Shown here: positions 1-64,000 of the stretch, piece after piece
Layout of the letters: each line of letters begins with the position of its first letter
Numbering within the stretch: position 1 is the stretch's first letter
Assembly (NCBI GenBank): GCA_951406725.2
Contig: OX597823.1
Coordinates: 64,976,001 to 65,040,000, forward strand
Origin: Octopus vulgaris
Lineage: Eukaryota
Direction: 5' to 3'
Length of the DNA stretch: 64,000 nt
The notes under the pieces: generated by a model
What the model saw: only the letters and a program-made list of their open reading frames with translations
Database searches by the model: none
Told to the model about the DNA's origin: nothing
Position numbers and translations under genes: made by a program

Positions 1-2199
1 TGGTGACCAGAAATGTCGGATACACATAGAAAAGAAGAGAAAGCAGTAGCCGAGATTGTGCTTATATGTGGGCACTAAGTATGTATGCATTGACATTAGA
101 TATGTTTGAGCACAAAAGTGTGTATATGTGGATACAAAAATAATTATGTGTAGGATGAGTGGGGCGATTGAGCAGAATCAATTTCTGAATAACCAAACGA
201 CAGCATCCTTGTAGAAAACTGATAGCTAAGTTAATGTTAGCCTAATTAATGTAAGAGTATTAATAAACATTTCTTGAATATATTTAAGTGATTGGATCAG
301 AAATCATAAAACAGACCTAGCTGAATTTAATAGAGTTGATAATAAAGATTATTAGTTACAAGTATTATGACAGATATATTACTTATATTAACATATATTT
401 AATCCTGCTTATAAGAACATATTCAATAATTCAGTGTAAATTACATAGAAGTAAACATTGTATTTTATTAATTAGAAACCTGATAGATTTCAAGGATTTT
501 GATGAATTTTCTTTGGTTTTAGGGTGATTAATTATAAATAATCTAACTATGTATACACACACACACAAACGTAAAAATTTATAAATGCATATGTATATAT
601 GTGTATATGTAAATATGTATTTATATATGTGTGTGTGTGTGAGGGGTGGAGCTGAGAACTTACTAGCTTTAAGGGTATCATGGAAGACCTGGCTAGAGGC
701 CAACCATTTGAGTTCTTTTACTGGGCTTAGGAAAACTGAAGGACTTGAAAATCTACTAATTCTTGTCATTGATTAGTCCCAGGCTGGCCCTAATGTACAG
801 ACTTACAATCAAATGTCCCATTCATCCTATTGTTTTTTTTTTTTTAATGTTTAGGCCTAATTTATGATCAAAGGCATTCCAACCATGACTTAACTGTTGT
901 TTCTGCTCATTATTTAAATATAGCCTATCAAAGACTACATTATTTAATGTGCACTTCCTTTCTGAAGATGTAAAATATGATTTCAAAGAGATCTGGATGC
1001 AATTTCTAGCAAGTCATGCATCTACGTAGAAGGTACCACTTTAGCACATAATTTGTTTTCGACTGTTACTTAGAGGAGAGTTATCAAGCATTATTAATTT
1101 TCCTATGGGAAAATGGTGGATTACAGAACTCTGTATGTATTTGCTGTAGATCATACCATTCTTAGTTCAAACTTCTTTGGGTCAACTTTGCATTTAATCC
1201 CTCTGGAGTCGATACAATAAAGTTCCAGCCAAGAACTAGGATTAATTTAATTAACTACTCTTTCTAAAATTTCAGGCCTTATATGTATGTTAGATACAAC
1301 TATTGTTTTTATAATTAAATACAACTATTGAATGTAAATATTTTATTGTGTACTTCTCTTGATTAAACTGAAGGTTAAATTCATTTGCATGTGTGTGTAA
1401 TCTCACTGCAAAGTGAAAGGTGCTTGTTTCATTGCTCTTTGGGAAATAATACAGCAAAAGAAACCAAAATGTTCCTAACAGAATTAGAACTCAGAACTAA
1501 ATCGGTTGAAAAATAGTAACCATCAACAGAAGACATTTTCAAGTAGCTATATATCTCATAACTAATCAACTCTGAGTAGATCTAAATTCAAACCAAATCT
1601 TGAAGAATGTAAGACAATATTTTAGCTGCAATATTTTTAGAATATACAGCAACTATTTAGATGTTCCTGGGAGAACTCGATACAGAAAGTATATTATATT
1701 AGCCCTGGAAGCTGTTTTCTCTAAAAGCATGTTATTTATGACAAGTAAAACAAAATTTCAAAATTGGTAAATGGATATGCCATTTTGTAAGAGCATCATT
1801 TATTCACAAAGCTATTACCACCTGAAAGTTTGACATTCAACTATGAGAAGGGAAACTGACAGCTATTGCCTATATCATGACGGAAGCAAAAGTCTTTTAG
1901 CAGCTAAAAGTCTCCAGGTATTGTTCACACTTTATAAAGTTTTCACTAGATCTGTGACAATCTAATAATGGCTTAAGAGGTCTGAAACAAATGGTCCTGG
2001 CAACTTTAGATGAAATATCGTAATGCTGTCATTGTTTCATGTCTCTTTAGCTTGTTTGTAATGTAATTTTAAACGTGTAAATCCCATCAGCTCCTTCGCT
2101 GAAGGTGGTTGATCTTCTGGGGGTGTTGCGCTTTACATATATAAATACATAAATATAAACCATATCCACTTCTAGCAAATATGACTTGAAAGCATGTAC

Positions 2200-2682
2200 C
2201 ATGATATTGGTTTCGAGTGTTAGCACAAGGCCAGCAAGTTTGGGTGAAAGGGTAAATTGATTACATCGGCCCAAGTGCTCAACTGGTACTTATTTTATCG
2301 AGCCTAAAAGAGTGAAAGGCAAAGTCGACCTTGGTAGTATTTCAACTTGGTAGTATTTCAATAAGGCGGCGAGCTGGCAGAAACGTTAGCACGCCGGGCG
2401 AAATGCTTAGCAGTATTTCGTCTGCGTTACGTTGTGAGTTCAAATTCCACCGAGGTCGACTTTGCCTTTCATCCTTTCGGGTCGATAAATTAAGTACCAG
2501 TTACGCACTGGGGTCGATGTAATCGACTTAATACCTATGTCTGTCCTTGTTTGTCCTCTCTGTGTTTAGCCCCTTGTGGGTAGTAAAGAAATAGGTAGTA
2601 TTTCAACTCAGAATGTAGGTGGATGAAATGACACTAAGCATTTTGCCTGGTATCGTAATGATATTGCTGGTTCAACGCCTTC
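2200..2682. mobile_element. tRNA-derived SINE family B (Meta-domain-like): young + copy (2362-2593) nested in an older - copy
   Basis: Head ggcggcgagctggcagaa, B-box gagttcaaattcc and central gtcgactttgcctttcatcctttcggg..aagtaccag. 13-bp TSD ggtagtatttcaa. More copies are at about 3280-3476, 4560-4775, 16560-16900, 24350-24545 and 37570-37885. Confidence 0.8.
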
Positions 2683-4293
2683 ATGTACCACAATATTGTT
2701 GATTGTTTTAGATGCTTATGCAGCTGCAAGCTGATGTAAACACCCACCTGGCCTTCTAACCTTTGAACCAGCAGGCAGAGCATTGAGAATATGATAGCTG
2801 CATAGAAAGAGGGGCAGAGGGAAGACCAAGTGGTGAGAGTGATCTGTTCATGACTGTAAGGTCATGGGTTCTACTCATGGACCAAGTGGTGTTTTGTGCC
2901 CTTGAGAAAGGTATTATGTTCTTCAATTGACTCACCTGTTCACCTGTAATGAGTACCAACTGGTTACTAGGGAAACCTCACCTCTCTCTCCCAGTGTCAC
3001 AGCTTGTATGTTCTGCTGAGTCAAATAAGAAGTTGTCAAGAAAGTTATCTATGCTTGCTTGCAATTACATAGCCATACATGCTCACTAGTAGTGGCAACT
3101 TTACATTAGCTTGTTAACAACTTCCATTCAACCTCAAAAAATAAAATATAAGCTGTATTGCTGAACATAGAGTTTGAAATTGCTATGGTTGTTAAGAATA
3201 TTGTGATTTTTGTATGTTAGTTTAAATTTTTTTTTTTTTTTAGTCTAGTTAATTTATAAAACTTAGTACACACCTAGTATTATTCTTTTCTACTCTAGGC
3301 ACATGGCCTGAAATTTTTTTTGTTGGGGTGCCAGTCAATTAGATCGACCCCAATATGCAACTGGTACTTAATTTATCAACCCTGAAAGGATGAAATGCAA
3401 AGTCAACCTTGATGGAATTTGAACTCAGAATGTAAAGACAGATGAAATACTGCTAAGCATTTCACCTGGTGTGCTAAACACCTACTATTATTATTGTTAA
3501 GACAATGATTGCATTGGTAAAAAGGCTTAGTGGCTTTTTTCCTTCTATATTCTGTGTTCAAATACTGTTGTGGTTGGCTTTACTTTTTATTTTTTAAAGG
3601 AGTTCAAATTCTGCTGAGGGCGATTTTGCTTTTCATGAAATAAGTATCAATTGCTTACTGGGATCGCTTCCATCAACTAGCACCCCTTCCCCTCAAAATT
3701 TCAGACCCGGTACCTACAGTAGAAAGGATTATTATTTTCCTTATTGCTGATATTGTTATTAGTGTAGCTCATTGACAAAGCTCATTGACAAAGTTGCAGT
3801 TCATTGACAAAGTTGCAGTTTGGGAGGAAATATTGACTAAGATAATGTGCCTGGCAACTAGATTGTTGTAAGGTACTTACAGCACTCCACCAGTTGGGCA
3901 ATGTGTTCCACTGTGGTATTTTATGGTGGATTAAGTAGCATGCAAGAGTGGGGGTGTCCTCAAGGAACTTTGAGCATCAGTGAAAATAACTAGCTACTCT
4001 GTTCCAATGTGACATTACCAGTATTGTTTACCTACTGGCATGATAGTGCAGTCTGTCAGGTCTGTCTGAGCAGTGCACAAAGCAATGGAACTATCCTGCT
4101 CATGTTTGTACATTGTTGACTTGTGAAGCTAAGAATGACTGTGTGGTAAGTAGCTTGCTTACCAACCACATGGTTCTGGGTTCAGTCCCACTGTGTGGCA
4201 CCTTGGGCAAGTATCTTCTACTATAGCCTCAGGTTGACCAAAGCCTTGTGAGTGGATTTGGAAACTGAAAGAAGCCAGTCGTATATATGTATG

Positions 4294-4358
<65 letters not shown>

Positions 4359-5632
4359 TTGTGTGTCCGTGTTTGTACCCCCAACATCACTTGACAACCG
4401 ATGCTGGTGTGTTTACATCCCAGTAACTTAGCGGTTCAGCAAAAGAGACTCATAGAATAACCTTAGACTTAGCATTCATAACTGCCAGCAAAGAAGTGCT
4501 GTAGTAGTTTGAACAATGTTTTAGCATTACCAGAAAATTGAATCCTCCCCAGCTTAATTATTGACTTCAAATTTTGGCACAAGGCCAGCAATTTTAGGAT
4601 TGGGGATTAGTTGGTTACATTAACCCCAGTGTTCAACTGGTACTTATTCTATTTACTCCAAAAGGACAAGAGGCAAAGTTAACCCTGGGGGTATTTGAAT
4701 GCAGAATGTTAGGACGCAAGAAATGCCACTAAGCATTTTTCCAGTATGGTAACGATTCTGCCAGCTCACCGCCTTGTCCTCTTCTGATTTGGTCGTATTC
4801 TATAAATGCTGATAACAAGCAGAAGGGTGACTCATTGTAGTGCTTGTCTAGGGTCCTAAATACCCTGGCACTGGCCAGGAATTTAGAAATAGACTGGATA
4901 ACAAAATGACTCACTCTGATATCTAACTCTGTTGTTCATCTCCCTGAACATTACATGGCAGAGTGAGTTACTACATCTTTGAACAAACTGAAGCTCAATA
5001 TAATAGCTATAGTGAAAAAATAACTCGTTAATTTCCACTCTGCCCTCTTCCCCATCTCCATCAAACCCACTCTTTGTCTTTGTGTTTGTCTGACTCTCTC
5101 TTATTCTCTCATAAATCTGTTTGTGTTAAAGTAAAACTGACTTGCGATACTTGTTATAACAACAAATGTCAAAATATTGTTTGAAATTAAAGTGCAAGAC
5201 AAATATAAATGATTGTATTGCAAGTTTATATTTGAGACTAGAGTTACTTAAAATACAGTCTAAAATTTCATCAAAGCAATAATTAAAAGATTTTAGTGTT
5301 GAAGTATTAGTTGCAGTGTTAATTATGTCTGGTGATTCAAGGCTATTTCTGTGTATTGAGAAAATCTAATTTATTTTGTCTTCGCTCATTTAAATTTGAT
5401 ATAATGGTAATAAGTTATGTCATTATGTATGCATAGGATAAAATTTTCTAAATTCACAAATGGAAATTACAGAGTACTCTTGTGGGTAAAAAATGTCAAA
5501 ATTATAGAAAATTTATTCTTCAACATGTTTTCTTGTTAATCATGAATCAGCATTGCTAATATTTGTCCATTGAAAACTTTTGAGTGGCGTTCAAATTGTA
5601 TTAGAATCCTTGGTTCATATTTATGTTTAATA

Positions 5633-6066
5633 GGTGCAGGAGTGGCTTTATAGGCACAGGAGTGGCTGTGTGGTAAGTAGCTTGCTAATGAACCACATAG
5701 TTCTAGGTTCAGTCCCACAATGTGGCACCTTGGGCAAGTGTCTTCTACTATAGCCTGGGGCCGACCAAAGCCTTGTGAGTGGATTTGGTAGATGGAAACT
5801 GAAAGAAGCCCATCGTATATATGTATATGTAAATATATGTGTGTGTGTGTTTGTGTCTGTGTTTGTCCCCCCCAACATCGCTTGACAACCGATGCTAGTG
5901 TGTTTATGTCCCCGTAACTTAATGGTTTGGCAAAAAAGACCAATAGAATAAGTACTAGGCTTACAAAGAGTAAGTCCTTGGGTTGATTTGCTTGACTAAA
6001 GGCGTTGCTCCAGCATGGCCACAGTCAAATGACTGAAACAAGTAAAAGAATAAAAGAGTAAAAGAG
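5633..6066 (+). mobile_element. tRNA-derived CORE-type SINE family A, with internal microsatellite (representative copy)
   Basis: A-box tggctgtgtgg, B-box ggttcagtccc, CORE-like ccttgggcaagt and a (gtaaaaga)n tail. Other copies are at about 4128-4470(+), 7630-8032(-), 10745-11030(-), 21180-21390(-), 31010-31160(-) and 61125-61280(-). Confidence 0.85.
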
Positions 6067-6644
6067 AGTCATATTGGAAGTTTGGAAATTATAAAATAAT
6101 AACTGTTTATCTCAGTTGTCTATTAAAAAATCCTGTTCAAAAATCAAGGTGATTCTATTATGTACATACCTCTTCCAGTTATTAATTCTCAATTATAATG
6201 AATATTGTTCTGCTTGTGATGATAATGTATTCAAGTATTACGCTATTAACAAATTTAAACAAGGAATGAATTCGAAGATATTAGACAAAACCTTGAACAA
6301 AACGAAACAAGTTCTAGTGTTACTCTTTAAACTACTTCAACTAAATGAAACTGAAGATGCTATAATTGAAACCTTTAAACAAAATTACACAAATTCAATA
6401 TAACCATGCTAAACAAATGAAAACAAAGACATAGTTGAAATCTTTCATTATGTTTTTGATTTAAGATTGATTCAACTTGGCAAAGAAAAATAGACAATTA
6501 TGCTAAAGAGAGTGATTCATAAAACTCAGATACCCAGCTGAAAGGAACTTTTCAGCACTGATCTGTACTGTATCATATAGCCATAGATTTATTGCCAACA
6601 CTATGTATGGACTGTTGTAAATATCTTGTCTTTATGAACAATAT

Positions 6645-7229
6645 AGGTGTAGGAGCGGCTGTGTGGTAAGTAGCTTGCTAATGAACCACATGATCCCGAG
6701 TTCAGTCACACTGTGTGGCACCTTGGGCAAGTGTCTTCTACTATAGCCTCAGGCCGACCAAAGCCTTGAGTGGATTTGGTAGGCGGAAACTGAAAGAAGC
6801 CTGTTGTATATATGTGTGTATATATACTCTTTACTCTTTTACTTGTTTCTGTCATTTGACTGCGGCCATGCTGGAGCACCACCTTTAATCGAGCAACTCG
6901 ACCCTGGGACTTATTCTTTTGTCAGCCCAGTACTTATTCTATCGGTCTCTTTTGCTGAACCGCTAAGTAACAGGGACATAAACACACCAGCATCGGTTGT
7001 CAAGCAATGCTAGGGGGACAAACACAGACACACAAACGCATATATATATATATATATATACATATATACGACGGGCTTCTTTAAGTTTCCGTCTACCAAA
7101 TCCACTCACAAGGCTTTGGTCGGCCCGAGGCTATAGTAGATGACACTTGCCCAAGGTGCCACGCAGTGGGACTGAACCCGGAACCATGTGGTTGGTAAAC
7201 AAGCTACTTACCACACAGCCACTCCTGCG

Positions 7230-7304
<75 letters not shown>

Positions 7305-7521
7305 ATATGTTTGTGTGTCTGTGTTTGACCCCCCATCATTGCTCAACAACCGATGCTGGTGTGTTTACGTCCCCGTAACTTAGTGGTTCGGCATAAGAGA
7401 CCAATAGAATAAGTACTAGGCTTACAAAGAATAAGTCCTGGGGTCGATTTGGTCAACTAAAGGTGGTGCTCCAGCATGGCCACAGTCAAATGACAGAATA
7501 AAGTAAAAGAGTAAAAGAGTA
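6645..7521. mobile_element. SINE A (+) with a complete antisense SINE A (6822-7232) nested in its internal microsatellite
   Basis: Head at 6645-6821(+), full reverse copy at 6822-7232, then (TA)n and the host tail at 7233-7521(+). Confidence 0.85.
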
Positions 7522-8724
7522 ATATTTCCATGGACAGAAAAGGGGGGATCAGACAGAACAGAGTCTGAGTAGTGGTTTGGATGTAGTTTCAGTGACTGAT
7601 CTTAGTGATAATTTCTAGTTCAACTAAATGTTTTATCTTTTATAATTTACCTTTTACTTGTTTCAGTCATTAGACTGTGCCCATACTGGGGTACTGCCTT
7701 GAAAAATTATTGACAAATGAATTGCTCCCAATACTTATCTTTTTTTGAAGTACTGGTACTTATTCGATCGGTCTCTTTTGCTGAACTGCTAAATTATGGG
7801 GATGTAAACACGCCAACATCGGTTGTCAAACAATAGGGGAGGATAAACACAAAGGCACACACACACACATATGACAGGCTTCTTTCAGTCTCCACCTACC
7901 AAATCCACTCACAAGGCTTTGGTCAACCCAAGGCAATAGTAGAAAACACTTGCCCATGGTGCCACACAGCAGGACTGAACCCAGAACCATGTGGCTGGGA
8001 AGAAAGCTTCATATTATACAACCATGCCTGTGCTTTATTTTCCTAATTTTCTTCTTGAAATATTTATATTCTAAAAGTTATGCTAGAAAGGAAAGCAGTC
8101 ACATATGATTATTTGCTGTTGTTTAGTTCGGATCTGAGTTGATGAGTAAATCTCTGATCAAGAATTCCTGTGTCTTTCCAGACAAGTTGGGTTTGGTTTT
8201 GTAGGTGAAAATTAGGTTGGTAGATCTAGCAGGCTGAGGCATTTCTTCAAAGCTACTAAATTGGATAATTTTCTGAATAGTTATACTAACTATTAATAAT
8301 TATAAAATGACAAGGATTTCGTTTTAACATTAAGAACAAAAAATTAAAATATTAGAAAGTAGGAATTTTGTAAGAATCTTGTTAAATTTTATTATGTTAA
8401 ACAACTAGAGAGAAATCATAAAAGTTACATATTTTCTGATGTGGAACTATGGTAATGTTTTATTATTGCTTTTGGGTATGTTTTAATCATCTTCCTGCAA
8501 AGACATTCACTCAAGCTCTCTTTCTCTCACAAATTTCATTCACCATGTGTCTTATTTTGCCAAGTATGTGTAATTCCACTTTCTCTTCTCTCCGTTTAAT
8601 GTTTCAACATGTCGTATCATCTCAAATAATTTTACCAATGAAAAATTTTTAAAAGAAAGTCATAATTATGCTCCTACTCATTTGCAGTTAAATTACCATT
8701 CTTATTCATTTTAAATGTTGCCAG

Positions 8725-8737
8725 GTTTCCTGGCAAC
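8725..8737. promoter_or_regulatory. Candidate RFX X-box
   Basis: GTTTCC-T-GGCAAC fits the X-box consensus. It is embedded in an 11-bp palindrome (8715-8739) about 1.7 kb upstream of the CFAP65 exon. Confidence 0.3.
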
Positions 8738-8879
8738 ATCGTTTTTATAGTGTGCAGCATCCTTATCAGGAAGAGCAAACATGCAGCCTTTAACCTTCCA
8801 AACTTGCTCTTCCCAAATATTTAAAATTCAAAGGGTTACACTCGTATGATGTGGATAAATATATAAAATACACATCAAG

Positions 8880-8916
8880 ATATGTGTGCATGTGTGCACC
8901 TATATGTGTGTACATA

Positions 8917-8954
<38 letters not shown>

Positions 8955-9037
8955 GCTAGCTAGCTAGCTAGCTAGCTTGATATCTATCTAGCTCTCTCTC
9001 TCTCTCTCTGTATATATATGTGTATATATATATAAAC

Positions 9038-9071
<34 letters not shown>

Positions 9072-9625
9072 GTGTATGTATGTGTATGTTTGTATATATG
9101 TATATGCATGTGTGTGTATGTATGCATATATATATATATATATGTATGTGTATGTATGTTTGTATATATGTATATGCATGTGTGTGTATGTATATACGCA
9201 TAAATTGGCTGATGATAGCTGTGATGTGCTTTTATGCACAATATAACCAAATGAGAGTTTTCTCTCTTGATAACCTTTGCAGTATTTGTGTGTTCTAACA
9301 CAACTTCCACCTTTAAGCGCTGAATACATTTATATGTATGTATGTATGTATGTACGTATGTATGTATGTTTTTATGTATGTATGTGTATGTGTGTGTGTG
9401 TGTATGTGATGTATGTATGTATGTATTTATATCATGTATTTATATATATAAATATACAAATCATGTATATATATATGTGCATGCATATGTTTGAATGTGG
9501 TGTATATATATATGTGTGTCTGTGTGTGTGTGTGTGCATATATATGTATATATATATTCATTGTACACATATGTATATACATACATATATATATGTATAT
9601 ATATATATATATATATATACATTAC
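8880..9625. repeat. Compound microsatellite region (TGTC/TCTA/CTAG/TC/TA/TATG)
   Basis: Low-complexity tracts, interrupted by about 130 bp of unique sequence. Confidence 0.9.
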
Positions 9626-9947
9626 AAATATAGGGTGAAATATAATTAATCTAATAAAATCAACAAATTTCACCTAGTATTATTTCGGTATGGAAAAGGA
9701 CCATATTTGGTAAAAACTTATATAATTATAATAATAAGGGTTTTTCGCAACAAGTTGCTTAACCACATACCGAAAATTTTAGAAATAGCAGCCAAAAGAC
9801 TACTATTTCCTTTTACTACAAAAATAAGCTTCCACAGAAAACAACTTTTGTAACAACTTGTTGCAAAAAACCCTTATTATTATGAATATATATATACATA
9901 TACACACACACACATATACATGTATATACATACCTACATGCATGTGT

Positions 9948-9978
<31 letters not shown>

Positions 9979-10474
9979 TAAATAATATATATAGATGCAT
10001 ATATACATACGTATATGTACATACCTACATCTGTACATATATATATATATATATAGGCATATGTGGGTACAGGACATCATGAAACGTGTACAACAAAAAT
10101 ATACGAAGTATGAGTCCATGGAATATGTATTATTTTTTTTAACAATGAAAGAGACAAATGGAAAACAAGACAAAGAACATAAAGAACAGCCCCTCATCAG
10201 TTGTTGGCTGTTTTTCTACTCTCGTATTTTGAGCATTTAACGACAATACATGCTTTCCATAAAACAGTTGTTTCCGCAAAGCAAATCAAATAAAATTTGG
10301 GATTTTGCAGAGATTGAAAATTGGTAACACAAACAGCATATTGAGATATGCCCCACACCACCACCACCACCACCACCCACCACAGAAGCCCAAATTTGAC
10401 AAGCTGTATATGGTATTTTTATGTTATTTTAAATTGTTTTCATTGTTCACCTTTTCTTTTACTTTTTTTTTTAG

Positions 10475-10633
10475 CAAAAGATCTTGGAAGAGAATATCTT
10501 TACAGTAAATCCAAAGAAAAGTGTTGTCCTGCCCGGTGAGTCAACGGATGTTACTCTATCTTACAACCATACTCACCTCGGAACTTACCGTCTTCCAGTG
10601 CTATTCAAGATGAAACACGGTAGAGAGATCCTT
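10475..10633 (+). CDS. CFAP65: Internal coding exon of cilia- and flagella-associated protein 65 (CCDC108)
   Basis: Strong polypyrimidine acceptor (cttttctttt-actttttttttttag) and a gtaagt donor at 10634. The exon is 159 bp, phase 0/0 and open: QKILEENIFTVNPKKSVVLPGESTDVTLSYNHTHLGTYRLPVLFKMKHGREIL. This matches my recollection of vertebrate CFAP65 (..[40 protein letters not shown]). It is not in the ORF track. Confidence 0.85.
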
Positions 10634-10869
10634 GTAAGTAAATAACATTAGATTATTCAACATTGAGTTCATATTGCATCTTTATCCAACAAAATGGTTG
10701 TGCTGAAAACATTAAATTTCGCCCTTCTTTACAGCATCAACCACAGTATTTTTCTTTTAAGCTAAGTACTTATTCAATCGTTTTCTTTTGCTGAACTGCT
10801 AGCTTACAGGATAATTAACCAACACTGGCTTTGAAATGGAAGTGAGGGCAAACTACTCAAAGACATGTT

Positions 10870-10912
<43 letters not shown>

Positions 10913-12125
10913 GATGGGCTTCTTTTAGGTTTCATCTTCCAAATCCTTTCAGAAGATTTTGGTCAACTTGGGAGTCCAAGATCACATGATTAGAAAACGA
11001 GCTTCTCAAACTCAGCTTCACCTGCACCCATGGTACTACTTTGAGTTTACTCAGCAGAAAATTTGGCAGATGTCACTAATTTAGAAATTAGAGTAAAGTT
11101 CAATAATGTTTTTCAAGAACCACTGCTGAGTAGTGTGCTTAATTTGTTCACTGAACACTGCCGCGAATTGCCCCCTTGTTTTCCAAAAATCTCCCCTAAA
11201 TCACAAAATAAATGCGAAGTGGGGAATGCGCCCTACTTTTCAAGTCCTGGCAGCAACACTGAAGCTGAAAGCAGGATAATAATCTAATTATACACTTTAT
11301 CACATTCAAGAATATAAACATGTTTTTAAGCACAACACATGCGGAGCCAAAAAAAAACACTACCCTTCACCCGGCACTGTCATTCATGCAGTACTCTTTC
11401 TCCCCTGTATGACGCTTCCTATGTCAGACATGTGAGCATATGCATAACAGCCAAACACTGCATCACTGGAACTGTGAAACACACAGTTCTATACAAGGAT
11501 TTTTGTACTTTTTAAATAAACTAGGGGATGGCTATTGACATTAAGCTTAAGGATTATATAATGTGCAAGTATAAAGAAAGAATAAAAAAAAAAGGATTTA
11601 TTAGATTGAATGTTATCGATAATATAAAGTGGAAATAGGGGGTGCTACATTCCACAGTTCCTATACATGAGCTGCCACTGGAGAAAGTGTTCCCAAATCT
11701 CTAATGTGTTCCTAAATGTAGTTGCTCAATCTGTAATTGGCCATGTACTCCTTTGATTTAGGAATGTTTATAGATAGTGACATGTCATTTTCTGAGGATC
11801 TGTGGCAGAACAATTAAGGTAAATTTGAAATGCGTTCTCCATAGTCTGTGATATTTTAAGAGGGCGCTTATGTGTGATGATTTTATTCTATTTTAAAACT
11901 ATTTAGTCATATACATTGAAAACAGACTATATACATTATGATGTTTGCTGTATGTCATTTACTTACATTTGCTTATACAAAACGTGACAAAGAACAAGAC
12001 GATATATATACACACATGTATTTTTGTATGTATGGCAAAATAAAGAAAGCATTTCATTAATCCTCCTTTAATAGTTGCCATTTGATGGAGTAGGCATTTG
12101 TATAATATATATATATGTATGTGTG

Positions 12126-12410
12126 TCCGTTGCCAGCCTCGCCTGGCCCTCGTGCCGGTGGCACATAAAAAGCACCATCCGTTCGTGGCCGTTTGCCAGC
12201 TCTGTCTGGCACCTGTGCGGGTGGCACGTATAAAGCACCCACTACACTCATGGAGTGGTTGGCATTAGGAAAGGCATCCAGCCGTAGAAACACTGCCAGA
12301 TTTGACTGGGCCTGATGAAGCCTTCTGGCTTCACAGACCCCAGTAGAACCGTCCAACCCATGCTAGCATGGAAAACGGACGCTAAACGATGATGATGATG
12401 ATGATGATGA
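12126..12410 (+). mobile_element. RTE-like LINE/SINE 3' end
   Basis: GC-richer 3'UTR-type sequence (ggttggcattaggaaaggcatccagccgtagaaac...gcatggaaaacggacgctaaac) ending in a (GAT)n tail. Confidence 0.6.
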
Positions 12411-13462
12411 TATATATATATATGAGTGTATATATGTATGTATATGAGTATATATATGTGTATGTGTGTATGTATATACCTCTATATATGAACATAGGTA
12501 TTTCTTTTGGTGTTTCAGTGTGCACTTGATTATTAAAGAGGCAAAGTTTAGACGTGTAAGATGTATATATTTTCAAACAGTGACATTTTTGCTTAACATT
12601 GCTAAAAGCACTTTTCTCTTCTGTTTACTTGTTTAATTATTGTTCTTTGTTGATATTGGTTAGCGGAATTCTAAGATTTCAACTGACATATCATTTTAAC
12701 GATTCTAGTGTTATCATTGAATCATATGTGGCATGTCAGGTTCAACTGTTTATTTTTTGAGGCAATCAAAGACAGGTGGAGAGAGAGAGAGAGTGAGAGG
12801 AAAAAAAGAAAGTGGGGGAAAGACAGTGAGAGATAGGAGAGGAGGAGAAAGAGGAGGAGGTGGAGAGAGAGAGAGACAGTTTGCATCGCATTTCTTAGTA
12901 AAACGCACATGATGACTTAAACACACATGAGCTGACATTGGAGTACATGAGCAATCCTACCCATCCCTAAACCCACATACACAGGTGAGTATATAATTTA
13001 ACCGGTGACATACTGAAGGACAAATGAAAGACGTTTTCGATAAATTGAAATTTATCCCTTATATATACTTGCACGCGCACTCACACGTGTTTGTGTATGC
13101 ATGTTTGTATGTAAATAATTTGACATGCACCTATACGCATCTATATCAATAAATATGCATTTAGACACACACACGCACCTCACACACACACTCTCTCTCT
13201 CTCACATATGTTTACACAGATTCATAGACATACATGCCTGTAAGCTGATGCTAGCTGCAAACTGAAGGCATGATCACATGTATGTTTAAAATGGCAAAAA
13301 TCCACCATGTAGAAATAACCTTACTGCCACCTTTGATAGCTTGTCAAGTCCAACTAAAATCAAAGTTGTCTTATAACACTTCCCCATTCAAACTGATGTA
13401 AATTAATCTCTGTATATCTATATATATATACACACACATGCATGTGTGCATATGTAGATATA

Positions 13463-14084
13463 TTCTTTTATTCTTTTACTTGTTCCAGTCATTTTTTTTT
13501 ACTCGTGGCCATTCTGGAGCACTACTTTTTCAGTCGAAGAAGTCAACCCCTTGGACTTATTCTTAGTAAGTCTAGTATTTATTCTATTGGTCTCTTTGCC
13601 GATCCACTGAATTACGAGGATGTAAACACACCAACATCAGATGTCAAACGATGGTAGTGGTGGTGATGGGGGGACAAAAACACAGATGCAGACACAAACA
13701 CAGATGCAGACACAAACACACAAATATATGCACATATAAGAGCTTCTTTCAGTTTCCGTCTACCAAATTCACTCACAAGGCTTTGGTTAGCCTGAGACTA
13801 TAATAGAAGACATTTGCCCAAGGTGCCAGGCAGTGGGACTGAAGCCCAAACCATGTGGTCGGTAATCAAGCTTTCCACCATACAACCATGTCTGCATTCT
13901 TTCATTATTTTACTTGTTTCAGTCATTTGACTGTGACCATGCTGGGGCACTGCCATTTATCGAGAAAATTGATTAAATAGGTACTAGTAAGCTTAGTACT
14001 TATTCTATCAGTCTCTTTTGCCAAACTGTAAACACACCAGCATCGGTTGTCAAGTGATGCTGGGGTGACAAACACAGACACACA

Positions 14085-14147
<63 letters not shown>

Positions 14148-14387
14148 ACGACAGCCTTCTTTCAGTTTCCATCTGCCAAATCCACTCACAAGGCTTTGGT
14201 TGGCCCGAGGCTGTAGTAGAAGACACTTGCATCTCAATGTACTGCCCATTGCCCATGGTAGATTGACGTTCCAGAAAATCAAACAGAATGAAAACCTTGT
14301 AATCACAAAACACAATCTTCATAAGTTTCTGTTCTGGAACCATATGGTTGGTAAGCAAGCTACTTACCACACAGCCACTCCTGCGCC

Positions 14388-14390
<3 letters not shown>
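13463..14390 (-). mobile_element. Two tandem SINE A copies (13463-13897 and 13905-14390)
   Basis: Reverse-complement matches to 5633-6066. The second copy carries a foreign insert at 14231-14335. Confidence 0.8.
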
Positions 14391-14435
<45 letters not shown>

Positions 14436-14554
14436 TCTTCAGGCACTGTTGTCATGTGGATTGTGGTGATTTGTGCTACTCTTGTGTAATCATCTTCTGA
14501 TACAGTTTGAGAATGAAAAATGTCTTGTGGGTGAAAGTTGTTCAATGGAAACTA

Positions 14555-14614
14555 CAGTCTTCTGTTTTCTAAAATCATATGTATGTATGTATGATTTTAG
14601 AAAACAGAAGACTG
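14555..14614. repeat. Perfect 25-bp inverted repeat with a 10-nt loop
   Basis: cagtcttctgttttctaaaatcata / tatgattttagaaaacagaagactg. Confidence 0.95.
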
Positions 14615-15149
14615 CACATCAAACGATAAAATAAGAACCTGTAATTAAATATAATTTTTGTGTCTCATTAACAATGAATGAATATCAATTATATAATTAA
14701 AATCTTATAAGCTGATGGCATTGTCAAATCTTCAGAGATTGCGTTGCTGATTTCAGCATTGTTACTACTGATATTTTCCTGTGATTCCTGACTTTTCTTA
14801 TTGGTGTTGTTTTTATTGTTGCATTGTTGGTTATGGTTACGTATGGTTCACAATGGAAATAGGAAGGAGAAGGTGTAGGACATTCTTTTCATAGGCATTG
14901 TTCTAAAAGTCATCTGTACCCTGCCTCAGTGACACAATGCAATTTTATGTCAAACTATGCAAGTTTGTACTTTTGAAATAATAGCTGAAAGCCTGAAAAT
15001 ACTAGAAAACTGATCAGCTCTTCAGAAAGCGGGTCAGCATAATAACAAAAGTGTTTAACAATATCAACAAATGGAATTTATCAAATAAACAAACTAAACG
15101 ATAACTTACAAATGAATTTTAAGTACATGCCACTTGGACACAACAATAA

Positions 15150-15560
15150 CAATGATTTCAAATTTTGCCACAAGGACAGCAATTTTGGGGGAGGGGATGA
15201 GTCGATTACATTAACCCCAGGGTTCAACTGGCACTTATTTTATTGACCCTGAAACGATGAAAGGCAAAAACGACCTCAGCGGAATTTGAACTCAGAACAT
15301 AAGGATAGACGAAATACCTTTTTCTTTACTACCCTACCTATTTATTTACTACCCACAAGGAGCTAAACACAGAGAGGACAAACAAGGACAGACAAACGGA
15401 TTAAGTCGATTATATCGACCCCAGTGCATAACTGGTACTTATTTAATCGACCCCAAAAGGATGAAAGGCAAAGTCGACCTCGGCGGAATTTGAACTCAGA
15501 ACGTAGCGGCAGATGAAATACCACTAAGTATTTTGTCAGGCACAGTAACAATTCTGCTTC
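15150..15560 (-). mobile_element. Two adjacent or nested SINE B copies
   Basis: Two reverse-complement central domains (about 15200-15300 and 15400-15500). Confidence 0.75.
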
Positions 15561-16165
15561 AATATAATAACAACAAAAACAAGAACTACAACAATAATGA
15601 TATTTCTTTCTTAATCACAAGGAAACGATACAATGAAATATGATGAATGTTAAACAGAAGTCTTACAAAGATGTGTGAGAGAGGTCAAAAAATATGCAAA
15701 GAAGAGGTGAGGGTGAAAGGCAGTTATACAATTAATGAAGGGATGAGTTAAAAATTTATGAAACACAAGTAATTACACCGAAAGTAAATTGAAAATGTAT
15801 AATAAATCACGCAAAAATTAATGCAAGTTATAATTAAACAGAAAAGAAGAAAAACATAGCAGTCCACATAAAGGAAATGTTGAACATGAAAATAATTTTA
15901 ACGATAATGAAGACAGCAACAACAACAACAACAACAACAACACTCACTTTCTGAAAAACTTGTTAGAGAATACATAGAAGAATAGTAATGTCAAAGAAAC
16001 AAGTTTTGCTTCTGTTATAATTCAAAAAGAACTTTTTCGACTTAACGCCTTGATAACCACTTGAAAGCCTTTGGTCTGAGTTTTTGGTCCTGAATATACA
16101 ATAGACAATTACCTACCTTAAGCCTGATTCCACTCAACTGAGAAAATATCTCCAGTTATCTTGTG

Positions 16166-16513
16166 TAGACGCAAGAGTGGCTGTGTGGTAAGTAGGTTGC
16201 TGACCAACCACATGGTTCCGGGTTCAGTCCCACTGTGTGGCACCTTGGGCAAGTGTCTTCTACTATAGCCTCGGGTCGACCAAAGCCTTGTGAGTGGATT
16301 TGGTAGACGGAAACTGAAAGAAGCCCGTCGTATATATGCATATATATATGTATGTGTGTGTATGTTTGTGTGTCTGTGTTTGTCCCCCAGCATCGCTTGA
16401 CAACCGATGCTGGTGTGTTTACGTCCCCGTAACTTAGCAGTTCGGCAAAAGAGATCGATAGAATAAGTACTAGGCTTCCAAAGAATAAGTCCTGGGGTCG
16501 ATTTGCTCGACTA
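16166..16513 (+). mobile_element. SINE A copy
   Basis: High identity to the other family A copies; 3' truncated. Confidence 0.85.
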
Positions 16514-17276
16514 AATTAGTGAACTAAAGACTCTACTAATTGACTAGTGCTGTATTTTGTTAACCGTAGAGGAACGAAAAACGAAGGTGAACTTGGTAGG
16601 ATTTGAATTCAGAATGCAAATAGGTTGAGCAGATACTGCTAGACATTTTTCTCGTGCTCTAATGATTCAGCCAATCCAATGCGCTAAAGATAACTGTTTC
16701 CTATTTAAGCACAAGGCCAGCAGTTTTGAAGGGATGGGCTAATCGATAATATAGACCTTAAAAGTTGACTGCAACTTTATCGTTTTCGAAATTCAAAAAA
16801 TGAAAGACGAAAATATCAACCTCTGTGGATTTTGAACTCAGAATGTAAAAGGCGTTCGCTAACAACCACAAGACATTCTGCTCGATAATATGTCAATTCT
16901 CAGAAGAAAGAAAACGTTTTTTTTTCTTTTCTTTCGTTATATATTACCCGATATGAATGTCAGTGAAGAAAAGCAAGCAATTTTGATTAATAATAATAAT
17001 AACAATAATAATAATAATAATAATGATAATAACGACGGTAATGATGATGATTTAGGGTAAATTTATGATGCAGTCGTTAATGTTAAGTGGTTTGTACACA
17101 CGGGAATTGTTTGGCAATAGTAAATTATATTGCTGTCAAAATGGTATTTTAGCGGGCAATTAGCTATAAGTATATTAGAAATATTCAGGGAATACTTATT
17201 ACCAACCACAATACAGCGTTAAAATATCATTATCACTAAGAAAATCAGTTATGCACTTTCAAGAAATGAACTTAAC

Positions 17277-18600
17277 GTGGCGTGTCTGGGGTTAGGTAGA
17301 AAATATTCGACCGATCAGACTTTCTGATATATAAGATATTTAAGGTTAATTCAAGTTTTTGAATATTTGTTTCTGAAATGATTGCGGTGTGTGTGTGATG
17401 TGAGTAAAATCACAGCACAGTGCAAAGTAAGCTTCGGGAAAGTTAAGACAGCATCACGGTTGTTGTTGTAGTAGTTGTTGTTGTTTATGATGCTGTTGTT
17501 ATTGTTTGGTGACATGGTGGTCTTTTGCTGGTTTGAACTTACCTATGATGAAAAGGCTTACGTGTCCTTGGGAAGCAAACTTCTTACCGCACAGCCACGC
17601 CTACGCCTTTACCTTATATAAAGAAATTATCTTGGAGCTTGCTGAACTATCAGTTATAGTTCTGCCTACGCATGACACTATGATTACCCTTCACCAGGCA
17701 TTTGCTATATTCTGAACGCCTTACTTCCCTGGGCATGGATACATTGAAACTTCGACGTCTAGCAGCTGACTTGCCAGACACCCATAAAATTATTAACCAT
17801 CTTGCAAACAATAACTCTGAGCACCTTTCCAAACTCCACCTGGACATGTTTACAAAGTCAGAAAACAGCACAGCTCCCATGACTTTGGGAAACATTTTTT
17901 CAAGCTAAGAGTTGCTGAAGCATGGAAGCATGGAACAAACTGCTGGTATCAGTTGTTAGTTGTTGGAGCACTGCATCGTTCAAAACTTCCATGCTTCCTG
18001 AGATTCACCAACAATACACCTGATTTTCTCCCCTCCATACACATGCAAGCATGTCTCTGACTCATACACTCTTCGCTTTCCAGACATTTGTACATTACTG
18101 CATATACTTTATACGCACTTTTGACAAGTTGTGGTGCATCTAAGCACTGTATACAATAATTTCATTATTATTAACTCATTTTAAAACCGAAAGAGTTTTT
18201 TTGAAAATCTGTTTAAAATATACGTATTGCACCTAGCTTAGATACTTTATTTCTAAGAAACATTATGACTCCTATTAAACACCCAGCTGACTCTATAACG
18301 CCCCTTGGCATTTCCCCGTCTCTTTGTGAGCTTTGTGGCGTGCCTGAGGTTAGGTAGAAAATATTCGACTGATGAGACTTTCTGATATATAAAATATTTA
18401 AAGGTTAATTCAAGTTTTTGAATATTTGTTTCTGAAATGATTGCGTTGTGTGTGATGTGAGTAAAATCACAGCACAGTGCAAAGTAAGCTTCAGGAAAGT
18501 TAAGACATCACGGTTGTTGCTGTTGTTGATGCTGTTGTTATTGTTTAGTGACGTGGTGGTCTTTTGTTGGTTTGACCTTGCCTATGATCAAACGGCTTAC
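17277..18600 (+). repeat. About 280-bp direct repeats (17277-17561 and 18335-18600)
   Basis: Directly alignable copies flanking a SINE scrap and the CR1 fragment. Confidence 0.9.
17688..18172 (+). mobile_element. 3' end of CR1/L2-group LINE
   Basis: YSERLTSLGMDTLKLRRLAADL..THKII and LRVAEAWNKL..SVVSC...SFK are typical CR1 ORF2 C-terminal motifs. It ends in an (ATT)n tail. Confidence 0.8.
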
Positions 18601-19019
18601 ATTCGTGACCATCCCATCTTCTCACATACGCACACTAAAAAAACAAAAGCAAAAAGAAAACAAACAAACAAAAGTACAGCCAGCCACCAAACACAAATCA
18701 ATATGACTTGGAAACATGTACCGTACTTTTGCTAATTGTTTCAAGTCCTTGTGAAGTCGCGAGCAAATGTAGACACATTCTTGGTCACCTCACACTTGAC
18801 GTAGCTGACCATCTATGGCGTGACAACTAGAGACAGAGTAGGGTGCGTCAACACTCGATTGATATACATTGCAGATGAGTTGCTGTCTTGGGCAAGGCTG
18901 AAATAAATGAAAGAGACTCGGTTGCCACGACAAATACTCTATTCACACTTGTCTGGTGGTATGAAAAACAGGCTACCCCTTGACTGAAATACAAGGGTGT
19001 CGCTATATCTATAACATTC

Positions 19020-19425
19020 TTTCTTTCTTTTATTCTTTTACTTGTTTCAGTCATTTGACTGCAGCCATGTTGGAGCACCGCCCATAGTCGAGCAAATCGA
19101 CCCCCAGGACTTATTCTTTGTAAGCCTAGTACTTATTCTATCGGTCTCTTTTGCCGAACTGCTAAGTTACGGGGACGTAAACACACCAGCATCGGTTGTC
19201 AAGCGATGTTGGGGGGACAAATGCAGACATACAAACATACATACACATACATATATAAACATACATACGACGGGCTTCTTTCAGTTTCCGTCTACCAAAT
19301 CTACTCACAAGGCTTTGGTTGACCCGAGACTATAGTAGAAGACACTTGCCCGAGGTGCCACGCAGTGGGACTGAACCCAGAAACATGTAGTTAGGAAGCA
19401 AGCTACTTACCACACAGCCACTCCT
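19020..19425 (-). mobile_element. SINE A copy
   Basis: Full-length reverse-complement match. Confidence 0.85.
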
Positions 19426-20269
19426 AAGTAAATTTAAAATAATTATCCGAAGCTGGACCACAGAAAACGATGACAAGATACCAGCAAAGGAGATCAGTTA
19501 ACTTTCGAGTGTAAAAAATGGTAAAGACTCACTTCTGTCATGAATGACCATGGAATTGCACCTAGAAAGTTACCCTTCAAGGCACGCACAAGTCTGGGCA
19601 AGGTTGTTTATTGAAGACCAGCAGTTGCCCATACATACCAGCCTCTCCTCTCCACTCCACGTCTCTGAAGATATCCAAAGGCTGATACAACTTGACACCA
19701 GTGATGTCGCAACTCATTTCTACAGCTGAGTGAACTGGAGCAACATAGAATAAAGAACATAATACACAGCCCGGTCCTGGAATCGAACTCACTATTTCAT
19801 GCTTGTGAGCCCAACTCTCTAACCACTGAACCATGCGATATCTCCTATTTACAGTCATTGTTGCCTAATGCTGGCTTGCCTATTATTGTGTCCAATGAGT
19901 CCTTCAAATTTTTTTAAGTTGGTAAGATTTAACTTAAGGGAACTTTGACTGCTCTTTTCAGGTGAGGCAACCAGGATGAGCTTCTTCTGTTGGTATCCAA
20001 ACCAAAACACCAGTGTTTTTAGAGTACAATGTTGTTTTTTTTTTCACTTAAAACAATTATCAATTTGAAGGTCATTTGGCTACTATTTCTAGAAGATCGG
20101 TCGAACTTGTTGATACTCTCCCCTGCTTTTATTGGCTGATAATAACTAATTCCTTTCAAATGCATCACTTAATATTAGAAATCGCATCCGGTTGATGTAT
20201 GCAGAATGTAAGGTTAGTTACGTCATCAGCTTTTAATATCTGGTTTTAGCTTTTTCCATTCAACAGATA

Positions 20270-20479
20270 CACACACATATATATATATATACACATATAT
20301 TTATGTATGCATATATATTTATGTATGCATATATATTCATGTATGCATGTAAATATATTTATGTATGTATGTATATATATATATTCTCTCTCTCGCACTC
20401 TCTCTCTCCCCCTCTCTCTCTCTGTATGTGTGTGTAGTTTCGTTACTTACTTACATATATTCATATGTATGTATGCATA

Positions 20480-20517
<38 letters not shown>

Positions 20518-20700
20518 CATATATATTTATGTATGCATATATATTTATGTATGCATATATATTTATGTATGCATATATATTCATGTATGCATGTATATAT
20601 ATTTATGCATGTATGTATGTATATATATTCTCTCTCTCGCACTCTCTCTCTCTCTCTCTCTCTCTCCCTCTCTCTCTCTGTATGTGTGTGTAGTTTCGTT
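20270..20700. repeat. TA/TC-rich minisatellite with 18-bp units (tatgtatgcatatatatt) and a local duplication
   Basis: Repeated units; two copies of the ctctctcgcactctc..tgtgtgtagtttcgtt end. Confidence 0.85.
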
Positions 20701-21839
20701 GATGTTCTTCGCACGAAACTCTCGTCCTTAAAGTCATATTTGTAACTTTTCTAGCAAGAATACATACATATGCATATAATAAGTATCTATATGTGTCTGT
20801 CTATTGCAGTAATAATCCAGTTATTATCTGTTCATAACTTATGATTTCACTTCTATCAAGATTAAAAATTCAGTGGCACCATTCAAATTCATTATAATAT
20901 GTTGAATTTTAATCAGTGGCATCTTCATATCATGTACATAATGAGTTTTCTAGCAAGAAGCTGTTTTATCGTTCAAAACTGTTACTTAAATCATTTACTA
21001 CAATGATGCCATAAATACAGAACCATTACAAATTTTGAGACATTTTCTATTATAATTCTAAATATGACGAATATCGACTGCGCTTTTCAGCCTTTCAGTG
21101 TCAATTAAGCAAGTGCTCGTTATAATTGTAATTAAGTAACTCTTTAATATTCAGATAACTTTAAATTCCTATTGATCTTTTATCTTTTATCTTTTATCCC
21201 TCACTTGTTTCAGTCATTTGACTGTGGCCATGCTGGGGCCATGCTACCTTGAAAGGCTTTAGTCGAACAAATCAACCGTAGGACTTATTTTTTTTAACGA
21301 CTAGTACTTATTTTATCGGACGGTTTTGCCGAACCGTTAGTTCCCCAAGGACGTAAGCACACCAACACTGGTTATCGAGTGGTAGTGGGAAGATCTTCCG
21401 TAGGCGCGTAGTATTTATCAAAGCTATTCCAGTTAAAGCATCCAGCCTATTTCAAAGCAAAGAGAGGTTTGGCTGCTATTTTCAGAAGATAAAGCAACCA
21501 CGTAGAACAATAGTTCTTAAATAGTGTGTCGTGCATTAAAAAATGTAATTTATAAAATCAATACTAATGCGCTTGATTGCTTTTTTAAAACTGTGATGTT
21601 CATTCATAATTTTTCTAAAAAGAACTACAACGAATAAACAAGGCGAGCAATAGTTCTACGTTTCTTTTTGCACCTCTTCTGCTATTACTACTCGTGCTGC
21701 TGTTATTATTGCTACTACAGTTATTCTATATTATCTGCTACCTGAACAAGAAGCATCTGTTCTTTATGATTTGTATCTTCATCCAATGGGATTAGAGAGA
21801 CGGTTGTCGTACGCACCAACTTCTACTGTGTTATGTCTG

Positions 21840-22106
21840 TTATGTAAGATAATTGCCAATTTGTTCACTGCTATTGTATTTACACTTAGCTGCTACCTTT
21901 TTCAAGATATACCGATGAAATTCCGTAAAAACGAATAACATTGTAACGAATTCTTTAATGCAAAACATTTCTTTCAAATTCTCAGCCACACTGTTGAACA
22001 AATGGTGTCGGTTTGCTAGTGAGAAGAGATCGGCTAACAGAAAATGTATCAGACTTAAATCAGTACAGCTGTTGATTTTATCGTTTAACCCTTTAAAACC
22101 GTACCC
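21840..22106 (-). pseudogene. Open exon-like segment resembling dynein pre-AAA6 region (L..FQRL.LLRCLRPD)
   Basis: Acceptor ggttctacag|GGG. Open frame GYGFKGLNDKINSCTDLSLIHFLLADLFSLANRHHLFNSVAENLKEMFCIKEFVTMLFVFTEFHRYILKKVAAKCKY with protein-like composition. Confidence 0.4.
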
Positions 22107-22239
22107 CTGTAGAACCACAGTGCAATAACTGAAACAAGTAGAAGATTTAAAGAACATTGTCACTCAATTCGGTAATGAATATCTAAATATGTTATGTCCG
22201 TGAAACCAGCATTATATATGTAACATAGAGTGCCTTTAG

Positions 22240-22860
22240 AGGGTAACGTCCCCCTTTGGGCATGAATGACTATAGGATTGCACCGAGAAAATTACCCTCC
22301 GAGGCATAAGTCGGGGCAAGGTTGCTTATGGAAGACTAGCAGTCGTCCATGTATATACCAACCTCCCTTCTCCACGCCACCGATGTTATGCAAAGGAAAG
22401 GCAAAGGCCGATACAGCTTGGAGCCAATGACGTTGCAACTCATTTCTACAGCTGAATGAACTGGAGCAACCGGTCCGGGAATCGAACTCGCTACCTAATG
22501 AAATTGAGCCCGATGCCATAACCACTGAGTCATGCACCTTCAGTACGTGTATCCGAGACCCCCTTCGGTCACGACACTGACCATGGGATTGCACCTAGAA
22601 AGTTACCCTCCTAGTCACAAGTATGGGCAAGGTGGTTTATGGAAGACCAGCAGTCGCCCATGCATACCGGCCTCCCCTCTCTACGCCACCAGTGTTATCC
22701 AAGGGAAAGGCAACTCATTTCTACAGCTGAGTGAACTGGAGCAACGTGAAATAAAGTGTCTTGCTCAAGAACACAACACGCAGCCCGGTCCGGGATTCAA
22801 GCTCACAACCTCACGATCGTAAGCTCGACGCTCTAACCACTGAGCCATGCGCCTTCACGT
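22240..22860 (-). mobile_element. Two tandem copies of tRNA-derived CORE-type SINE family D
   Basis: Head gtgaaggcgcatggctcagtggttagagcg and CORE-like ttcttgagcaagacacttta. Other copies are at 19520-19840(-) and 43830-44066(+). Confidence 0.8.
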
Positions 22861-23531
22861 GTATAAACAGGACTAATTTAGCTGTTTCACTGTAGATTGA
22901 AAGAAAAGATATAAAAGACCTAAATCAATTTTCGAATATTATTGAATTCTCATCAGTGGCATCTACATGAATTTGATCAGTTCCAGAGAAACGATCAGCC
23001 AATTTGTTTATATACTCAACTATTACAGTAGCTGCAGAAGACCGGCGCTACTAATTTGCATACCATACGTGTTAACACTTTATTTTAAATATCAGGAGCA
23101 TGTCAACGCAGTTCACAGTATCAAGTTATGGTATAGCATATGTAACCTATGTAGTATCTTTATAAAGAGGACAAAAAATTTTGTTGTGTCGCTGTACACT
23201 GAAAAAAAAATGATGAACAATTTGAATCGGCTTGTTAGGGTAGAGAAAGGGTAGCATGCCTGTAATTTGTTTGTTGATTAGAAACAGTTCATTGTAGCAT
23301 TCCATTTCACAAATGATGGATTTAGCTGGATCTAAACGTTAAGAAGCGTATGTTTGATAACAGTTTGCAGAAAACTGTGAATATATGAAGAAGCTATTAT
23401 TGGAATATTTTAATAAGTCATTATTGCTTAACCCCAGTCAGCCCCGACCGAACAAATACGTCACAAATGGCATGCTATGCGTGCACGTCCCATTTGCTTT
23501 GTATATTGTAGACATCATTGTATAATGTAGG

Positions 23532-23697
23532 CACTAGCGTAGCTAGAGAGCGGGCGGTAGGGGCGGTTCACTCTGGGCGGCTCTTTTAAAGGGGTGCCAT
23601 TTTTGGGTCTGCTGTAGGCAATATGTATTTTTGTGAGGTCCGGGGGCTGCAAACGGAAGGGTCGCCCCGGGCAGCACACACTCTAGCTACGCTAGTG
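23532..23697. mobile_element. hAT-type MITE (166 bp)
   Basis: Perfect 17-bp TIRs (cactagcgtagctagag / ctctagctacgctagtg) and an 8-bp TSD aatgtagg at 23524-23531 and 23698-23705. Confidence 0.9.
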
Positions 23698-24730
23698 AAT
23701 GTAGGTCAGTTTATTTTCTCTTTGTTTTTCTTTTAAACGCCAGGGTATAATTTGAAGGATGCTTAGCTTCTCTTTCTAGTGGATCGAGCAATCCCGACAA
23801 ATCCCATTGACAACCAGTATTTTAATATCATAAATTATAGAGAAGTGAAATAGTTCAGTGGGATTTTAGCAATGTCTTTGACGAGGATTCTAATTTTAGT
23901 CTTGAGGTATAACAATACTGACAGAGTCGAATGTAATTTTGTGTTGTAAAATAACAAAAACAAAATAGCCACCAACAAATTAGAGAAGAGAAGTGGCAGC
24001 ACATAGGTGAAGTTTAAATCCATTAGCTGAAATGGATGCTTAGTAGATCGACGTTTAGCTTCTGTTTAAGATGTTATTCTGGTAATAAGTTTTCTTCATG
24101 TTATTGCGTCATTTTATCTTGTGCAAAATTCCACTGGCTGTGAAAACTATTTATGAGAGTTTTGTGAAGTGGAATACTTAGAAAGAATCTATTGCTTACT
24201 TAGCGAAGTGCTCGCGAAATATCTGAGCCAATATGATGAGATCATCATGTCTAGATGTTATTGATAAATTCCTTATAATTTTAGGTACTTTGAGTGTATG
24301 TGTGTGTGTTTGTCTGTGTGTTGGTACATGTGCATTTGTGTAAATATTGAATATTGGCTTCAAATTTTGACACAAGGTCAGCGGTTTTGGAGGAGGAAGT
24401 AAATCGATTACATCATTTTCAGTGCTCAACTGCTATTTATTTTATCGACCCCCGAATGGATGAGAGGTGAAGTCGATCTCGGCAGAATTTGAAATCAGAA
24501 CGTAAAGACGGCGTGTTAACGATTCTGCCAGCTCACCGCCTTGTGACTACTGAATATTGCATTGCGAATCTTTTTGGTAGATTTAATCTGTTACTCGGCT
24601 TATTAACCAGCTGACCTTTGGGTGACTTTAGCATCCTTTTGCAAGCATTCGGAACATGGTTTTGGAATTAGGAGACCCTAAACTTGGCTAAATCAAATAA
24701 GAAATATATAAATACTAGATCTGTGGATTC

Positions 24731-25335
24731 TTAGATTTCGTCATTTTCATTTTGTGGTGGAAGAAACTGATAATGGTTCATACTATACCTGAAGCAAAGA
24801 TATATAAGTTTCTTTCAAGCAGTTTATTTTCGTTTAAGTTTAATAGCTACAGCACAAAAGACCTTTCGATTTATTTATTTTATGTCACAAATTGCCAATA
24901 ACTGGTTCACTGCATTTCTTACAGCGAGAATGACATGGGAGAGTGTGTAAACAGAGGTCTTCATTTGAGTTGATTTTCTCAATGATGTTTAGATAATTTA
25001 TTACAACAGCGAATACATTTATACGCATCTATATGACTTCGTCAGAGGAGAAAAGAAGCATCGATAATTGTTTTCAAGATCTCTGAATAACTTGTACGTG
25101 AATAGTTTCTATGTAACATTGTATTAATCTGAACTCTATGCACATACTGTGAATGTTTACATAACTCATGCAATTGTTGTTTGAATAACCATGGTGTGTT
25201 GGAAGCCAATAGATCAAACCATTCTCTATATAGGCTTTCTCGTTTCGAGACATGCTTTCTGAAGATTTGAAGCTAAATCCTAATTTCACATCTCAATACG
25301 ACCGTTGTGGTGGATAGAGAAACTCCAAGACAGTA
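24731..25335 (-). pseudogene. Two pseudo-exons (25148-25335 and 24731-24788) resembling the dynein post-strut YRPVA...YQYS region
   Basis: The CA|gtatgt donor joins in phase to the tttgcttcag|G acceptor. The joined reading is LQIFRKHVSKRESLYREWFDLLASNTPWLFKQQLHELCKHSQYSMNHYQFLPPQNENDEI*. Confidence 0.4.
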
Positions 25336-26614
25336 CTGAAAACTAAGTAGCTTTCTTGATACATTGTAGATTCGAGTTGTAAAGAAGGTAGTAGGTTTTG
25401 TCGAATGATATTTGGCAGTAGTGTGGATGAATTAGAATTAATTAACTACAGAAAAATTCTGTACGTGGTGTATGTGATTGATCCCCTGTTAAAAAACAGA
25501 ATGGATTTTATAAAAGAAGCTTTAGCTACTGAGCCGAACGAATATCAGTCACCGAGGAAGCATAATAAAAACGAAAGACATAACATTATTTTTGCCACTG
25601 AGCTTCACAAACAAGATTTACTGCCATTTACATCGTCTATACTTTCGCTAATATATATTTGCTCGATTACTAGCTAAGTTTCATTTGCTCAATGTTGTCG
25701 CTGATATTATTTTTGTTGTAGTCACTATTATCATTGCACGTGCGGTTTTTTTCTTGGTTGTTGCTGTTGTTGTTGTTTATGCTTATGTAAGATTTGATGG
25801 AAGTCGTTCATTCATCAATATTCCGACGTTTTCGTTCACTGCGCGTCTAAAATTAACTTATAACATTTGTCTTTCCTTTTTTTTAAATGTGGTATGGTGT
25901 AATTTGAGTGGGATTTAATTGTTATTTCTTGTAGATCGAGATACCACATAGAGATTGCATGGCTGGTTCTTTTGCTTATTGTTGAATACAAAAGTGTGGA
26001 ATTCGATATTGTTATTGTGACATTTGATAAAACAGAATCAGTGTTGAAGTTGATGTTATTGCTTTAGTTTAACCCTAGGTCAGCCCTGATGAAATACAAA
26101 CATGATTAAACACGTTTCATCTGTGATCACGGCTGCAACTAGGACTACATTGCTCAGTTTCCCTTTTTCTTTTGTAGATTTTATGGCGTGATATGATGGA
26201 ATTTAGGTGCTATTTCTAGAAAGTCTATATAAGTAACATCGATAACTACTTGTTTAGGTGCGAGATCTAGTGGTTTTAGGTGTTCGACTCATGCTTATCA
26301 AATTTCGATTTTGTTCGATTCTCGGACCATGTTTTACATTGTACTTTTGAGCAATGTTCTCCATTTTATGTTGCTTCAGCTCATTCAGATGAAAAATATA
26401 AGTGTCAGTTATAGCAAAGGAGGTAATACGGGGACGGGCTAGTTTTCCGTTCAGTGGGGCGAGGTGCTGTAGCATAATAGAAATCCGAATATATTCCGGC
26501 CTATTGGGCGTGTAGGTCCGAAACAGATTTTGAAATTTAATATATTGGTAATTGTTTATCATAGTGCCTTGCTTTGAAATTGAAGGCTCATAATATAAAT
26601 GTATTATCGTTTGA

Positions 26615-26975
26615 CTTTTCTTTGTTTCAGTCATTTGATTGCGGCTATGCTGGGGCACCGCCTTGAAGCCTTTTAGTCGAATAAATCGACCCCAGGAATT
26701 ATCTTATTTTTTGAAGCCTAGCACTTATTCTGTCAGGCTCTTGTGCCGGACCCTTAAGTTACGGGGTCGTAAACATACCAACATCGTTTGTCAAGCGGTG
26801 GTGGAGGACAAACATAAACATAAAGACACATACACTCACACGCACACAAGTTCACGTCTACCAAATCCACTCACAAGTCTTTGGTCGGCCCAAGGTGCCG
26901 CGCAATAGGACTGAACTCGGAAACATGTGGTTCGGAAGCAAGCGTCTTACTTACCACACAGCCATGCCTGAACCT
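26615..26975 (-). mobile_element. SINE A copy (diverged)
   Basis: Reverse-complement match with internal deletions. Confidence 0.75.
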
Positions 26976-29363
26976 ATAAAAGAAACAAAAAAAAAAAAAA
27001 AAGCATACGCACTGCCGAAATGTTCGAGATAACCTGAGAGAGAGAGAGAGAGGGGGGAGATAGAGAGATAGAGGCTGGTTTCGAAGTTTAATCAATGCTA
27101 CATTTTGTTGTGAGACTTTTTGCCGATGAATCGATATTTTTTCTTTATTTTTTCTCGCTTTTCTTTCCTTAAAAAAATCATTTCTTTTGAATGAATTCTT
27201 ATTAAGAACAGTTCATGCGAGTAAAAGGTCAATAAGTGAAACAAGTTGAAGAAATAAATTTTAAAAATTAAGTAAACAAAATCTCAAATAAAACGTACAT
27301 TGATTTCATTTTAAAATTTCCTATGCTTTCTTCATTTAGTTAAGATATATATTCGCTTAATAAATATTTGCTGCATATCTTTCTTCTCTCTAAATTTCTA
27401 GTTTCCGTTAATGAAAAGTTTGAATTTTAATTACGGAAACCTTTCAGTGGCAATACGTTTAAGTTAGTTTCAAGCAGTTTGTGTAATATTATATTAAATC
27501 GATACGATAAAAAGATATGTATGTATGTATGCGCGTGTACTTATCTATTTATGTATTTTTGGTTCCAAAGGGTGAAATATAGTATCCTTAGTTTCATATA
27601 TTCCAAACTGGCCGGTCACTGGTTCATTATGTTTCTTACAGCGAAAGTATTAAGGAGTTTCTGTCGACAGACGCCTTCGTCGGAGTTGCATTAGGTTTTC
27701 GATTTCTCAGCGATGTACTTCGTTGAATGATATAAACATATTTTTAAGGCCCAGAAAAAAAGAAAGCAACCATGTGTCTTTCTTAAGATCTCTGGAAACA
27801 GACGAAAGGAAGATTTCTTTGGATCGAAATCCTGATACGAATGCTTGTAACAACGTGGAATCCATTAAAGGCGCACAAGGTCTAGGTGACAGTTTTAAAG
27901 GAAGCGACATATAAAGCCTCATACCGACGTGTATGCAGTGAAATATTCATAATTTCCTTTTATGGTCAGATTTATATGTCATCATTTAGGTGTTTAGTTT
28001 TATATATGACCGGTTTGTTATCGTCGTGTTTATTTTCGCTGTGGATTAACACAGAATTTCTGTAGCGCTTTGTCAAGATAAAATCAACCACCAATTAGCT
28101 TAAGTCTACATATGTAATATGCGCATGGTTCATTTCGTATTGAAGCCATAAGAATTATGACTTTGACGTAGGGTTAGGGTTAAGAACCGAAAGAAAAAAA
28201 TCTAGCATTCTTTATGAGTTAGACAGGAGCGTATTCAAAATATAAAGTGTATTAGTAGAACCCTAACCCTAAATTAAAATTATTTTCCATTGCTTTCGTT
28301 TTAGCCTTTCGTAATTTTTCTTAAATGTTATCCTTAAATTAATTTAACAATTAAGAAGAAAAAAAGAAAGGCTAAAATTTAGGGTTAGGGTTAGTGACAG
28401 GATGTTGTCTCAGTTTTAGACGCAGAAAATGATTTTAGCTCAATAGAAGCCATTGACTGGTTAAAATTCGAAAAATTAAACTACGTTAAACTTACAAATT
28501 ACAATTTTCTCAAGAAAGCCAAGAGTAAAAAAAAAATTATTTTGACCCATTCTACCAGTATACGAAGTTTAAAAGTGTTTAGTTAACTAGAAATTGTGTT
28601 GAAAATTGCCGTTCAAAAGGAAAAGATCCAAATAGTCTAATTAAGGGGCACGGTGATCGCCATAAGTTTTAAGCTTATATAGAAATACCATTAATATTTA
28701 CTGGATTGTAAAACACGACACCGTTTACAAAAACATTCGCACCGAAAGCATATAGAAAGTTTGTGTACATAAAACAAAATATGAACTAATATAGTTCTTA
28801 AATTTGACAGAAACAGGGAAGCTAATTCGCTGGTGTAAAGATACCACACTTAGTGTAAAGGTGTCACACTTAGTTAACAGAGGGATGTGGGTTCGAGTCC
28901 TGCGCGAATAGGAAAGCCTTCTTTTTATCTACCGAGGGTTTATATGCCCCTTCATTTGACTATTTTCTATAGTCATTGCACTGTGATTGCTTTAAGTTTA
29001 CATAAAAATACCATTATTATTATTTACAGGATTGTAAAACACGCGCCGTATAAAAAAACCTTCGCACCGTAATATATATTACACAAAAAAAAAACAAGCA
29101 TATAATTGGACATTCATACACATATATTTACATATAGATTTTAATGTATTTAAACCAGATTTTGTGTGTTTTTAAGATTCAGTTTCTAAATCAGACAGCA
29201 CATTTTAAACAGCGTTGAATGGTGTTATATCGGCTTTTAGATTAGATATTTCTATGTGCTTTAAAATAGGCATTGAAAGTGATTTCACAATATAAAAAAA
29301 AAAAAAAATTATGTTCCCTTCATATACATACATGCATCCTGATATATCTGTTTGTGTATACAA

Positions 29364-29790
29364 AGGCGCAGGAGTGGCTGTGTGGTAAAGTAGCTTGCTA
29401 ACCAACCACATGGTTCCGGGTTCAGTCCCACTGCGTGGTATCTTGGGCAAGTGTCTTCTGCTATAGCCCCGGGCCGACCAATGCATTGTGAGTGGATTTC
29501 GTAGACAGAAACTGAAAGAAGCCTGTCGTATATATATATATATATATATATAAGTGTGTGTGTATATGTTTGTGTGCCTGTGTTTGTCCCCCTAGCATTG
29601 CTTGACAACCGATGCTGGTGTGTTTACGTCCCTGTCACTTAGCGAGTTCGGCAAAAGAGACCGATAGAATAAGTACTGGGCTTACAAAGAATAAGTCCTG
29701 GGGTCGATTTGCTCGACTAAAAGGCGGTGCTCCAGCATGGCCGCAGTCAAATGACTGAAACAAGTAAAAGAGTAAAAGAGTAAAAGAGTA
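29364..29790 (+). mobile_element. SINE A copy
   Basis: Full length, from the ggcgcaggagtggctgtgtgg head to the (gtaaaaga)n tail. Confidence 0.85.
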
Positions 29791-30224
29791 TAGAAGATGC
29801 ACCAGAAAATGAACGTGGGGCGTCCTTCTCTGTACGTGCGTACATACACATACTCATAGACACACATACAAGGGCGAGTCAGACGAGAAGACGACTGTCT
29901 ACTTATGTGTATGTGTGCGTATTAGTACATGGGCTTGTATTTGCAAGTGTGTAGAATATGCATAAGTAAGTGTAAGATTATACGTTCATACGTAAACCTG
30001 TTCATACACACAGGTCATAGGCTCTTCTGACCTTTCCAGAAAGATGTATGCTGTTATATTTGCATCAACGCACCCGCTCACTCCTCCTTTCTTAACTGCC
30101 AAGGAATAATAGAACGGCATTTCTATATTTTTTTCCTACTGACCTCTATTTATTTGATATTCCTCTTGTTTTGTTCCTTTTATTTTTTAATGTTTATTGT
30201 AATTACACTGTATATTGTATATAT

Positions 30225-30274
<50 letters not shown>

Positions 30275-30680
30275 TATGTATATATACACACATATATATG
30301 TATATATATATATGTACATATATATATATGTATATATATGTGTGAATATATATGTATATATGTATATATATATGTATATATATGTATATACATATGTATA
30401 TATATATGTATATATACATATATATATATACATATATATATATGTATATACATATATATATGTATATATATATATGTATGTATATATGTATGGTATATAT
30501 ATATATACATATATATGCATATAAGTAAATATGTATATATACATATAAATACACAGATATATACACGCAGTCATATACACATTTACACACGCACATACAC
30601 TCTCACACTCATACACGTACGCATACCCCGCCAAATATGTATAAGAAGTCAGAGTTACACACACACACACACATATATGG
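30225..30680. repeat. Long (TA)n-derived compound microsatellite
   Basis: About 450 bp of alternating purine-pyrimidine repeats. Confidence 0.95.
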
Positions 30681-31157
30681 TTAGCGTGTGTACAAAATCA
30701 CACACATATTCAAATATCAAATGGATATAATGAGATTTATGGATGTGTATACTTGCATACATACGCACATACAAACCCACACATATATACACTCATACAC
30801 ATTTTTATGCACACATGTTATCACACAAAGAGGCACAACCCTTTAATACAAAGTAGTAGAATGATAGAATATTTTTACTTTCAATGTACATAAATAAAGA
30901 TAGAAAAACACATATATATAAAAGACTAGAACAACTTTAAAAACTCCTATTAGCGAGTGAAACACGTGTAATGGTGATTAAATAATACACAAAGCCTTTC
31001 TAATCTCTTGTTTTATTTATCTTTTTCTGTTTTACTTGAGGAATTTGTAGTCGAATGAATGAACTCCAGTACTTTTTTTAAAGCCTTGTACTTATTCTAT
31101 CGGTCTCTTTTGCCGAACTGCTAAGTTTCGGGATTGTAACTACACCAACGCCGATAA

Positions 31158-31188
<31 letters not shown>

Positions 31189-31880
31189 TGTCTATATAGA
31201 AAAACACAGACATGCGCGCACATTCACACGCACACACACACACACACACACACGCTCACACACATATTTATAAAGAATGGACCGCCCCAGCTGGATCACT
31301 TGTGATTATAGACCTACTCAATCAAGGTAGCTGTAGAGTTGATAATATAGCATCTACACCATTATTAAGAATTATTGTGTTGGAATACAATACTTAGTTG
31401 TAATATAATAACTTTATAAAGTGATATTATAGCTTCAAGCCAGAAAAGCCAGACAGTATTGATATGAAGATACATCAACTGAGTGTTCAACATCATTTCT
31501 GTTGATGATTTTTCTTCTTTTAGTCGTGACACATGTCAAAATATTCGTCATCAAAGGGAATAGTTTATTGAATTAACAATACTTTATTCACAACATTTAT
31601 TTGCCTCAAGGCAGAAACGGCAACTTAATCGTCTCAATTTTGTCATTTACAACTGTAATATTTGTTTGCACATATATACGTATAAGATGGAAATTTTAAA
31701 CTTTATTTTACCGTGTAAAACTCTGACTCTGCATCCCGAGAAATGTAATCAAGATCAGTCTCAGAGAATAATAGTGCAAAACGATCACACAGTGGAATAA
31801 ATAATGTAGCTAGGAAGAAGTGACGTCTAACATTTGAGATGTAGTTCTTTCCTTCTGAGTTATTATATTTGTGGGTTCAT

Positions 31881-32270
31881 GTGGAGGCACAATGGCCCAG
31901 TGGTTAGGGCAGCGGACTCGCGGTCATAGAATCGCGGTTTCGATTCCCAGACCGGGCGTTGTGAGTGTTTATTGAGCGAAAACACCTAAAGCTCCACGAG
32001 GCTCCGGCAGGGGATGGTGGTGATCCCTGCTGTACTCTTTCACCACAACTTTCTCTCACTCTTACTTCCTGTTTCTGTTGTACCTGTATTTCAAAGGGCC
32101 GGCCTTGTCACTCTCTGTGTCACGCTGAATCTCCCCGAGAACTACGTTAAGGGTACACGTGTCTGTGGAGTGCTCAGCCACTTACACGTTAATTTCACGA
32201 GCAGGCTGCTCCGTTGATTCGGATCAACCGGAACCCTCATCGTCGTAACCGACAGAGTGCTTCCATTCCA
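31881..32270 (+). mobile_element. tRNA-derived SINE family C (tRNA-Arg-like head)
   Basis: Head gtggaggcacaatggcccagtggttagggcagcggactcgcgg..ttcgattccc. 13-bp TSD atttgYgggttca. Near-identical to 46994-47364. Confidence 0.85.
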
Positions 32271-32330
32271 TTTGCGGGTTCAATACTGCTCAAGAAAGTA
32301 TAGTGCATTATTAGTATCTGCAAAAGATAC

Positions 32331-32433
32331 CCAACGTGTGGACGTTCAGTGATATTGATGTTTCGGCTTAAGTTTCCCTAAATCATACATTGCATCTGGA
32401 AAAACGACCTTGGCTAATTCAGTTGTTGATGCA
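32331..32433 (-). pseudogene. Pseudo-exon, in phase with the 42810-42978 segment
   Basis: Acceptor ttgtcctgtttcttatttag|T. Translation ASTTELAKVVFPDAMYDLGKLKPKHQYH*TSTRW, with donor GG|gtatct. Confidence 0.35.
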
Positions 32434-33649
32434 CTAAATAAGAAACAGGACAAGGTAATAATAGATATGCTCGATTAGAGCTAGCGACTGAACAGCTATA
32501 TCAAGAATAACAACACCGTATTCATTTTATTGTTTTCTTCCTTTCTGCTCTAAAACATTGGAAGTGAAAGTGAAAGTTAACGCCAACAAAACACGATAAT
32601 GTTTGTTTAAAAAATATATTAAAACTCCTTATATTGCTTTTGTATAGCGCTAACGGAGTCTTGTATCAACAGATCTAGGATCATAGATATTTCAGTACTG
32701 GGCATCAAGTCTGATTTATAAGCACAACAGACTCAGACCGCATTTCAAAATTGTACATTTCAAAGAAAAAATGGTGTTATTTGAAGGAGATTTAGTTACA
32801 TGTTTTCGTATTTTTATACGTTGCCAATGGCGGATTGCTAGATATATTGGAGTGTTCAATAGAAAGCTTTGTGGTAGTTGTTCTGAGACATGGCGTTCTG
32901 ATTTCAAATCCTGTCGAGGTCGACTTTGCCATTTGCTTTTCCAGAATCGGAAAAAAAAGTAGTAACCCAGGGCGGTGAATTGGTAGAATAGTTTAGAAAT
33001 GTTATGAAGTATTCGACGTGGAATTTTTGCATTCTGTATTGAATTATCGCCGATACATGCTTGCGTTGTAGGCCTGTTCTGTCGACTGTTTAACGCTATC
33101 ACCTAGCTTCTTAAGTGCTTTTAACAGAATCTACTTTGTTGCAAAGCATTTGGGTTAGATCTTCACTTTGAAGCTGCCTCCTTTCTTCCCACCCACTACC
33201 ATCGGAGGTTCTATGGCTTTGTTCGCCTTCTTGATTAACGGAAATATAAAAAGCTATATATATATATTTTTAATACTGTTTCTATCAACTAATTATCATC
33301 AATGATCGATTCTCATAAAACAATTTTTACGACAAACTTGAGTTGAAAGACTTACTAATTCAGAAGATTGCTTGATCTTTAAGGAGCTGTAACTTTAAGA
33401 AGGAAGAAAGAACGAAAATCATATGAGGAATAATTTTCAAAATTCGTTTATCAGAGTCTTAAACTGTCGAAATTTAATTTAAAAAGTTTTACTTTTAAAT
33501 AATAAAACGTAATAAATTGATTTGTCACAAACAATGATGGTGATGTCATAAATATGATATTTAATAATGGTTAAAACAATAAACTAATTGCATGTTTTGA
33601 CAAATGAAGTTAAGTTTTAAATTCTTTATGGAAAATGAAATTAATTCAC

Positions 33650-33707
<58 letters not shown>

Positions 33708-34080
33708 GTGCGCACGTACGCACACACATATTTGAAATATATGATATACTCCATTAATGAAAATGCAGCATTATTACTTCAAGTGTCATGATTAAATAAT
33801 TCTAAGCAATCATTACAAAACAAGCATCAATCTGTTATTGACCTATTTACAAAATACATGTTAATAACATATCAAGCTACCAGTAATGCCTTTTTGGTTA
33901 AAATTTATAGGGGGCGTAACTCACTGTAACTTAATATATTCGTATACAACTGATTTCTTGATCAAGTAGAAAAACCTTGATTGACAGAGATAATAAAAAA
34001 CGGGTACATATAGCAGCAAGAGCTTATCGGCAGTAAGAACTTCATACTCAAAAGTTTAATAAGTTCGCAAATTATCTAAA

Positions 34081-34469
34081 TCTCTATATATAAAGCTGAA
34101 GTTGTCTGTGTATGGCAGGTTTGGTAGCCTTCAACTAACACTATCTCCTCCGAGACCCTGCGGCGCAAGTTGACCAAAATTGAGAGTATGATAGAAGGCT
34201 TGCTCTTCATTCCGTGGAAGAAAAATTCAAATCGGACCATTTTAAGACCAAAAATTATTAACATCAAAAAGGTGCTTTTTTTTTCTATGAAAATCCCAAT
34301 TTTTTTACGATTTTTTTACTGTTGTGTCGCCATTTTTCGGTGTATTTCAACCAGAAAAATGTTCACTTAAAGAGAATAACAGGCTACATAATGCAAAAGT
34401 TTTACTTTTCAAAAATTCTAATTCTAAAGGGTCGGAACAAATCCGAGCAACGCCGGGCGATACTGCTAG
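34081..34469 (+). mobile_element. Non-autonomous Helitron
   Basis: A|TC 5' end, subterminal ccgagcaacgccggg hairpin, CTAG|T 3' end and no TSD. Confidence 0.75.
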
Positions 34470-36224
34470 TGTTACAGTAAAATTATTTACTAAACGCCGC
34501 CACTTCGACAGCTACCTACTGAAGCAGTGGATCAACAGATACCTTCTGATATAATGGAACTATCTTTACCTTTTTGCTAGCAACAGTCGAACATTCCTTT
34601 TGACAGATATGCCTTATCTCATTACATCTTTGATATTTCTGGCTCTATTTTTCTACGCTCATTTCAATATATCGGAGTGGTTCTATACATAACTATCCGC
34701 CAAAAACATTCTCTCTGATTTCCCTTTCAAATTTAACCCTTTATAGCTACTTCTGACCTTAGACACTCAATAGTTATTTCCGTATGGCTTTTCTTCTTTT
34801 GTTTCTTTTCACTCTCCCAGATAAGTTTTAGATATTTCTATGTTCTTTTGCATTTTGTAAACATTTCGTTTGTTTCAACGTCTTTCTAGTGAACGAAAAG
34901 AAGCACAAAAAAAGATAATGCAAAAACTATTATGTAATGATTTATGCGTCATACAACTTTTAGCCCGGAACACATTACTGAAAACTCCATGTAAAAGCAA
35001 AATGTATCTCGCAGATATGCTGCTGAAGATAATGCTGATGGTAAAGGTTAATGCGATAGACTTGCGCATGATGATAACGATGATGGTCACGATGCGGATG
35101 GTGATAAAGATATCCATAGCAATGATCATGATCATGTTCATGATAAATTGAACGATGACTGGGATGATGTGAAAAAAACAAACAAAAAAAAACACATCGT
35201 GGATGTATTGATTATAATCCAATTCTCTTTCAGTTTGTTTGCCATAATAATGAATCATATTTTCATTGGCATTTAAGAAGAATTATACATATATATATAT
35301 GTGTGCGTGTGTGTGTGTCTGTGTGTGTGTCTGTGTGTGTGTGTCGGTTATATGTGTAGACTAAAAGATTAATCGAATTCAGTAGAAGAAGAAATTAAAT
35401 GTTCGTGGTTTTATGAAATGACAATATCACTGCAAGCTAAGGGTAATGACTTTAACAGCGAATTGTAACGTCATTTTCAGCCTTGGCTAGTTCTTTCTCT
35501 ACACTATATAACGGGAATAAAAGTAGGCGCCATTACGTGAGCATCCAAACTGTCAAAAATAACAGACAAAGTTCCCTCAATTCATATTGTATCAATTTTA
35601 TACAAAAGGAAAGAAATATTTGATAATGTGTTATTGAGTACGGTTTATGAAAATACTCGAGAATGGTCGTGACTGTATCGCTTTTGTTCATGAATGGATT
35701 TCACTGGTCTAAATTGGTCAGTTGGAAACTGCACGACAGAAGTACCATACATGGTCTCAAATTCTTTGAGAAACAAGACTAGACATTTTTGGAATAAAGC
35801 CAACATCAATTAAATAGACTCACGTGGAAAAGGAAAACCTATAAAGCATCACTAAACTCTTCTAGACATATATTCTAGCATTGTGCATTCTCGACTAGTC
35901 CTCCACCGCACCACTCTTAATGATTTTTAAATATTGGGTTTGTATTCATGATTTTACTTTCACAGTATGTATACTACTGATTTAAGGATAGCAAACCTAA
36001 TTACTCTCTCTCTCACACTCTCTCTCTCTCACACACACAAAACAACACACACACTCTGTATACGTACATACACCCACACGTATATATGCATCTGTGTGTG
36101 TGTATATATATATATATATTATAATATTTGATTGGACGCCACGCATCCATTTCCAAGTTGTAATATATATAAGAAATAAAAAAAAAACGCGCACACTTTA
36201 CATAGTTTTAATATAATTTTTAAT

Positions 36225-36259
36225 ATATCGTCCGGTTTCGCTTTAGCTATTCATGATAT
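36225..36259 (-). ncRNA. Degenerate minimal hammerhead motif (A3-U8 core variant)
   Basis: ATATC-ATGAATA-GC taaa GC-GAAA-CCGG-AC-GATAT; perfect 5-bp stem I, but the cleavage triplet is GAC rather than GUC. Confidence 0.4.
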
Positions 36260-36663
36260 TATGGTTTACTTATTTGAATATGTATTTTCTTAAGAAGAAA
36301 TTTTGCCCATGTTGTATGTGATGATATTTACGAGTGAATGACTGCGCAAGTAGAAAAATAAGGGGAAGTAATTGGTTATTATTATTATTGTTATTATTGT
36401 GGGCAAGGGAGATAGCTGTTCAGCTTTCGGTTTGAGGAGGGGGATATATCGATGTACAGACAAAAAAGGTTTCGAAAAACTTGTTTAGTGAGGGGATTTA
36501 TGTACAGTGATGTAATCGTGAATTGAAATATGTAAAAATATAAAAATTGGTTATAAAAGTTGGATGAGCTACGGATAATTAATTATTAATTAATTATCTT
36601 ATTAGTTGATTTATTTGGTCAGTAACAGTGAAACTTATATACATATATATATGTATACACTGT

Positions 36664-36711
<48 letters not shown>

Positions 36712-36750
36712 GCATGTATCTATATATATATATATATATAGATATATGTG

Positions 36751-36811
<61 letters not shown>

Positions 36812-37298
36812 GTGTATATATATCAGTATTATATCCAAAATACACTTCGAATGATTTTTTCATAATGTCATGCCACACTTACATTATTCAGTTTTCGATG
36901 TCACCTCAAAGTTGCCATCGTTTTGAGCCAAGAAAGTTGTTGGTTGATTTCCTGTCTGAAGATGGAATTACGTGATATGCTGTGGCATCACGAAACGATT
37001 CATAGTATATCCTTATGATTGTATTATATTAAACTACAATACATTCTGCTATACCGGCGTTTTAGTACTCTCATCTGATATATGGAAAGTACACATAAGC
37101 TACAAAGATACAGTCACACACTCGTATAAATACATTACCTTTAGTTCTCGAAGACACAGCCCATGACTATGAAGAAATCATATTATTTCTACATAATAGC
37201 TTACGATTGCAAAAATGTTTTAATGCAACCATATATTTTCAAAGGTAAATAAAATTATAGATACGACATATTTTTATAAGAATAAGGCATTGAATCTT

Positions 37299-37360
<62 letters not shown>

Positions 37361-37905
37361 GCACGCATACACGCACGCACACACTAACGTATACACTTCT
37401 TCTCTTTCTTCGTTAGAAATATAACAGGTACAAAATGTTGTGCTTACGGAAATTCTAAAGTATGATCACTAATTTCAAAATTCGCTCTTACATAAACCCT
37501 GATAATGAGAGCTCATTATAAACTGGGCGGGAGGCATACTTTCGCTGAAATGATTGTATCTGGGCCAATCAAGTAAGGAGATGGGTGTACTTATTTTATC
37601 GATCCCGGCTAAATTTAAATTTAAAACGTAAAGACAGACGAAACGCCAACTCGCCGCCTAAAGAATAATAATCTTTTCTATTATAGGCACAAGGCCTGAA
37701 ATTTGGAGGAGATTGTTAAGTCGATTACATCGACGTCAGTACTAAACTGGTAGTTATTTGATCGACCGCGAAATGATGACAGATAAAGTTCACCTCCGTG
37801 GAATTTGAACTCAGAACATAAAGACGGACGAAATGCCACTAAGTATTTTGTCCGGCGTGCTAAGGATTCTGCCAGCTCGCCTCCTAGATAATAATAATAA
37901 TAATA

Positions 37906-37952
<47 letters not shown>

Positions 37953-37962
37953 AATAATGATA

Positions 37963-38690
37963 AAAACTGACGATAAATGGTATAAACGTGCCAAACAATG
38001 TTCAAGATAACGACTAGGCCACAATCATCTGAGGCATACCTGTTCAAACCGACAAAGAAATAAAAGTTAATCTTCCAAACACAATACTTAAGGATTGGAA
38101 AAAAAACCCTGCTTACTGTTAGACGTTGCAGGGCCTTCTGACCAAAATGTTGCCCAAAAGGAAGTGGAGAAAATGTAAATGTTATAAAGACCTCGAAATT
38201 GAAGTATTCAAGATATGTGTCATGAAGGTGAAAACAATACCAATAATAATTAGAGCATTGGGAATGATAAAAAAAAACATATGAACAAAAACGTACAAGC
38301 TATACCTGAATCCTCAACACACACTACACACTATCCAAAAACATAGATCTGTAAGGAACAGCCCACAACCTATGCGAGACACTATCAGTTCAATAATGCA
38401 CCGTAAACAAATCAATCCACAAAACAAGACTCTCTATACAGCAAATATCCAATGAAATAAACTACCACCAGCAAGCTAGATACCCAATACATTACACGCA
38501 TAACTCACAATACAAACAGTAATACAACAAAAGACTGCACCCCCCCCCAAAAAAAAAATCAAAAACAAAAAAAAGAAACTGATCAATATAATACCAGGAA
38601 GAGTTTGCACACTTCCAACAACAAAAATGAACACACAATGCTGCACATAGTAGAAATTTGCCTGAAACTATCAAAGGTAGAACAATGATG
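37963..38690 (+). mobile_element. Decayed R4/Dong-like RLE LINE end between (TAA)n/(TGA)n tracts
   Basis: TDKEIKVN.P.....D....CLLLDVA.PSDQNV..KE.EK...YKDLEIE......KTIPIII.ALGMI. Flanked by trinucleotide microsatellites at 37888-37962 and about 38700-38778. Confidence 0.7.
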
Positions 38691-38705
38691 ATGATCATAA
38701 TGCTA

Positions 38706-38778
<73 letters not shown>

Positions 38779-39215
38779 TATGCAAATTACAATATATGAA
38801 TAAGCGTATGAATGTTTTGGTTCAGGAACTGATGTTATTTCGATATCATTAATGTAATTTTATCTGTATTTCTGAAATGCCACGCTCTTCCGGAGATGTA
38901 AATAGAATTGTTTCCCTCAGTTGGAAGTCTTAAACGTAAACAGCCTCTTTTGTATCCAGCGTTGTTGCTTCCTATTCGTTGTTATTGTTATTGTTAATAG
39001 TTGTTGATCGGTTGTCGTTACGAATGCCGAGTTTATTTTCAAATTTTCTGACGAAATATACATTTTTTACACAACCATTTGTATTGAGGTCTTTGTTACA
39101 ACTGTTTGTTAAAAAAGGATAACAAAACAATAATTACATTTATATACAAGTTATGTAAAAACAGAATAGACTTAAAACAGTGCACTAACTATCTGAAGTC
39201 ATGGGCTGGCAAATA

Positions 39216-39775
39216 TTGGGTTGTCCGGAAAGTTCGTGCCGATTTATCGTAGCTTATATTTCGTTTTACTTTAGGACATGGTTGAGTCTATAAAATAGGA
39301 TTTGACTACACCTCCATTTTGAGCACAGTTTAAGCTATCTTTTCGTGGAAGAAGGTTTATGTTCCTATAACCTGTGTTAATTCTGTAACCTTTTAAAATG
39401 GAAGATAAAGTTCATTTTCGGCACTTGATGCTTTGGGAACCAGACAAAATTTGATGCAGCTCGGCTGGGATGTGTTACCCCACCCTCCATATTCACCAGA
39501 TATTGCTCCTTCGGATTTTCACTTATTCAGGTCTCTGCAGAATAGTCTTAATGGTAAAAATTTTAATTCCTTGGATGACGTAAAAAGATACCTTAATGAA
39601 TTCTTTGCCATGAAACCACCTCAATTCTGAGATGAGGGTATTTTCAAGTTAAAGGAAAGATGGAGACGCATTGTGCTACAAAATGGTTCATATTTGGTTG
39701 ATTAAAAATGTAATGGCAAGTATTTATTGACCTTTTAATTTTGTCTTTAAATGATTGGCTTAGTTTGGGACAATA
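39216..39775 (+). mobile_element. Internally deleted mariner of a different family
   Basis: TA|ttgggttgtccggaaagttcgtgccgat terminal repeat. ATG at 39398 (MEDKVHFRHLMLW) is joined directly to C-terminal LGWDVLPHPPYSPDIAPSDFHLFRSLQ. The right end is degenerate. Confidence 0.85.
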
Positions 39776-40760
39776 CGTCATGAATGTGTGAGTTTACGTG
39801 TACAGAGGGAGAGAGAGGGGGGGAAAGAGAGACACAAGGTATAGTGTTCATATATATATATATATATGTATGTTTGCGTGTGTTTGTGTGTGTGTGCCGG
39901 TAAATATAACTCAATACGTATAAATGTATGTATGCGTGTATGTTCGAGTGCGCACGCGCCTGTTATACAACGGACGAAAGAAAAAGTGTACAACAGAGTG
40001 GGCCAAAAGAACTCGGACATTCTCTGGTAAAATCAATAATACTTGCTGGAAGGCGCGATAGTTTTGAAAGTTTTCGAAATCATTATCATCTACATTGAAC
40101 GGCTGATAAATAGTGTCCAGCAATGCAAACACTAAGAAATCGTGATATATGCTTGTTGTGTACATATGTGTGTGTGTGTGTAAGAATTTATGTATGCATG
40201 CATCTGTATATACATTTAGCCATTTGTGTATCATTCTTAATGTTAATATAATCGGAATAGGTAAGTTTATTGCAATATTAGTTCTGAGACAATGTCACAT
40301 ATGGATATGCTGTGGTTAAAAACATACAATATATTAGTAGTAGATGAAAATCATTTTAGCGCCGGCCAGTAAGTATGCAAAGGACATTTCAAACGCCTTA
40401 AGCTTTGTCTCATGTACTCAAAGCTAAACTCATGAGAAGAAAGAATCTATCTCCAACGATATAAGGAAACAGTGAGTAAACATTCACTGATGTTCCAAAT
40501 AGCCTCCTGGCTGAATAAAGAATCCGTTATATGCAACAGAAACAATATTAGATTAAGATAACTGTTTGTGTATCGTTTTTAACTTTAATACATCGTGATA
40601 GTCAAATTTATTTGTCCTGAGATGAAATGACATAGGGATATTCTGTGCTTTGAAGCAAAGAAAAAAAATATCAGTTGGTTCTTAGTATATGCTATTAACA
40701 AAAGCCCAATGTGACAAAAATACATTCTCACTGGCTGCCTCTAATATGGTTTGTGTTTCT

Positions 40761-41190
40761 AGGGCGGCGGGCTGGCAGAATCGTTAGCACATCGGGCGAA
40801 ATGCTTAGCGGTACTTCGTCTGCCGTTACATTCTCAGTTCAAATTTCGCCGAGGCCGACTTTGACTTTAATCCTTTCGGGGTCGATTAAATAAGTACCCG
40901 TTACGCACTGGGGTCGATGTAATCGACTTAATTCGTATGTCTGTAATTGTTTGTCCCCTCTGTGTTTAGCCCCTTGTGGGTAGTAAAGACAAAGGTATTT
41001 CGTCTGCCGTTACATTCTGAGTTCAAATTTCGCCGAGGTCGACTTTGCCTTTAATCCTTTCGGGGTCGATTAAACAAGTACCCGTTACGCACTGGGGTCG
41101 ATGTAATCGAATTAATCCCTTTGGCTGTCCTTGTTTGTTCCCTCTATGTTCAGTCCCTTCCCCTATTGGCAATAAAGAAATAAATATATT
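40761..41190 (+). mobile_element. SINE B tandem dimer
   Basis: A full copy at 40761-40995 is followed by a 5'-truncated near-identical copy at 40995-41190. Confidence 0.8.
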
Positions 41191-41332
41191 TTGTGTTTCT
41201 AACCTTTGTATGCCTATGTGAGATTTCATATTTCTCGACGAAAACCCCAGGAAAATTTGCCTATCATGATGTATTAACATTTAGTATGAATCACAAACAG
41301 CTATTTTATACTGTTTCTGTTGCATGTAACGG

Positions 41333-41363
<31 letters not shown>

Positions 41364-41377
41364 CATACATACATACA

Positions 41378-41413
<36 letters not shown>

Positions 41414-41419
41414 TACATC

Positions 41420-42150
41420 ACACTTTGAAGACTACATCACATCACACTTTGAAGGCTATGCGTTTGCAATCCAGAAACGAAGAGCCTGGTAAACAACAGA
41501 GACACTGACGCTCTTGTAATCCCTATTTGCAACCGCGTGTGTAGGCTATGTCATGTTTCTGAGGAAGACATCACGAGGGTGCATAACAGTTGTTCTGAAA
41601 TGTCACGGTACTACTTCCCTATGCGCACGATGTTGTTGCTATAACAATTTACCATCCCAAGGAATACCGGTGGAATATTCCCATCAAAACATCTGTCAAA
41701 TGTAAACATAACAGGCCGGATATTGTTGTTAGGGACAGAGGGGCAAAGCTATGTATCATCATAGAGGTAAGCTGCCTTGCAGGTATAAATATCTCTTTGA
41801 AAATAAAAGAAAAAGAGGATATCTATGGACAACTGCTTCAAAACCTCCGGCTTCTACATCCAGACTATGAATGCATATTCATATCAATAATAATTGGAGC
41901 ACTAGGTTTTGTTAGTAAATGCTTAAAGGAGAATCTAGATAAAATGGGGTTTTCAGAAAGAGAGATCGACCGGCTAATTCGTACAATGCAAGTGCAATGT
42001 GTGAGTGGAAAAAGAAAAATATGCAAAACTTTTCTCAAGATCTAAATGTGAATTTATCCGTGTTAACTTCATATAAATCATGGAACCTTGTATCTTTGCT
42101 GGAAATTGGCTTTCTCGTCAGTGGAAACTTTGAAAAAATTAAAAACTAGA
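41420..42150 (+). mobile_element. 3' fragment of RLE-type (R4/NeSL/R2 group) non-LTR retrotransposon
   Basis: CRLCH..EDI.. zinc knuckle, RHDVVA, KHNRPDIVV..IIEVSC and K.KEK..Y..L..IIIGALG. Frameshifted and preceded by (CATA)n. Confidence 0.8.
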
Positions 42151-42167
42151 AGAGACATCCATGCATA

Positions 42168-42650
42168 CCTGAAGATCTCTAAAAGAGAGAATAACTACGC
42201 TGAACTGTTGAGAAATCTGCTGTTACTCTAACCACATTACAAGTTCAGGTTTGTACCTGTAATTATTGGGGCCCTGAGATATGGTACACACTGCCTAAAT
42301 ACCAATCTTGAGAAATTAGGGTTCTCAAAATCATAAAGGTGAAAGCTAATTTGAAGACTACAGATCCAATCCATCACTGGAAAACTGTAAAGCTCTGTAA
42401 AACTTCCCTGAAGTTTATCATTTGAATATATATGAGGAGCATGTTTAGATATGCAACTATATGGGTGCTACATTCATAAAACAAAGCATACGAATCTGCA
42501 TGCATGCATGAATACATACATACATACATACATACATAGAAAAAATACCCTGTTGTTGATGTTGAAATTCCAATGAAGGAGGCTTTGACCTAGGTTTGAA
42601 ACCAGCTCTTTCTCTATTGGCAAGAAATCTCGAAATAAAACTGAATAATT
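42168..42650 (+). mobile_element. Second, related RLE-type LINE 3' end directly downstream
   Basis: LKISKRENNYAELLRNL..YKFRFVPVIIGAL..CLNTNLEKLGFS is paralogous to 41797-42045. The 3'UTR ends at aataaaactgaataattg followed by cata repeats. Confidence 0.75.
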
Positions 42651-42809
42651 GCATACATACACAAATACACATACACACAATGCATCATATCATTATACTT
42701 AACTATCAGATTGGTTCTGTCAGCTGAAATGTGCGGTGCCTCTAGTCATTATGATCCTTCATTTTATTACTAACTTTTAGTTCGGTTACTAATTCTCCCA
42801 ACAACTTAC

Positions 42810-42978
42810 TGGAAGTTTACTTGTGCAAGAAGAAATCCTTGCTGCGAGCTAGAAGTCATATAAATCTTAAATGGCTTTTCGTAGCTATACATTCATTTTA
42901 ATGCTTTATTTTCTGGACCAGGTAAGATTACTCTTCCATTGTAATTCTATACTCTGCGGTCATTCAAATGCTACACAC
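42810..42978 (-). pseudogene. Pseudo-exon resembling dynein AAA5 (Y..NFR.YMTT...NF)
   Basis: Acceptor tacttttaaag|G and donor CA|gtaagt. Translation ..NGRVILPGPENKALK*MYSYEKPFKIYMTSSSQQGFLLAQVNF(H). The phase-2 end is compatible with the segment starting at 32433. Confidence 0.45.
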
Positions 42979-43455
42979 CTTTAAAAGTACATTATTTCTA
43001 TCTAAGCTTATATGATCAGACATTTTTTGACTTACCGACATAATGTCGTTTCCCACCCCACATTCACCATTCATATTCATCTGGGTTTGAATGACAACCG
43101 AGTGTATGATACAAAAGTAAATTTACTACAGAATTTTAGAATAGTGCTACATTCCATTATCGGATGAATTGCATTGATTTTTATCTTATCCATTATGTTT
43201 ATAACATGAGAACAAAGATCATACTTTATACAATTCGAATGTTTTTTTTTTTTTAACTCAAGAACTAAAAGACTAAACCAATCTAGAGAGATAATATTCC
43301 AACCTCGAATTATGAGGTCGACAATTGTATCTTATTTAAATATCTCATCCCAAAACGTGGTTTTTTGTATGTGCAATCTGTTGCAGAATATTTCATATTT
43401 TAATACGACATTGTAAGGACGGTTTTTTCTGTTGTGCACACACACACACACACGC

Positions 43456-43529
<74 letters not shown>

Positions 43530-45334
43530 GTATGTCTGTATGTACAATACTGTGTGGGTATATATCTCGTTCACTCTTTTCATATACACACTGAAACACA
43601 CAAATGCACACATGCTTACCCATATTGGCCTGAGTGTATATGTGTTGGTAGTGTACATTGTGCTTTCCTTAATAGTATTTATTTAGCCGTGCTACTCAGC
43701 AAGTAAAAATACTATGCAAGATGATTTTTGCGTCTACCTTTTTATACTTGTTTTGACTGGAGAGAAGAGTAGTGTTTATGGACTGTGCAGGCTCTTTTAG
43801 AAAGACAGAATTATCTTCATTATTGTTCCAATGGCTCAGTGGTTAAGGCGTCGGGCTCACAAACTGCTCAGTGGTTAAGGCGTGAGCTCGATTCCTGGAC
43901 CGGGCTGTGTGTTGTGTTCTTGACTAATTTTATTTCACGTTGCTCCAGTTCACTCAATTGTAGAGACGAGGTGCAACGTCACTGGTGTCAACCTGTATCG
44001 GCCTGTGCCTTTCCCTTGGATAACACTGGTGGCGTGGAGAGGGGAGGCTGGTATGCATGAGCGAACCAACGTGTGTATATGTACGTTCGTATTTATGTGT
44101 GTATTATGCATTAAAAGAAAAAAAAGTAGAGATACGTACAACTACTTACTCCTACTTCTCCCTTTTTGATTCAGCTTAACTCTAAATATTCTAAATGACC
44201 TGAGATGCTCGTCTTGCCATGGTTTTTGTTTTCCTTTTCCTTGGGTATATACTGACTCGAAAGTCTACTACAGATCCCTAGCTCCAGCCTTAGCTGTGAA
44301 CTTAGAACCTAATGGATGACTAATTATAGCCCTTATGCAGCCTACCTATTGGTTGAGATCATCAGTGAACTAAACCCCCTCACACTCTTTATGTATGTGT
44401 GTGTGTGCGTGTGTCTATGCGTGTGTAATTGTAATGTGTATATTCGGTACGTGAAAATATTGAAACACCTAAATTCTAATGAATTCTACAACCGATTAAT
44501 TATATACACCCACAACGGTCAATCTTCTAGGGTACTCTCTAGGTACAATCCCATGGTTATTCATGACCGAAGGCGATTTTTAATCTTTACCCTGAACAAT
44601 TTTTTAAGTCAGCAATTGCGAGAAAGATATGTACAAGGAGAGCATTCTAGAGTGTCGACGTTTTGATAAGAAAAGATTGAGCATAGCAGTTAGTGTGTGT
44701 GTGTCGGGGTTGGTGATGGTTAAAGAGGTAGACACGAGTGATGGGAGTTAGAGAGACGAGCAGGAGTTACTAAATGGAGGCGGGATGCACCCAACCATTT
44801 CCAAGAATCTGACAGAATTATAGAAGTAATGGAAAATGCAGCGAGAGGAAACTGCTTGCTTATAGACAAGAAAATAGAGCGTGCTGGTGAATGGTTTTGT
44901 AGCAATCAGTCAGGTGGTCTTTTTCTGGATACACCCAAGGCTGTCTGTGTGTACAGAAGCAAACCTGTCCCAGATTTTAGAGAGATAGTATACAGTACTT
45001 CTTATTTGAGTTTTGCAGAATATAGCATGGAATTTTTTCAGTGAACAGGTTGCGGTCTCAAAGCGACGAAAATATTTTGACAAATTAAATTTAAATGTTG
45101 AAGTGAATCTAACGGATTTTGTGTGTTTCTTAAATGGCTTATAAACACCTTCCACGCTGCAACTGTTTTCGTTCCTGCACACGATCTCAGATCAGGTCAC
45201 TTGGTATGCAAGTACATCTCCCTAATATTCTTTTTTCTTTTTTTGAAATTGTAAAAAATTGTAATGCGAATATGAAGAAACAAATAATTATCTGAAAGCT
45301 AAACAAGTAGCAAAATAAGGTAACTATATATATA

Positions 45335-45392
<58 letters not shown>

Positions 45393-46993
45393 AGTGTGCG
45401 TGTGGAAAGAGAGAGAGATTGAATTTGAATATATAGAATATAATAGAAAGTGTAATTATAAATTTGACATCCAATGAGAGATTAAGAAAGAGGAGGTATC
45501 TTTGATATTGGAACTTAACCACTTGTGCGAAAAGTTACCAAGAAGAATACAAGAGTTTCAATGGAGGAAGAAAGGCAGGAGTAACGGAGAAAGATGTTGT
45601 TCTATTTCAAATAACGATGAAGATATGCATTCATATGTGTTTGTGTATGTGTGCGTGCGTGTGTATGTGTGTATACAGCGATACAAAAGGCTTCCATCCA
45701 CTTTGTGTTTTTCCAATCTCCACTCACAAGCTATTTCTTCAATGGACCGCTTACTAGGATCAAACATAAAACCACACAGTAGCGAAATGAGCTTCTTAGC
45801 TACACACGCATGCCTAATACTCAACTCCAAATATATTTAATAATCTCATAATCCATTGTGTTAAGTTTCAAGCAAAGATCTCCATCGATTTATTCATTAT
45901 ATGAAACTGTCTGCTCTGTTCAGTTTATTTAGTTTTGTTTCTCTCTTCGTTTTATTGATTAACTTTTTTTTAAGGCTGTTGTGTAAGATTACATCGAATT
46001 TTCATGCGATAATTCGACCTCTGATACTAATTAGATTAGAAGGATCAATTTTTCTACATTTCTACCTTCACCTATAATGTTGTTAGCTAAATTTGTTCAT
46101 TGATATGAAAATATACTTTTGACAAGTGCATGGAATAGTTTTATTTTTAGATTTATTAAATAAGTTAATGATTGGGCGAGACGGTTACCACCTCCCAGAT
46201 GCAATGATTTATTCACTTTCAGATAAAAGAAAGCAAAATCTCGTGAGAGTGAGGGAGAAATCTACCTTTCATTGTCTGAATTGTGAATATAGTCGAAATA
46301 ATTCCTGGTAGAAATTGATAGACGTTATTTCCTAAAAGGTGGCGCAAGTGAATACAAATTACCAGTTTCAGTAACCAAAGAAAGAACGCATTCCCGTCGC
46401 ATAACATGCTAGAAATAGCAACCTGATCTCCATAAAATCATACCTTATCGTTTCAAAATATGATAAAACCTTTGAGAAAGGGAGTCTAAAGTTCAATATA
46501 TCTGAACAGAAGGTAGAATGGTTATGGCTGAAACACCTTTAGTCATAAATCTTGTCAATCAAGTCTGATCTGGAGTGACACAAATACAGGAGAGTTATAA
46601 TTGGTTGGGTGCATAACCTTCATTAGCAACGAATTTTTTATTTTCTGGTAGGCAAAATCAGTAGGCTGACAAATGGTTTGAATGACAGAGAGAACCTACC
46701 GGCCTATATTTAATAACTTACTCCTGTCTTTCATATTTAAGACACCTGCATATGGTATTTTATCTGGGACATTTTGTTAATGTACATAATCGACGTCACT
46801 ACACTTTCTCCATTTCTGTATATACATTATTCTTTCTTATCCCTACAAATTGGTTAGTGTATGCTTCGCGGAGGTGTTCCAATTACGCCAAAACATGCCA
46901 CTGTTATCAGCAGCTTGTTTTAACCTTGCATCAAAACAGTTACGTGTAGATAAATTAAGTGCCAGTTGATCACTGAGGTCCATATAATCTACT

Positions 46994-47364
46994 GTGGAGG
47001 CGCAATGGCCCAGTGGTTAGGGCAGCGGACTCGCGGTTTCGATTCCCAGACCGGGCGTTGTGAGTGTTTATTGAGCGAAAACACCTAAAGCTCCACGAGG
47101 CTCCGGCAGGGGATGGTGGTGATCCCTGCTGTACTCTTTCACCACAACTTTCTCTCACTCTTACTTCCTGTTTCTGTTGTACCTGTATTTCAGAGGGCCG
47201 GCCTTGTCACTCTCTGTGTCACGCTGAATATCCCCGAGAACTACGTTAAGGGTACACGTGTCTGTGGAGTGCTCAGCCACTTACACGTTAATTTCACGAG
47301 CAGGCTGTTTCGTTGATTCGGATCAACCGGAACCCTCATCGTCGTAACCGACAGAGTGCTTCCA
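46994..47364 (+). mobile_element. SINE family C copy
   Basis: Perfect 10-bp TSD ataatctact at 46984-46993 and 47365-47374. Confidence 0.85.
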
Positions 47365-47678
47365 ATAATCTACTATTTCCTTCCCTCCAGATTTTCAGGT
47401 TTTGAGCACCCATAGTAGAAAAATATCACTAAGAAGTGAATACGTCAACTTGAAATAATCTAAAATTATCCGTACAAAGTTTGAGAGTCTATACAGTCCC
47501 AACTTATGATGTCTAAAAATTTCCGTTACCTGATCTCATTGGAATTATCTCTTTTGTTAGTTTATTTCGTATTTTAAACAACCCTAGATGGAAAATTTGT
47601 CTACCAATTGCGTGGATAACATTAGTTGATCAAAGTTGAAAACCTGATTTTCCATACAGTAGATTCTAACGTATTATA

Positions 47679-48074
47679 TCTTTATATATAAAAGTAAGGT
47701 TGTGTGTCTGTCTCCTACGATTTAGATTCCTAACTACTCCCACATTTTGCAGTGCAGTTTAACCAAAACCGGGTATCTTATAGTCGTGATTCATATCGAG
47801 CCCTTCTGGGTATTAGCGCGCGTCTACGATGAGTCTACGATTTAAAAAAAAATTTACCATCATTCTTTTCCATTTTAATGCATTTTTTCCGCTATTATAT
47901 AAGGGAAGTAACTCTCTAAAAATGTCTACGATGAGTCAACGATTTAAAAAAAAATTTACCATCATTTTTTTCCCATTTTTAATGCATTTTTTTGTTTTTT
48001 GGCTATAACTCTCTAAAAATGCTTATATAGTTATTTCCCTTACAAACCCGAGCAACGCCGGGCGATGCCGCTAG
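47679..48074 (+). mobile_element. Non-autonomous Helitron
   Basis: A|TC...cccgagcaacgccggg...CTAG|T. Highly similar to 63560-63954 and has an internal duplication (ctacgatgagtc..). Confidence 0.8.
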
Positions 48075-49690
48075 TTTAGTATATAAAACGCTCTCCTGAG
48101 TTACCTCCCGCTTCATCTTGTTGCTGTTTGCATCAATTCAGCGTTGATTGAGATTTATGATCAGTAGCGTTTCAGTCATGACTCTCTTATCTCTTTGTGT
48201 CTATCTTAGTACAGTACCCACTGTAGTTTTGCAATTTTAAGTCAATATGAAGAAGGGGTGGAACAAAACGAAAAGCGAAAGATGAATGAAGAATAGATTT
48301 AAATGCTCTTAATTAAGAAACGCCTAAAACAAACAAAATGTGTCAATGAGTCTCATTCTGAATTGAAAATATTCACCTCAAACCTTTTCTGTTTTCTCAA
48401 ACACATTTGTCAGAGGAGACAAAATGAAATTGGCTGTCATTAGAATCATGGTTCGCTAGATTGAAAACGATTTCTTCGTGAGGTTATCAAACGTCAGCAA
48501 TTTGGCTGTACTTCTGATCTACAATACCGCCCGCCCTATCTAAAAATATTATTTCCAAGTGTTGTTCTCATAATATTCTAATATCATGAGTGTTGACTCA
48601 TTACAGATTACTACATCATTGAATTCGCTTGTACCACATTCCTGGCGAAGTTATTAGTTAATCCTTTTCTTTCCCTTTTTTATGGTGGTAGTGGTGGGGG
48701 GATGAATTGAATTTATTTTCTTTTAATTATTCTTCATATTTTATTTCTGCTTGACACTACACTTAAAAGGCAACTTGAAGTGATATTCTTCTCTTAGTTA
48801 AAGTTCAATCCCTAATCTAGCTAAACAATGTAACCTGAAGACGGTTGGAGACAATACCCATTAAAACGTTACTTCAAAACACTTCTGGGTCGATAAAATT
48901 AGTACAAGTTGAGCACCGGGAACCATATGAACAGACTACTTCCCTCCAAAATTTCAGGCTTCGTGCGTCTATATTAGAAAGAATTATTGATAAGTGAAGA
49001 TGTCAGTTCAAATTAATGTAAAATATTTCAGTATAAAAGTAAACCAGAGAAGTTATATGTATTAGGGATAGGGACAGCTGTATTCGTGTTTTGTGGTGAA
49101 TTAGATGAAAATAGTAGTAGTAGTTTTAGTAGTAGTAGTAGTAGTAGTACAACAGCATCATTTTCATAGCACCAGTACCTCTGTATATTACATACTAAGC
49201 TTTTATGATTTCGTGTCATATACTAAAACTGCTTTAAAAAGTCCCTCAAATCTCACCCCTTAATATCTTGTAAGAAAGTATAGTGCATATTAAACAATTT
49301 TATTCTAGATTATCAACATCTGCAATCCCTTTGACCATAAAATTAACTAGTGTTCACACAAACACAACAAAAATCTGCCTGTAGTTGAGTTACTTAAATC
49401 ATGCTGGCAACTCGATATTACAGGGTGGAATAAATCAATGAAAACTATACTGACAGGCAACAGGTTTGGGTATTTAAAATTAGATTTTTCGTGTATTAGC
49501 TGAGCTCTTTAATCATTCTAATTTGCCGAGCGCCATATTTACCACGTTGCATTTTACGATCTTCTTCAAGTATCTTATAACTTTTATGTATACACCAAAG
49601 CAGTTTAATAAAAGGTGTAACGACACACGTAATTTTCTCGAACTACTCTTTTCCTTCCCAACGGGCTTTTTTCTTTTTTTCCTCTCTCTC

Positions 49691-49723
49691 TCTCTGACGA
49701 AGAGCCATGCTCGAAATGTCACA
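49691..49723 (+). ncRNA. Degenerate minimal hammerhead motif
   Basis: CTGACGA-A-GAGC cat GCTC-GAAA-TG-TC; canonical core with weak stems I and III. Confidence 0.45.
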
Positions 49724-50407
49724 TCCCTACATTTTTCTATCTTAAACTTTCTCTGAGCATCAGTCTTATACATTCCCTACGGACTTCCATTTGACATTTG
49801 TTTTTTCTATTTTTCTTATGATTTTTCATTTGTCTACACACACGCACACACACAAACACACACACATACACACACATATATATATATATATTAATATATA
49901 TATAGTTATGGTATATTCTGTTAACAACGTAGTAGAGTACAATATAAAGCTCATCCACCTTCAGATTTCATCCTATGTTATCCAGTAATAGTATTATGCG
50001 TACTTCTAGGTTTGTGCTTGGGCATCTGAGGTGTGTGAATAGATAATTGATAAAATCCTTCTTGTTGACTCCATAATGTTTTCAAGGGATTCATTTCTTC
50101 AGGTGATATAACATTAGTGGATGTTCAACAGAGGGATGTTTATCCCTTTTTACCAGTATGACGGTTACAGAAGTTTTGTGGGTATTTCATTGTGCATTTG
50201 ATGGGGAAGGGATGGGAAGGTGATGGAAATAGAGGAAGGAATGGTAGCTATATGAGGATGGAGGTGTGTGTGTGATGGTGTTGGATCTATTCCGCTATTC
50301 ATTCAGCAGATGTTAAGGATGAGCGGTACATTCTTTTGTTTGATTTTGTTTAAGGCATGATTATCTTCAATAAATAGTGAGCTCAACAGGTCATCAGTTA
50401 CTGCTGC

Positions 50408-50635
50408 TGGCGACGAGCTGGCAGAATCGTTAGCACGTCTGGTGAAATGCTTAGCGGTATTTCGTCTGCCGCTACGTTCTGAGTTCAAATTCCGCCGAGG
50501 TCGACTTTGCCTTTCATCCTTTTGGGGTCGATAAAGTACCAGTTTCGCACTGGGGTCGTTGTAATCGACTTAATCCCTTTGCCTGTCCTTATTTGTCCCC
50601 TCTATGTTTAGCCCCTTGTGGGCAATAAAGAAATA
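50408..50635 (+). mobile_element. SINE B copy
   Basis: Full-length match to 2362-2593. Confidence 0.85.
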
Positions 50636-51398
50636 TATATTTATCAGTTGCAGAGTTTTGTTGACTGAATAGATAAATGCTACTTTCTTGTGGTGACCTT
50701 TTCATTGTTTCTGTTGGTATAGTGTATAGCATCTCAAATATTGGTTGGTTTGTTTATTTGTTCGGGTTCCTTCGCTGTTCTATGATGTGTTATTTCGTTC
50801 CAAAATATTTTTTCAAACTCCAGAAATGATGTTTTGTACCTCTGTTTACATGATGTGATCACCCCAGAGTTCATATTTATCCCGTCTTCCCTGAATGTGA
50901 TTAGTTTCATGGTTTCTTCTAGGCTTAGGTTTCTTTTATGTATATATATATATATATATATATAGGAAAGGAATACATTTTTATAATTCTAATCCAGAAA
51001 TGCGTCCGTAATTAATCGAAGACTATTTGATTTCATCATTTTTCTTCTTTTTACCTATGTGAGTTACAAATATTGTTATCTGTGGAGACATATTTTGTAG
51101 GAAGATGAAATAGCGGTCTTTTGCCTGCTGTTTCTAAATTTTCGGTATGTGGCGAAGCAACTTGTTGCTAAACCCTTAATTGTTGTTATATATATCCTAA
51201 TGTTGACAAACCAAAAAACATGGCGAAACATCCGATGTCAATCATTCCAAAATAGGATTGAGGGTGAGTTACCACGTTTGTCCATGATGCCGAGGTGTTT
51301 TAAGACTAGGCGCTTTGAGAGTGTATGCACACCACCACACCACACCACGCTATTGCAGCCACCGGAAAATACACGAAGCATATACGTTAAGTATATGC

Positions 51399-51452
<54 letters not shown>

Positions 51453-51929
51453 TAATATATATATATTTATATATATGTAGGTCCCGGGTTGAGTCGGGGT
51501 TAACCACAGTAAGTAAGGTACTCAATACATAGCAGAGTAAATTAATTTATTTTATAGAAGGAGCTTCTACATGGCATGAACTGCTCTCTCACTCAATAAT
51601 AATAATAATAATAATAATGATAATATATATATTTATATATATATATATTTATATATTGTCAGATTTTGAACTCAAAGCCATCACAAGGTTTCAACACTCT
51701 CGAATAGTAAACCACACACCCACAGATTTTCGTATCCTTGCTGATCTGTTCGCATAAACTTAAAATAAGTAAGCTTCGTTTATAGTAGGAGACTCGTTTG
51801 ATTTTTTTTTTTTGGTATTTGGCAGTATAGATATACAGAAAATAGATATAAAGAAAACCCATTAACAAAGCAACAACAGCAGAGGTTTGCTACCATTTAG
51901 GATATTGATTGAGGCTAAAGAAAATATTA

Positions 51930-52013
<84 letters not shown>

Positions 52014-52044
52014 TATCCTTCAGCAATAAAGTAAGTCAAGGCGT

Positions 52045-52085
<41 letters not shown>

Positions 52086-52379
52086 GGTTTTAAATAGACA
52101 GGATGACGTGTTTATGTTCCGTTTTTTCCCCAATGATAATCACTTACGTTGGCATAAAGCCATAGGTTCAGCACAAAAGTAGGATGTTTGCAGTGGTAGC
52201 GTTGTTCTTTTCTTTTGAATTTATTTTCTTCGTGCATCACTGGTATTTTTTTATCAACCTTGGTGATTGAAATAAAATAAAAATAAAAAAAACTCAAAAA
52301 AGCAATCTGAACTCACATCTGTTGGATTTGAACTCAGTACAAGTACTCAGAAAAATAGAAAATAAAGTAAACAAAATAC

Positions 52380-52552
52380 TGCAAGTTATTTTGAGCCAGT
52401 ATTCGACTCTGTCCAAGCAATTATCTTCCAAGATATCTGACCTAACGATATTTTTACTCAGTGACTTTCTCCGTTTACAGACAGTGTGTCCGGCAGAACT
52501 TCATTCAATACATCCGAAAAATTTTAATGTGCGATCAAGAAGCAAATTGAAA
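52380..52552 (-). pseudogene. Pseudo-exon weakly resembling dynein AAA5 (LE.AI..G..V)
   Basis: Acceptor tttgtttatcatttag. Translation FNLLLDRTLKFFGCIE*SSAGHTVCKRR.., with one TGA. Confidence 0.3.
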
Positions 52553-53019
52553 CTAAATGATAAACAAACAAACAGAAATAAACACAAGCAAACAGTGGAA
52601 TCAGTGATTTTCTTCTTGTCTTATATATATTTTATTATCTCTTCGAAAAATTGCGCTTGTAATAAAATACATCATTATTTTTATATGCTATTAATCACAA
52701 ATCGTATAATATTGGTTTATAAATCACGATGTAAAAAGAAAGATGATTAAACTCGTTTTTTTTTGTTAGTTTTGTTTTTATTTTTTGTTTGTTATTTTAC
52801 AAATAGTAAACACTAAACAAGGAGATAAAATAGGCTAAATTAGAAAGAAAATATAAAGAAAATACAAAAATATAAGAAAATAAAAAGATACGTCAGCTAA
52901 ATCACTTCAGTCTTTATATATTTTTAAAGATTTATTCGGAATGGTACATAACTTTCGAAAAATATGAAACTTATGACGAAGTATTTTCTGTTTTATTGTT
53001 GGCACAATTTTTTTCATAT

Positions 53020-53371
53020 ATGCGCAGTTTTGGCTGTGTGGTAAGATACTTGCTTCCAAACCACATGGTTCCGAGTTAAGTCCCACTGCGTGGAACCTAG
53101 GCTAAATGTCTTCTGTTATCGCCTCGGTCCGACTAAAACATTGAGAGTAGATTTGGTAGACGGAAACTGAGAGAAGCTCGTCATATATATATATATATAT
53201 ATCACCGTGACCACTGTGACCGACCAGACTATCAGATGTTGATACACATCGCTGGTCACAATGCGCTTCAAATGACACCACCCCGCTGGCTAAGAGAGCA
53301 GAAGAAAGAGAGAAAGTTGTGGCGAAAGAGTACAGCAGGGTCGCCATCTAACCACTGAACCATTGCGCCTC

Positions 53372-53414
<43 letters not shown>

Positions 53415-53690
53415 CACACACACAAACACGCACATACATACCCACCCACACATATATATGTGTGTGTGTGTGTGTGCGTGTGTGTGTGTGTATGTCTTTG
53501 TGTCTGTCCCCCACTCCCTTGAAAACCGTTGCTGGTGTTTTTACGTCAACGTAACTTAGTGTTTCGGTTAAAAAAAAAGATCGATAAGAATAAGTACCAG
53601 CTTAAAGAAATAATTCCCGACTAAAACCCTTCAAGGCGGTGCCCCAACATAGCCACAGTTAAATCACTTGAAGCAAGTAAAAAATAAATG
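53020..53690 (+). mobile_element. SINE A copy with a family-C-related SINE fragment (about 53200-53375, - strand) in its microsatellite
   Basis: The head and tail of family A are separated by a reverse gtggaggcgcaatggttcagtggttag-headed fragment. Confidence 0.7.
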
Positions 53691-54246
53691 AAAAGCTATA
53701 TACATCCATCCATCCCTACATACATGCATACATACATAGTCTCTCTTCTAATTGTGGATCGTTCGGATCCTGCTCACCTCCTCTCGATTCAAGCGTGGCT
53801 TAGAAGTCATACTATATATATAATGCCTTCATGTTTGTTTACTTAAATCCTTTAAGACATCATGTTCGTTTGAATTTCTCTTTACGAATTTTTATCCATT
53901 TCTAATATCCTATTAATCCACTCCAAAGTACACTTTCTATGTTAACATATTACATAGTCAATCCCTATATTACATAAAATCTGAAACTTGCTCATACTAT
54001 TTTCTTAACATATGATGGTCGTTTACTGCACCATCCTTTACAATTTTCGCCGTGGTCATTGCTGATCTTGGTTAGTTTTTTTTTTCTCTCTCTCCCTCTC
54101 TCTGTATTCCTCTCTGTCCCATTCTCACTCACATGCATATACATACATAGTGTATGCTTGTGTACATATATAGACACGCATATACATAAATGCATGTATA
54201 TATTGTATATAAAAATACGTACACTAATACATATGTGTGTATATGT

Positions 54247-54904
54247 GCGCTTGACATTTTAATGGAGAACCCATTTCTAGTCACCAGTGACTATTCGATC
54301 CAAAAGGGTTCATTTGTGAGACATGACAGCAAAGAAGAGAACACATTCACTCTCTGTGCGTGATTAGACTCGGAACGTTTGTGAGGAACCCATTGACCCA
54401 ATTTACTAACTTTTCCGATGGCATGCAGGTGTCGATGAATGGTTGAATTACCAAATCCAAGCTTTTCTGTTAGTTCCTCAAAAGTTACGATGAAACTTTG
54501 TTTTGCAAAACATCCTCGTCGTGCTCTTCAAATCTTCTAGGATGAGGCTCATCTTCTAGGCTGTAGTTTCCGGGTGGGAATTTCTGGAACCACCGTTGGT
54601 ACTGGCTAACGCTTATTGCCCGATTCCCATATACTGCACATATTCCTCGCACTTTCCATTGCGTTCTTGCCTTTATTGAACTCATGAAGCAAATTATGCT
54701 GAATATGCTCCTTTGTCACTTCCATTATAGCTTTGAAAAATTAACTGTTAAAATCGAACTGCACTCTTCAAAACTTGCAATAAGAATAAATATAAGGTAA
54801 AATTACTACCTGCTTTTATTGCAAGTTAATGCAGGTTGTTTATCCCGTCACCCTCCGACTTTTATTTCATGAAATTGAAAAAATGCATTTTTTATGGGAT
54901 GGCT

Positions 54905-54907
<3 letters not shown>
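54247..54907 (-). mobile_element. 5' half of the same mariner family, next to (TA)n
   Basis: Reverse-complement match to 62393-63050. Encodes WFQKF..GNYSLEDEP, LGQWVPHK and IVTGD*KW. Confidence 0.85.
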
Positions 54908-54972
<65 letters not shown>

Positions 54973-55067
54973 GGGAGAGTTGAAAAAAACAAAAAAAACA
55001 AAAGACGAAGACAGGTGGTGTACAAAACAAACTGATGTATTAGTATAACGCTCAGGAATAAAAAAGT

Positions 55068-55103
55068 CTTTTACGTTTCGAGCCTACGCTCTTCTACAGA
55101 AAG
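55068..55103 (-). ncRNA. Degenerate minimal hammerhead motif in a (TA)n-flanked Penelope-like repeat (about 54968-55160)
   Basis: CTTT-CTGTAGA-A-GAGC gtag GCTC-GAAA-CG-TA-AAAG; core A6 is replaced by U. Confidence 0.45.
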
Positions 55104-55160
55104 GGACACAGAAAAACAAGGAGGGAAAAAATGTGTGTAGTGGCTAACGATCTATCATGG

Positions 55161-55200
<40 letters not shown>

Positions 55201-55203
<3 letters not shown>

Positions 55204-55477
55204 TATACACACATACATTATTTATTATATATTATGTTATTTAATATATTTTATATATTATTTAATATATATTATATATTATATATATACACACATACAC
55301 ATATATATATATATATACACACATACATACATAAACACTCAATACACACTCACATACACACAGTGTCAGCGATCGACCACTAACGTTATTATTTTTAGGA
55401 ATAATAATGTTCTCATATTCATACATATATATGTATACACCCCCACATGCATACATACATACATACATACATACATG

Positions 55478-55547
<70 letters not shown>

Positions 55548-55632
55548 TATACACACATACATTATTTATTATATATTATGTTATTTAATATATTTTATAT
55601 ATTATTTAATATATATTATATATTATATATAT

Positions 55633-55663
<31 letters not shown>

Positions 55664-55760
55664 CACACATACATACATAAATACTCAATACACACGCACA
55701 TACACACAGTGTCAGCGATCGACCACTAACGTTATTATTTTTAGGAATAATAATGTTCTC
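55201..55760 (+). repeat. About 215-bp near-identical duplication (55201-55414 and 55545-55760)
   Basis: Both copies end in cagtgtcagcgatcgaccactaacgttattatttttaggaataataatgttctc. Confidence 0.9.
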
Positions 55761-55786
55761 TTATATTCATTTTAATTATTTAATCG

Positions 55787-55830
55787 TTACAGTTGAAAAG
55801 GTCTCAAAATGACCGAAACCGGTACTGAAA
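55787..55830 (+). ncRNA. Minimal type I hammerhead ribozyme motif (U3-A8 core variant) in a Penelope-like repeat
   Basis: ttaCAG-TTGAAAA-GGTC tcaaaat GACC-GAAA-CCGG-TA-CTG: stem I, core, stem II, GAAA, palindromic stem III and a GUA cleavage triplet. Confidence 0.6.
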
Positions 55831-56514
55831 TGTTCACTATAAAATTATTTTAGTATTTTCTATTTTTGACTTGTTTTTTCATATATATCAACTCGTGTGT
55901 TCCTTTTCACCCTTATACATATATATATATATATATACACATTTACATCTGTTTGTGTGTGTATATGCCTGTCTGTTTTTCTCTATATATACATGTATAT
56001 TTATCATGAATGTAGGTTTTTATGTATGAATCGATGCATTTATGTGTGTGTGTGTATGTTTGTGGTTGTATTTGTGTGTGTGTGCGTGTGTTTGTGAATG
56101 TGTGTGTTCAAGTTTTTATATTTGATCATGTAGTGATATATTTCTCTTATATCGAAAAAAAATCTGCAATGGCATCTACATTAATCCAGATTTAAATGCT
56201 GCAATAACGATGTTCGAGAGCCAAAATCTCCGTCCATTTTATATGGACGACTTAAGAAACAAAGCCTTTTAAAGCAGAAATTTATTATTCTGTTTCTATT
56301 TACTAAGATTTACCTCTTCCATAATATATGTTTCTGTTGTTAACAAAGAGGTTCCTTTGTATTAGTCAGTTTTGAAATGTTTCCACGAATGTTTCATGTA
56401 TAGTTTGCAGTTGTAGCAGCAAATTGTCATCTTTCGTCAGAAATCGGTTAATTATCAAGGTGGGTATCTGCCCCGGGTATAAAAGTTATCGGTATTGACA
56501 ATATATTGGCAGGC

Positions 56515-57240
56515 CTCAATCGATCGAATTTCCGCAAATGCTTATTTGATAAATTTCGATACTATAGGTTGATTGATCGAATTTCATAAGACAAGCTTTG
56601 CCCGTATTTCATCAGACAGCTGATGGAATTTCATCAGCCCGACAGAATTTTTATAGACTATAGAAGAGGATTTAGTATAGGTTACATACGATAAGTTACA
56701 GTGTAGGTTATAGACTTAACTTACTAGCAATGTAAGCTATAATACAACCTAAAATGACGAGGACAGTTCTGCGAATTTTCTGAGCCTGATAGTTGAGATC
56801 GAATTTCATTGAACGGGCAACTGGTCGAATTTGATCCAATTTGATTCATAGAGTTTCTCAGATAAGCAGTTGATGGAGGGTTACTTGAGCAGGTCAGTTG
56901 ATCGAATCTTATTTGATGAACAGTTGATCAAATTTCATTAAACGGACAACCGATCGAAAATTTTAACCGGACAGTTTCTCGAATTTCACGTGACAGAAAG
57001 TTGATCGACTTTCATGAGATGGGCAGTCGATCGAATTCCACCAAACGGACAGGTGATAGAATTTCATCGAACAGAGACAATTGACTGAATTTCAGACAAT
57101 TGCTCGAATTCCTTTCAACTGACAGTTGATCCAACTTCATCTTTGGGCACATGATCAATTTCTGTCAAATTGACAGTTGATCGAATTTTAACAATCGGAC
57201 GTTTGACCTAATTTCAGCAAATGTGTGTTGGTCGAATTTA
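56515..57240 (+). repeat. Degenerate ~26-bp minisatellite (consensus about GGACAGTTGATCGAATTTCATCAAAC)
   Basis: Roughly 20 or more recognisable units, densest at 56760-57240. Confidence 0.8.
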
Positions 57241-57521
57241 ATGGGCTATGGTATATGCTATAAACTATAGGCTAGGGTATAAACTAAATCTATAGATTTA
57301 TTTGAACAGGTATTTTTTTTTGCATTCAAGAAATCTTGAATCCAATCCCACTACATTGCATCTTGGGATGGTGTGATTTTCTGTTGGCTCGAATCGACAC
57401 GATCCCTATGATTGAAATTGGATTCATTGAAGACTTGACTTTTGAGTAGAGTATAAATGTAATTCAATTATGTAATTCTGCCATACTGATTATGCTTGAG
57501 AATAACGTTAAATATGCATAC

Positions 57522-57972
57522 CCTTGTGGGATACTCAACCACTTATACTTAAATTCAATGAATTGGCCTTTACGATGGAATTCTTGGAATACTCCTACTT
57601 AAAACCAAACGGTATAGATTCACCGAATATGACTTCATGTCAAAGAAAATTCATATGTGAACTAGAAAATAACATTTCTATATGCAAGATCTTCATGTAT
57701 GCCCTTTTCCCTCAGAACATATAATTGTTGTTGCTATATACTTTATATAAAGCTTTAATCTTCTATGTACAAACACGGAGATCGCACTTGCAATATTGCT
57801 GTTGGCGTTGTTTTCTAAAAGTTCAACGAGTGATATTCATTAAACGCCTCAAACCATATTTTAACCGATATAAGCTGCGTGACACAAGAAAATCACGGAA
57901 GCTATAAAAACAAATACAGAAATACAACTCCAAAACAATCAAAGAACTCCTTTTCCGGTTTGCCGAAGATGC
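57522..57972 (-). pseudogene. Pseudo-exon resembling dynein stalk end / start of AAA5
   Basis: Acceptor ttaattctag|G at 57972 and donor AAGG|gtatgc. The frames give VIFLCHAAYIG (cf. AAFIAYLG), REKGIHEDLAYRNVI (cf. W..GLP.D..S.EN.II) and IPFGFK* (cf. IDPQGQ..KW). Several stops and frameshifts. Confidence 0.45.
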
Positions 57973-60900
57973 CTAGAATTAACAGTTAAACTTTCACATC
58001 AATGCAATTATTCTTGATTCTTGATCACTAATAACCAATAACAACACACGTCACGAATAACCATTTCATTCACCGGGAAAGTCTGGAAACTATTTTGGAT
58101 CAAAATGCATTACTTTTCCAAACAAAATCTGAAGTAAGGAACACAAAAATCTTAATACAAAAGATCAAACTTGAAGACATTCTTTATTTTAAGATCCACA
58201 AAAAAGTATATTTTTGAGCGTACAGCGGTTGTCGTAGATGAAATAGAATTGGGTGGAAAATAAATCAAAGATGCTAACCATATGAAAAATAGTTAAATTA
58301 GTGCTAATATAGAGAGCATTCAAGCAACAATATACTCTAAACACGTAAACTTTACATTACAATATAACCACGCTACATTCCTTAAAGCCTCTATTGTACT
58401 GTAATAAGCTTAATAAAACAATAGAGCAACCGTATGCAGGTCAGAGACGTGTCGTTCGCCCATTTACCATTTCCAATACTGCCTTGTATTGATGCTTCTA
58501 ACATTGAAATTGGTTAATTTTAACTGTGTTCATGTGGAATATGAATGCTTTCGCTTTTCTTGATCTTCTAATTATTGATTAGAGCACATTTCACTATATG
58601 TGCACTTAAACATCCCTCTTTTGTTGTTGGGTATTCGTGTTCGCCACATCAGTTCTGATGAAGCAAACTACAAATCAAAAGCATTCCAGCTATGGTCATC
58701 ACATTTCTCGATGTCATTACTACATTCGTCGTAGTTTAACGTGGTATTGCGTGAGAACATGAAGATTTTGCTGGTGTTTCTAAGACGTCAAGGGACCGCA
58801 AAGAGCTTTCCCCGTTGGATCGTCATCTATTTGTAAACAGCTACAATAGTGTGTTGAAATTCCCTACTGTTCTAGCAACAATATAATGTTATAGTTTTCA
58901 TGTAAGCATTGCTAGTTCGGAGACAGTATGTAACTGCTGTGGATAACACTGTGTGGAAACGATTTCTTTCACTTACGCCTCTAACATCCAGTGAATTGCG
59001 AGACTTTCATAAGAAGCAGTGCTACTCAATGTGATGGTGAAATGAACAGTCTTTAAAACTGTCTAAATTGTAATTCATGATATTTGACATATAAAATTGC
59101 TGTTGTTCTTATCTTATATTCATCTTATCGATCGGTGTCTTTCGCCTACCCCCAGAGAGAAGTATTGTAAATTCTCAAATGTGTACAACATGAATTAGAT
59201 GTCATGAACTGTATTCTTTTAGAGATGTAATCTCAAAAAGAATTCTTTCTGATAATAATTTTGATTAGTTACAGGCCGCTTTTATAAAATATTACTCATG
59301 GAAGAAGCTGCGAAACATTGCGTTAAATGCGACTACTAGCTACACAATCTCGATATACAATGGTCCTCAAATAAAACACACGTATCTTTCATGTGTGTAT
59401 GTTGTTACGAATCTGTCTGCTATTCATTCCACAATGAAAAATTTTGAATATGGTATAAGTTCAATTTCAAGTTTTACGATTACTTTCAATCTTCTCTGAC
59501 TGTTTGTTCACAAGTTCTGTTCTTTTATACCGTTTTGCAACTAAGCTCTTTTCCAAATACTATTGACGATTGAGTGGGATATATCTATAGACTCAAAATG
59601 TAAATGACAATTTTGAAATGTATACGAGCAAACAAGAAGAATGGCTTCATTCTAATTGCTTGCTGTCTAAATTCAATGCATCACAAATCACACGGCTCTC
59701 GAATGAATGTGTATATACGTGTATCTGTGAAAGAGAAAAAGAGGAAGACACTGAGGGTGAGGGAAGAAGAACTAGATAGGAAATGAGAAATATATATTGA
59801 TACATAAGAGGAAATGAGCGGAAGAGGTGAAATCAAGAGGATGTGAGGCATGCATAGTTATCGAGCGAAGAATAGACGAAATCAAAGACAAAGAAACAAA
59901 ATAGTAAAGTCTACTATAAATGGAGGAAATATTGACCCACTAACACATTGTTCTTGTTGTTGTAGAGATTATTGGAATTGTGCTGTCATTGCTATTATAG
60001 CTGATTGATTACAGATACAGCTCCTAGTATACACATTACGGTGTTATATTGAAGGTTTACTCCTGTATCCTTCATTGTTTCTGTTCGTTTCAGTTTCTTT
60101 GAAATTTATAAACGGTCCAACAGTCTCTTAAACATACGATATTCATTGAGTAATAAGGTTTTCAAGCTTAACCTTATGGTAATGTTCGGTATATCCTGTT
60201 TGAATAGCCGTAACATGATTGCAGATATCTTTAGAGTGTCCTATTACAGTAATATTCTTCTTAAGAAATATTACTAATGCATTCTGCACACCATTTCCAC
60301 CAGTTTCATATCTTCTCTATTATTTATAGTTGTTGGTGTCATTTAACCTCAGCTCAGGCTTCATTAAGCAAATTTATGATCGAAATAATTTCTGCTGCAA
60401 AGACTCCATCTTCATATACAAGCACAGTGTGTCTAGAACTGAATCAATGCAAGGTATCATTTTTGTTTTAATGAGGGTAGCGCGTGACTTTTAAGAAGCT
60501 TTGGTTGCTATTTATAACCACGATACAGGAAATACTTGTTGTTTAAGTCATCCCACGCTTATATCATCTGTAATCAAAGACATTCAAGCCATGACTATCC
60601 CTACTAAAGTTTCCCAAGTTTTTTTTTTTTTACCCGTCGTGTATCTCGGATGCATTCTATTCTAAGACTATCGGGTGCGGTTTAAGGGAGCTTTTTGTTA
60701 TTATTTCTTGTTGGGCGAGTAGATTACGTTGAGACGGCGCTCTCATTAACTAATTCAGTGAATAACTTTGTTTCCGCTTGATGCTCTTTAGCCACAGGTC
60801 GATCGTAATTGAGCAGACCTATGATCAACGTAATTCTAGCCATGACCGTTCATTGATTTTAGAAATATTATCTAATATGATCTATCATCTCCAAAAACAG

Positions 60901-61280
60901 TAGAGTTTGATTCGAGAGAAATTTGGTTGCTATTTCTAAAACGTCAAGCGCGCCTGTTCGTATTATATAGGGCGGCGAATTGGCCGAACTGTTAGGAGCC
61001 TTGCGGTATTTATTCCTGCTCTCTGAGTTCAAATCAAACCGATGTCAACTGCCAAGAAATATGAAAATATGAGTCAGGAATTGGTGTTCATACTTCTTTG
61101 TTCTCACCCAGAATTGGCCTTATCTTTCATTTACGTCAGTCATAAGACCGCGGCCATGATGGAGCACCGCCTAGAATGGTTTTACTCGAACAAATCGCTC
61201 CTAGTGCTTATTTTCTTTTAAAGTCAAGTGCTTAGTCTACTGGTCTCGTTTGCTGAACCATTAAATCACGGGAATGTCAA

Positions 61281-61361
<81 letters not shown>

Positions 61362-61398
61362 TAGATATATATATATAGATATATAGATATAGATATAT

Positions 61399-62024
61399 AA
61401 TTTAAATAATCAGAAAATGGAGAAAACTTTTGATCAACAAACAAATTGGACCACTTCTGTACATTATTTTTTAATGCAAAACATGACGTAACGTTTTTGT
61501 GACATAACAATTCTTACGGCCGTTTCCGCTTCCAATGCCAGTCAGTGCTTACGAAAGAATTACGAAAATAATATTTTCATAGGACATTCGATCTAGTGCA
61601 TGGAGCTCCATCAGAGTGAAAACAAATGCGTAAAATGAAATAAACGGAGGCTCAATATATTAAAATCGACTTCAAAGCTCTACGCTGGAAGATGGTATTA
61701 TTTTAACATATTCAGCCTCCTGGCCTCTTCCCGAGGCCATGTTCTTTCCTATTCGCTCTTCCCTTCGTTTATTTTATTTTACGCATTTGTTTTCATTCTG
61801 ATGAAGCTCCATGTACTAGATCGAATGTGCTATGAAAGTGATGAATATTATACTCGTAATTCTTTCGTAAGCATCGTCTGGCATTGGAAGCGGAAACGGC
61901 CGGAAGAATTGTTATGTTATAGAAATGTTATGTCTTGTTTTGTATTAAAATATAATCTACAGATGTGGTCCAATTTGTTTGTTTGTTGATCAAAAGTTTT
62001 ATCCATTTTCTGATTATTTAAATT
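61399..62024. repeat. About 250-bp imperfect inverted repeat (61399-61650 / 61762-62024)
   Basis: The arms are directly alignable reverse complements separated by 111 bp. The structure lies between (TA)n and (GATA)n tracts. Confidence 0.9.
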
Positions 62025-62141
62025 TGATTTCTGATAAACTCGTTTATTCTGTTATTTTTTACCTGTACCCTACGTGCATAGTGTGCCTGCATACCCATGC
62101 CTAGGGATAGCACAAAGTAACTGATACCGATAGTAAATACC

Positions 62142-62142
<1 letters not shown>

Positions 62143-62183
<41 letters not shown>

Positions 62184-62239
62184 AAGGTAGATAGATAGAT
62201 AGATAGATAGGTAGATAGATAGATTAATAGGTAGATAGG

Positions 62240-62315
<76 letters not shown>

Positions 62316-62324
62316 CAGATAGAC

Positions 62325-62383
<59 letters not shown>

Positions 62384-62392
62384 CAGACAGAT
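62143..62392 (+). repeat. (GATA)n microsatellite
   Basis: About 60 GATA/GACA units. Confidence 0.95.
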
Positions 62393-64000
62393 AGGGTCAT
62401 CCTATAAATAATGCAGTTTTTACAATTGCATGAACTCAAAGTCGGAGCGTGACGGGATAAGCTACCTGCATTAACTTGCTATAAAAGCAGGTAGTAATTC
62501 TACCTTGTATTTATTCTTAGTGCAAGTTTTGAAGAGTGCAGTTCGATTTTAACAGTTATTTTGCTAAGGTTACAATGGACGTGGCAGAGGAGCATATTCG
62601 GCATGTTTTGTTTTATGAGTTCAATAAAGGCAACAACGTAACGGAAAATGTGGGGAATATTAATGCAGTATATGGGGATCGGACAGTAAGCGCAAGCCAG
62701 TGTCAAACGTGGTTCCAGAAATTCCCACCCGAAAACTACAGCCTTGAAGACGAACCTCATGGAATATCGAGAACGTCCTGCAAACCCTTGTGGAACAAAA
62801 TCTTATCTTAACCGTTGAAAATACTAGCAGAGAAGCTTGGAATTGGTTATTCAACCATTTATCGACACCTACGTGCCATTGGAAAAGTCAGCAAATTGGG
62901 TCAATGTGTTCTTCACAAACTTTCCGAGTCTAGACACACGCAGAGAGTGAATGTGGGCCTCTTCTTTGCTGTCACGTCTCAGAAATGAAATATTTTTGGA
63001 TCCAATTGTCACTGGTGAAATGGGTTCTCTATAAAAGTGTCAAGCGCTGAAGACAGTGAGTAGGGAGAGGAGAAACACCGGCACTGAAGTCTAAAGAAGG
63101 TCTTCATCTACGAGAGGTATTGTCATGTGTTTGGTGGGATATGAAATGTTTATTCCACTTTGAACTTTTAAAGCCAAACCAAACGATAACAAAGGAGATC
63201 TACTGCGAGCAGCTTGAGCGACTTAAGCTAGCGCTTGAAGAAAAACAACCATCTTTGATTTCAAGACGAAAGGTGTTCTTCCATCAGGATAATGCTCAGC
63301 CAAATACAGCGAAGATGACATTCCAAAGGCTGGGGCAGTTTGACTGAGAAACGATGCCTCACCCACCATATTCACCGGACATTGTCCCATTTGATTATCA
63401 TTTATTCAACAGTCTTCAAAATCATTTGGACGAAAAAAATATGAATTCTATAGACGAGGTCAGAACAGTACTGGAGGAGTATTTTTCGTCACAGACAATT
63501 GAATTTTGGAAGTCTACCTGACAGATGGAAGAGTATTGTAGATAATGCAGGAGAGTATATCATTATATATAAAAGTGAGGTTGTGTGCTGTCTGTCTCCT
63601 ACGATTTAGATTCCTAATTACTCCCACATTTTGCGGTGCAGTTTAACCAAAACCGGGTATCTTATAGTCGTGATTCATATCGAGCCCTTCTGGGTATTAG
63701 CGCGCGTCTACGATGAGTCTACGATTTAAAAAAAAAATTACCATCAATTTTTCCCATTTTAATGCATTTTTGGCATATATAAGGGAAGTAACTCTCTAAA
63801 AATTTATTATTAAATCTCAGAACGTAAAAAGCTACAGTAACATCCCCCCTTTGTGGTTAGCCATATTGAGATGGCTATTATATTTTACATCTCTAAAAAT
63901 GCTTATATAGTTATTTCCCTTACAAACCCGAGCAACGCCGGGCGATACTGCTAGATTTAGATTAAAAAAAGAACTTTGTTTATCGTAATTTTAAAAAATA
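62393..64000 (+). mobile_element. Near full-length defective mariner (DD34D) transposon, interrupted near its 3' end by a Helitron
   Basis: Frames encode MDVAEEHIRHVLFYEF (HTH), IVTG(D)EKW-like, SCVWWDMK, FHQDNA and HPPYSPDIVP.DYHLF. Several frameshifts and stops. The left end matches the copy at 54247-54907. Confidence 0.9.
63560..63954 (+). mobile_element. Non-autonomous Helitron inserted in the mariner transposase 3' end
   Basis: TC...hairpin...CTAG. Removing it restores the mariner end GEY(N)LD*. Confidence 0.8.

Follow-up and report, generated by a model that had tools for sequence, protein, structure and literature searches.

Possible remains of a DNAH14-type dynein heavy chain gene antisense within a CFAP65 intron of Octopus vulgaris

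Islands of sequence scattered over about 40 kb of the minus strand of an octopus genomic stretch of 64,000 nucleotides (contig OX597823.1, positions 64,976,001 to 65,040,000; hereafter the window) are probably the remains of a long-dead DNAH14-type (class 9B) dynein heavy chain gene lying antisense in CFAP65. The signal is faint, and the probability of this reading is put at about 0.58. An earlier note, made from the letters alone, had proposed a fossil dynein on the strength of collinear motifs and suggested a DNHD1-like identity. A decayed, intron-bearing dynein gene is still favoured, now through the preference of its pieces for class-9 dyneins, while the collinearity proves to be at background and the DNHD1 identity is unsupported.

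Locus and candidate pieces

The host gene of the studied stretch is CFAP65, which the earlier note had placed nearby; the gene is indeed present, but the islands lie inside one of its introns, 76 kb long, and not beside it. Pfam identified no further nested genes in 36 frames from the remainder of this intron. The open-access literature yielded no paper on the nesting of a dynein in CFAP65 or on loss of DNAH14/DHC9B in octopuses. The features are listed below, with P0262 denoting a divergent class-9 protein of the amphioxus Branchiostoma floridae (XP_002606597.1).

10475..10633, plus strand: CFAP65 coding exon, the last before the large intron (Pfam PF24816, E 2.7e-18; AG/GT ends)
10634..64000, plus strand: CFAP65 intron, continuing to window-equivalent 86704 (76,071 bases); all pieces below lie inside it, antisense
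L040:2705-2815, directly after window-equivalent 86704, plus strand: following CFAP65 exon, matching the start of PF24291 (E 0.006)
60013..60240, minus strand: acceptor-donor segment, stalk by position only; a single stop in 76 codons and no significant match to any profile
59904..59978, minus strand: resembles the end of a class-9 type microtubule-binding domain, with an in-frame TAG; not cited earlier; blind tBLASTn match E 0.51, best BLASTP match to P0262 residues 2159-2183 (E 0.027), island P 0.01-0.19 according to profile
59482..59574, minus strand: possible second stalk coil, unsupported (P 0.24-0.87)
57575..57901, minus strand: post-stalk island with three previously cited motifs in three frames; many stops, no constraint
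52380..52552, minus strand: weak candidate for the first AAA5 exon; one stop among 57 codons, P 0.25-0.48, -1.1 bits against P0262
42810..42883, minus strand: AAA5 strand motif with a strong donor at its end; no other piece is as good by itself (16-21 bits, island P 0.003-0.015; best BLASTP match to P0262 at 2459-2480, E 0.29)
32332..32433, minus strand: candidate following exon whose phase fits the 42810 donor; joined score 24-26 bits against 14±2.5
25148..25335, minus strand: possible end-of-buttress exon with a phase-2 donor; 1 stop in 62 codons, non-significant alone (P 0.43-0.92)
24540..24788, minus strand: possible AAA5-lid exon with a strong acceptor, about 30 extra codons and a lid-helix match across a 1-base frameshift (P 0.027, 0.03 and 0.41, 0.083, 0.057 across tests); its last bases touch a repeat
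21742..22128, minus strand: possible lid / AAA6-start exon, a 95-codon open frame from an acceptor followed, at roughly the expected distance, by a frameshifted AAA6-start match (block P 0.005-0.053); no match in the PDB, atlas or protein database
20850..21100, minus strand: last two cited motifs, unsupported (P 0.58-0.75); 5-12 stops per frame

All nine peptide motifs quoted earlier are found at their minus-strand places, in three frames between them. Their interpretation fares unevenly. Of the two islands read as stalk, that at 60.1 kb is placed there by position and that at 59.5 kb finds no support; the 57.9 kb motifs are present, but the best local matches of the aligner fall outside the register proposed for them; and IIEN and MPLIKIQ at 21.0 kb are without support as dynein motifs. 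A manual match of the 52.5 kb island to the spacing of DNAH5/8 was given up, DHC3 ranking 74 of 78 in the fixed-register test described below. The three pieces not cited earlier (59.95, 24.6 and 21.8 kb) occur in the predicted order, and the stops in two of them align with P0262 residues, Gln and Ser, that a single base change could turn into a stop.

Preference for a divergent class-9 dynein

In the fixed-register test, 12 segments totalling 222 codons were scored against 78 dynein heavy chains (C17, a divergent dynein of this genome, was dropped for coverage). P0262 ranks first of the 78 with 85.7 bits, and by our own class lists six further places in the top 12 are taken by class-9 proteins. 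Its score exceeds the mean of 69 other dyneins by 26.6 bits. In controls with a matched generic score (103.9 versus 100.0) the difference is -0.2±7.9, and none of 400 controls reaches the P0262 preference at any of three search widths. The segments thus appear closer to a divergent class-9 paralogue of DHC9B/DNAH14 type than to other dyneins, a result that is partly post hoc, as segment ends were chosen and P0262, the one DHC9B-type representative, was singled out after being seen. Most registers, moreover, were set by profiles that include P0262, as one of 23 and one of 144 sequences, and a rough correction of our own for 78 candidates gives a P near 0.03.

P0262 is a long-branch class-9 protein with 41-43% identity to DNAH6-type proteins, which share 56-72% among themselves. 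It is probably a DNAH14 orthologue, judging from its branch position in a tree without a named DNAH14 and from features of human DNAH14; it is not itself named DNAH14, and repeats have left artefacts in its gene model. In the window, about 66 codons separate the spliced Gln-Tyr-Ser from the lid helix; canonical dyneins have 35 there and P0262 has 78. Of the seven class-9 proteins shown, P0262 alone has a long insertion between the AAA5 end and the lid helix. This likeness is one of length, with no sequence match inside the insertion.

In an alternative that we consider less likely, the islands would be unremarkable intronic DNA present in one copy, some of it from repeats too old to recognise; the motifs and splice-like sites would have been selected from noise, with the class-9 preference arising from post hoc choices. 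Against it, none of the 400 controls reached the P0262 preference even when each segment could be placed at any of 2,000 positions, the insertion site agrees with P0262, and the segments prefer the one class for which searches gave no intact locus. The searched islands, moreover, match no dispersed genomic repeats, although very old ones would escape the search. They are single-copy, as previously claimed, save for short repeat pieces at their edges; for the 52.5 kb island the comparison covered the fetched loci.

Decay of the islands

Unitary pseudogenes generally carry frameshifts and stops and retain their intron layout. The islands bear the marks of such a gene: stops and frame breaks occur in all of them, the best frame of every island holding 1-6 stops, and purifying selection is absent at 57-61 kb. 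In this region, comparison with a relative about 6% diverged (organism E) reveals no constraint: the 57.9 kb island differs at 27 of 330 bases, against 222 of 3,642 overall, and none of the 12 indels listed (39 in all) is a multiple of three. No RNA record was listed for 52-61.5 kb, and one RNA run gave no reads over its unique part, neither of which bears on expression. A further mark is that an intact copy of the same gene is absent among the first-look candidates in the genome.

Motif order, splice signals and whole-region searches

Evidence for the chance explanation comes from motif order, exon-like segments and unconstrained searches. Collinearity had been offered as the main argument for a dynein, and an ordered chain of 11-12 dynein-like motifs scores at the control median, being equalled in 21 of 40 and 23 of 40 controls. 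Such chains of weak motifs therefore arise in about half of the 42-kb stretches of this genome, which would be a useful warning should the finding be due to chance. The per-island P values combine to 0.0025, a figure matched in 50% of simulations when the best of four windows per motif is picked. In a search of the whole 42 kb, the 42.9 kb motif alone among those cited beats all controls (0 of 25). An out-of-order match at 48.1 kb also beat all controls in that search.

The donors and acceptors of the two quoted joins, 42810/32433 and 25148/24788, exist as described, but the splice signals show no confirmed excess over chance. Ranked against every AG or GT site of the unique DNA in the window, acceptor 24788 lies in the top 0.2% and donor 42810 in the top 2%, with the others in the top 2-36%. 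The 42810/32433 join has a nominal P of 0.007-0.013, does not rise above controls in the whole-region search, and gives a reading 11 residues short of canonical. Neither join coincides with an intron position in nine traced paralogues of this genome. Counts of acceptor-donor segments with few stops are 19 for the minus strand and 22 for the plus strand, and neighbouring regions have 13-28 per strand. The minus strand is no richer in exon-like segments, a point in favour of chance.

Every whole-region alignment is likewise at background. The checks proposed with the original claim gave no generic dynein signal: Pfam motor-domain families (MT, AAA_9, AAA_lid_11, Dynein_heavy and AAA_6) were found in none of 24 X-read frames and none of 66 open frames; tBLASTn with 59 DNAH9/17-type and longer representative dyneins matched the window no better than reversed DNA; and spliced, frameshift-aware alignment, calibrated with a local-composition null, gave the region scores like those of control DNA, with generic profiles and class profiles alike, the outcome named in advance as counting against a fossil dynein. 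The generic chain reaches 27.6 against 27.8±3.8 in 23 controls (25.7-27.2 against 25-27 in a second run), profiles of classes 9, 6, 7 and 4 reach 23-26 bits, also background, P0262 alone reaches 25.6 against 21-29, and a P0262-blended profile reaches 30.5, as do 7 of 20 controls. Single-paralogue profiles are also at background over the region, and the best whole-protein match falls in the expected block for only one of nine islands, the same as in best-of-7 controls.

A genome-wide dynein search gave no match at this locus, and neither AAA1-AAA4 nor C-terminal exons turned up in the 114 kb upstream or the roughly 42 kb downstream, where transposon-like frames occur in the best-scoring paths and the P0262 model is of low quality. 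With hhalign, a class-9 alignment matched two islands off-register at a probability below 1%, and BLASTP of P0262 against the frames at 21.9 and 25.2 kb gave no match at the expected place (one run used a non-matching frame). Protein database searches with a C2 exon and with the 21.9 kb frame returned nothing, the PDB and a large protein set gave no match, and the atlas gave no usable or only unrelated matches. A metagenome scan returned one dynein, unrelated. The generic coding-potential test is underpowered, intact genes scoring 27-52 bits and controls up to 29.

Simulated decay puts these results in proportion. At 0.35 changes per site, canonical genes are still detected, at 82 and 102 bits, while the divergent genes C2, C17 and C27 score 20-35 bits (27-68 at 0.2), with a control maximum of 38 and one replicate each. 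The aligner thus has adequate power for canonical classes up to 0.35 changes per site and inadequate power for divergent ones, and failure of generic profiles in the window is to be expected for a divergent gene.

Dynein genes elsewhere in the genome

Both class-9 genes that the genome carries (C14:56.9 M and C19:52.0 M) group with DNAH6 and cluster with a cuttlefish-cluster protein (support 0.99-1.0). No separate DNAH14/DHC9B locus was found among the first-look candidates scored, all 44 matches to a P0262 stretch lying in other-class or DNAH6-type loci. All other dynein classes are present. Three divergent dynein genes have open exon chains: C2, C17 and C27, the last of which may be DNHD1 by its features. 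Loss of a DNHD1-like gene is unsupported because these genes exist elsewhere with open exon chains; their profiles, moreover, miss the window. Their number equals that of the divergent animal dynein classes, given as three in a comparative survey (PMC5100056).

It is improbable that the islands derive from another dynein, either a very old canonical duplicate, for example of DNAH6, or a duplicate of the divergent classes 11-13 including DNHD1. DNAH6-type proteins do follow P0262 closely in the fixed-register test (71-79 bits) and match the pieces at 42.9 and 21.8 kb at least as well; P0262 brings no improvement over mammalian DNAH6 in the per-island P values (Fisher 38.8 versus 39.4); and stray dynein fragments exist in the genome (C2:101.27 M, C2:105.7 M and C19:71.76 M). 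However, a canonical gene should have survived in detectable form at the decay simulated above, the profiles of C2, C17 and C27 are at background, C27 and C2 rank last of the 78 with 17 and 7 bits, and the intron positions match neither class-9A copy.

Proposed history and its meaning

If the remains are those of a DNAH14-type gene, the ancestral gene would have encoded a single-headed ciliary inner-arm motor and would have been nested antisense in CFAP65. Duplication of DNAH6 may have made it redundant, after which it diverged and was presumably disabled before the split from organism E. Later insertions of repeats and microsatellites may have spread its exons apart, and the remains would make no protein now. 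A wider scenario is offered tentatively, at less than even chances: octopuses would have lost the ancestral DNAH14/DHC9B after DNAH6 duplication, and the fossil would extend antisense across the 76-kb and a 68-kb CFAP65 intron, explaining their size and recording an old nesting of axonemal genes.

If true, this would demonstrate a dynein gene nested in CFAP65 and provide a datable loss of DNAH14/DHC9B in octopuses that, with the DNAH6 duplicate, would amount to a natural experiment in replacing an inner-arm motor, whose effect on the sperm and cilia of cephalopods could be tested. The survey describes loss of a single axonemal dynein as rare and places the class-9 split at the origin of animals (PMC5100056).

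Comparison with known dyneins

The same survey reports seven dynein pseudogenes in fish and bird genomes, which resemble the window in their frameshifts and stops and in a retained intron layout; they are recognisable by standard searches, whereas the window remains at the detection limit (PMC5100056). Classes 11 (DNHD1), 12 and 13 and DNAHX (PMC11785096) share a low similarity to canonical dyneins and are hard to find by tBLASTn; unlike the window, the three such genes in this genome have open exon chains, and they fit it worst. DNAH6/DHC9A proteins (C14 and C19, cuttlefish P0124, sloth P0138 and Biomphalaria P0284) have class-9 residues in common with the window's microtubule-binding piece and AAA5 piece and differ in being intact, without the long insertion and with other intron positions. 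DNAH14/DHC9B, a single-headed inner-arm dynein heavy chain (PMC5100056) represented here by P0262, differs from the window copy, which is broken by stops and frameshifts, has about 220 codons placed with no AAA1-4 or C-terminal part found, and lies antisense in a CFAP65 intron. It shares with the window the order of stalk, AAA5, lid and AAA6 start, gives the best fit of the 78 dyneins, and carries extra length at the same site.

Genomic setting

The window is C10, positions 64,976,001 to 65,040,000, of the Octopus vulgaris genome; one dynein exon of this genome matches a protein of that species name with 100% identity. The exons of CFAP65 on the plus strand are as follows (numbering continues past the end of the window).

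CFAP65 exons
10,475-10,633, plus strand, Pfam-confirmed
from 86,705, plus strand, Pfam-confirmed
from 154,867, plus strand, reads as a consecutive part of CFAP65
from 168,123, plus strand, Pfam-confirmed

Because the flanking plus-strand exons are consecutive parts of CFAP65, the minus-strand islands examined here lie antisense within a single 76-kb CFAP65 intron (10,634 to 86,704). The next intron is also large (86,816-154,866, 68 kb), and the adjoining one spans 13 kb. Repeats and microsatellites, recognised against the loci used for comparison, make up about 40% of the window. CpG counts per 2 kb are 11-35 before 16 kb and 34-70 beyond it, with GC content unchanged over positions 1-64,000.

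Repetitive features
17,650-18,030, 41,599-42,042 and 63,050-63,550, dispersed-repeat pieces, by comparison present at other loci too
40,810-41,159, two-copy tandem repeat with a 184-base unit
56,500-57,250, degenerate stretch of internal repeats, its minus strand containing a long frame with few stops

The dispersed pieces, which gave no library match, resemble LINE and mariner fragments.

Dynein inventory

Nineteen loci in the genome carry motor-domain chains or multiple exon matches. By our labels from exon sequence, one locus each belongs to classes 1, 2, 5, 6 and 8, two each to classes 4 and 9, three to class 3 and four to class 7; the other three are divergent genes. In PMC5100056, sea urchin has the same dynein set, with both DHC9A (DNAH6) and DHC9B (DNAH14), and the DHC9A/DHC9B split is placed at the start of animals. 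The two octopus class-9 genes (C14:56.9 M and C19:52.0 M) are 59% identical, have their intron positions in common, and represent a duplication inside molluscs or cephalopods. In two trees (support 1.0 and 0.99) they join a cuttlefish-cluster protein and are separate from mammalian DNAH6. Since both fall on the DNAH6-type side of the trees and the other classes are present, DHC9B is left as the candidate; it was chosen before any DHC9B-like sequence was viewed. Its stand-in, P0262 (XP_002606597.1, identified as an amphioxus protein by cluster look-up), is a long-branch class-9 chain with 41-43% identity to DNAH6-type proteins. A 185-residue query from P0262 gave 44 matches in the octopus genome, every one in already known loci.

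Divergent dyneins and stray heavy chain fragments
C2:106.14-106.28 M (L031, L063, L065-L072), divergent, open exon chain, insertion early in the microtubule-binding domain
C17:59.29-59.44 M (L061, L080-L093), divergent, open exon chain, missed by the AAA_9 Pfam search
C27:34.24-34.41 M (L032, L064, L073-L079), divergent, open exon chain
C2:101.27 M (L060:4751-5338), minus strand, stray fragment, adjoining exons absent from 60 kb of flank
C2:105.7 M (L062:4138-4320), plus strand, stray fragment
C19:71.76 M (L033), stray fragment

The three divergent exon chains are open throughout the part traced, from stalk to C-terminus, and a loss of DNHD1, tentatively suggested in the earlier note, is therefore not indicated. 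The C17 and C27 genes are probably of classes 13 and 11, respectively. An insertion like that of the C2 gene has been described for DNAHX, and the C2 gene may be DNAHX; if so, an internally fertilising animal has retained it, contrary to the association with external fertilisation suggested in PMC11785096.

Homology searches and spliced alignment

The earlier note had read a series of minus-strand islands of unique sequence, 60.1 to 21.0 kb, as a collinear fossil of a dynein heavy chain. Its motifs and two exon joins are present at the positions it gave, and the islands searched are single-copy except for repeats at their edges; each carries 1-6 stops in its best frame. Strong splice-like sites are frequent in the window: the minus strand has 94 acceptors and 108 donors above threshold, the plus strand 90 and 123. 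The minus strand shows no surplus of exon-like segments, with 19 against 22 on the plus strand.

Pfam dynein families matched none of 24 X-read frames and none of 66 open frames, and the 73 and 122 matches listed for AAA_9 and AAA_6 across the genome include none at this locus. tBLASTn with dyneins scored the window equal to or below reversed DNA; one blind match (E 0.51) put a motif of the microtubule-binding domain at 59.95 kb, a position flanked by the two stalk islands of the earlier note. A purpose-written codon aligner, spliced, frameshift-aware and with a neutral-decay model, recovered the exon chains of nine octopus dynein genes and gave 27.6 bits on 19.5-61.5 kb, against 27.8±3.8 in 23 controls. 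Under simulated decay (one replicate each), canonical dyneins with 0.35 changes per site were still detected, scoring 82 and 102 bits, whereas divergent ones were lost at 0.2-0.35. A recent canonical-dynein pseudogene is excluded by these tests. Larger, class-specific and single-paralogue profiles all stayed at background on the region, and a motif chain without penalties scored at the control median. The per-island P values combine to 0.0025, a level also reached by best-of-4 selection. Collinearity, the chief argument of the earlier note, thus fails to carry the dynein claim.

Fixed-register comparison

Twelve ungapped segments (222 codons) were compared with the 78 dyneins spanning all of them, C17 and shorter proteins being dropped; the register came from the earlier note for four, generic or class-9 profile runs for seven and hand placement for one. 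P0262 ranked first, with an excess of 26.6 bits over 69 other dyneins; where each segment ends, and P0262 as the target, were settled after the alignment had been viewed. Three control sets of 400 each, picked for generic similarity, gave -0.2±7.9, 1.3±8.2 and 1.7±8.3, and none reached 26.6 bits; a rough 78-fold correction for the number of candidates puts P near 0.03. The generic profiles themselves include P0262 as a minor component. The DNAH6-type excess is weaker (13.9 bits, P 0.045-0.087). Scores are positive in 11 of the 12 segments, the exception being that at 52.5 kb. At the site where P0262 carries 43 additional residues, the window is longer by about 30 codons.

Free alignment to P0262, alone or in a blended profile, remained at background level, only one of nine islands landed in its own block on the whole protein, and no flanking dynein domains were found around the region. 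The best BLASTP matches to P0262 lay at the right residues for the 59.95 kb (E 0.027) and 42.9 kb (E 0.29) frames and away from the expected residues for the 21.9 and 25.2 kb frames.

Absence of constraint

A contig of organism E, a relative about 6% diverged, covers 57,313-60,954 with 222 substitutions, X13 and X15 being concordant. The 57.9 kb island shows 27 differences across 330 bases, and the 17 changes listed for its Gly-Ile-His frame number 7, 4 and 6 at the first, second and third codon positions. Of seven stops checked, six are free of any difference among the 40 listed out of 236, and none of the 12 indels listed, from 39 in total, keeps the frame. This stretch evolves without constraint, and any gene here was dead before the split from organism E.

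Interpretation

We favour, at a probability of roughly 0.58, a dead DNAH14-type gene. What the data show directly is the CFAP65 intron around the islands, their disabling changes, the neutral evolution and the set of dynein paralogues. Dynein homology of the islands is supported by one partly post hoc test, the fixed-register comparison, and membership in DHC9B is supported rather than established. Chance resemblance, with no gene fossil at all, is a serious and quite possible rival: it is consistent with the background-level searches and alignments, and the P0262 excess, reached by no control, argues against it. A fossil of another dynein class is improbable. No publications on cephalopod dynein loss were found in the open-access literature.

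As a DNAH14-type fossil, the gene would have been nested antisense in CFAP65 and would have become redundant after the DNAH6 duplication, both the redundancy and the timing relative to that event being inferred; it would then have diverged, been disabled and been broken up by repeats. In the way it works, such a feature would resemble unitary pseudogenes.
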